Assembly: GCA_964476235.1 (NCBI GenBank)
Contig: CAYYZZ010000002.1
Span: 1-39,663, forward strand
Direction: 5' to 3'
DNA length: 39,663 nucleotides
DNA from: an uncultured Streptomycetaceae bacterium
GTDB taxonomy: Bacteria; Pseudomonadota; Gammaproteobacteria; Burkholderiales; SG8-41
Numbering within the stretch: the stretch's first letter is position 1; every line of letters starts with the position of its first letter. Positions 1 to 39,663 of this stretch are shown one piece after another. The notes beneath the pieces are model-generated. The model was not told the origin of the DNA. It was given only the letters and a program-made list of their open reading frames with translations, and did no database searches. A program made the translations under genes and the position numbers.

Positions 1-149
1 TATCCAACGGTAATCCAGGGGCTGGCACGAGTTTTGGCCCATGGCTTTGTCGCTCACCTTGCCCATATTCCCGATAGGGGCGGCGGCTCGCTTCGCGCCC
101 TGAGCCAAAATCGTGACAGCGCATCGCGCGTTTCATCATGTTAGGGGCT

Positions 150-1178
150 CTAGCGGGCTCCCGGGGCATGGGTTGAAAGGGGACGAAGCGGCCGCCAGAA
201 CTTGAGCAGATCGATGGGGGTCGCTTCGAAGCGCTCGCAGGCGCGCGGATGCAGGGCAACCACGGCAAGCCCGTCGAGGTCGCGCCGGCGCAGCGCCGAG
301 AGCAGCGGCGCGAACCAGGCGCGCTCGATTTCCGCGAGCGCCTGCCGCCAGGCCTGGTCATCGCCATAGCGCGCGGCTGACGCTTCCGCCACGATGAGAG
401 TGCGCGCGGCCCGGTCCGCGGTTGACGGCTGCCGGTCCGGCACGCCGTCGGGGACCGTCGTTTTTGCGCCGATTCTGGTGGCGAGGGCAAGGGCGAGGAC
501 GTTCGCGCCCCCCACGTGCGAGAAATGCTGCCCGGGAACGGGCCGCCGCCCGCCGCCCCACAGCCACACGCTGTTGATCGGCAGTTCCCTGCGGGATTCC
601 CGGCGCTGGTTCACCGGATGCTCGTGCAGCAGCATCTGGATCTCGTTGAGCGTCCGCCGCCAGCGCAGGCCGTCCTCGCCGGAGGGCAGGGCGCCGGCGA
701 TATCCCGGCCCGCCGCCTGTGAGATCTCGCGCGTTGCGAGGCGCGGCGTGCCGGGCGCGCGCAGATACCACCGCGCCGGGTGCGGCGCTTGGAAAACCAG
801 GCCATCGCCGGCAAAGTGGCGGTTGAGAAGCGCGATGAGTTCGGCCGCGTCTTCCGCGCCGGGTTTCAGCGCTTCGGGATCGATCAGCGTCAGCCGGTCC
901 CGGCGGGGAGCCAGGTGAACCGGGTCGGCGCGCAGCCAGTAATCGTCGCCCGCATCGCCGCCGTCGAAATCGAGCGTGATCGGCGCGACGGGCCAGTCCT
1001 GCTGGCGCTCGACCTCGAAAGCCTGGCACAACCACGCTTCGAGGCCGAGAGGGGGAAAGCTTTGGCGCCGGGCGCGCGAAAGAAGCCGTGCAAGCGCCGG
1101 TAATTCCAGTTCCCGGTACGCCCCCTCGCCGTCGTCGCGCGGCCAGAACAGATCGGGAACGAGCAGGGTAACGTGCAT
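150..1178 (-). CDS. Conserved hypothetical protein (possibly the 'RpfE-type regulatory protein' family found beside lolCDE in Betaproteobacteria; name from memory)
   Basis: 342-aa ORF with ATG at 1178, divergent from lolC. Ordinary amino-acid composition (MHVTLLVPDLFWPRDDGEG...), unlike the R/A/P-rich overlapping frames. No catalytic motif recognised by eye. Confidence 0.55.
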   Translation of the reverse strand: MHVTLLVPDLFWPRDDGEGAYRELELPALARLLSRARRQSFPPLGLEAWLCQAFEVERQQDWPVAPITLDFDGGDAGDDYWLRADPVHLAPRRDRLTLIDPEALKPGAEDAAELIALLNRHFAGDGLVFQAPHPARWYLRAPGTPRLATREISQAAGRDIAGALPSGEDGLRWRRTLNEIQMLLHEHPVNQRRESRRELPINSVWLWGGGRRPVPGQHFSHVGGANVLALALATRIGAKTTVPDGVPDRQPSTADRAARTLIVAEASAARYGDDQAWRQALAEIERAWFAPLLSALRRRDLDGLAVVALHPRACERFEATPIDLLKFWRPLRPLSTHAPGAR

Positions 1179-1203
1179 GATGGAGGCACTCGCAGTGTAG
1201 CAC

Positions 1204-1241
1204 TAGCAGCCTGTCGGACGTACCGTATCGACAGGCTGCTA
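1204..1241. promoter_or_regulatory. Perfect 13-bp inverted repeat in the divergent 1179-1299 spacer (candidate operator or structured leader)
   Basis: TAGCAGCCTGTCG (1204-1216) pairs with CGACAGGCTGCTA (1229-1241) over a 12-nt loop. The dispersed 19-mer GCAAGACCGCCTCGAACCG follows at 1245-1263. Confidence 0.5.
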
Positions 1242-1299
1242 ATAGCAAGACCGCCTCGAACCGGCAAATTCCTGGCGGTTTGGCGCGGCGCAACGCGCT

Positions 1300-2586
1300 G
1301 TGGCACACTGCGACATTCCCCATTTTCCCTTTCAGCCCGCCGCAGTGTCGTACGAATTCTTCATCGGCCTTCGCTACACGCGCGCCAAGCGGCGCAATCA
1401 CTTCATCTCCTTCATCTCGCTCATCTCGGTGGCCGGCATCGCGCTCGGCATGACGGTGCTGATCACGGTGCTGTCCGTGATGAACGGCTTCCAGCGCGAG
1501 ATCCGCACGCGGATACTCGGCGTGGCTTCCCACGTGCAGTTGAGCGGCGCGGGCGGGACGCTGGGCGACTGGAAGCGTGTCGCCAGCGAGGCTACGCGCC
1601 ACGATCAGGTGCTGGCCGCGGCCCCGTACGTTACCGCGCAAGGGTTGCTGACCAACGGCTCGGCGGTGCGGGGCGCGTTCGTGCGCGGCGTCCTGCCGGA
1701 GCAGGAGGAGCGCGTCGCGGATATCGGGCGGCACATGAGGAGCGGCCGCCTCGATAACCTGAAGCCGGGCGAGTACGGCGTCGTGCTGGGCGTCGAGCTC
1801 GCGCGGGCGCTGGGAGCGGTGCAGGGCGACAAGGTGGTGATGGTCGCGCCGCAGGGGCAGGTGACGCCGGCCGGCGTCATTCCGCGGCTGCGGCAGTTCA
1901 CGGTGGTGGGCATCTTCGGGGTGGACCATTACGAGTACGACTCCGGCCTTGCGCTGGTCCACGTCGAGGACGCGCAGCGCCTGTTCCGCCTGGGCGAGGC
2001 GGTGTCCGGGGTGCGGCTGAAGCTGAAGGACCTGTTCGAGGCGACGCGCGTCGCGCGCGATCTGTCGCGCTCGCTCGGCCCCGATGTTTACGCCAGCGAC
2101 TGGACCCAGCAGCACGCCAACTTCTTCCGCGCGGTGCAGATCGAGAAGCGGATGATGTTCATCGTGGTGATCCTGATCATCGCGGTGGCGGCGTTCAATA
2201 TCGTATCGAGCCTGGTGATGGTGGTCACCGACAAGCAGGCGGACATCGCGATCTTGCGCACGCTGGGGGCCGCGCCCTCCAGCATCACCAGGATCTTCAT
2301 CATCCAGGGCACGCTGATCGGCGTCGTCGGCACGCTGCTGGGGCTTGCCGGCGGCATTGCGCTCGCGCTCAACGTCGAGACGGTGGTGCCGTTCATCGAG
2401 AGCCTTTTCGGCATCAAGTTTCTCTCCAAGGACGTTTACTACATCAGCGATTTGCCGTCCGAGCTGCAGATGCCCGATGTGCTGATTACCGCCTTGGTCT
2501 CGTTCGCGTTGTCGCTTGCCGCGACGATCTATCCGAGCTGGCGCGCGGCGAAGATCAATCCAGCGGAGGCCCTGCGCTATGAGTAG
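1300..2586 (+). CDS. lolC: Lipoprotein-releasing system transmembrane subunit LolC/LolE (FtsX/MacB-type permease)
   Basis: [36 protein letters not shown]-terminus and [18 protein letters not shown]-terminus are typical of LolC/E. Stop overlaps the lolD start. An alternative GTG start at 1345 gives the canonical N-terminus. Confidence 0.9.
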
Positions 2587-3268
2587 CGCGCAGCCGGTGA
2601 TTTCCTGCCGCAATCTCCGCAAGACGTTCCATCAGGGCAAGGTGGCAGTGCCGGTGCTGGCGGGGGTGGATCTTGACGTCGCGGCGGGAGAGCGCGTGGC
2701 GATCGTGGGCGCCTCAGGCTCAGGCAAGAGCACGCTGCTCCATCTGCTCGGCGGACTGGACGACGCCACGCAGGGCGAGGTGAGGGTGCTGGGGCAGGAC
2801 CTGAGCCATCAGAGCGAGGCCGAACGCGGCGTGACGCGCAACCGCTCGCTGGGCTTCGTCTACCAATTCCATCATCTGCTGCCGGAATTCTCCGCGCTGG
2901 AGAACGTGGCGATGCCGCTGCTTATCCGGCGCGTGGAAAAAGGCGCGGCTTACGGCGAGGCGGCGGGCCTGCTGCAGCGGGTCGGTCTCGATCACCGCCT
3001 TGCGCATCGTCCCGGGGAACTCTCGGGCGGCGAGCGTCAGCGCGCCGCCCTCGCTCGGGCACTGGTGACGCGGCCGGCCTGCGTGCTGGCGGACGAACCC
3101 ACCGGCAATCTCGACCGGCACACGGCGGAAGCCGTGTTCGAGCTGATGCTCGAGTTGAATCGCAGCAGCGGGACGAGCCTCGTGATCGTGACGCATGACC
3201 CCGAGATCGCGCGGCGGGCCGATCGCATCTTGCGGCTGGTGGACGGCGTCTTGCATCCAGAGGCGTGA
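2579..3268 (+). CDS. lolD: Lipoprotein-releasing system ATP-binding protein LolD
   Basis: ATG at 2579 overlaps the lolC stop (ATGAGTAG). Walker [10 protein letters not shown], signature LSGGERQR and Walker [12 protein letters not shown] are present. The longer ORF-track start at 2516 lies inside lolC. Confidence 0.93.
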
Positions 3269-3270
3269 CC

Positions 3271-3379
3271 CGTGATTCGTGAATCGTGATTCGACCTCTT
3301 ATTCCCTCTCCCCTGCGGTGGGGGAGAGGTCAGGGTGAGGGGGGACGCTCGATTCACGAATCACGATTCACGAATCACG
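3271..3379. repeat. Heptad-periodic inverted repeat (GTGAWTC subfamily), 3 + 4 units, REP-like hairpin in the loop
   Basis: Left arm CGTGATTCGTGAATCGTGATTCGA (3271-3294). The right arm (3349-3379) is its exact reverse complement plus one extra 7-nt unit. The loop carries CCCTCTCCCCTGCGGTGGGGGAGAGG...GGGTGAGGGG. Confidence 0.95.
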
Positions 3380-3696
3380 GGGTTCATCAGGAACGTTCGC
3401 AGCAAACCGGACTGGGTGACTTCTTCGTAAACGGCAGGGTCTTGCAGGGCCTGGGTCAGTATGAAGTGCGGCGCGCCGCGCTTGATGAACTGGGGCGCGA
3501 GGATGCCGGTGGCGATGACCGCGAGACCCGTGAAGATCCAGCCGATGAGCGCCAGCACCACGCCGATCCCCAGCACCGGCATCATCACGAACGGCAGCAG
3601 CAGGCGCGCCGAAAGATAGCGCGCTGCGGCTTTCGGGTCGATCTCGACCTTGATCCCGCCGCGCGCGTGGGCGGCGGTGAATTCGCTGTGAGTCAT
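3361..3696 (-). CDS. Small hypothetical membrane protein (two predicted TM helices)
   Basis: 111-aa ORF with hydrophobic stretches LLLPFVMMPVLGIGVVLALIGWIFTGLAVIATGILA. The last residues (VIRES*) and the stop codon are encoded by the heptad repeat arm at 3349-3379. Confidence 0.5.
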   Translation of the reverse strand: MTHSEFTAAHARGGIKVEIDPKAAARYLSARLLLPFVMMPVLGIGVVLALIGWIFTGLAVIATGILAPQFIKRGAPHFILTQALQDPAVYEEVTQSGLLRTFLMNPVIRES

Positions 3697-3708
3697 GTCT
3701 TGCAGTCG

Positions 3709-3887
3709 CAGATAAAGCGACTCAGGTGAAGCGTCTCAGATAAAGCGTCGCAGGTGATTCGTCCCAAGAAAAGCGTCTTTCCGAGACGCCTTATCTGAGA
3801 CGTCTTATCTGAGACGTCCTATCTGAGACGTCCTATCTGAGACGCCTTATCTGAGACGTCTTATCTGAGACGCTTCACCTGGGACGC
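3709..3887. repeat. 14-nt-periodic (2 x 7) inverted tandem array, 5 + 7 units, 4-nt tip
   Basis: The left arm has units CAGATAAAGCGACT, CAGGTGAAGCGTCT, CAGATAAAGCGTCG, CAGGTGATTCGTCC and CAAGAAAAGCGTCT (3709-3778). The tip is TTCC. The right arm has seven units of GAGACG(C/T)C(T/C)TATCT (3783-3880) plus a partial unit. Confidence 0.95.
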
Positions 3888-3889
3888 CT

Positions 3890-4510
3890 TCAGTATTCGA
3901 CCGGTATCGGATCCAACGAGCGCCACAGATACCAGGTGGCCACCGAGCGCCACGGCGCCCAGGCAGTGCCGATTTTCTGCATGCGCGTGAAGGTCAGAGG
4001 ACGGCCGCGGTTGTAGTGCAGCCGCATCGCCCGTTGCAGGCCGAGGTCGGCGAGCGGCAGCACGTCGGGGCGGGCGAGGTGGAACATCAGGAACATTTCC
4101 GCCGTCCAGCGGCCGATGCCTTTCACCTGCGTCAACTCCCCGATCAGGATCTCGTCATCGAGCGCGGGCCAGCGCGCGGCGTCGAGCGTGCCGCCACGGA
4201 ACTTGCCGGCGAGATCCTTCAGATAGCCGGCCTTCTGGCCGGACAGGCCGCAGTTGTGCAGGGTCGGTTTGCGGACGCGGGACAGGGTCTCCGGCGTCAC
4301 CGTTCCGAGCCGGCCGGCGAGCCGGTCCCAGACGCTTTGGGCCGCCTTCACCGAGATCTGCTGGCCGACGATGGAACGGGCAAGCGTCGAGAACGCATCG
4401 CCGCGGCTGCCGAGCGCGAGGCCCTGGAACCGCGCAATCAGTTCACTCAGCACCGCGTCGCGCTCGGCGAGCTCGCGGGTCGCCTGCGGCCAGTAGTCGG
4501 GTGTTTTCAT
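3890..4510 (-). CDS. DNA-3-methyladenine glycosylase II family (HhH-GPD, AlkA-like)
   Basis: 206 aa. Helix-hairpin-helix/GPD region LTQVKGIGRWTAEMFLMF...DVLPLADLGLQ includes the catalytic-type Asp. Confidence 0.85.
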   Translation of the reverse strand: MKTPDYWPQATRELAERDAVLSELIARFQGLALGSRGDAFSTLARSIVGQQISVKAAQSVWDRLAGRLGTVTPETLSRVRKPTLHNCGLSGQKAGYLKDLAGKFRGGTLDAARWPALDDEILIGELTQVKGIGRWTAEMFLMFHLARPDVLPLADLGLQRAMRLHYNRGRPLTFTRMQKIGTAWAPWRSVATWYLWRSLDPIPVEY

Positions 4511-4523
4511 CGTGTGTTTATTA

Positions 4524-4613
4524 GCCGCAAAGGCGCAAAGCCGCAGAGAACTTTCAACAAAATGTGTCTATTATTAATTAAGTTAAATCTCGGCGCCTCT
4601 GCGTCTCTGTGGC
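4524..4613. repeat. Heptad-periodic inverted repeat (GCCGCAA/AGGCGCA subfamily) with AT-rich loop
   Basis: Left arm GCCGCAAAGGCGCAAAGCCGCAGAGA (4524-4549). Right arm TCTCGGCGCCTCTGCGTCTCTGTGGC (4588-4613), imperfectly complementary. Same unit family as 14462-14622. Confidence 0.8.
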
Positions 4614-4616
4614 GTG

Positions 4617-5177
4617 TTATTGATTTCTTTTACGGTGCCGGCGCCGGCGCTGCCAGGCGCAGCGCACGTAAAGCCGCCAAGTCCAGTCAACCGCGAAATA
4701 GCCGGCGAGCGCGAGCAGCAGCGCGAGCAAAGGCAGGCCGATCGCCAGCGGCTTGCCGACGGATCCGAGCCATTCCAGCGCCGTCGGCAGCCATTCGCTG
4801 AAACCCTTGTCTTCCAGGCCGAATGCGAGCGGATGCAGCGCGCCGTCGGTTTGCAGCAGGGCAAGTTGTCCGAGCTTGAAGGCGACGTAGTAGAGCGGAA
4901 CGATGGTGAGTGGATTGGAGTAGAGCGTCACCAGCGCCGCGATCGGCAGATTGACCCGGCCTGCAATCGCAAGCAGGGCGGCCGCGGTGAACTGGACCGG
5001 GTTGCTGCCCGGGATGAGGCCCGCGAACAGGCCGGCCGCGACGCCGCCCGCCACCGACCTGCGGTGCAGGTGCCACAGGTTGTGGTGCTGGAGCCACGGC
5101 CCGAACCGCGCGATGGTGCGGTTCGCCCTGATGGAATCATGGCTGGGCAGGATTTTTCGAAGGAACTTGCGGGGCAT
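4617..5177 (-). CDS. DUF2062-family membrane protein
   Basis: 186 aa. N-terminus MPRKFLRKILPSHDSIRANR...LWHLHRRSVAGGVAAGLFAGLIPG is typical of DUF2062, with several TM segments. Confidence 0.75.
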   Translation of the reverse strand: MPRKFLRKILPSHDSIRANRTIARFGPWLQHHNLWHLHRRSVAGGVAAGLFAGLIPGSNPVQFTAAALLAIAGRVNLPIAALVTLYSNPLTIVPLYYVAFKLGQLALLQTDGALHPLAFGLEDKGFSEWLPTALEWLGSVGKPLAIGLPLLALLLALAGYFAVDWTWRLYVRCAWQRRRRHRKRNQ

Positions 5178-5408
5178 GCGTGATCGGTCGCGTATCGTAC
5201 GCGGCCGATAAGATTTTACTCAATTTGGGTTCGTTTTCACGCTAATTCCTCAGGCGGTTTAGTTGTCAGCAGCCGGTCGGGGGTCAAATTAGCCCGCATG
5301 CCGCAGGCGTTTGCCCGCGCGGCTTGATCGCATGCCCCCAAGTCCGCGTACTCATGAAGCTTGCGGGCTGAGGTGTCCACCGGCGCGCGCTTCGCGCGTT
5401 ACGGGGCA

Positions 5409-7820
5409 ATGAGGCTCAACGTTCTCTGCTTCGTGGCGGGGGCCTGGTGGCTGCAGCAGCAGGCCGTGCTGCCCGATGCCGGCTGGGCGTGGGCGCTGGG
5501 AGCGGTTGGCCTTGCCGTAACCGCAGCGCGACCCGAGCGCGGGGCGCTGCGCCTGCTGCGCGGGCTGCTCGTGAAATCCGCGTGCTTCGCCCTGGGTTTT
5601 TCGTGGGCGGCGTGGTGCGCGCAACAGAGGCTGGCGGACGCCCTGCCGGCGGAATGGGAAGGGCGCAATATCGCCGTCGTCGGCGTCGTGGCCGGGTTGC
5701 CGCAGGCATACGATCGGGGCGTTCGCTTCGAGTTCGACATCGAGCGCGTGCTGACCCCGGGCGCGCGCGTGCCGCAGCATATTGTGCTGTCGTGGTGGGG
5801 CACCCCGGCGCGCGACGACCGGCCCGCCACCTTTCCGTCGCTCGAGCCGGGCGAGCGCTGGCTGTTGACGGTGCGGCTGAAGCGCCCGCACGGGACCGCC
5901 AACCCCCATGGCTTCGACTACGAGGCGTGGCTGTTCGAGCGCAACCTGCGCGCAGCCGGTTATGTGCGGCCGAAGACGGCCCGCGAGCGGCTGGCGACGA
6001 TGGTGCACGAGCCCAGGTACTGGGTCGAGCGCGCCCGCGGGGCAATCCGCTCGCGCATCCAGGCCGCGTTGCCGGATGCGCCGTACGCCGGCGTCATCGC
6101 CGCGCTCGCGATCGGCGACCAGCGCGCCATCCCTCCGGAACAGTGGCAGACCTTCACCCGCACCGGCGTCAACCACCTGATGAGCATCTCGGGGCTGCAC
6201 GTCACCATGGTCTCGGGCCTCGTGTTCGCGCTGGTCTACGGCCTGTGGCGCCGCATTCCCCGGCTCACGCTGGCATTGCCGGCGCTTAAGGCCGCCGCGG
6301 TCGGGGCGCTGGGTGCCGCGCTGCTCTACGCGCTGCTCGCGGGTTTCGCCGCGCCGGCACAGCGCACCGTTTACATGCTGGCCGTGGTCGCGGCCGCGCT
6401 TTGGCTGGGCGTCATCGAATCGGCTTCGGTCGTGCTGTGCGTGGCGCTCCTCGTCGTCGTGGTGATCGACCCCTGGGCGGTGCTGGCGCCGGGATTCTGG
6501 CTATCCTTCGGCGCGGTCGCCGTGATCATGTACGTCACGGCAGGCCGCATCGGCCGCGAGCATTGGCTTGCGAGCTGGGCCAGGGTGCAGATCGCGGTGA
6601 CGCTGGCGCTGATCCCGCCGCTGCTGGCGATGTTCCAGCAGGTATCGATCGTCTCGCCGCTCGCCAACGCCGTGGCGATCCCGGTGGTCAGCCTGATCGT
6701 CGCGCCGCTGGCGCTGATCGGGGTCGCGCTGCCGTTCGACCTCGTCCTGCAGTGCGCGCATCTCGTGATGAGCGGGTGCATGGCGCTGCTCGAGTGGTTG
6801 AGCACGCTGCCTGACGCCGTGTGGCAGCAGCACGCGCCCCCGGCGTGGGCCGTGATCGTTGCGGTCGCGGCGCTGGCCTGGCTGCTCGCCCCGCGCGGGC
6901 TGCCCGCGCGCTGGCTGGGCGTGATCGGGCTGCTGCCGTTATTCGCGGTGGCGCCGGGCGTGTTGAGGGCAGGAGACGTCGAGGTCGTCGTGCTGGACGT
7001 CGGACAAGGCTTATCCACGGTGGTTCGCACCGCGAAACATGCACTGCTCTACGATGCAGGCCCTGCGTTCGGGCCGGGTGCGGACAGCGGCAGCCGCATC
7101 ATCGTTCCCTACTTGCGGGCAGTCGGCGTCGATCGGCTCGACGGCATGATCGTCACGCATGACGATGACGATCACTCGGGCGGGGCGGCATCGGTGCTGC
7201 AGGCGGTACCGGTGGCCTGGCTGCTGACCTCGCTACCCGACCTCGACCCCCTGGTAGTGCAGGCCAATCCGGCTATGCGTTGCGAGGCGGGGCAGCAGTG
7301 GGAATGGGACGGCGTGCGTTTCGAGGTGCTGCACCCGACACGAGCGAGCTATGGCGACCCCGCGGTCAGGGATAACGACCGCGGTTGCGTGCTCAAGGTC
7401 GAGGCGCCAGGCGGCCGGGTCCTGCTCCCCGCCGACGTCGAGCGCCGTACCGAAGAGGAGTTGCTGCTCCGCTCGTTGGGCCGTCTGCCGGCCGATGTGC
7501 TGCTGGCGCCGCACCACGGCAGCCGCACTTCATCGATCCCCGCGTTCGTGCAAGCGGTCGGCCCACAGTTGGTGGTGTTCCCGGCGGGCTATCGCAACCG
7601 ACTGGGGCATCCCCACCGCGAAGTGGTGGAGCGCTATCGGAACGCTGGCACGCGGATTTACCGCACCGATCGCGACGGTGCCGTGACCATCGCGGTCCAC
7701 GCGGAAGGCACGATCAGTGTCACGCCGTACCGCGCCGTCTATCGCCGCTACTGGCAGACGCCGCTGTTCGGGGATCCTGTCCCGGATCCCCTGGAATTCG
7801 GAATGCAGAATGATGAATGA
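5409..7820 (+). CDS. comEC: DNA internalisation-related competence protein ComEC/Rec2
   Basis: Polytopic membrane core followed by a C-terminal metallo-beta-lactamase domain (VVVLDVGQGLSTVV ... THDDDDHSGG ... APHHGS). ATG at 5409 is preferred over the TTG at 5361. Confidence 0.9.
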   Translation: MRLNVLCFVAGAWWLQQQAVLPDAGWAWALGAVGLAVTAARPERGALRLLRGLLVKSACFALGFSWAAWCAQQRLADALPAEWEGRNIAVVGVVAGLPQAYDRGVRFEFDIERVLTPGARVPQHIVLSWWGTPARDDRPATFPSLEPGERWLLTVRLKRPHGTANPHGFDYEAWLFERNLRAAGYVRPKTARERLATMVHEPRYWVERARGAIRSRIQAALPDAPYAGVIAALAIGDQRAIPPEQWQTFTRTGVNHLMSISGLHVTMVSGLVFALVYGLWRRIPRLTLALPALKAAAVGALGAALLYALLAGFAAPAQRTVYMLAVVAAALWLGVIESASVVLCVALLVVVVIDPWAVLAPGFWLSFGAVAVIMYVTAGRIGREHWLASWARVQIAVTLALIPPLLAMFQQVSIVSPLANAVAIPVVSLIVAPLALIGVALPFDLVLQCAHLVMSGCMALLEWLSTLPDAVWQQHAPPAWAVIVAVAALAWLLAPRGLPARWLGVIGLLPLFAVAPGVLRAGDVEVVVLDVGQGLSTVVRTAKHALLYDAGPAFGPGADSGSRIIVPYLRAVGVDRLDGMIVTHDDDDHSGGAASVLQAVPVAWLLTSLPDLDPLVVQANPAMRCEAGQQWEWDGVRFEVLHPTRASYGDPAVRDNDRGCVLKVEAPGGRVLLPADVERRTEEELLLRSLGRLPADVLLAPHHGSRTSSIPAFVQAVGPQLVVFPAGYRNRLGHPHREVVERYRNAGTRIYRTDRDGAVTIAVHAEGTISVTPYRAVYRRYWQTPLFGDPVPDPLEFGMQNDE

Positions 7821-7898
7821 TGAGCGGACGGCACCGACGCCGGTTCCATTAACTCATTATTCCTCATTCACTTTCACTCAGTGAGAGTGAGTGAAAGT
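7801..7898. repeat. Heptad-periodic inverted repeat (GAATGAT subfamily) plus an adjacent 11-bp perfect hairpin, between convergent comEC and the hydratase gene
   Basis: Left arm GAATGCAGAATGATGAATGATGAG (7801-7824) contains the comEC TGA. Right arm CTCATTATTCCTCATTCACTTTCACTCA (7853-7880). The hairpin is ACTTTCACTCA (7870-7880) / TGAGTGAAAGT (7888-7898). Confidence 0.88.
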
Positions 7899-8695
7899 CC
7901 GGTCACGCCCGGCAAGCCTTCGTAACGCGAGGACCAGGTTTCGCCGGGCTTGATCGGCATTGCCGCGGTGAGCGTGCCGGTGGTGATCACCTCTCCCGCT
8001 GCGAGCGGCTCGAACTGCGGCTGGTGCGCGAGTACGCCGGCCAGGTGGGCGAGCGCGGACGCCGGGTGGCCGAGCGCGTTGGCGCCGATGCCTTGATCCA
8101 CCGCTTTTTCATCCCGGCTGAGCGTTACCCGGCAGTCCCGCAATTGGCGGGTCAGCGCGGGGATCTCCGTGGGCAGGAGCGGGATCGGCGCGCCGACGAT
8201 CAACCGCCAGTGGAAGGAAAAATCAGCCGCCGATTCGGCAGGCCCGAATTTCCAGCCGGCGAAATGACAGTCCACGATCTCGAAGCTCGGCGCCAGCCAC
8301 TCGATCGCCTCCAGAACCCGCGCCGGGTCGTTGACGCCCGCCGGCAGGGGCGCCTTGAGCTTGAACGCGATCTCGGGCTCGAGCCGCGGCTGCACGCTGC
8401 CTCCAAGCGAGACGGTGGCGCGATGACCGTCTGCGAACTGCACGGTTCGATCGTAGACATGCGCCCAGATCGGTGCGGTGGCGCCGTATTCCGCCCAGAT
8501 TTTGCGATTGGTGAAGCCGATCTTGCGCCCGACGGTCTTCTCGCCGCGCGCCCGCCGCAGCCTGACAATCTCGGCCGCGACCCGGTACGCCGCATCCCAG
8601 TCAAAATGCGGATTGCGCTCGATGATCGAAGGAATGACCTTGCCCTGATCGAGCGCGTCGATCAGCTCTCCGACGACGATTCTGGAAAAATACAC
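7874..8695 (-). CDS. 2-keto-4-pentenoate hydratase / FAH-superfamily hydratase-decarboxylase-like protein
   Basis: 273 aa with GTG start. GRKIGFTNRKIW ... and the overall pattern resemble the MhpD/XylJ hydratase family. The C-terminal LTLTE* and the stop lie in a repeat hairpin. Confidence 0.7.
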   Translation of the reverse strand: MYFSRIVVGELIDALDQGKVIPSIIERNPHFDWDAAYRVAAEIVRLRRARGEKTVGRKIGFTNRKIWAEYGATAPIWAHVYDRTVQFADGHRATVSLGGSVQPRLEPEIAFKLKAPLPAGVNDPARVLEAIEWLAPSFEIVDCHFAGWKFGPAESAADFSFHWRLIVGAPIPLLPTEIPALTRQLRDCRVTLSRDEKAVDQGIGANALGHPASALAHLAGVLAHQPQFEPLAAGEVITTGTLTAAMPIKPGETWSSRYEGLPGVTGLSLTLTE

Positions 8696-8707
8696 CGGGA
8701 AGCCGCC

Positions 8708-9490
8708 TCAATTCGCGCAACGTAACCCGATATTATGGTGCCCCGACGCCGGATTGCGCGACAGGGTGCGCCCGCGCTGAGTGGTGGTGATCTCCTCGGC
8801 GGGGGAATCGTGCCCGCCGCCGCGCGTGCCGCGCACCGGGCCCGCCGCCGCATCCTCCCGGCCGTCTTTCGCGTCGTAGGGGTAGGGACGGTACGCGCTG
8901 GAGACCCATTCCCAGGCGTTGCCGGCCATGCCGTGCACGCCGTACGGGCTCGCGCCGGCGGGGAATGCATCCACCCGCGCGGTTTCGTTGAAGCGCGCGG
9001 AGAACTGCGCGCGCGTGCGATCCGGAGCGGAATTGCCCCACGGATAGCGCCTGCCGTCCGCACCGCGCGCCGCTTTTTCCCATTCCGCCTCCGTCGGCAG
9101 CCGCTTGCCGCGCCAGGCGCAGTAGTCGCGCGCCCCGGCCCAGGTCACTTCCACGACGGGATGGTTTTCGTAGCCTTTGTCGGCGCCCCACCGGTCCCCG
9201 ATCCGGTGAATTCTTGCGTCCGGGTCGTCGAAATCGAACAGGCGCTCGCCTTTCGGGTTGTGCGTCCCGACCGCATTCAGGAATTCGGCGAAACGGGCAT
9301 TGGTGACGGGGTGGCGATCGATGAGGAATGCGGCGAGGGTCAGTGGGTGGGCAGGACGCTCGTCGGCAGGGCCCTGATCGCTGCCCATGGTGAACGCACC
9401 GGTGGGAATCTCGATCATGCCTTCGGGCACGGCCGCGAGCGCCGTGCCGGCGCCGGCGATGAAGGCAAGCGCAGCGAGAGCCAGCCTCAT
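8708..9490 (-). CDS. Formylglycine-generating-enzyme family (SUMF1/FGE-sulfatase domain) secreted protein
   Basis: Signal peptide MRLALAALAFIAGAGTALAA. FGE-domain motifs are present (HPVTNARFAEF, WEWV, RGGGHDSP, C-terminal NIGLRCAN). The ATG at 9490 shares one nucleotide with the DUF1330 stop (TGATG on the minus strand). Confidence 0.85.
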   Translation of the reverse strand: MRLALAALAFIAGAGTALAAVPEGMIEIPTGAFTMGSDQGPADERPAHPLTLAAFLIDRHPVTNARFAEFLNAVGTHNPKGERLFDFDDPDARIHRIGDRWGADKGYENHPVVEVTWAGARDYCAWRGKRLPTEAEWEKAARGADGRRYPWGNSAPDRTRAQFSARFNETARVDAFPAGASPYGVHGMAGNAWEWVSSAYRPYPYDAKDGREDAAAGPVRGTRGGGHDSPAEEITTTQRGRTLSRNPASGHHNIGLRCAN

Positions 9491-9777
9491 CAAATCCCTT
9501 CCACCAGCAACATGCGCGTGCTTGCGGCCCGGTTGCGGATTTCGCACGCAGCCCGGTATTGCGGCGAGTCGTGCCATTCCTTCGCGCGCTCGATGCCGGG
9601 GAACTCGATGACGACGATGCGCTGCGGCTTCCAATCGCCGTCGAGGACTTCGAACTTGCCGCCGCGCACCGGGAATTTTCCGCCGTAGGCGGCGACCGAG
9701 GCGCCTGCCAGCTTGCGGTAGTCCTCTATCCTCACCGGGTCGGTCACGGTCATTTCGACGATCACATATGCCGCCAT
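9490..9777 (-). CDS. DUF1330-domain protein
   Basis: 95 aa from the internal ATG (MAAYVIVEMTVTDPVRIEDYRKL...EFPGIERAKEWHDSPQY), typical DUF1330. The longer ORF-track start would overlap tRNA-Val. Confidence 0.8.
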   Translation of the reverse strand: MAAYVIVEMTVTDPVRIEDYRKLAGASVAAYGGKFPVRGGKFEVLDGDWKPQRIVVIEFPGIERAKEWHDSPQYRAACEIRNRAASTRMLLVEGI

Positions 9778-9816
9778 CGCTTGCTCCCGTTTTGTCTTAC
9801 AACCCCCTGATTTTAT

Positions 9817-9845
9817 TTGAAGCAGCGGCTCGATTCCGATAAAAT
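9817..9845 (+). promoter_or_regulatory. Sigma-70-type promoter for tRNA-Val
   Basis: TTGAAG (9817-9822), 17-nt spacer, TAAAAT (9840-9845), about 20 nt upstream of the mature tRNA 5' end. Confidence 0.6.
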
Positions 9846-9864
9846 GCGAAGCCTCCAAGCTTCC

Positions 9865-9941
9865 AGGCGCGTAGCTCAGATGGTTAGAGCGCATCCTTGA
9901 CATGGATGAGGTCGTTGGTTCGATTCCAATCGCGCCTACCA
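9865..9941 (+). tRNA. tRNA-Val (anticodon GAC)
   Basis: Hand-folded 77-nt cloverleaf. Acceptor AGGCGCG/CGCGCCT, D stem GCTC/GAGC, anticodon stem CATCC/GGATG with loop TTGACAT, T arm GTTGG-TTCGATT-CCAAT, encoded CCA. Confidence 0.9.
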
Positions 9942-9996
9942 GATGTTAAATCCGGACGCGTGCGCCGGGCTGACTAGTGTGCCGGAGCGCGGAGCA

Positions 9997-10010
9997 GGGG
10001 CCCCTTTTTT
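9997..10010 (+). terminator. Possible terminator after tRNA-Val (GC palindrome plus T6)
   Basis: GGGGCCCC followed directly by TTTTTT. The stem is short, so the call is weak. Confidence 0.3.
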
Positions 10011-10085
10011 GGGGATGCGACCGCACAGGCACACAGGCGATCGACGTGATGCGGCTGGTTTCGAGCGATAGCCTTTCAGAGATCG

Positions 10086-10158
10086 CCGCGCGTTCGAACG
10101 GACGCTTAGGGCGCGGGAGCCGCGGCTCCCGTACATGGCCCCGCCGTTCAACGCGCGG
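10086..10158. repeat. Dispersed hairpin repeat CCGCGCGTTCGAACGG...CCGTTCAACGCGCGG (copy 1, with nested 16-bp palindrome GGGAGCCGCGGCTCCC at 10115-10130)
   Basis: Both arms recur at 31386-31424 without the nested palindrome. This copy ends 27 nt upstream of the thrS ATG. Confidence 0.85.
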
Positions 10159-10184
10159 TATTGTTTTAGCGCCATGAATTGATT

Positions 10185-12107
10185 ATGCCGGACATTCGCC
10201 TTCCCGACGGATCGGTCAGGAAATTCGACCAGCCCGTGACCGTGGCCGAGCTCGCGCAGAGCATCGGCCCGGGGCTCGCGCGCGCCGCGCTCGCGGGCAG
10301 GGTCAACGGCAAGCTGGTGGATACGTCCCACCGCATCGAATCCGACGCGGAGGTCGTGATCATCACCGAGAAGGACCGCGAGGGCCTGGAACTCCTGCGG
10401 CATTCCACGGCGCATCTCCTGGCGCACGCGGTGAAGCAGCTGTTCCCCGACGCACAGGTCACCATCGGCCCGGTGATCGAGGACGGCTTCTATTACGATT
10501 TTGCCTACAAGCGGCCGTTCACGCCGGAAGACCTCGCCGCCATCGAGAAGCGCATGCAGGAGATCGCGAAGCGCGACATCAAGGTCGAGCGGCAGGTGAT
10601 GCCGCGCGACGAGGCGGTGAAGTTCTTCAAGGACCAGGGCGAGCACTACAAGGCCGAGATCATCGCGGCGATCCCCAGCGGCGAGACGATCTCGCTCTAC
10701 CGGCAGAACAACTTCATCGACCTGTGCCGGGGGCCGCACGTGCCGTCGACCGGCAAGTTGAAGGTGTTCAAGCTGATGCGGGTGGCGGGCGCCTACTGGC
10801 GCGGCGACTCGAAGAACGAGATGCTGCAGCGGATTTACGGCACCGCGTGGGGAAAGAAGGAGGACCAGGACGCCTACCTGCACCGGCTCGAGGAAGCGGA
10901 AAAGCGCGACCATCGCAAGCTCGGCAAGCAGCTCGAGCTGTTCCATACCCAGGACGAGGCGCCGGGCATGGTGTTCTGGCATCCCAGGGGCTGGGTGATC
11001 TGGCAGCGCATCGAGCAATACATGCGGCGCATCCTCGACGAGAACGGCTATTCCGAGGTGCGGGCGCCGCAGGTGCTCGACGTCTCGCTGTGGAAGCGCT
11101 CGGGGCACTGGGACAATTTCCGCGAGAACATGTTCTTCACCGAATCGGAGTCGCGCGATTACGCGGTGAAGCCGATGAACTGCCCGGGGCACGTCCAGAT
11201 CTTCAACCAGGGGCTGAAAAGCTACCGGGACCTGCCGCTGCGGCTCGCCGAGTTCGGCTCCTGCCACCGCAACGAGCCGTCCGGCGCCCTGCACGGGCTG
11301 ATGCGGGTGCGGGGCTTTACCCAGGACGATGCCCACATTTTCTGCACCGAGGCCCAGGTCGAGCCGGAAGTGATCCGCTTCATCGACCTGTTGCAGCGCG
11401 TCTATGCCGATTTCGGCTTCGACGAGATCCTGGTCAAGTTCTCCACCCGTCCGGCGAAGCGCGTCGGCACCGACGAGCAGTGGGACAAGGCCGAAGCGGC
11501 GCTGAAGGTGGCGCTCGACCGCAAGGGCCTGAAATACGACCTGCAACCCGGGGAGGGGGCGTTCTACGGCCCCAAGATCGATTTCTCGCTCAAGGACAGC
11601 CTCGCCCGGGTGTGGCAGTGCGGCACCATGCAGCTCGATTTTTCGATGCCGGGCCGGCTCGGGGCCGAGTACGTCGGGGAGGACAACGCGCGCCATGTGC
11701 CGGTGATGCTGCACCGGGCGGTCCTGGGTTCCTTCGAGCGTTTCATCGGCATCCTGATCGAGCACTACGCGGGGGCGATGCCGGTGTGGCTCGCGCCGGT
11801 CCAGGTGGTGGTGATGAACATCACCGAGCATCAGTCGGACTACGCGAACCGCATCAGGGACGGGCTCCGGCAGGCCGGTTTGCGCGCCGTGGCCGACTTG
11901 AGGAATGAGAAAATTTCCTATAAAATTCGGGAACATAGTCTGCAAAAGCTGCCCTACCAGGTCATCGTCGGTGACAAGGAAAAGGCGGCGCAACAGGTTG
12001 CCGTGCGCACCCGCAAGGGCGAGGATCTCGGCCAGATGAGTCTGGCCGATTTCGTCTCAAGGCTCAGGGCCGAGGAAGCCCGGCTGGGACGCGCGGCGCA
12101 AGAGTAA
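10185..12107 (+). CDS. thrS: Threonine--tRNA ligase
   Basis: 640 aa starting [14 protein letters not shown] (TGS domain). Class II motifs and the [19 protein letters not shown] region are present. ATG at 10185 is preferred over the TTG at 10179. Confidence 0.97.
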
Positions 12108-12126
12108 CGGGGCAGCGGAGGGCTAC

Positions 12127-12765
12127 ATCGCACAGGAAAAGGAACCGCGGATCAACGGCGAGATCAACGCGCCGGAAATCCGGTTGATAGGGGCCAACGG
12201 CGAGCAGGTCGGCGTAGTGAGTCTGGCCGCGGCCAACAAGCTGGCCGAAGAAGCCGAGCTCGATCTCGTCGAGATCGCACCCACAGCGGTGCCGCCGGTG
12301 TGCCGCGTCATGGATTACGGGAAATACAAGTACCGTGAGGCCAAGAAGCGCCACGAGGCGAAGCTCAAGCAGAAGCAGATCATCGTCAAGGAGATCAAGT
12401 TCCGTCCCGGCACCGACGAGGGCGATTACAAGATCAAGCTGCGCAACCTGACGCGCTTCCTGGAAGAGGGCGACAAAGCCAAGATCACCCTGCGCTACCG
12501 TGGACGCGAGATGGCGCACCAGGAGCTGGGGGTGCGCCTGATCGAGCGGGTGAGGGGCGACCTCGAGTCGTACAGCGTAGTGGAACAGTACCCGAAGATG
12601 GAAGGCCGCCAGCTGATCATGGTGCTGGCGCCGAAGAAAACCGGCAAGCCTGCACAGAAGGCCGCCGTGAAGACGGGAGCGCTGAAGAAGAAAGCGGCGG
12701 CTCCCGCGAAAGCAGCAGCCACCGAGCCCGCGGCGGAAGCCGAGGCCGGTGTTGCGAAGAAGTAG
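12127..12765 (+). CDS. infC: Translation initiation factor IF-3, non-canonical ATC start
   Basis: The conserved IF-3 N-terminus (RINGEI..EIRLIG..GEQ.G) lies upstream of the first canonical start (TTG 12184). The only in-frame candidates there are ATC codons. ATC at 12127 has GGAGG (12117-12121) 5 nt upstream. The rest matches IF-3 ([33 protein letters not shown]). Confidence 0.88.
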
Positions 12766-12842
12766 TTTCGAGAAGAAGTAGTTGTCCGGGTTTCAAGACC
12801 TCCACCCGGAGGCACCCGGCGCTATGTCAAAAAGGAGTTGTC

Positions 12843-13037
12843 ATGCCGAAGTTGAAGACCAAGCGCGGCGCCGCCAAGCGCTTCCGCAAGCGCGCCGGCG
12901 GAAGCATCAAGCGCGGCAAGGCGTTCCTGCGCCACATCCTCACCAAGAAGAACACCAAGCGCAAGCGTCACCTGCGCGGTGGCACCAATGTGCATCACGC
13001 GGACCAGGCATCGGTCCGCGTGATGCTCCCCTACTAA
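12843..13037 (+). CDS. rpmI: 50S ribosomal protein L35
   Basis: 64 aa starting [14 protein letters not shown], with AAGGAG Shine-Dalgarno upstream. Confidence 0.97.
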
Positions 13038-13047
13038 GGAGGACACT

Positions 13048-14461
<1,414 letters not shown>

Positions 14462-14462
<1 letters not shown>

Positions 14463-14622
14463 CCGCAAAGACGCTAAGGCGCCAAGAAAACGGAATGAAT
14501 GAACATCAAGAAGCAAGGCAGTGGAGGGAACGTGCGATCGGCTGTTCTGCTTCTTTTGGTCGAACAGGTAATTCGTTATTGATTATTGATCGGATTCCTT
14601 GGCGTCTTGGCGTCTTGGCGGC
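14462..14622. repeat. Heptad-periodic inverted repeat (GCCGCAA/AGACGCC subfamily) between pheS and pheT
   Basis: Left arm GCCGCAAAGACGCTAAGGCGCCAAG (14462-14486). Right arm CCTTGGCGTCTTGGCGTCTTGGCGGC (14597-14622). The ~110-nt AT-richer loop has an inner stem (AAGAAGCAAGGCAG / CTGTTCTGCTTCTT). Confidence 0.9.
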
Positions 14623-14631
14623 TATTTTAAA

Positions 14632-16986
14632 ATGAAGTTTTCAGAGAACTGGCTCCGCACCTTCGTCAACCCGCCACTCCCCACGCGCGAGCTGGCGAAC
14701 GCGGTCACCATGAGCGGGGTCGAGGTGGAGCACATCGAGCCGGCTGCCCCGCCGTTCGACGGCGTCGTGGTGGGGGAGGTGCTCACAGTCGAGCGTCATC
14801 CCGATGCCGACCGCCTGACGGTGTGCCAGGTGAACGTGGGCGGGAAGACTCTTACCATCGTCTGCGGCGCGCCCAACGTCGCGCCCGGCATCAAGGTGCC
14901 GGCGGCGCTGCCGGGGGCGAATCTGCCCGCTGTCACGATCAAGGTTGCCAAGGTGCGCGGCGTGGAGTCGCACGGCATGCTGTGCTCGGCGAAGGATCTC
15001 GGGCTGGCCGATGAATCAGCCGGTCTGCTGATACTGTCTCCCGGCGCGGCGGTTGGCTCCGACGTGCGCAAGCTGCTCGACCTGGACGATTACTTGCTGA
15101 CGCTCAAGCCCACGCCCAACCGCGGCGATTGCCTGAGCCTGCTCGGCGTTGCCAGGGAGGTTTCGGCCGTGACCGGCGGCTCGCTGACCCCGCCCGAATC
15201 GCGTACGGTACGCACCACGGCCACCGACCGCTTGGGCGTCACGCTGGAGGCGCCGCAGGCGTGCCCGCGCTACTGCGGGCGGCTGGTGAAAGGGGTCACT
15301 GCCGGCGCGCAGACGCCGGACTGGATGGCGCAGCGGCTCGCGCGCAGCGACATTCGCTCGAGCAGCGCGCTGGTGGACATCACCAACTACGTCATGCTCG
15401 AGCTGGGCCAGCCGCTGCATGCATTCGACGCGGCGAAGCTGGAGGGCGGCATCCGGGTGCGTTACGCGAAAGCAGGGGAGAAGCTGACGCTCCTCAACGG
15501 CGAGGCGCCGCCGCTCACACCCGCGTTCCTGGTCATCGCCGACGAGGCGAAGGCGGTCGCGCTGGCCGGCATCATGGGCGGCCTCGATACCTCGGTGAGC
15601 GACGCCACACGCGACGTGTTCCTGGAGAGCGCATTTTTCAGCCCGGAGGCGATTGCGGGCAAGGCCCGCCTGCTCAATTTCGCCTCGGACTCTTCCTACC
15701 GCTTCGAGCGCGGCGTCGATTTCGCGGGGACGCTGGCGGCGCTCGAGCGCGCCACCCAGCTCGTCCTCGAAATCTGCGGGGGCTCGGCGGGGCCGGTCAC
15801 GGAGGCGCGTGCTGTGCTGCCGTCGCGCGACCCGGTACGGCTGCGGCTCGCGCGCGTCGAGCGGCTGCTGGGCATCAAGCTCGACGGCATCCAGGTGAGC
15901 GAGATCCTCCGCCGGCTGCGCTTCGAATTCACCGCCGCAGAGGGCGAGTTCCGGGTGACGCCGCCGAGCTACCGCTTCGACATCGTGATCGAGGAGGACC
16001 TGGTCGAGGAACTGGCGCGCATCCACGGCTACGACCGGATACCGGCCACCATGCCCGTGGCGCCGGCTACCCTGCTGCCGGCGCTGGAGGGGAAGCGCGA
16101 CACTGCCGCGATGCGCGGGCTGCTGGTTGCGCGCGATTACCAGGAAATCGTGAGCTACAGCTTCGTGGATGCGGCATGGGAGAGTGATTTCGCGGGCAAT
16201 GCCGCTCCGGTGGCGCTGGCCAACCCGATCGCAAGCCAGATGAGCGTGATGCGCTCGACGCTGGCCGGCGGGCTGATCAGCAGCCTCGCCTACAATGTCA
16301 GCCGCAAGCAGCCCCGCGTCCGGCTGTTCGAGGTCGGCCGCTGCTTCATGACGGGGGCATCGGGGACGTACCACCAGCCGGTACGGATCGGGGGCCTGGC
16401 CTACGGCGACGCCCGCCACGAGCAGTGGGGGCTCAAGGGGCGTCCCGCGGACTTCTACGACGTCAAGAGCGACGTCGAGGCGCTGCTCGCTCCGCGCGCC
16501 GCCGAATTCCGCCCGGCCGGGCACCCCGCATTGCATCCCGGCAAGTCGGCCCGGATCATCATCGGGGATATGACGGCGGGCTGGATCGGGGAATTGCATC
16601 CGCGCTGGCAACGGAAGTATGATTTACCGCTTCCCCCGGTCCTGTTCGAACTCGATCTGGATGCGCTCAGCGAGCGGGGGCTGCCGGCCTACAACGAAAC
16701 CTCGAAATATCCGCCGGTGCGGCGCGACATCGCCGCCGAAGTCGACGAGGAAGTCAGCTATCAGGCGATACTGGAGGGCCTGCGCCGGGAACAACCCGCA
16801 ATCGTGACCGAAATCGGGCTGTTTGACATCTACCACGGTACGGGTGTAGAAAAAGGAAAAAAGAGTCTTGCTTTCAGGGTGTTATTACAGGATACTCGCA
16901 AAACTCTGACCGACGCGGAAGTCGAATCCGCGATCTCGCAGTTGCGCCGGATACTACAGCAGCAATTCAACGCGAAATTCCGTTGA
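14632..16986 (+). CDS. pheT: Phenylalanine--tRNA ligase beta subunit
   Basis: 784 aa from [11 protein letters not shown]. tRNA-binding, B3/4, B5 and FDX-ACB regions are recognisable. ATG at 14632 lies just after the repeat. Confidence 0.97.
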
Positions 16987-16997
16987 AAGGGGACAAC

Positions 16998-17300
16998 ATG
17001 ACGTTAACCAAGGCCGAACTCGCGGACCTTCTGTTCGAGAAGGTCGGGTTCAACAAGCGCGAAGCGAAGGACATGGTCGAATCGTTCTTCGAAGAGGTGA
17101 GGACCGCGCTCGAGAACGGGCAGGGCGTGAAGCTCTCCGGCTTCGGTAATTTCCAGTTGCGCGACAAGCCGCAGCGCCCGGGCAGGAACCCCAAGACGGG
17201 CGAGGAGATCCCGATCACGGCGCGCCGCGTCGTGACGTTCCACGCTTCGCAGAAGCTGAAGGCGATGGTGGAGCAGAACTATCATGGAAGCAAGCCATAG
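16998..17300 (+). CDS. ihfA: Integration host factor subunit alpha
   Basis: 100 aa: [33 protein letters not shown]...[12 protein letters not shown]. Confidence 0.96.
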
Positions 17301-17661
17301 CCCGAGGGCGCAGCTGCCGCCGATTCCGGCGAAGCGCTACTTCACCATCGGTGAAGTGAGCGAGCTGTGCGGCGTGAAGCCGCACGTGCTGCGCTATTGG
17401 GAGCAGGAGTTCACCCAGCTGAAACCGGTCAAGCGGCGCGGCAACCGGCGCTACTACCAGCACCACGAGGTGCTGCTGATCCGCCGCATCAGGGAATTGC
17501 TCTACGACCAGGGTTTCACCATCAGCGGTGCGCGCAACCGGTTGGACGAGCTGGGGTCCGAGCCCGCCAAAGCGGCGCGGGCGTCCTCGTTATCCCGTCC
17601 CAACCTCGCCACCGTCCTGCGCAAGGAAATCAAGAGCGTGCTCGAATTGCTTCGAGCTTAG
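17284..17661 (+). CDS. MerR-family transcriptional regulator (conserved ihfA-downstream gene)
   Basis: [28 protein letters not shown]. Overlaps the ihfA 3' end by 17 nt. Confidence 0.85.
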
Positions 17662-17708
17662 GATTTTGCCGCATTTGCCTGCGACGAAATCCTTAAAGGG
17701 GGTAACAA

Positions 17709-17757
17709 AATGAAGGAACACTCCCCTCATGCTTCCCTACATCCGGGGCCGTTTCAG
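17709..17757. repeat. Dispersed ~50-nt repeat, copy 1 (AATGAAGGAACACTCCCCTCATGCTTCCCTACATCCGGGGCCGTTTCAG)
   Basis: Roughly 80-85% identical by eye to 30696-30745. Confidence 0.8.
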
Positions 17758-17810
17758 TCGGCTAGTCTCAAGAATCGATTCGGCGGCCGAAAACTTCGTT
17801 AATTGTTTAT

Positions 17811-17841
17811 GAAATCCGCCGTCGGGCGGTGGATTTCATTT
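17811..17841 (+). terminator. Rho-independent terminator closing the thrS...ihfA-merR block
   Basis: GAAATCCGCCG...CGGTGGATTTC forms an 11-bp stem (with G-U pairs) followed by ATTTT. Confidence 0.6.
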
Positions 17842-17850
17842 TGGTATAAT
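17842..17850 (+). promoter_or_regulatory. Extended -10 promoter (TGgTATAAT) for tRNA-Pro
   Basis: TGGTATAAT ends 10 nt upstream of the tRNA 5' end. No good -35 element. Confidence 0.55.
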
Positions 17851-17859
17851 TCGCGGCCT

Positions 17860-17936
17860 CGGGGCGTAGCGCAGCCTGGTAGCGTACCGGCATGGGGTGC
17901 CGGTGGTCGTGAGTTCAAATCTCACCGCCCCGACCA
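17860..17936 (+). tRNA. tRNA-Pro (anticodon GGG)
   Basis: Hand-folded 77-nt cloverleaf. Acceptor CGGGGCG/CGCCCCG, anticodon stem CCGGC/GCCGG with loop ATGGGGT (G37), T arm GTGAG-TTCAAAT-CTCAC, encoded CCA. Confidence 0.9.
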
Positions 17937-17941
17937 ATTTT

Positions 17942-18017
17942 CGTGATTCGTGAATCGTGAGTCGTGAATCGACTAGACCGGTTCTTGCCAGGGCCGAATC
18001 ACGAATCACCAATCACG
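17942..18017. repeat. Heptad-periodic inverted repeat (GTGAWTC subfamily)
   Basis: Left arm CGTGATTCGTGAATCGTGAGTCGTGAATCGA (17942-17972). Right arm CGAATCACGAATCACCAATCACG (17995-18017). The loop is 22 nt. Confidence 0.92.
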
Positions 18018-18022
18018 CTTGT

Positions 18023-18490
18023 CTAGTTCTTCAGGCGCACGGTGTGGCCGAGGTTCGCGCAGTCCTCGTCGATCTTTAGTCCCGCCGCGCGGATGCCGTG
18101 CGCGGCGAGCTCCTCGTCGCGTTCCTGGGTGTCGCCGGTGACACCGACGGCGCCGATTACCTCGCCGCGCTCGTTGCGGATCAGTCTGCCGCCGCCTTCC
18201 GGGAAGATTTTTCCGTCCGAGGCATTGATGAGGTAGTTCATGAACAGCGGCCGCTCCTCGGTGCGAACCCGCACCAGGCTGGAGGAGCGCCCGAGCGCGA
18301 GGGCGGCAAAAGCCTTGCCCATCGCCATTTCGAACCGCATCATCGCTGACCCGTCCTCCTTCCTGAAGGCCTTGACGTGGGCGCCGGGATCGGTGACCGC
18401 GACGCTCAACGGCCGGCAGCCGAGTTCGCGCCCGCGGGCGAGGATGGCGTCAATGATGCGATCGGACTGTTCCAGTGTGACCTCGGACAT
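18023..18490 (-). CDS. GlcG/HbpS-like (DUF336) haem-binding family protein
   Basis: 155 aa. The pattern ...AVTDPGAHVKAF.EDG......MA.GKA.AA......S is typical of the family. Confidence 0.8.
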   Translation of the reverse strand: MSEVTLEQSDRIIDAILARGRELGCRPLSVAVTDPGAHVKAFRKEDGSAMMRFEMAMGKAFAALALGRSSSLVRVRTEERPLFMNYLINASDGKIFPEGGGRLIRNERGEVIGAVGVTGDTQERDEELAAHGIRAAGLKIDEDCANLGHTVRLKN

Positions 18491-18605
18491 TTCACCCCCC
18501 CGAATTACTGGACCGCGCGCCGTGCGACGGTCCCTGATGGTAAAACCTCTTCCGGAAAATCCCGCTTTTGACTTGGGTGATACGGCATTTCTGCCTCCGT
18601 GAGTG

Positions 18606-18635
18606 TTGACTTGCGGATTGCCGCGACCTTATACT
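18606..18635 (+). promoter_or_regulatory. Sigma-70-type promoter for the 18680-23784 plus-strand cluster
   Basis: TTGACT (18606-18611), 18-nt spacer, TATACT (18630-18635). Confidence 0.5.
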
Positions 18636-18679
18636 TTTTTACGCACCCCCGGCCCCTGTCAACTAGTGGTGACGCAACC

Positions 18680-19552
18680 ATGTCTGCACAGACCGTCCGT
18701 CCGATCGTCACGATCTCCCCGAACAACCCGGTGTTCGATCTTCCCATTTACGTCGCTCGCGACGAGGGACTGTTCGAGAGCGCCGGCATCGAGGCGCGCT
18801 TTCAGGCCAAGTACTCGGAACGCAACGCCTCCGACCGGGACGCGTTCCAGAGGCTGAAAGAGTCGCTGTTCGAGCAGGGCAAGGCCGATGTCTACAACCT
18901 CTGTGAGTGGGCGGGCATCGATCGCAGCCAGCGCAGCTGCCGCGGAGCCCAGGTTCTCGCGTTGCGGCCGGCTGTCGGCGCGCAGGCGATTATCACCTTC
19001 GACAGCGCAATCCAGGAACCGCGCGACCTCTCCGGCATTGCCGTCGGGATTAACGATCGCACCGGATCGCACTATACAACACTGCAGAGCCTGGAGGGCG
19101 CCCTGCCTCGCAGCGAGATTGTTGTCGAGCACGTCGGCATCCCGGAGCAGCGCTACGAGGCGCTGAAGCGGGGAAGCATACGCGCTGTCGCGGTGATGGA
19201 GCCGTTCATCAGCCTCGGGCTCAAAGAGGGCGCGCACCTCGTCGACGTCACGTTCTATCGAGGGGCGGAAGTGATTGCGCCCGCGCTCCTGCCCGAACAG
19301 CGTGCCGCGTACCTCGATGCCATCAACTCGGCAGCCGACCTTATCACGGCGGACTTCGGCAAGTACAAGCACTACGTCACCGAGCAAACGAAGGGCGCGC
19401 TTGCCCCGCACGAGATGAGCGACCGCTTCGTGCGCTACACGCACTACGTCGCCTACGAGCCGAAACGGTTCAGACAGGTGTACGAGTGGATGCGCTCGTG
19501 GGGGCTCGCCACGGGTGAGGCGGACCACGCAACACTGGTGGCGAGCTTGTAG
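18680..19552 (+). CDS. NMT1/THI5-like (SsuA/TauA-type substrate-binding fold) protein, no signal peptide
   Basis: 290 aa from ATG 18680. Fold-typical segments are VTISPNNPVFDLPIYVARDEGLFESAGIE and GIAVGINDRTGSHY. Confidence 0.65.
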   Translation: MSAQTVRPIVTISPNNPVFDLPIYVARDEGLFESAGIEARFQAKYSERNASDRDAFQRLKESLFEQGKADVYNLCEWAGIDRSQRSCRGAQVLALRPAVGAQAIITFDSAIQEPRDLSGIAVGINDRTGSHYTTLQSLEGALPRSEIVVEHVGIPEQRYEALKRGSIRAVAVMEPFISLGLKEGAHLVDVTFYRGAEVIAPALLPEQRAAYLDAINSAADLITADFGKYKHYVTEQTKGALAPHEMSDRFVRYTHYVAYEPKRFRQVYEWMRSWGLATGEADHATLVASL

Positions 19553-19659
19553 CGCATCGCGTGCGCTCGCGCGTGGCCGGCGCTACTTCTCGGGCACTAC
19601 GTTACGGTGATTGTCTGCAGCGTGGTCGGCTTGATGACGTAGTATCGAGGAGGATACTT

Positions 19660-20652
19660 ATGATTCGGGACCACACGAGACTACCCGGTGTTGCATTCCT
19701 GTTAGGCGTCGTACTATTGCAAGTCGCGCCGCGCGATGCCTGGTCGGCCGAAACCTATCCTAGCAAGCCGATCCGGTTGATCGTGGGTTTCGCGCCCGGC
19801 GGCGCCAACGACCTCGTCGCGCGGGCGGTGGCGACGCGCCTTAGCCCGCGTTTGGGCCAGCAGGTCGTCGTTGAGAACCGCGCGGGCGCGGGAGGCAATA
19901 TTGCGACCGAGCTGGCCGCGCGCGCGGCGCCCGATGGTTACACCCTGCTGCTCGCGTCCGTCGCGTCGTTCGCGATGAGCCCGGCGCTGATCGGGAAGGT
20001 GCCGTTCGACCCGGTCAACGATTTTGCGCCGGTGACCCAAGCCGTGGTGGTGACGGGCATCCTGTCGGTGCATCCGTCGATGCCGGCTAAATCGCTGAAG
20101 CAGTTCGTGGCGCTCGCCAAGAAGCAGCCCGGCAAGATCAACTACGCTTCACCGGGCGCGGGCAGCATTACGCATCTCGCCGCGGAGCGATTCTGGAAGA
20201 CGGCGGGGATCACGCTCAATCACATACCGTACAAGGGCGGCGGTCCGGCGGTGGCGGATGCTATTGCCGGACACGTCGAGTCCATTTTCGGGCTGGTCTC
20301 GACGCAGACCCCGCACATCAGGGCCGGACGGTTGCGCGCGCTCGCGATCACCGGCGCCCGGCGGACGGCCGCGCTGCCCGAGGTGCCGACCGTGGCCGAG
20401 TCCGGCTATCCGGGTTTCGAGGCGAACGGTTGGCTCGGGTTCGCGTTTCCCGCCGGGACGCCTCAGGCCATCGTGGACCGCATGCACAAGGAAATTGCGG
20501 CGGTCCTCAACCTGCAGGAAGTGCGATCCCAGCTGGAAGACCTCGGGCTCGACCCCGAGCCGAGCGATCCGGCGAAATTCCACGCCTTGATCAAGTCCGA
20601 TCACGCGCGGTGGGAGAAGGTCGTGCAGGAAGCCGGGCTGCGGCAGAAGTGA
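19660..20652 (+). CDS. Tripartite tricarboxylate transporter substrate-binding protein (Bug/TctC family)
   Basis: Signal peptide, then YPSKPIRLIVGFAPGGANDLVAR and INYASPGAGSITHLA, hallmark Bug-family motifs. GAGGAGG Shine-Dalgarno before ATG 19660. No tctA/tctB nearby. Confidence 0.9.
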   Translation: MIRDHTRLPGVAFLLGVVLLQVAPRDAWSAETYPSKPIRLIVGFAPGGANDLVARAVATRLSPRLGQQVVVENRAGAGGNIATELAARAAPDGYTLLLASVASFAMSPALIGKVPFDPVNDFAPVTQAVVVTGILSVHPSMPAKSLKQFVALAKKQPGKINYASPGAGSITHLAAERFWKTAGITLNHIPYKGGGPAVADAIAGHVESIFGLVSTQTPHIRAGRLRALAITGARRTAALPEVPTVAESGYPGFEANGWLGFAFPAGTPQAIVDRMHKEIAAVLNLQEVRSQLEDLGLDPEPSDPAKFHALIKSDHARWEKVVQEAGLRQK

Positions 20653-20684
20653 CGGTCGCGGCCGGTACGGAAAAGACGGCGCTC

Positions 20685-21293
20685 ATGCGGTTGTGGCACA
20701 ACCCGGCATCGCCATTCGCGCGCAAGGTGCGCGTCATTGCCCGTGAAGCGGGCCTGGACGGACGCATCGAGGAGATCAGCATCATGGTGAGCCCGGTCAA
20801 GCCGCATGCGGACCTGGCGCGGGAAAATCCCCTGGTCAAGATACCGGCGCTGTCCACGCCGGATGAGGGAACGCTCTACGACTCGGCGGTGATCTGCGAG
20901 TACCTCGACAGCCTGCACGGCGGGAAGCCCCTGTTTCCGAAAGCGGGAACGGAGCGGTGGCGGGAACTGCGGTTGCAGGCGCTCGGCGACGGCATACTCG
21001 AGGCAGCGGTCCTCATGCGCTACGAGAGCGCGGTGCGGCCGCAGGCGCTGCAATGGAGCGACTGGGTCGCCGGGCAACTGGGAAAGGTGAGAGGCGGCCT
21101 GGATGCTCTCGAGCGCGAGTGCGCCGGCTGGGGCGAACGCTTTGCCATCGGCGAGATCACCGCGGCCTGCGTGCTCGGATACCTGGATTTCCGCTTCCCC
21201 GGCGAATCGTGGCGCCCGGCGCATCCCATGCTCGAGAAGTGGTACGCCATGGTCTCGCAGCGGCCGTCGGTGAAGGCGACTGTCCCCCAGTGA
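20685..21293 (+). CDS. Glutathione S-transferase family protein
   Basis: 202 aa. Thioredoxin-like N-domain (MRLWHNPASPFARKVR...NPLVKIPAL...LYDSAVICEYL) plus a helical C-domain. The stop TGA is the first triplet of the TGATGAG array. Confidence 0.85.
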   Translation: MRLWHNPASPFARKVRVIAREAGLDGRIEEISIMVSPVKPHADLARENPLVKIPALSTPDEGTLYDSAVICEYLDSLHGGKPLFPKAGTERWRELRLQALGDGILEAAVLMRYESAVRPQALQWSDWVAGQLGKVRGGLDALERECAGWGERFAIGEITAACVLGYLDFRFPGESWRPAHPMLEKWYAMVSQRPSVKATVPQ

Positions 21294-21332
21294 TGAGTGA
21301 TGAGTGATGAGTGATGAGTGATGGGTGATGAG
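21291..21332. repeat. One-armed tandem heptamer array (TGATGAG x6) bridging the GST stop and Nit start
   Basis: Units lie at 21291, 21298, 21305, 21312, 21319 (TGATGGG) and 21326. Confidence 0.95.
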
Positions 21333-22184
21333 CGACGCACACCCGGTCTCGGGACGAACTGCACCGTTTGTATTGCCTGCCTGCAGACCAATTCCGGAAA
21401 CGATTTCGACGCGAATCTCGCGACGCTGGCCGCGATGACGCGTGAGGCGGCTGCAGGTGGCGCGAAGTTCATCTTTTCCGCGGAATACGCGCTGATGATG
21501 GACGGCAGCGGCCGTAGCATGCGCGAGAAGGCGCTGAAAGAGGACGGCGAGCCCGCGCTCTCCGCGCTCGCTGCGCTCTCGCGGGAGCTGGGGATCTGGC
21601 AACTCGTGGGGTCGCTCACGCTCATGAGCGACGACGGCCGGATGTTCAACCGCTCGCTTCTGATCTCGGCGGAAGGCCGCGTCGTCGCCTCCTACGACAA
21701 GATCCACATGTTCGACGCCACGTTGCCCAGCGGCACGGTGATCAAGGAGTCCAGCGCCTACCGGCCGGGAGAACGCGCAGTGGTCGCCGAGACGCCCTGG
21801 GGCGGGCTCGGAATGACGGTGTGCTATGACCTGCGGTTTCCGCAACTCTACCGGGCGCTGGCCCAACGCGGCGCGGCAATGCTGGCGATACCTTCGTCGT
21901 TCCAGCGCGAGACCGGCAAAGCGCACTGGCACGTGCTCGCGCGCGCGCGCGCGATCGAGAATGCGAGTTTTGTCATCGCGCCGGCTTTGTGCGGCGATCA
22001 CCCGGGCAAGCGCATGACCTATGGCCACTCGCTGGTGATCGACCCGTGGGGCGAGGTGCTTGCCGACGGCGGAGACGCGCCAGGCGTGGTGTACGCCGAT
22101 CTCGATCTGGCTCAGGTGGAGAAGGTGCGCGGCATGCTGCCCTCGCTGACCCACGACCGGCCATTCGCCCCGCCCGCGGCGTAA
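21321..22184 (+). CDS. Carbon-nitrogen hydrolase (Nit/omega-amidase-like) family protein
   Basis: The E/K/C triad context is recognisable (FSAEY..., KIHMFD, GMTVCYDLRFP). The ATG at 21321 lies inside the heptamer array, with an in-frame TGA at 21312. Confidence 0.85.
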   Translation: MGDERRTPGLGTNCTVCIACLQTNSGNDFDANLATLAAMTREAAAGGAKFIFSAEYALMMDGSGRSMREKALKEDGEPALSALAALSRELGIWQLVGSLTLMSDDGRMFNRSLLISAEGRVVASYDKIHMFDATLPSGTVIKESSAYRPGERAVVAETPWGGLGMTVCYDLRFPQLYRALAQRGAAMLAIPSSFQRETGKAHWHVLARARAIENASFVIAPALCGDHPGKRMTYGHSLVIDPWGEVLADGGDAPGVVYADLDLAQVEKVRGMLPSLTHDRPFAPPAA

Positions 22185-22189
22185 GACCT

Positions 22190-22226
22190 CGAATCACGAA
22201 TCACGATTCACGAATCACGAATCACG
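22190..22226. repeat. One-armed tandem heptamer array (CGAATCA/CGATTCA x5), the complement orientation of the GTGAWTC subfamily
   Basis: CGAATCACGAATCACGATTCACGAATCACGAATCACG sits between the Nit stop (22184) and the next ATG (22234). Confidence 0.95.
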
Positions 22227-22233
22227 GAATTGA

Positions 22234-23130
22234 ATGGCAGGCGAGACCATCGCGGTCTTTACCAAGAACCGCACCAACCCGGCCTACGAAGCCGCGCGCC
22301 TCGGCGCCGAAAGGACTGCCGGGCGGAACGAGGCGCGCATCCTCCATTTCGTTCCGGGCAAGCCGGACGACATCGAAGAGCAGATCGCGCTGGTCGAGCG
22401 GGCGATCGCCGCGCGCCCCGACGCCGTGGTGTTCGTTCCGGTGCACCTGACCGCGCTCAATGCCTCGGTGCGCAACTTGAACGCCGCCGGCATACCGGTC
22501 GTCAACTACCTGAACCGGCTTGCCGAAGGCCGATTCGTCAGCTTCGTCGGATCGGACGATTATCGGCTTGCCCGCGACATCGCCGTTTACCTGTTCAGGC
22601 ACCTGGGCGGCAAGGGCGACGTGGTGATGATGGAGGGGGTGCCGGGGGCGGTCACGAGCCGGGAACGGGTGCGCGGATTTCGCGATGCGGTGCGGGAATG
22701 GCCCGGCATACGAATCGTCGCGACGCTGGCCGGGGACTATCAGGAGACAACGGCGCGGAGGGTGATGACGGACTTCCTTGCTGCGCGTCCGCGCATGGAC
22801 GGAATACTGTCGGCGAACGACGTGATGTCCCTGGGCATACTCTCCGCGCTCGATGCCGCCGGCCTGAGCGTCCCGGTCATCGGCGTAAACGCGCTTCCCG
22901 AGGCGATAGACTCGATCAAGGCCGGAAAACTGCTGGCCACCGTGGACTTTGACGCGTTGAAGATCGGCTGCATCGCCACCGAGGCTGCGCTCCGCCACCT
23001 GCGGGGCGAGGCGGTGCCCGCGGAGATCATCCTGCCGGTGAGCATCGTCGACCGCTCGAATTACCAGCCCTGGGACAAACCGCTGGATCAGAGGGAATGT
23101 CCGCGCTGGAGCGACGTGGTAGGAAATTGA
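22234..23130 (+). CDS. RbsB-like periplasmic-binding-protein-fold (Peripla_BP_4) protein lacking a signal peptide and HTH
   Basis: 298 aa. It begins directly in the first beta strand (ETIAVFTKNRTNPAYEAARLGAE). An in-frame TGA at 22231-22233 excludes an N-terminal extension. Confidence 0.8.
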   Translation: MAGETIAVFTKNRTNPAYEAARLGAERTAGRNEARILHFVPGKPDDIEEQIALVERAIAARPDAVVFVPVHLTALNASVRNLNAAGIPVVNYLNRLAEGRFVSFVGSDDYRLARDIAVYLFRHLGGKGDVVMMEGVPGAVTSRERVRGFRDAVREWPGIRIVATLAGDYQETTARRVMTDFLAARPRMDGILSANDVMSLGILSALDAAGLSVPVIGVNALPEAIDSIKAGKLLATVDFDALKIGCIATEAALRHLRGEAVPAEIILPVSIVDRSNYQPWDKPLDQRECPRWSDVVGN

Positions 23131-23150
23131 CGGTCAGGACCGTCAATTAA

Positions 23151-23182
23151 GGAGTTTGCCGGGCGAATATCCGGCAAACTCC
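23151..23182 (+). terminator. Perfect 12-bp stem-loop after the binding-protein gene (possible terminator, no T-run)
   Basis: GGAGTTTGCCGG (23151-23162) pairs with CCGGCAAACTCC (23171-23182). A second 8-bp hairpin lies at 23126-23147. Confidence 0.4.
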
Positions 23183-23185
23183 TCC

Positions 23186-23194
23186 TGCTATAAT
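23186..23194 (+). promoter_or_regulatory. Extended -10 promoter (TGcTATAAT) for the cupin gene
   Basis: TGCTATAAT lies 27 nt upstream of ATG 23221, with GGGAGG Shine-Dalgarno at 23210-23215. Confidence 0.5.
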
Positions 23195-23220
23195 TTCCTG
23201 ACAGACGACGGGAGGGTCCC

Positions 23221-23784
23221 ATGGGCTACTCATTGCAGGATTATTGCCGCGATACGAGCGCAATACTGAAGACCGGCTCCAGCCGCGAGCACGTGGAGAA
23301 GGTGAAGGTCCAGATGGAGCGGCTGCTGGTGGATCCCGGATTCGTCAAGGAATACTTCAATGACCAGCAACCGACGGGATTGAAACGCATCCACATCGAC
23401 CCCGAGCTCGGGTTCGAGGTCATGACTTATCGCTACACCGAGGCGCGCAAGTCCAACCCTCACGACCACGGGGATTCCTGGGCGATTTACGGCCAGGTGG
23501 CCGAGTACACCGAAATGACGGAGTGGGACCGGCTGGACAACGGCTCCGATCCCGATCACGCCAGGCTCAAGGCCAACCCGAGCTACCGCCTCACGCCGGG
23601 AAAGGCCGGGGTTTATTACGGCCGCCAGCTGCATTCCACCGCGACCCCGGTCAATACGCGCTACCTGCGGATCACCGGCACCGATCTCGAGAACATCGAG
23701 CGGCTGCGCATAGACGCGGCGACCGGGAAGATCCAGCGCATCTACGGGCGGCAGACCGGCGCTCCGGCCGCAATTGCGCGCTAG
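23221..23784 (+). CDS. Cupin-fold protein, cysteine-dioxygenase type I-like
   Basis: 187 aa. The metal-site-like PHDHGDSWAIYG is followed by beta-rich segments. The assignment is by pattern only. Confidence 0.55.
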   Translation: MGYSLQDYCRDTSAILKTGSSREHVEKVKVQMERLLVDPGFVKEYFNDQQPTGLKRIHIDPELGFEVMTYRYTEARKSNPHDHGDSWAIYGQVAEYTEMTEWDRLDNGSDPDHARLKANPSYRLTPGKAGVYYGRQLHSTATPVNTRYLRITGTDLENIERLRIDAATGKIQRIYGRQTGAPAAIAR

Positions 23785-23892
23785 TGCCGTTCCAACTTGT
23801 TGTGCTTATCGGCAAAGAGCTCTGCAGGCCTTAGATCAAGCTTCGTTAGGACCCCAGCACTTAGCGAGAGATAGTTGGAACGGCACTAGCGC
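23778..23892. repeat. 115-bp element bounded by perfect 20-bp terminal inverted repeats (MITE-like or long hairpin)
   Basis: GCGCTAGTGCCGTTCCAACT (23778-23797) and its exact reverse complement AGTTGGAACGGCACTAGCGC (23873-23892). The left repeat contains the cupin TAG stop. Confidence 0.9.
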
Positions 23893-23907
23893 ATACTGCC
23901 AACTGCA

Positions 23908-24020
23908 TGACCAGTGACCTCTGACCAGTGAACGGCAAGACCGCCTCGAACCGCCGCCATTACCGGTTATTCATCCCCGCGACCGCCGGTCAACGGTCCC
24001 GGGTCACGGGTCACTGAACC
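23908..24020. repeat. Heptad-periodic inverted repeat (GACCNGT subfamily) directly upstream of surE
   Basis: Left arm TGACCAGTGACCTCTGACCAGTGAACGG (23908-23935). Right arm CCGGTCAACGGTCCCGGGTCACGGGTCACTGAACC (23986-24020). The loop holds the 19-mer also found at 1245-1263. Confidence 0.85.
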
Positions 24021-24773
24021 GTGCGCATCCTACTGAGCAACGACGACGGCTACTTCGCGCCGGGCATCACGCTGCTCGCCGAGATGCTCGCGCCCCTGGC
24101 GGAAATCACGGTGGTGGCGCCCGAGCGCGACCGCAGCGGGTCGAGCAACTCCCTCACCCTCGATCGCCCGCTTGCGGTGCGCCGCGCGCAGGGCCGGTTC
24201 TATTACGTCAACGGCACCCCCACGGACTGCGTGCACCTGGCGGTGACGGGGTTGCTGAAGGAGCTGCCCGACATCGTCATCTCCGGCGTCAACCATGGCG
24301 CCAACATGGGCGACGACACGATTTATTCGGGCACCGTCGCGGCGGCAACCGAAGGGTTCCTGCTGGGCATACCCTCGATCGCGATCTCGCTGGTGGCCGA
24401 AGGCGGAGGCCATTTCCGCACCGCCGGCCGCGTCGCGATGGAACTGGTCAGCCGCTTTCAGCGCAAGCCGCTTGGCCAGCCCGTGCTGCTCAACGTCAAC
24501 GTTCCCGATGTCGAATACGGCGAGCTGCGCGGCTTCCAGGTGACGCGGCTCGGCAAGCGGCACAAGGCGGAGCCGGTCGTGAAGTCCACCACGCCTCGCG
24601 GCGAGACGGTGTACTGGGTCGGCGCCGCCGGCGGCGCACAGGACGCGGGCGAGGGCACGGATTTTCATGCCATCGCCGCGAACCGCGTCTCGATCACGCC
24701 GCTGCAAATGGATCTGACGCGCTACGCCCAGCTCGAGTCGGTCAGCGCTTGGCTCACAAGCGATGATGCGTGA
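24021..24773 (+). CDS. surE: 5'/3'-nucleotidase SurE
   Basis: [16 protein letters not shown] ... [25 protein letters not shown] start. Confidence 0.95.
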
Positions 24774-24799
24774 TGCGTGATGGGTGACGAGTGACGGGC
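24765..24799. repeat. One-armed tandem heptamer array (GAYGNGT x5) bridging the surE stop and the pcm 5' region
   Basis: GATGCGT GATGCGT GATGGGT GACGAGT GACGGGC. The surE TGA (24771-24773) lies inside it. Confidence 0.9.
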
Positions 24800-24820
24800 G
24801 GAAGAAACCCTGGTATTGGG

Positions 24821-25453
24821 ATGACGTCGCAGCGCACGCGGCTGCGCATGATCGAGCGCCTGCGCGGGCAGGGCATCCGGGACGAGACGGTTCTGGCTGT
24901 TATGGGAGGGCTGCCGCGTCATATCTTCGTGGACGAGGCCCTTGCGAGCCGCGCCTATGAGGACATCGCGCTGCCGCTCGGTTTCGGGCAGACCATTTCC
25001 AGCCCCCATACCGTTGCGCGCATGACGGAGCTTGCGCGCAACGGCCGGCCGCTCGCCAAGGTGCTGGAGATCGGCACCGGCTGCGGCTATCAGACTGCGG
25101 TGCTTGCCAAGGTCGCGAAGCAGGTGTACTCGATGGAGCGCATCGCCGCGCTCATCCGCAAGGCGCGCAAGCACTTGCGGGAAGCCGGCGTCTCCAACGT
25201 GCACCTGCGTCACGGAGACGGGCACGTCGGCATGCCCGAAGTCGCGCCGTTCGACGCGATCGTCATGACCGCGGCGGCGGCGCACGCGCCCAAGGCCCTG
25301 ATCGAGCAGCTCGACGTCGGTGGTAGAATGATTTTGCCCATGGAAATCAGGAACGAACAGCATCTCTACGTGATCGAACGCAATGAGAAAGGCTTTGTCG
25401 AAAGGCGCATGGACCCGGTCGTTTTCGTGCCCTTGTTGCCGGGCGTCGGCTGA
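24821..25453 (+). CDS. pcm: Protein-L-isoaspartate O-methyltransferase
   Basis: The SAM motif [16 protein letters not shown] is present and the synteny is surE-pcm-nlpD. An alternative GTG start at 24791 lies inside the heptamer array. Confidence 0.93.
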
Positions 25454-25467
25454 CATGCCTGTTTAAT

Positions 25468-25525
25468 GTTCAATCAAGGTTCAAAGTCCGGGCCCGGAAC
25501 CTGAAACCTTGAGCTCGCAATCGAA
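25468..25525. repeat. Imperfect palindrome with heptad-like units (TCAAGGT/TCAAAGT) centred on CCGGGCCCGG
   Basis: Left arm GTTCAATCAAGGTTCAAAGTCCGGG, right arm CCCGGAACCTGAAACCTTGAGCTCGCAATCGAA. It forms two stems with an internal loop and lies between pcm and nlpD. Confidence 0.6.
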
Positions 25526-25528
25526 GTG

Positions 25529-26428
25529 ATGCGGATATTCTTCAAATTCGGCCTGGTGTGCGTTCTGGCTGCTTTGGCGGCGGGTTGCGCCACCCGCAGC
25601 GGCGCCCCCGTTGTGGAGCGGTCGCCCGATACCAGGCCCACGCCGGCCGAGCCTGCCGCTGCCGCCCAGCCCGCCCCGAAGCCGGCGGATGCGCCCCCCG
25701 ACTTCTATATCGTCAGGAAGGGCGACACCCTCTACAGCATCGCGCTCGACCACGGTCTCGATTATCGCGAGCTGGCCCAGTGGAACAACATCACGGACCC
25801 CGGGGTGATCCGTATCGGCCAGCAGTTGTGGCTGAGATCGCCTGCATCCGCGGTGACCGCTGCGCCGTTCAAGACCGCCCCCGGGGTGCAGGGACGCCCG
25901 ATCGGAGACACGGCGGCGGCCGGCGACAACGTCAAGACCCAGCCCAGGGCGGTGCGGGCTCCGTACTCGGACCAGACTTATGCCCAGCTGGCCAGGCTGG
26001 AGTCCAAGCCTGAGCCCAAGGTGGAGGCGCGCCCTTCCGCCCGCGATGAAGGAGGCGAGGGCGTTGCCTGGGGCTGGCCGGCCAGCGGCAAGGTGGTCAG
26101 CACCTTCAACGACAGCGCCAACCTGAAAGGCATCGGCATCGCCGGCAAGTTGGGCCAGCCGGTGCTGGCGAGCGCCCCGGGCCGGGTGATCTTCAGCGGC
26201 ACCGGAATACGCGGCTTCGGCAAGCTGATCGTGATCAAGCACAACGACACCTTCCTGAGCGTCTACGCGCACAACCACGAACTGCTGGTGAAGGAAGGGC
26301 AAAGCGTCACCAAGGGCCAGAGGATCGCGGAAATGGGCTCGACCGACACCGATCAGGTCAAGCTCCACTTCGAGATTCGCCGCTTCGGCAAGCCGGTGGA
26401 TCCGGTGAAACTGCTGCCGCCCGCTTGA
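25529..26428 (+). CDS. nlpD: Murein hydrolase activator lipoprotein NlpD (LysM + M23 peptidase domain)
   Basis: Lipobox LAAGC, LysM YIVRKGDTLYSIALDHGLDYRELAQWN and M23 region GKLIVIKHNDTFLSVYAHN. Confidence 0.93.
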   Translation: MRIFFKFGLVCVLAALAAGCATRSGAPVVERSPDTRPTPAEPAAAAQPAPKPADAPPDFYIVRKGDTLYSIALDHGLDYRELAQWNNITDPGVIRIGQQLWLRSPASAVTAAPFKTAPGVQGRPIGDTAAAGDNVKTQPRAVRAPYSDQTYAQLARLESKPEPKVEARPSARDEGGEGVAWGWPASGKVVSTFNDSANLKGIGIAGKLGQPVLASAPGRVIFSGTGIRGFGKLIVIKHNDTFLSVYAHNHELLVKEGQSVTKGQRIAEMGSTDTDQVKLHFEIRRFGKPVDPVKLLPPA

Positions 26429-26551
26429 AACGATGAACGATGAACGATGAACTATGAACGATGAACTATGAACGATGAATGATGAACTGACGGCAACGAC
26501 GCGATTTCGGCTGTTCGTTCATCGTTCCGCGATCATCGTTCATCGTTGTTC
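26429..26551. repeat. Heptad-periodic inverted repeat (AACGATG/GATGAAC subfamily), 9 + 5 units
   Basis: The left arm has nine units at 26429-26491 (AACGATG x5, AACTATG x2, AATGATG, AACTGAC). The right arm is GTTCGTTCATCGTTCCGCGATCATCGTTCATCGTTGTTC (26513-26551). Confidence 0.95.
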
Positions 26552-26553
26552 TT

Positions 26554-28509
26554 TCAGGCGCTGAAACGCCGGACCCGTTGCTGAAATTCAGCCAGTGCCG
26601 CGGCGCCGGATTCGGCGCCGTATCGCAACGCGATGTAGAGCCGGATGATGGCGGAGACGGCAGGCGTGAGTTCGGGCCGCGCTGTTTCCACCCGGCGCGC
26701 ATAGTCCACGGGGCCTTCCGTGGGGCCGCGCGGGAGCCCCTTGCGGCGCAGCTTGTCGCAAAACCGCAGGTACGCGGCCTTGACCGGGTCGCGCACCCGG
26801 CTCTTCAACTGGCGCAGCGCGAGTGCGACTAACACGACGACGATCACTCCTCCCAGCAGGAAGAGCATTGCCGTGAGCTTCTGCCAGGTGGCGTTATCGA
26901 TGCCGACGCGGGACAGCAGCCACATCTGCCGCTCCGGGGTGTAGCCCAGCACCCACTGGTTCCAGGAGTTGGCCATGAAGTCCCAGCTCAATCGCAACTG
27001 GAGCATCCACTCGAAGTCGCCGCGCACCATCATGGGCAGGGCATCGCTGCGCGGCACCGCGGCGGAGATGCCCGATTCCACCCGTAATGGCGAGACCGCG
27101 GAAGTCGGATCGATGCGTACCCACCCCCGGTCCTTCAGCCAGACTTCGGTCCAGGCGTGGGCATCCGCCTGGCGCACGATGAGGTAATTCCCGAAATCAT
27201 TGATTTGCCCGCCCTGGTATCCGGTCACGATGCGCGTGGGGATTCCCGCCCCCCGCATCAGCACCGCGAAGGCGGACGCATAGTGCTCGCAGAAACCGGC
27301 GCGCGTCTTGAACAGGAACTCGTCCACCGGATGATCCCCGAGCAGGGGGGGTTCGATGGTGTAGAAGAAATCCTGGCCGCGGAACATCTGCAGGACTGCC
27401 TGCGCGAGAGCCATATCGTCGGGGTGCTTCTCGCGCAACGTACGCGAGAGTTCCCGGGCCTGCGGGTTGGAGCCGTCGGGCAGCTGCAATGCGCGGCGCA
27501 TCGCAAAGCGGTTCTCCTCCAGCCCGTAGCTGGCATTCAGATAGGACAGCATGTCGTAGCGGGTCCGCTTACTAACCGGCTGGTTGGAAAAGAGGTGGAA
27601 ATCGCCGCCCATGAAGGCCGTTGGAGGCACTACACCGGGCACGTCGAGCGCGAACAGCCAACGCTTGTTGTGCGGCTCGAGCGTGATTTCATACTCAACC
27701 GCCTCGCCCGATACCTCGACTTTGGGCACGTTGTAGAAGAAACGCGGTACTTTCCAGGTACGGCCGTCGAAATCCCACATCACCGGGCCGCGCCAGTAGA
27801 GGTGTCTCAAGCGGGGGATGGGCAACTCGAACTTCACGCGGAAGGCGACCTCGTCGGACAAGGTAAGCCTGGAAAGGCTGCCGGGCGTCATGGTGTCGGA
27901 CAGGCCGCTCACGCCGCTGAAGGCGTCCTGGGGCAGGCCCCACAGCGGCCCGGGGACACGGGGAAAGAGCAGGAACAGCACCAGCATCAGCGGCACGGAC
28001 TGGGCGAGCAGCACGCCCGCCTGGCGCAGTTGAACGCGGAACGGGGGCTCGGTGCGCGCGTAATTCAGGCTGATCATGGTCGCGGTGATGACCAGGGTGC
28101 AGGCGAGCATGTAGAACGCGGTGGGGATGGTCTGGTCGCGCAGGAAATTGGTGATCACCAGGAAATAGCCGAGGAAGATCAGCAGCACCGCATCGCGCAG
28201 CGTGCGGGTCTCGAGGAACTTCAGCCCGAGCATGATCACGAGCAACGCCACCCCCGCATCGCGCCCGACGATGGTCCGGTAGCTGATGAAGACGCCGAGG
28301 GTCGCGCCCGCGGCGATAAGGAACAGCAGCCAGCGGTTCGGCATCGCGAGGCGGGCGTATCCCAGATAGGCACGCCATGCGATGAGGGTGGATACCAGCG
28401 CGATCGCCCACCACGGCAGATAGTAGGCATGCGGTGCCGCTACCATCGTCAGCGACAGCAGCAGGTACACCACATGGCGCCAGGCGACAGACTGTTTCGG
28501 ATCAGTCAT
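26554..28509 (-). CDS. Transglutaminase-like membrane protein (DUF3488-TGase core-DUF4129 architecture, TgpA-like)
   Basis: 651 aa from ATG 28509. The N-terminal region is polytopic. The Cys-His-Asp triad context is present (GFCEHYASAF, DAHAWTEVW, WVRIDPT), and there is a C-terminal TM helix plus tail. Confidence 0.88.
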   Translation of the reverse strand: MTDPKQSVAWRHVVYLLLSLTMVAAPHAYYLPWWAIALVSTLIAWRAYLGYARLAMPNRWLLFLIAAGATLGVFISYRTIVGRDAGVALLVIMLGLKFLETRTLRDAVLLIFLGYFLVITNFLRDQTIPTAFYMLACTLVITATMISLNYARTEPPFRVQLRQAGVLLAQSVPLMLVLFLLFPRVPGPLWGLPQDAFSGVSGLSDTMTPGSLSRLTLSDEVAFRVKFELPIPRLRHLYWRGPVMWDFDGRTWKVPRFFYNVPKVEVSGEAVEYEITLEPHNKRWLFALDVPGVVPPTAFMGGDFHLFSNQPVSKRTRYDMLSYLNASYGLEENRFAMRRALQLPDGSNPQARELSRTLREKHPDDMALAQAVLQMFRGQDFFYTIEPPLLGDHPVDEFLFKTRAGFCEHYASAFAVLMRGAGIPTRIVTGYQGGQINDFGNYLIVRQADAHAWTEVWLKDRGWVRIDPTSAVSPLRVESGISAAVPRSDALPMMVRGDFEWMLQLRLSWDFMANSWNQWVLGYTPERQMWLLSRVGIDNATWQKLTAMLFLLGGVIVVVLVALALRQLKSRVRDPVKAAYLRFCDKLRRKGLPRGPTEGPVDYARRVETARPELTPAVSAIIRLYIALRYGAESGAAALAEFQQRVRRFSA

Positions 28510-28519
28510 GTGAGAGACC

Positions 28520-28623
28520 CGTGATTCGTGAATCGTGAATCGTGAGTCGTGGTTCGACCCAACCAGGGTGTCAGAGGATTGTTTGCAAGAGCTCGATTCA
28601 CGACTCACCCATCACGACTCACG
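28520..28623. repeat. Heptad-periodic inverted repeat (GTGAWTC subfamily) inside the MoxR operon
   Basis: Left arm CGTGATTCGTGAATCGTGAATCGTGAGTCGTGGTTCGA (28520-28557). Right arm TCGATTCACGACTCACCCATCACGACTCACG (28593-28623). The right arm encodes the DUF58 C-terminal RES* and its stop. Confidence 0.92.
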
Positions 28624-29577
28624 CTCCTGATCGAAAAGCGCAAGGGCTTCCAGGCAGTGTTCCCGCTGCGCTTCGCCGGCCGCCAGGTCTACCGTCTTGC
28701 CCGGTAGCCGCAGGCCGTAGGAAATCCCGGCGGCATGCGCGTCGAGCACCCAGCGCGCCAAGTGGGACAGGCGTTCCTCCACGCCCATTTGCGGGGGCAA
28801 CTGAGTCCAGTCGAGCCACAGCTCGGTGTCGGCACGCCCGCTGAACTGCTTGGTGAGCAGCCCCTGGTCCCGGGCGGCCGCCTTCCACGCGATATGGCGC
28901 GGCGAATCGCCCACGTGGTACTGGCGCAGGCCGGAAAAATCCTCCTGCCCCCGCCCGTGCTCGCCGCCGGCGCCGGCGCTCGCTGCCGCGGGCGGCAGCG
29001 GCATCCCCGGGAATGCCGGGCGGGGATAGACGAGGCAGCGCATGTCGAACTCGAGGTAGGACCAGGCGTAGTAGAGGCCGAGCGGGAAGCGGGTAAACAA
29101 GGTCAACCGGCCCGGATGGAATACGCCGCGGCGCGGTGCGGGGATTCCAATCGACGCCGGAACGATCGCTCGCGCCGGCACGTCGACGAATGTCGCTTCC
29201 CGCTTGTCCTGGGTGAGGCCGATGGCGTAGCGGACGGTATCGCTGCTGTTTTCCAGGTGCACTACAAATTGCGCGATGTCGCCGGCGAACACGGGATGCG
29301 AGCGGCCGGCCGTCACCCTGAGGTTCGCCAGGTTGCGGAAAGTATGGATCATGGCGTTCACGCCCAGCGCGGCCAGCAGAAAAGTGAGCACGAAGCCCAG
29401 GCCCAGCGCGTAATTGATCGAGCCGGTGAGCATGACCAGCAGCACCACGGCGAACAGCAGGCCCTGGCGCGTGGGCAGGATGAAAACCCGCCGCTGTACC
29501 AGCACGATCACGCCGCTTTCCCGGCCGTGTGGCTGAAACAGCCAGTTGGTGAAGCGGTTCTTGAGGGCGGCGTACAT
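28612..29577 (-). CDS. DUF58-domain protein (MoxR-associated, vWA-like)
   Basis: 321 aa with two N-terminal TM helices, then FSGLRQYHVGDSPRHIAWKA, the typical DUF58 motif. Confidence 0.88.
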   Translation of the reverse strand: MYAALKNRFTNWLFQPHGRESGVIVLVQRRVFILPTRQGLLFAVVLLVMLTGSINYALGLGFVLTFLLAALGVNAMIHTFRNLANLRVTAGRSHPVFAGDIAQFVVHLENSSDTVRYAIGLTQDKREATFVDVPARAIVPASIGIPAPRRGVFHPGRLTLFTRFPLGLYYAWSYLEFDMRCLVYPRPAFPGMPLPPAAASAGAGGEHGRGQEDFSGLRQYHVGDSPRHIAWKAAARDQGLLTKQFSGRADTELWLDWTQLPPQMGVEERLSHLARWVLDAHAAGISYGLRLPGKTVDLAAGEAQREHCLEALALFDQERES

Positions 29578-29585
29578 CGACGATC

Positions 29586-29686
29586 AGGATTGAGGATTGA
29601 GCAATTAGGATTGAGTGGGCACTCTATAGCTGCGTTTTTTCGAATAGCGGTTTTCCCTCATTCCTCAGTCCTCAATGCTCAATCCT
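29586..29686. repeat. Heptad-periodic inverted repeat (AGGATTG subfamily) inside the MoxR operon
   Basis: Left arm AGGATTGAGGATTGAGCAATTAGGATTGAGTGGG (29586-29619). Right arm CCCTCATTCCTCAGTCCTCAATGCTCAATCCT (29655-29686). Confidence 0.92.
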
Positions 29687-30638
29687 AGGGGATCGCGACC
29701 TGCTTGATGAGTTGCTGCGCCACGTCGGCGCCATTGGCCTTGGTCACTTCTCCGGCGGGGACCAGGCGATGGCCGACAACCACGGGCAGCACGGCCTGCA
29801 CGTCCTCGGGCACGACGTGGCCGCGTCCCGCCATCAAGGCCCAGGCGCGGGCGGCGCGCAGCAGTGCGAGCGCGGCCCGCGGCGACAGCCCGTTGACGTA
29901 GTCCGCCGAGCGCCGGGTATGGTCTGCCAGCGCCTGCACGTAGTCGAGCAGGGCATTCGAGGCGTGGATCTGCTGCGCGCTGTGCTGAAGGGCTGCCAGT
30001 TCCTGCGGATTCATGGCGGGCTTAAGCATCGCGAGCAGATCGCGCCGGTCCTCGCCCTGCAACAGCGCGCGTTCCGCCTCTCCGTCCGGATAACCCAGAT
30101 GTATGCGCATGAGGAAGCGGTCGAGCTGCGACTCGGGCAGCGGGAACGTGCCCACCTGGTAGGAGGGATTCTGCGTGGCGATCACGAAGAACGGCTCGGG
30201 CAGGCGCCGCGTCTCTCCCTCGGTCGTCACCTGGTGCTCCTCCATCGCCTCGAGCAGCGCGCTCTGCGCCTTGGGCGTCGCCCGGTTGACTTCGTCGGCC
30301 AGCACGACCTGGCTGAAGATCGGGCCGGCGTGGAACTGGAAGCCGCCGGTGTCCCGGTTGTAGATGGAGACCCCGATGATGTCGGCGGGAAGGAGATCGC
30401 TGGTGAACTGGATGCGCTGGAATGCCAGCCCGAGCGAGGTCGCCAGCGCGTGCGCCAGCGTGGTCTTTCCCACGCCCGGAATGTCCTCGATCAGCAGGTG
30501 GCCGCGCGCGAGCAGGCAGGCGATCGCGAGCCGGATCTGGCTTTCCTTGCCGAGGATGATGCCGCCGACCTGTGCGACGACCTTTTCGATGTGCTGAGTC
30601 ATGTTGCGCGGAACCGGATGTTGCACCGAGTTTGCCAT
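29685..30638 (-). CDS. MoxR-family AAA+ ATPase
   Basis: Walker A GVGKTT, Walker B VVLADEVNR and PEAQLDRF-like ESQLDRF. Start is ATG 30638, with ATG 30602 as an alternative. Confidence 0.93.
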   Translation of the reverse strand: MANSVQHPVPRNMTQHIEKVVAQVGGIILGKESQIRLAIACLLARGHLLIEDIPGVGKTTLAHALATSLGLAFQRIQFTSDLLPADIIGVSIYNRDTGGFQFHAGPIFSQVVLADEVNRATPKAQSALLEAMEEHQVTTEGETRRLPEPFFVIATQNPSYQVGTFPLPESQLDRFLMRIHLGYPDGEAERALLQGEDRRDLLAMLKPAMNPQELAALQHSAQQIHASNALLDYVQALADHTRRSADYVNGLSPRAALALLRAARAWALMAGRGHVVPEDVQAVLPVVVGHRLVPAGEVTKANGADVAQQLIKQVAIP

Positions 30639-30695
30639 ATACCGCGGGTTTAGTCCTGTATCCGGTACCAAGTCGAGCCTCCATTAAAGAGTGGA

Positions 30696-30745
30696 AATGA
30701 GGGGACACGTCCCCTCATGCTCCCCTGCATCAGGGGCCGTTTCGA
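30696..30745. repeat. Dispersed ~50-nt repeat, copy 2 (AATGAGGGGACACGTCCCCTCATGCTCCCCTGCATCAGGGGCCGTTTCGA)
   Basis: Matches 17709-17757. It contains the palindrome ATGAGGGGAC-AC-GTCCCCTCAT and is followed by the 9-bp hairpin GGCCGTTTC/GAAACGGCC. It probably doubles as the GNAT-gene terminator on the minus strand. Confidence 0.8.
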
Positions 30746-30763
30746 TCATACTGAAACGGCCTC

Positions 30764-31291
30764 TTACAAATTAATTTCCACGCGCATGATGCGCGGGTCC
30801 TGCTCGTCGAAATGCGCGCTGAGGCCCACCCTCGCCATGAGCTGAAGCATCTTGTGGTTGCTCGTCAGCACTTCGCCGTACATGACGTGTATGCCCGAAG
30901 CGCGGGCGGCCGCCATCAACGCCTGCATCAACCGCGTGCCGAGGCCTTTCTGCTGCCAGGCGTCGGCGACCACGATCGCGAATTCGCAGCGCCGGCGATC
31001 GTCATCCGCGACGTAGCGCGCCACCGCGATCTGGGTCTCCCTGCCGTCCCGGGCGGTCACGACGATCAGCGCCATGTGGCGGTCGTAATCCACCTGGGTG
31101 AAATGCGAAAGCATTTTCGGCGATAGCTCCCGCACGGTGTCCATGAACCGGTAATAGCGCGACTCACCCGAAAGATTTCGCACGAATTCCTGCTCGATCT
31201 CCGCGTCTTCCGGGCGTATGGGGCGGATCGTGACCGGGGTGCCGTCCTTCAGCGTCAGCCTTTGGACAAGATGAGCGGGATAGGGTTGCAT
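30764..31291 (-). CDS. GNAT-family N-acetyltransferase (resembles the C-terminal GNAT module of Pat-type protein lysine acetyltransferases)
   Basis: 175 aa. Acetyl-CoA motif QQKGLGTRLM, and IRPIRPEDAEIEQEFVRNLS.ESRYYRF is typical of Pat-like GNAT domains. Confidence 0.85.
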   Translation of the reverse strand: MQPYPAHLVQRLTLKDGTPVTIRPIRPEDAEIEQEFVRNLSGESRYYRFMDTVRELSPKMLSHFTQVDYDRHMALIVVTARDGRETQIAVARYVADDDRRRCEFAIVVADAWQQKGLGTRLMQALMAAARASGIHVMYGEVLTSNHKMLQLMARVGLSAHFDEQDPRIMRVEINL

Positions 31292-31385
31292 GAAGAATGC
31301 GGTAAATACGCCCGGCGCGGCGCGGTGGATACAGGGCGAACATTATAATGATGATTAAAGCCGGATGCTGTGCACCGGTTTAATT

Positions 31386-31424
31386 CCGCGCGTTCGAACG
31401 GACGATGCGGCGCCGTTCAACGCG
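31386..31424. repeat. Dispersed hairpin repeat CCGCGCGTTCGAACGG...CCGTTCAACGCG (copy 2)
   Basis: Same arms as 10086-10158, but with only a short loop. Confidence 0.85.
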
Positions 31425-31523
31425 TGGATGAGGAATGATAAATTATGAGTGACTACGCTTGACTAGGCGTAGCACGTCGTTTCCCATTCCGCATTCATCA
31501 TTCATCATTCATCATTCAACATT
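31425..31523. repeat. Heptad-periodic inverted repeat (GAATGAT/CATTCAT subfamily) in the GNAT/HDAC divergent spacer
   Basis: Left arm TGGATGAGGAATGATAAATTATGAGTGAC (31425-31453). Right arm CATTCCGCATTCATCATTCATCATTCATCATTCAACATT (31485-31523). The loop contains the hairpin CTACGC/GCGTAG. Confidence 0.9.
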
Positions 31524-31532
31524 AAACCGTCC

Positions 31533-32456
31533 ATGACGATCGCCTACATCACTCATCCCGACTGCCTGTTGCACGACATGGGGGCGGGCCATCCCGAGTG
31601 CCCGGCAAGGTTGCGAGCGATCGAGGACCAGTTGATCGCCTCGGGACTGATCAATTATTTGCAGCACGTCGAGGCGCCACTGGCCGGGCGCGAGCAGCTA
31701 GAACGGGTGCACGATCCGGCTTACATTGCCGCGCTGGAAGCGGCGGCGCCGGAAAAAGGGCTCACCCATCTCGACCCTGACACCGCGATGAATCCGCACA
31801 CGCTCGCCGCCGCTCTGCGCGCGGCGGGGGCGGCGGTATTGGCGACCGACAGGGTGATCAAGGGCGGGGTTGACGCCGCGTTTTGCAACGTGCGTCCTCC
31901 CGGGCATCACGCCGAGCGTTCCCGTGCCATGGGCTTCTGCCTGTTCAACAACGTTGCCATCGCGGCGGCGCACGCGCTCGAAGCGCATGGCCTGAAGCGG
32001 GTCGCTATCGTGGATTTCGACGTGCATCACGGCAATGGCACCGAGGATATCTTTCACGACGACGGACGCGTGATGATGGTTTCCACTTTCCAGCACCCGT
32101 TTTATCCGTACAGCGGGGTAGAGGGACGATCCGGCCGCATGGTGAACATCCCGCTCGCTGCTCGCAGCGGTGGACGGGAGTTCCGCGCGGCGGTCGAGCA
32201 GTACTGGCTACCGGCGCTGGAGGCGTTCAGGCCGGAGATGCTGTTCATCTCGGCCGGGTTCGACGCGCATTGCGACGACGATATGGCGATGCTCAACCTG
32301 GTGGAAGCCGATTACGCGTGGGTGACGGAAAAGATCAAGGCGGTCGCGGAGCGTCATGCTGGCGGCCGCATGGTCGCGGTACTCGAGGGCGGTTATGACC
32401 TGCATGCGCTGGGCCGCAGCGTTGCAGCACACATCAAGGTCATGGGCGGGCTGTAA
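31533..32456 (+). CDS. Histone deacetylase-family (class II HDAC/HDAH/AcuC-like) Zn-dependent deacetylase
   Basis: 307 aa with RPPGHHA, DFDVHHGNGTE and LEGGY motifs intact. Confidence 0.92.
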   Translation: MTIAYITHPDCLLHDMGAGHPECPARLRAIEDQLIASGLINYLQHVEAPLAGREQLERVHDPAYIAALEAAAPEKGLTHLDPDTAMNPHTLAAALRAAGAAVLATDRVIKGGVDAAFCNVRPPGHHAERSRAMGFCLFNNVAIAAAHALEAHGLKRVAIVDFDVHHGNGTEDIFHDDGRVMMVSTFQHPFYPYSGVEGRSGRMVNIPLAARSGGREFRAAVEQYWLPALEAFRPEMLFISAGFDAHCDDDMAMLNLVEADYAWVTEKIKAVAERHAGGRMVAVLEGGYDLHALGRSVAAHIKVMGGL

Positions 32457-32580
32457 TGCAGGCTTTCACCAGAAACAACACTCCGTAGGCATTTTAGGCG
32501 GTAAGGCTCGGTATCTTTGCGCTTTTTTGGCAAGAGGAGTAGCTTAGGTAGCGGCAGCTCGTCAGTGTGAGGAGGAAGGG

Positions 32581-35500
32581 GTGGCCAGACCATCGCCAAG
32601 GGTAAACGAGAAAACAGTGCGCAAGGTGGAGCGCCAGAAGCCCAAGAGAGCTTGGACGCTGGCGCAAGGCCGGGATATTGCCGAGCGCAGTCGTATCTGG
32701 CAGGCGCTGCTCGAGAGCGAAGACCGCTACCGGGCGACGTTCGATTGCGCGCCCGTCGGCATCATGCACACCAGCGTGGACTCCGACAGGATCCTGCACG
32801 CCAACCCCAAGCTGTCCGAGATGCTGGGCTACACCGAGAACGAGCTGCTCGGGATGACGACCGATGACATCCTCCATCCTGACCACGCAGGCGCGGACCG
32901 TCCCAGATACCGGGAGAAGATGCTGTCGGGGGAACTGGACTCGTTTTCGTCGCAGCGCAAGTATATCCGCAAAGACAGCTCCGTCATATGGGTCAACCGC
33001 ATGGTGTATCTGGCGCGGGACCCGCTCGGCAAGCCCCTTTACTTCATTCGTATCGTCGAGGATATCACCGGGCGTAAGCAGGCCGAAGCCAACCTGAAGC
33101 GGCTTGCACGCGCGCGACACGTCATGGCCGAGTGCAGCCGCGTGCTGGTCCACGCCAGCGATGAAACCGCAATGCTGCAGGAGATGTGCCGCGTCGCGGT
33201 AGGGTCCGGCGGCTACAAGATGGCATGGGTGGGACTTGCCACCGGCGATCCCGCGCGCCCGGTGTATCCGGCGGCGCACGCCGGGTTCGAGGGCGATGCG
33301 CCCATGACCGCATCCGCCGCCTGGAGCGCGGACGGGCGCTATCAGGGTTTCATGCACGAGGTGATCGCGACCGGCAATCCGCACATCGCGCGCGACATAC
33401 TCAGGGATCCAGCGCTCGCGCATCGTCGCGCCCGCGCGGTGCAGCATGGCTTCCAGTCCTCGATCGCGCTGCCGCTGGAAGGCAGGGGTGCGATCCTCGG
33501 CGCTATTGCCATCTACGCGCGCGAGGCCGACGCGTTCGACGAGGAGGAAATCGCCCTCCTGACCGAGCTGGCCAGCGACATCGCTTACGGCATCGTCAAT
33601 CTGCGCACTCGCATCGCGCGGGAGCAGGCGGAAGAGCGGTCCAGGGAGACCGAAAGGCGCTTCCGCGAGACCTTCGAGCAGGCGGCAGTTGGCCTCACCC
33701 GCGTCGATCTCAATGGCGTGCTGGTGGACTTCAACCAGAAGTTCTGCGACATGCTGGGCTATTCGCGGGAAGAGCTGCTCGGCAAGGCCATCAAGGACAT
33801 CACTCACCCGGACGACTACGGGCAGGGCTCGCAGTTCCGCGCGCACCTCGTGAACGGCGTCGCGAAGTCGCAGGCCGGCGAGAAGCGCTTCATGCGCAAG
33901 GACGGCACCGTGTTGTGGGCGCAGCGCACCATGTCCATGGCCTGCGACGCGGCGGGCAGGCCGCAATACGTGATCAGCGTGGTCGAGGACATCACCGAGC
34001 GCAAGGAAGCCGAGGCCGAACGCGCGCGGCTCGCGATGATCGTCGAGAATGCCGGTGACGCGATCATCGGGCGCGCGCTGGACGGAACCATCACGTCGTG
34101 GAACGCGGCCGCGGAGCGGATGTTCGGCTATTCCGAGAGCGAAATGATCGGCCAGTCGATCGCCATCCTCGTGCCGGAACAACACCGCCATCTGACGGAC
34201 AACAACGAGCGGCTGCGGCGCGGTGAAATGATACCGGTGAGCGAGAGGATACGCGTCACCAAGGACGGTCGCATCATCCATGTGCAGTCCGGCATTTCGC
34301 CGATCAAGAACGAGGCTGGAGAAGTCATCGGTGCCGCCGTCATCGTTCGCGACATCACCGAGCGCAAGCGTGCCGAGGAGTCGGTCGTCCGCGAGCGGGC
34401 GCTGCTGCGCACGATCATCGACACCGTCCCCGATTACATCTACGTCAAGGACGCGGAGGGACGGTTCAGCCTCGCCAACAAGGCGTGGTTGAAGGAGCGC
34501 AACCTGAGCGACGAGACCATTGCCGGAAAGACCGTGTTCGATGTCTTCCCGGCCGAGCTGGCCGAAAGGATGGCCGACCAGGACGTGGGCGTTATGAGGA
34601 CGGGGGTCCCCATATTGGATTTCGAGCAGAGAGTGATCGTCAAGAGGCCGGAAGGGGGGCGTTCTCAGCCGCGGTGGTTTTCCATTACCAAAGTGCCGAT
34701 GGTCGACGCGTCGGACAAGATCATCGGCACGGTTGGCACCAGCCGCGACATCACGGAACGCAAGCTGTCGGCGCAACGCCGCGAGATGGAGCACGCGATT
34801 GCGAGTGCCCTGGCTGAAGCGACGACGGTCGGAGAGGCGCTTCCCAAGGTCATCCAGACGATCTGCGAGGGGCTGGATTGGGACTGCGGGTTCCACTGGA
34901 GCTGGAACAAACCCTCAGAGCTGCTGCGGTGCCGGGAACACTGGTATCGGCACGCGGACGCGATGGACGATTTCGTGCAAGCCTCGCTGGGCATGGTTAA
35001 CGAGGCGCCCGCCGTAGTCTCCACTACGCCAAGTGGAGGTCTGGTGAGGCGGGTATGGGCCAGTGCGACGCCCGTATGGCTGCCCGATGTCGCGAGCATG
35101 CCGGATTTTCGGCGCGCGCCGGCTGCGATGCGCGCTGATTTGCACGGGACGTTCGCTTTCCCGATCATGATGGAAGGGCGTCCCTGGGGGGTCATGGAAT
35201 TCTTCAGCCACGAGATCCGGGAACCGGGTGAGGCGCTCCTGCAGATCGTGCGGGCGATCGGCAGCCAGATAGGACAGTTCATCCGGCGCAAGGAAACCGA
35301 GCAGGCGCTGCGCGAGAGCGAGGAACAGTTCCGCCAGCTCGCCGGCAACATTCCGCAGGTCTTCTGGATCACCGACACCGCCCAGCGGCAGACGCTGTAC
35401 GTCAGTTCCGCGGCGGAAGCCATGCTGGGGCGGCCGCTGCAGGACATCCTCTCCGACCGCCGGGCGTTGATCCGGGCGGTGCACAAGGAGGACCGGGCGC

Positions 35501-37428
35501 GCGTATACGCCGCGCGCAAAGCCGCGGTGGAAGGCGGTTACGATGAGACTTACCGCATTCTGCGCTCGGATGGCTCCATACGCTGGGTGCACGAGCGCGC
35601 GTTTCCGGTGCGTGATGGCGAAGGCAGAATCTATCGCATTGCCGGCATTGCCGAGGACGTGACTGACCGCAAACATGCCGAGGAGAGGCTGGAACACCTG
35701 GCGCACTACGACGTGCTGACCAATCTGCCGAACCGTGCCCTGTTCTACGACCGGCTGAAGCAGGCGCTCGTCCAGGCCAAGCGCAACCGGTGGACGGCGG
35801 GTGTCATGTTCATCGACGCGGACCGCTTCAAAAACGTGAACGATACGCTGGGACACGCAGTCGGTGACAAGCTGTTGCAGCAGATAGCGGGGCGCCTGAC
35901 GCGGTCGGTACGTTCAGGCGATACCGTGGGGCGCCTCGGTGGCGATGAATTCGCGATCGTCCTGTCGACGCTTGCCAGCGCGCAGGACGCGAATCTGGTC
36001 GCGCAGAAGATCATGACGGCCTTCGACGAACCGTTCAAGCTGGAAGGCACCGAGGTTTACGTGACGGCCAGCATCGGCATCACGTTGTATCCCGACGATA
36101 GCAGCGATCAGGATATTCTGATCAAGAACGCGGATGCCGCGATGTACCGGGCCAAGGAAATCGGCCGCAACGGCTACCAGTTCTATATGCCCGAGATGAA
36201 CGCGCGCGCGGTCGAGTTGCTGGGCATGGAGAGCAGCCTGCGGCGCGCCCTCGAACGCAACGAATTCCTGGTGTACTACCAGCCCAAGGCCAGCGTCGCG
36301 GATGGGGACATCACGGGCCTGGAGGCGTTGCTGCGCTGGAAGCACCCTGAGCGCGGGCTGGTTTTGCCGGTGGAATTCATCCCGCTGCTGGAGGAATCAG
36401 GCTTGATCGTTCAGGTCGGCGAATGGGTGCTCAAGGCGGTCTGCGCCCAGATCAAGGCATGGGAGCGCGCCGGCGACAGGCCCGTGCCGGTGGCGGTCAA
36501 TCTTTCCGCCCGGCAGTTCGCGGCGAAAGACCTGGGCCCGACCATCAAGCGCATCCTCGAGGAGCACCAGATGGATCCCGCGCTGATCGAGCTCGAGATC
36601 ACGGAAAGCGCCCTGATGGCAAATACCGAGGAGGCAGTGCGCACCCTGGAGTACCTGGACCAGCTTGGCGTCGGTCTTTCCATTGACGATTTCGGCACGG
36701 GTTACTCGAGCCTGGGTTATCTCAAGCGCTTCCCGCTCTCCGCGCTCAAGATCGACAGCTCGTTCGTGCGTGATGTCACCTCGGATGGCGACGACGCGAC
36801 TATCACGCGGGCGGTTATCTCGATGGCGCATAGCCTGGGGCTTAAAGTGATTGCGGAAGGGGTGGAAACCCGGGCGCAGCTCGAATTTCTCGCCGAGTAT
36901 GGTTGCAACGAGATCCAGGGCTATTACTTCGCGCACCCGCTGGCGGCCGAGGATTGCAGCACCTGGGTCAGGGAGCAGCGCCGCCTCGAGCGGCCGAGAC
37001 CGGCCTCCGACGTCAGCATGCCGGTCGTGCTGCTCCTGGACGATGACGACGACACGCTTGCGCACGTCAAGCGCATTCTTGCCAGGGACGGTTACCGGAT
37101 CCTCGCGGCGCACAATGCGCGCGAAGGGCTAGCACTGCTACGCGATCAACACGTGGATGTCGTGGTCTCCGATCAGGACATGCCGGGAATGTCGGGCGTG
37201 GATTTCCTGCAATGCGTGCAAACGCTGTCGCCGAAAACGATGCGCATCCTGGCCACCAGCTACGCCGACTTCCAGACCATGGCCGACGCGGTCAATAAGG
37301 GCGGGATTTTCCGCTGCCTGCCCAAGGATATTGACGACGATGCGTTGCGCGCCAGTGTGCGCGAGGCGATGCAGGCCAAGATCCGCGCGCTGGAGAACTC
37401 GATACCGCCGGGCACGTTGGGGAAGTAG
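32581..37428 (+). CDS. Cytoplasmic multi-sensor c-di-GMP protein: PAS-GAF-PAS-PAS-PAS-GAF-PAS-GGDEF-EAL-REC
   Basis: 1615 aa with GTG start and GGAGG 7 nt upstream. Five DIT(E/D/G)RK-terminated PAS units and two GAF-like regions are present. Intact motifs are GGDEF (RLGGDEFAIV), EAL (GLEALLRW, DDFGTGYSS, EGVET, QGYYF) and a C-terminal receiver (LLLDDDDD, VVVSDQDMPGM, CLPKD). No TM helix. Confidence 0.9.
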   Translation: MARPSPRVNEKTVRKVERQKPKRAWTLAQGRDIAERSRIWQALLESEDRYRATFDCAPVGIMHTSVDSDRILHANPKLSEMLGYTENELLGMTTDDILHPDHAGADRPRYREKMLSGELDSFSSQRKYIRKDSSVIWVNRMVYLARDPLGKPLYFIRIVEDITGRKQAEANLKRLARARHVMAECSRVLVHASDETAMLQEMCRVAVGSGGYKMAWVGLATGDPARPVYPAAHAGFEGDAPMTASAAWSADGRYQGFMHEVIATGNPHIARDILRDPALAHRRARAVQHGFQSSIALPLEGRGAILGAIAIYAREADAFDEEEIALLTELASDIAYGIVNLRTRIAREQAEERSRETERRFRETFEQAAVGLTRVDLNGVLVDFNQKFCDMLGYSREELLGKAIKDITHPDDYGQGSQFRAHLVNGVAKSQAGEKRFMRKDGTVLWAQRTMSMACDAAGRPQYVISVVEDITERKEAEAERARLAMIVENAGDAIIGRALDGTITSWNAAAERMFGYSESEMIGQSIAILVPEQHRHLTDNNERLRRGEMIPVSERIRVTKDGRIIHVQSGISPIKNEAGEVIGAAVIVRDITERKRAEESVVRERALLRTIIDTVPDYIYVKDAEGRFSLANKAWLKERNLSDETIAGKTVFDVFPAELAERMADQDVGVMRTGVPILDFEQRVIVKRPEGGRSQPRWFSITKVPMVDASDKIIGTVGTSRDITERKLSAQRREMEHAIASALAEATTVGEALPKVIQTICEGLDWDCGFHWSWNKPSELLRCREHWYRHADAMDDFVQASLGMVNEAPAVVSTTPSGGLVRRVWASATPVWLPDVASMPDFRRAPAAMRADLHGTFAFPIMMEGRPWGVMEFFSHEIREPGEALLQIVRAIGSQIGQFIRRKETEQALRESEEQFRQLAGNIPQVFWITDTAQRQTLYVSSAAEAMLGRPLQDILSDRRALIRAVHKEDRARVYAARKAAVEGGYDETYRILRSDGSIRWVHERAFPVRDGEGRIYRIAGIAEDVTDRKHAEERLEHLAHYDVLTNLPNRALFYDRLKQALVQAKRNRWTAGVMFIDADRFKNVNDTLGHAVGDKLLQQIAGRLTRSVRSGDTVGRLGGDEFAIVLSTLASAQDANLVAQKIMTAFDEPFKLEGTEVYVTASIGITLYPDDSSDQDILIKNADAAMYRAKEIGRNGYQFYMPEMNARAVELLGMESSLRRALERNEFLVYYQPKASVADGDITGLEALLRWKHPERGLVLPVEFIPLLEESGLIVQVGEWVLKAVCAQIKAWERAGDRPVPVAVNLSARQFAAKDLGPTIKRILEEHQMDPALIELEITESALMANTEEAVRTLEYLDQLGVGLSIDDFGTGYSSLGYLKRFPLSALKIDSSFVRDVTSDGDDATITRAVISMAHSLGLKVIAEGVETRAQLEFLAEYGCNEIQGYYFAHPLAAEDCSTWVREQRRLERPRPASDVSMPVVLLLDDDDDTLAHVKRILARDGYRILAAHNAREGLALLRDQHVDVVVSDQDMPGMSGVDFLQCVQTLSPKTMRILATSYADFQTMADAVNKGGIFRCLPKDIDDDALRASVREAMQAKIRALENSIPPGTLGK

Positions 37429-37445
37429 ACGCTTTCAATAACACC

Positions 37446-37486
37446 CCCTCGCCCCGCGGCAGCGGGGAGAGGGTTGGGGTGAGGGG
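37446..37486. repeat. REP-like GC-rich hairpin motif CCCTCGCCCCGCGGCAGCGGGGAGAGGGTTGGGGTGAGGGG
   Basis: Same motif family as 3304-3345 (CCCTCTCCCCTGCGGTGGGGGAGAGGTCAGGGTGAGGGGGG). It lies between two convergent genes. Confidence 0.85.
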
Positions 37487-37522
37487 TAAAAGCCGATTGG
37501 GTGAAGGCTTGCCCGCCGCGAG

Positions 37523-37894
37523 TCACTTCTCGACCAGAATCGCGGCAACGACCTTGCGGCTTTCCGAAGCCAGGATGTTGTAGGTCCGGCAGGCCGCGCG
37601 GCTGTCCATCACCTCCACGCCCACGCCCGCGGCGGCCAGTGCCCGCGCCAGTTCGGGCTGCGGGAAACGTTGCGTGGCCCCCGTCCCGAATATCACGATT
37701 TCGGGCTTCAACTCCGCGATGAACCCGAAATCGGCCCCCGTGAGCTGATCGAAGCCGGCCACCGTCCATTCGGTGACCGCCTGCGGCGTCACCACCACGC
37801 ATTTTTCGTAGCGGATGTTGTTGACCGCGACGTAGCCCGTCCCGTATCCGGAGAACAGCTGCAGCCCTGCGATGGGCGTTAGGTGCAACTTCAT
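37523..37894 (-). CDS. Mth938-like domain (DUF498/NDUFAF3-like) protein
   Basis: 123 aa. The pattern I.GY..G...VN...Y.....V.P........W ... PE....GTG....P. ... G.G.E.M....A.RTYN.L..E.R.V.A is characteristic. Confidence 0.8.
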   Translation of the reverse strand: MKLHLTPIAGLQLFSGYGTGYVAVNNIRYEKCVVVTPQAVTEWTVAGFDQLTGADFGFIAELKPEIVIFGTGATQRFPQPELARALAAAGVGVEVMDSRAACRTYNILASESRKVVAAILVEK

Positions 37895-37915
37895 GTCGTT
37901 CCGATAACCTGCTGA

Positions 37916-37944
37916 TTTGCTTAAGGTTAGTCGCTCCGATAGAA
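37916..37944 (+). promoter_or_regulatory. Sigma-70-type promoter for the aminotransferase-hom operon
   Basis: TTGCTT (37916-37921), 17-nt spacer, TAGAAT (37939-37944). This predicts a ~135-nt leader. Confidence 0.5.
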
Positions 37945-38086
37945 TATCACGCTTTTGCGCATATCAAGCGCCCAGTGGAGCCTTGGCCTCGACACGGATG
38001 AACGGTGTCCAGGTTACCGTCGAAGCTCCGGGGCGCTTGATAAAAGTGACTAACCGATACGACGGGCTTCGATAAGTCCCAAGGCA

Positions 38087-39271
38087 ATGGAAGAGTTTTC
38101 TCGAATCAAGCGTCTGCCGCCGTACATTTTTAACGTCACCGGCGAGTTGAAACTCGCCGCGCGCCGGCGCGGCGAGGACGTCATCGACTTCAGCATGGGC
38201 AATCCCGACCAGCCTACGCCGCGTCACATCGTGGATAAGCTGGTCGAGACCGTTCAACGCCCCGACACCCACGGCTACTCGGTATCGAAGGGCATCATCC
38301 GGCTGCGGCGCGCGATCTGCAACTGGTACAAGGCGCGCTACAACGTCGAGTTCGACCCCGACTCCGAGGCGATCGTGACCATCGGCTCGAAAGAGGGCAT
38401 CGCGCACCTCGCGCTCGCCACGCTCGATACCGGCGACACGGTCCTGGTGCCGAATCCCAGCTACCCGATCCACATCTACGGGCCGGTGATCTCCGGCGCG
38501 GACATCCGGCACGTGCCGATGTCGCCGGACGTGGACTTCTTCGAGGCGGTCGAGCGCGCCTTCAAGGACTCGTATCCCAAGCCGAAGATGCTGATCGTCA
38601 ATTTTCCCAGCAATCCGACCACCCAGTGCGTGGACTTCGCGTTTTTCGAGCGGCTGGTCGCGCTGGCACGGGAGCATCACGTCTATATCGTGCACGACCT
38701 TGCTTACGCGGACATCGTGTTCGACGGCTACAAGGCGCCTTCGATCATGCAGGTCCCTGGCGCGCGCGAGATCGCGGTCGAGTTCTTCACCATGTCGAAG
38801 AGCTACAACATGGCGGGCTGGCGCGTGGGCTACATGGTCGGCAACCGCGAGCTGGTCACGGCGCTCGCCCGCATGAAGAGCTATCACGATTACGGCACGT
38901 TCACGCCGATCCAGGTGGCGTCCATCATCGCGCTGGAGGGTCCGCAGGATTGCGTCGAGACCGTGCGCCGGGTATACCAGGGGCGCCGCGACGTGATGTG
39001 CAGCGGCCTGAAGGCGATGGGCTGGAACGTCGAGGTGCCGAAAGCGACGATGTACGTGTGGGCGCCGATTCCGGAACCCTACCGCACAATGGGATCGCTC
39101 GAGTTTTCCAAGAAACTTCTGGCAGATGCGAAGCTGGCAGTAGCACCCGGAATCGGTTTCGGACATTATGGCGACGGTCACGTGCGCTTTGCGTTGATAG
39201 AGAACGAAGCCCGCACCCGTCAGGCGCTGCGCGGCATCAAAGACATGTTCAAGAAGGACGGCCTTCTTTAA
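38087..39271 (+). CDS. alaC: Class I/II pyridoxal-phosphate aminotransferase (AlaC/AlaT-like alanine transaminase)
   Basis: 394 aa with [33 protein letters not shown] and PLP-lysine context [15 protein letters not shown]. Its position upstream of hom is conserved. Confidence 0.88.
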
Positions 39272-39410
39272 TGATGAACGCGGAACGATGAATGCGGAAT
39301 GGAAGATGCCTGTAAATGGCGGTCAACGTGAATAACAATTTTCAAATCAGAGTGCCGAGACGCGAAGCCAGGGCGTTTCGTTCATCATTCATCATTCATA
39401 GTTCATCGTT
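39271..39410. repeat. Heptad/14-nt-periodic inverted repeat (GATGAAY-GCGGAAY / TTCATCA subfamily) between the aminotransferase and hom
   Basis: Left arm ATGATGAACGCGGAACGATGAATGCGGAATGGAAGATG (39271-39308). Right arm CGTTTCGTTCATCATTCATCATTCATAGTTCATCGTT (39374-39410) abuts the hom ATG. Confidence 0.9.
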
Positions 39411-39663
39411 ATGAAAACGATCAATGTCGGGCTGCTCGGCATCGGCACCGTGGGCGGTGGCACGTTCGCGGTGCTCGCGCGCAACCAGGAAGAGATCGCG
39501 CGCCGCGCCGGCTGCGCCATCACCATAAAGATGGTCGCGGACAAGGAGGTCGACAAGGCGCGGCGCCTCGTCGGCAAGAAGGCCGCCGTTACCGCGGATG
39601 CGAACGACGTCGTGAGCAACCCCGATATCGACATCGTGGTCGAGCTGATCGGCGGCACCGGCG
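39411..39663 (+). CDS. hom: Homoserine dehydrogenase, 5' partial (runs off the window)
   Basis: MKTINVGLLGIGTVGGGTFAVLARNQEEI... carries the NAD-binding GxGxxG N-terminus typical of Hom. It is open to the window end, so it is absent from the ORF track. Confidence 0.88.
   Translation, partial: MKTINVGLLGIGTVGGGTFAVLARNQEEIARRAGCAITIKMVADKEVDKARRLVGKKAAVTADANDVVSNPDIDIVVELIGGTG

Follow-up and report, generated by a model that had tools for sequence, protein, structure and literature searches.

The stretch of DNA analysed here, which we call the window, is 39,663 nt long and belongs to a lineage of uncultured Burkholderiales/Betaproteobacteria with a GC content of about 65%, in agreement with an earlier note that had placed it in a high-GC proteobacterium. 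Spacer DNA accounts for 9.5% of the window. In the 32 spacers (4.35 kb) there are 17 tandem arrays of period 7, where 100 dinucleotide-preserving shuffles give 0.21 on average and 2 at most, and period 7 is far commoner there than periods 5, 6, 8, 9 or 10. Arrays of the period-7 family show the intergenic bias that had been proposed, all but two (543-558 and 32342-32379) lying in or at spacers, while genic arrays have mainly periods of 6, 9 or 12. Their extent had been overstated: about half of the spacers of 15 nt or more (16/32), and not most of them, contain arrays. The elements of the window are as follows (a strand is given where one was assigned; z refers to folding).

3269..3381, GTGANTC two-armed heptad hairpin with 25 nt arms, 100% complementary; z -8.2
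3705..3890, two-armed element with a 14-nt unit (CAGATAAGACGTCT type), found with TRF and an inverted-repeat finder
4523..4613, period-8-armed hairpin, left arm of GCCGCAAA type, right arm of CTCTGCGN type; z -6.25
7801..7898, GAATGAT heptad hairpin; z -6.45
14463..14622, nested long hairpin in the pheS|pheT spacer, outer arms of period 8, GCCGCAAAG / CTTGGCGT
17941..18017, GTGANTC heptad hairpin; z -4.1
21289..21332, plus strand, one-armed (TGATGAG) array of 6.3 copies, unstructured
22190..22226, one-armed (CGAATCA) array of 5.3 copies, unstructured
23908..24014, weak two-armed TGACCAG / GGTCACG element upstream of surE; z -2.4
24764..24798, plus strand, one-armed GTGATGN array covering the surE stop codon and the pcm start codon
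25468..25525, degenerate GTTCAAG-family remnant in the pcm|nlpD spacer; z -1.1, not significant
26429..26551, GATGAAC heptad hairpin with arms of 8.4 and 4.7 copies; z -4.7
28520..28623, GTGANTC heptad hairpin in the spacer between the DUF58 gene and tgpA; z -3.7
29586..29686, AGGATTG heptad hairpin in the spacer between moxR and the DUF58 gene; z -3.9
31425..31523, GAATGAT / CATTCAT element in the divergent GNAT|HDAC spacer; z -3.4
39271..39410, GATGAAC / GTTCATC two-armed element in the spacer between an aminotransferase gene and hom; z -4.35

The stop codons of nlpD, GST, surE, comEC, DUF58 and hyp111 lie in or at arrays. The first element (arms 3269-3293 and 3357-3381) sits between convergent lolD-like and hypothetical genes; its right arm supplies the last codons and the stop codon of the minus-strand hypothetical gene, and a REP-like module (3297-3345) lies inside its loop. 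The element at 7801..7898, which includes a second short hairpin (7870-7898), overlaps the comEC stop codon between convergent genes, and the one at 26429..26551, also flanked by convergent genes, begins at the nlpD stop codon. Both neighbours of 28520..28623 are on the minus strand, and its right arm contains the DUF58 stop codon. The hairpin at 17941..18017 lies immediately 3' of tRNA-Pro, convergent with an HbpS-like gene. Among the one-armed arrays, 21289..21332 covers the GST stop codon and the CN-hydrolase start codon, at a position where relatives have a spacer of 0-26 nt, and the unit of 22190..22226 is GTGANTC in the C-rich orientation, with 97% identity to 3348-3379 (family D4).

TRF detected arrays of period 7, 14 or 28 at nearly all loci where the earlier note had described them, and the inverted-repeat finder recovered the paired arms, as in the first element. 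Units of 7 nt are the rule at most loci, as had been claimed, but the period is 8 at 4524-4613 and in the outer arms of 14462-14622; units of 8, 9, 10 or 14 nt occur at times, and arms lie 5-110 nt apart. The majority of period-7 arrays in the window have a reverse-complement array as partner, giving long hairpins, and folding of the two-armed loci yields z values of -3.4 to -8.2. The exceptions are two of the 13 loci initially counted as two-armed: 25468-25525 (z -1.1) is not significant alone and 23908-24020 (z -2.4) is weak. One-armed arrays were unstructured in the folding test, with no hairpin possible, an observation that we count against a hairpin role.

Inverted pairing goes specifically with period 7. 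Of 197 such arrays, 39% have a reverse-complement partner; the share is 5-7% in controls and 4% where the period is a multiple of 3. The pattern spans the lineage: several of the closest relatives have 4.6-6.8 arrays per 10 kb, and distant ones about 0-1. Arrays occur in 1/35 divergent, 12/38 convergent and 40/134 tandem spacers (Fisher p = 2e-4), and thus in 52/172 spacers that contain a gene 3' end.

The elements are also polar. The arm bearing TGA is the 5' arm in 32 elements, with the opposite arrangement in 6; G exceeds C in the 5' arm of 37/49 elements, the 3' arm being C-rich; and metagenomic (CGTGAWT)n arrays have their partner downstream in 39 cases and upstream in 2. Only 25/108 metagenomic arrays adjoin a detectable sense-strand stop codon, and stop codons are not the sole cause of the polarity because the stop-free unit of Xanthomonas is polar too. 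The polarity is a general G-rich/C-rich asymmetry.

In a set of 36 elements whose flanking genes are co-directional, neither strand is favoured in folding (sense better in 17, antisense in 19; p = 0.81), and G-U pairs show no bias toward sense (97 sense, 114 antisense). We count this equality as a point against an RNA-level role of the hairpins. Neither G-tracts in the window elements nor U-tracts at them were found, and canonical intrinsic terminators in the window show no excess over chance.

The pattern of heptad hairpins in gene gaps is real, widespread and fast-evolving. Relatives carry hairpins in the same spacers with other 7-nt units and with arms that still match each other; orthologous loci differ in unit, the left arm remaining the reverse complement of the right. 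The unit distance is 1.25 within species versus 2.80 between species. The match between arms that the earlier note had pointed out extends to the order of variant units, which is mirrored between arms beyond shuffles (1070 versus 1019 +/- 14; 0/200 shuffles reach the observed value). In the tgpA|DUF58 spacer, three relatives (L003, L009 and L016) have the same GTGANTC unit as the window, with arms conserved and every loop unrelated and fully diverged. The spacer orthologous to 29586..29686 holds a hairpin with z < -3 in 16/28 species, with varying units, and spacers orthologous to the 25468..25525 remnant contain clear GTTCMRG arrays in L001, L006, L011, L020 and L021.

Slippage, which had been proposed earlier, is directly visible among same-species contigs. 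The right arm of 31425..31523 counts 4.6 copies in the window against 7 in both L085 and L086; these strains are ~98% identical and differ there by a clean indel of 3 units (21 nt). The 7.7-copy right arm of the 14-mer element at 3705..3890 (left arm about 3 copies) is contracted to about 2 copies of another unit variant in L081. Arrays could be a neutral mutational by-product, in which slippage in unconstrained DNA and quasi-palindrome template switching for the second arm generate functionless sequence that is harmless at 3' ends. Templated copying fits the mirrored variant order, and hypervariability between strains, the lack of arrays in some relatives and the unseen sense-strand bias point the same way. 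We consider this reading quite unlikely in view of the strong dominance of period 7 over the neighbouring periods in spacers, the strict and strand-symmetric polarity, the recurrence of particular heptads across very different genomes, and the fact that the same spacer stays occupied, with arms conserved where loops are saturated with change.

Whole elements turn over as well. Two are replaced wholesale between same-species contigs (~98% identical); L081 has a different element in place of 3269..3381 and retains the arms of 4523..4613 around a replaced loop, and L082 has a canonical terminator plus other arrays at the position of 17941..18017. The 14463..14622 element is identical in L081 and L082, and the 29586..29686 element in L085. 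Since some relatives (L008, L010, L011) have a spacer of 10-18 nt where others have elements, and whole elements are swapped within one species, the heptad elements are dispensable.

That they are not copies of one transposing sequence, as the earlier note had argued, is mostly right because loops differ; GTGANTC, for instance, recurs at four window sites with four different loops, as first reported. Whole elements are nonetheless sometimes copied together with their loop: those at 7801 and 26429 have 33 nt in common, loop sequence included (family D20), and an entire element is found both at nlpD|tgpA in L001 and at pcm|nlpD in L021, one of few such cases at non-orthologous spacers. Such copies would be expected of selfish non-autonomous mobile DNA (REP/BIME-like or MITE-like) with a transposase elsewhere in the genome and an incidental host function; the mover could be a RAYT or a Y1 enzyme of the IS200/IS605 type that works on hairpins in single-stranded DNA, with the heptad arms as recognition hairpins. 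Wholesale replacement between strains would fit, as would unit families repeated across spacers of one genome (GTGANTC at its four window sites, GTTCMRG at four adjacent spacers in L001) and (CGTGAWT)n arrays in at least 120 metagenome contigs with a GC of 0.43-0.69 (5th to 95th percentile). Descent from a single structured element would also yield a fixed polarity, and tolerated selfish repeats too are typically at 3' ends. We still regard mobile DNA as an unlikely explanation: most copies have unrelated loops, inspection revealed neither a conserved terminus nor a clear target-site duplication (array edges being fuzzy), arm copy numbers are unequal within one element, orthologous positions show gradual unit drift across long divergence, and a domain search of all window proteins found no transposase or RAYT. 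One-armed arrays and whole-unit indels are moreover the behaviour of repeat arrays, not of transposition.

The explanation that we prefer, with confidence about evenly balanced, is that the heptad elements are slippage-built repeat palindromes retained at gene ends, where they probably act as 3' hairpins. Replication slippage adds and removes whole units, as the indels above show, and the arms stay complementary during unit drift, as the co-variation shows, probably through fold-back (quasi-palindrome) templating, selection for pairing, or both. Occasionally a whole element is copied to another spacer or replaced, as the strain and spacer comparisons show, and elements persist only at gene ends, promoter-only spacers being avoided. 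Transcription of either strand would give a long imperfect hairpin with no U-tract. Since 7 is no multiple of 3, the G-rich 5' arm of this hairpin would usually present UGA in each of the three frames. Its most likely role would be that of a barrier ending the cistron or transcript, with ribosome release in the 5' arm and a stem that may block 3' exonucleases or aid termination, on the model of REP elements and operon-internal stabilising stem-loops. Against this reading we count, besides the points made above on strand folding and one-armed arrays, the dispensability of the elements, the small share of metagenomic arrays that adjoin a stop codon, and a polarity too general to come from stop codons alone; in its favour is the lack of any excess of canonical intrinsic terminators in the window.

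REP/BIME elements are abundant extragenic palindromes, in many cases nested or paired, that lie between cistrons and at the 3' ends of genes; they serve as mRNA 3' stabilisers, and their loops are insertion targets. REPs are copies of one species-specific sequence of 20-40 nt with a conserved 5' GTAG-type head, and are associated with RAYT (TnpA-REP) transposases. The window elements share this location and palindromic form, but their arms are tandem arrays with variable units and copy number, and neither a conserved head nor a RAYT was seen. Long stable stem-loops without a U-tract directly after a cistron are known (PMC4423207, PMC8219983, PMC13613805), and stem-loops mark transcript 3' ends whether Rho-dependent or not (PMC13613805). 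Such stem-loops, whether the operon-internal 3' ones of selective RNA processing and stabilisation or those at Rho-dependent 3' ends, are long, stable, placed after a cistron and free of U-tracts, as are the window elements; they differ in having no tandem repeats and a role established experimentally, which for the window elements is inferred.

The STRR (short tandemly repeated repetitive) sequences of heterocystous cyanobacteria (Calothrix, Nostoc, Anabaena) consist of tandem heptanucleotide arrays between genes, and one genome has several unit families. These heptanucleotides are reported from Calothrix, and "only a few paired repeats" are reported from Nostoc. STRR resemble the window arrays in location, unit length and number of families, but are mostly unpaired in Nostoc, have other units and belong to another phylum. 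TAACTGA repeats of marine Beggiatoaceae, cyanobacteria and Bacteroidetes occur as 169 direct sets and one indirect set (MacGregor 2015, PMC4679880). These too are intergenic heptamers with stop codons in the unit and a patchy distribution across phyla, but they have a single unit, are nearly all direct and lie just upstream of start codons, not at gene 3' ends.

The closest parallel is in Xanthomonas, where GGGAATC heptamer arrays form inverted, convergent pairs, 70-75 of them in each genome (Rehm et al. 2015, PLoS One, PMC4692102). Paired inverted arms are therefore not undescribed in a high-GC proteobacterium, as the earlier note had supposed; it was right that the elements are neither CRISPR nor classical REP, but they are the same kind as these arrays. 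About 90% of the Xanthomonas arrays are intergenic. They lie close to where the upstream ORF ends, are seldom found between divergent ORFs, and vary in copy number among related genomes (PMC4692102). Common to both are tandem 7-nt units, intergenic position, gene-end context, inverted pairs and a high-GC proteobacterial host. GTGANTC is one base from GGGAATC and position 5 is free in both, positions 1-4 and 6 being conserved in the Xanthomonas logo GGGANTN (PMC4692102). We prefer GTGANTC to the GTGAWTC first proposed for this subfamily because G and C are also found at the variable position, which alone is free (0.39 bits versus 1.1-1.55 elsewhere).

This shared logo could reflect periodic protein binding as the origin of the 7-nt period, the hairpin being secondary or competing; the protein might be a single-strand binder with a ~7 nt footprint (cold-shock-domain or S1-type) or a GANTC-reading DNA enzyme. 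Period 7 in unrelated lineages (cyanobacterial STRR, Xanthomonas, Beggiatoaceae and the window host) and the existence of one-armed arrays would agree, and cold-shock, S1 and CsrA proteins have been proposed as candidate binders of the Beggiatoaceae arrays (PMC4679880). The units of the lineage make this very unlikely. There are at least 80 of them, with no common core beyond TGA, GAA and G enrichment (TGA, the most enriched trinucleotide, is observed 80 times versus 31 expected), and most have no GANTC. Co-variation moreover signals pairing between arms and not a fixed motif, and no candidate protein was identified.

The single Xanthomonas unit type contains a G3 tract and is read as a G-quadruplex former, and a regulatory role of this sort for the window arrays has next to no probability. 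The 5' arms are G-rich and the nearest known family has been studied as a G-quadruplex former, but the window units (GTGANTC, GATGAAC, AGGATTG, TGATGAG, GAATGAT) have no runs of three G and therefore cannot form one; the sequences refute this reading.

The kind of element is not new. The host order, Burkholderiales, differs from that of Xanthomonas, and where Xanthomonas has one unit type the window lineage has dozens, with no G-tracts. What is new relative to Xanthomonas is this unit diversity, the co-variation of arms across orthologous spacers, the polarity, with TGA usual in the 5' arm, and the turnover of elements at strain level, wholesale replacement included.

The window is an ordinary chromosomal stretch. 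Its closest genomes are metagenome-assembled uncultured Betaproteobacteria/Burkholderiales, with TgpA identities of at most 86% and a strongly conserved gene order. Genes were called from third-codon-position GC content and Pfam.

Genes of the window
lolE/lolD-like ABC transporter genes
comEC
thrS-infC-rpmI-rplT-pheS-pheT-ihfA
tRNA-Pro
TctC-family gene
surE-pcm-nlpD
tgpA-DUF58-moxR
gene for a large PAS/GGDEF/EAL protein
aminotransferase gene
hom

None of the window proteins carries a transposase domain, and none carries a RAYT (Y1 transposase) domain. Rfam at gathering thresholds returned only the two tRNAs of the window; a 90-nt tRNA-Ala(cgc) called by ARAGORN on the minus strand (39545-39634) has no Rfam support, lies within the homoserine dehydrogenase ORF starting at 39402 and is probably a false positive.

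The heptad arrays of this region are real and statistically overwhelming, yet they constitute no new category. TRF detected period-7 (or 14 or 28) arrays at essentially all the loci where the earlier note had placed them, and an inverted-repeat finder agreed, recovering the paired arms (for example 3269-3293 and 3357-3381, 25 nt and 100% complementary). Two of the loci depart from this, a period of 8 being found at 4524-4613 and in the outer arms at 14462-14622. Spacers make up 9.5% of the window, and its 32 spacers (4.35 kb) contain 17 period-7 arrays, compared with 0.21 on average, and never more than 2, in dinucleotide-preserving shuffles. Only two arrays of the period-7 family (543-558 and 32342-32379) lie away from spacers, and intragenic arrays have periods chiefly of 6, 9 or 12. 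The proposed intergenic bias is thus borne out, but the statement that the elements occupy most spacers was too strong, as an array is present in about half of them (16/32). Two-armed loci fold into long hairpins (folding z of -3.4 to -8.2), with the exception of 25468-25525, which is not significant alone (z -1.1), and 23908-24020, which is weak (z -2.4). The one-armed arrays of the window showed no folding.

Period-7 arrays occur at 4.6-6.8 per 10 kb in several of the nearest relatives and at about 0-1 per 10 kb in distant ones. Of 197 period-7 arrays across all fetched loci, 39% are matched by a reverse-complement partner at most 250 nt away, compared with 5-7% in reversed or complemented control sequences and 4% for arrays whose periods are multiples of 3. 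The spacer between DUF58 and moxR can be followed through orthologous loci of related species (denoted by L and a number): 16 of 28 species have a hairpin with z < -3 there, and its self-identity at lag 7 is 0.45-0.74, against ~0.25 at other lags. In every species listed below, the two arms are reverse complements of each other, despite the differing units.

Arm units of the DUF58-moxR spacer in the window and in related species
AGGATTG: window, L003, L024, L026
GTTCCGA/GTTCAAG: L001
ATGGGTA: L007
GTGAGGA: L012
CAGTGAC: L015
GGCGAAA: L027
period-8 units: L004, L016

Unit distance is smaller within species (1.25) than between them (2.80; n = 12). In the tgpA-DUF58 spacer, CGTGAWT arms are retained over unrelated loops in the window, L003, L009 and L016. 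Within elements generally, the succession of unit variants in one arm is reflected in the other beyond shuffle expectation (1070 vs 1019 +/- 14, with 0/200 shuffles reaching the observed value). Differing units with matching arms, arms kept over unrelated loops and mirrored variant order together indicate that the two arms co-vary at orthologous loci, the outcome on which the earlier note had made its reading depend. Hairpins with period-9 or period-10 arms, of the types CCACAGAGNN / CTCTGTGNN and CACAGATNNN, were also seen in spacers of L001, L002, L004 and L009 and at ~110-330 of the same-species contig L081; they can nest within heptad arms, so that the entire spacer becomes one multi-layer palindrome.

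Change at the strain level could be followed in contigs of the same species, obtained by exact-protein look-ups with L20, HDAC and PBP; look-ups with DUF58, surE and the aminotransferase gave no match. Four contigs from JGI sample 3300019790 (L081, L082, L085 and L086) are ~97-98% identical to the window, and further contigs are 99.5-100% identical. At 31492-31523, the (CATTCAT) arm comprises 4 units in the window but 7 in L085 and L086. The sequence is identical apart from this clean 21-nt indel, and such a whole-unit difference between ~98%-identical contigs confirms the suggested slippage. At the 14-mer element at 3705-3890, L081 has another unit variant and the right arm drops from 7.7 copies in the window to ~2. 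Other elements are swapped wholesale for different nested hairpins, namely that between lolD and hyp111 (3361-3696, minus strand, a small hypothetical gene) and that between tRNA-Pro and HbpS; the replacement in L082 consists of a canonical terminator and other arrays. The genes flanking the replaced elements remain nearly identical between strains, and four other elements are the same in the same-species contigs. Because its final codons and stop codon are supplied by a heptad arm, hyp111 has a C-terminus that varies between strains.

Most elements have unrelated loops, a point against simple transposition of a single sequence. The earlier view that the elements are not copies of one transposing sequence therefore holds for most of them, but loop sequence is shared in two cases. 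A stretch of 33 nt, 15 of them in the loop, is 88% identical between the elements at 7801 and 26429 (family D20). The element downstream of nlpD in L001 and that upstream of nlpD in L021, which lie in non-orthologous spacers, have common arms and a ~39-nt loop with few differences. When the shared loop motif was searched in the fetched loci, the same-species ortholog was the only match. As regards a likeness to MITEs, comparison of the filled DUF58-moxR site with empty sites (L008, L010) allows at most a 3-nt ATC target-site duplication, possibly due to chance; the array arms are inverted, but with fuzzy edges.

Other repeats are found near or within these elements. A REP-like module, CCCTCTCCCC-loop-GGGGAGAGG followed by GGGTGAGGGG, lies within a hairpin loop at 3297-3345, and such modules occur within heptad or octad hairpin loops in at least five genomes (the window, L012 in the tgpA-DUF58 spacer, L091, L101 and L106); either the module belongs to a composite element or hairpin loops are its preferred insertion sites. 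MITE-like elements are present at 23778-23892, in the pcm-nlpD spacer of L021, and at ~200-320 of L081 and ~6830-6945 of L082. A perfect 20-nt terminal inverted repeat, GCGCTAGTGCCGTTCCAACT, marks the one in the window and L021, and a related ~115-nt element with inverted ends GCCGTTACAACC is inserted inside repeat arrays of the same-species contigs. A dispersed 34-nt repeat (91% identical) at 17722-17755, between merR and tRNA-Pro, and at 30710-30743, between moxR and a GNAT gene, adjoins short GC hairpins and represents a family distinct from the heptad elements.

Arrays need a nearby gene end: over the window and 30 related loci, they are present in 1/35 divergent, 12/38 convergent and 40/134 tandem spacers (Fisher p = 2e-4), and several stop codons of the window fall in or at arrays. 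This placement is one of the features shared with the GGGAATC heptamers of Xanthomonas, which are the closest match to the present elements. The Xanthomonas heptamers are ~90% intergenic, occur at a mean distance of 28 nt from the upstream ORF, are rare between divergent ORFs, form 70-75 convergent inverted pairs per genome and vary in length between species (Rehm et al. 2015, PMC4692102). The two groups are alike in having tandem 7-nt units (at least 2) that are predominantly intergenic, frequent convergent pairs (here 39% paired vs 5-7% in controls), a location close to where the upstream ORF ends, with rarity between divergent ORFs (here 1/35), and copy numbers that vary between related genomes (here 4 vs 7, and 7.7 vs ~2). 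They differ in that the Xanthomonas unit contains a G3 tract and is G-quadruplex-capable, whereas units of the window lack GGG, the nearest being GTGANTC. In GTGANTC units, position 5 alone is free (0.39 bits vs 1.1-1.55 elsewhere), in agreement with the published Xanthomonas logo, GGGANTN (PMC4692102). What the present elements add is unit diversity with arm co-variation, a near-absolute polarity with the G-rich arm first, strain-level hypervariability, and freedom at one particular position of the unit. In combination, these four properties argue against a G-quadruplex explanation, which the anatomy of the window units also leads us to reject.

Other known systems fit less well. The elements do not belong to the STRR of heterocystous cyanobacteria, whose host and units differ from those of our Burkholderiales; the STRR units CCCCAGT, TTGGTCA and CAACAGT are not among the commonest units listed here. 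That they are neither CRISPR nor REP/BIME, as previously stated, is upheld by their head-to-tail units of 7-14 nt without spacers, instead of 24-48 nt repeats with unique spacers, and by the lack of a single conserved 20-40 nt palindrome or shared GTAG-like head, units and loops varying between loci. The TAACTGA arrays of Beggiatoaceae are direct repeats on the 5' side of genes, in contrast to inverted elements at gene 3' ends. Intrinsic (Rho-independent) termination was considered, but the heptad hairpins have no U-tract and were not picked up by a terminator search, in which terminator-like sites of the window were at shuffle level (18 vs 14.4 and 12 vs 12.1). Our literature search found no paper naming the CGTGAAT unit and no description of heptad hairpins with many different units.

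A metagenome scan with the pattern (CGTGAWT)3CG matched at least 120 contigs. Among the matches listed, contig GC ranged from 0.43 to 0.69 (5th-95th percentile), at least ~145 further heptad unit types were found, and period 7 was dominant (365 arrays vs 52, 62 and 113 for periods 6, 8 and 9).

The elements have a polarity that is invariant under reverse complementation. In 32/49 elements the 5' arm has TGA and the 3' arm TCA, and the 6 with the opposite arrangement all belong to the GTTCMRG family. Among the matches listed, metagenomic (CGTGAWT)n arrays have a downstream partner in 39 cases and an upstream one in 2. We read the "convergent orientation" of Rehm et al. as meaning that Xanthomonas pairs have the same polarity, G-rich arm first. 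TGA/TCA is the top enriched trinucleotide of the units (80 observed vs 31 expected) and, since 7 is not a multiple of 3, a TGA-bearing arm closes all three reading frames within 21 nt. One reading was that polarity serves to put UGA in the 5' arm. It loses weight because the asymmetry is broader, G being favored over C in general: G makes up 35% and C 17% of 5' arms, G exceeds C in 37/49 elements, and the bias extends to GTG (24 to 1) and AGG (19 to 1). The Xanthomonas unit, moreover, lacks a stop codon, so stop codons cannot fully explain polarity. Seeding of arrays by the upstream stop codon also finds weak support: several window arrays begin at a TGA stop, but only 25/108 metagenomic arrays, among the matches listed, abut a sense-strand stop, and one-armed arrays divide 14 to 10 by orientation. 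The one-armed arrays (TGATGAG)n at 21289-21332 and (GTGATGN)n at 24764-24798 span the interval from a stop codon to the next start codon, at positions where the stop and start codons of relatives overlap or lie 0-26 nt apart; each unit contains a start codon (ATG or GTG) and a TGA, so gain or loss of units would disrupt neither gene.

Our findings describe palindromes made of repeat arrays, which gain and lose length by slippage, have arms that are kept complementary, are now and then copied or swapped, and are retained at gene ends. Complementarity may be held at the DNA level via fold-back templating, or both strands may matter. Folding was compared between strands for 36 elements flanked by co-directional genes: the sense strand was favored in 17 cases and the antisense in 19 (p = 0.81), with 97 and 114 G-U pairs respectively; the elements thus bear no RNA-specific signature in this comparison, which neither supports nor excludes an RNA-only role. 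On our preferred reading, these long hairpins would act as end-of-cistron barriers, with ribosomes released in the 5' arm and the stem blocking exonucleases or aiding termination. Such a role would be analogous to that of REP elements, cistron-stabilizing operon stem-loops and 3'-end stem-loops; stem-loops mark transcript 3' ends whichever termination factor acts (PMC13613805). Selfish, neutral and protein-binding alternatives to an end-of-cistron barrier are each less probable in our view.

To our knowledge, the excess of heptanucleotide repeats seen in spacers of bacteria, on record since 2007, has never been explained, and the only detailed study tied it to G-quadruplexes. Here, a Xanthomonas-like architecture is built from dozens of units incapable of forming them, which draws attention to the 7-nt period, the co-varying inverted arms, the G-rich 5' arm and the 3'-end placement. 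It is conceivable, though we think it improbable, that heptad-armed hairpins form one directional class (G-rich 5' arm, C-rich 3' arm, GNGANTC-type core) in Xanthomonadales, Burkholderiales and other environmental bacteria, written, copied or maintained by an unrecognized dedicated process, for example a protein or enzyme stepping 7 nt or reading GANTC-like units, rather than by generic slippage or a classical transposon. If true, this would explain the recurrence of 7 nt across phyla and the near-absolute polarity. Our findings yield tests that are feasible in culturable Xanthomonas.

In practical terms, the arrays give neighboring genes their stop codons and C-termini and provide strain-level markers. 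Many short metagenome contigs start or finish within heptad arrays (the start of L089 and the ends of several contigs in the L09x-L16x series), which suggests that the arrays break short-read assemblies. Finally, the 1615-aa PAS/GAF/GGDEF/EAL/receiver protein (32581-37428) also varies in the same-species contigs: nucleotide identity falls from ~97% to ~79% past ~34008 in L085 and L086, and internal direct repeats of the gene come from the PAS repeats of the encoded protein. The identity drop and the PAS repeats suggest that its sensor region may be recombining or rearranging.
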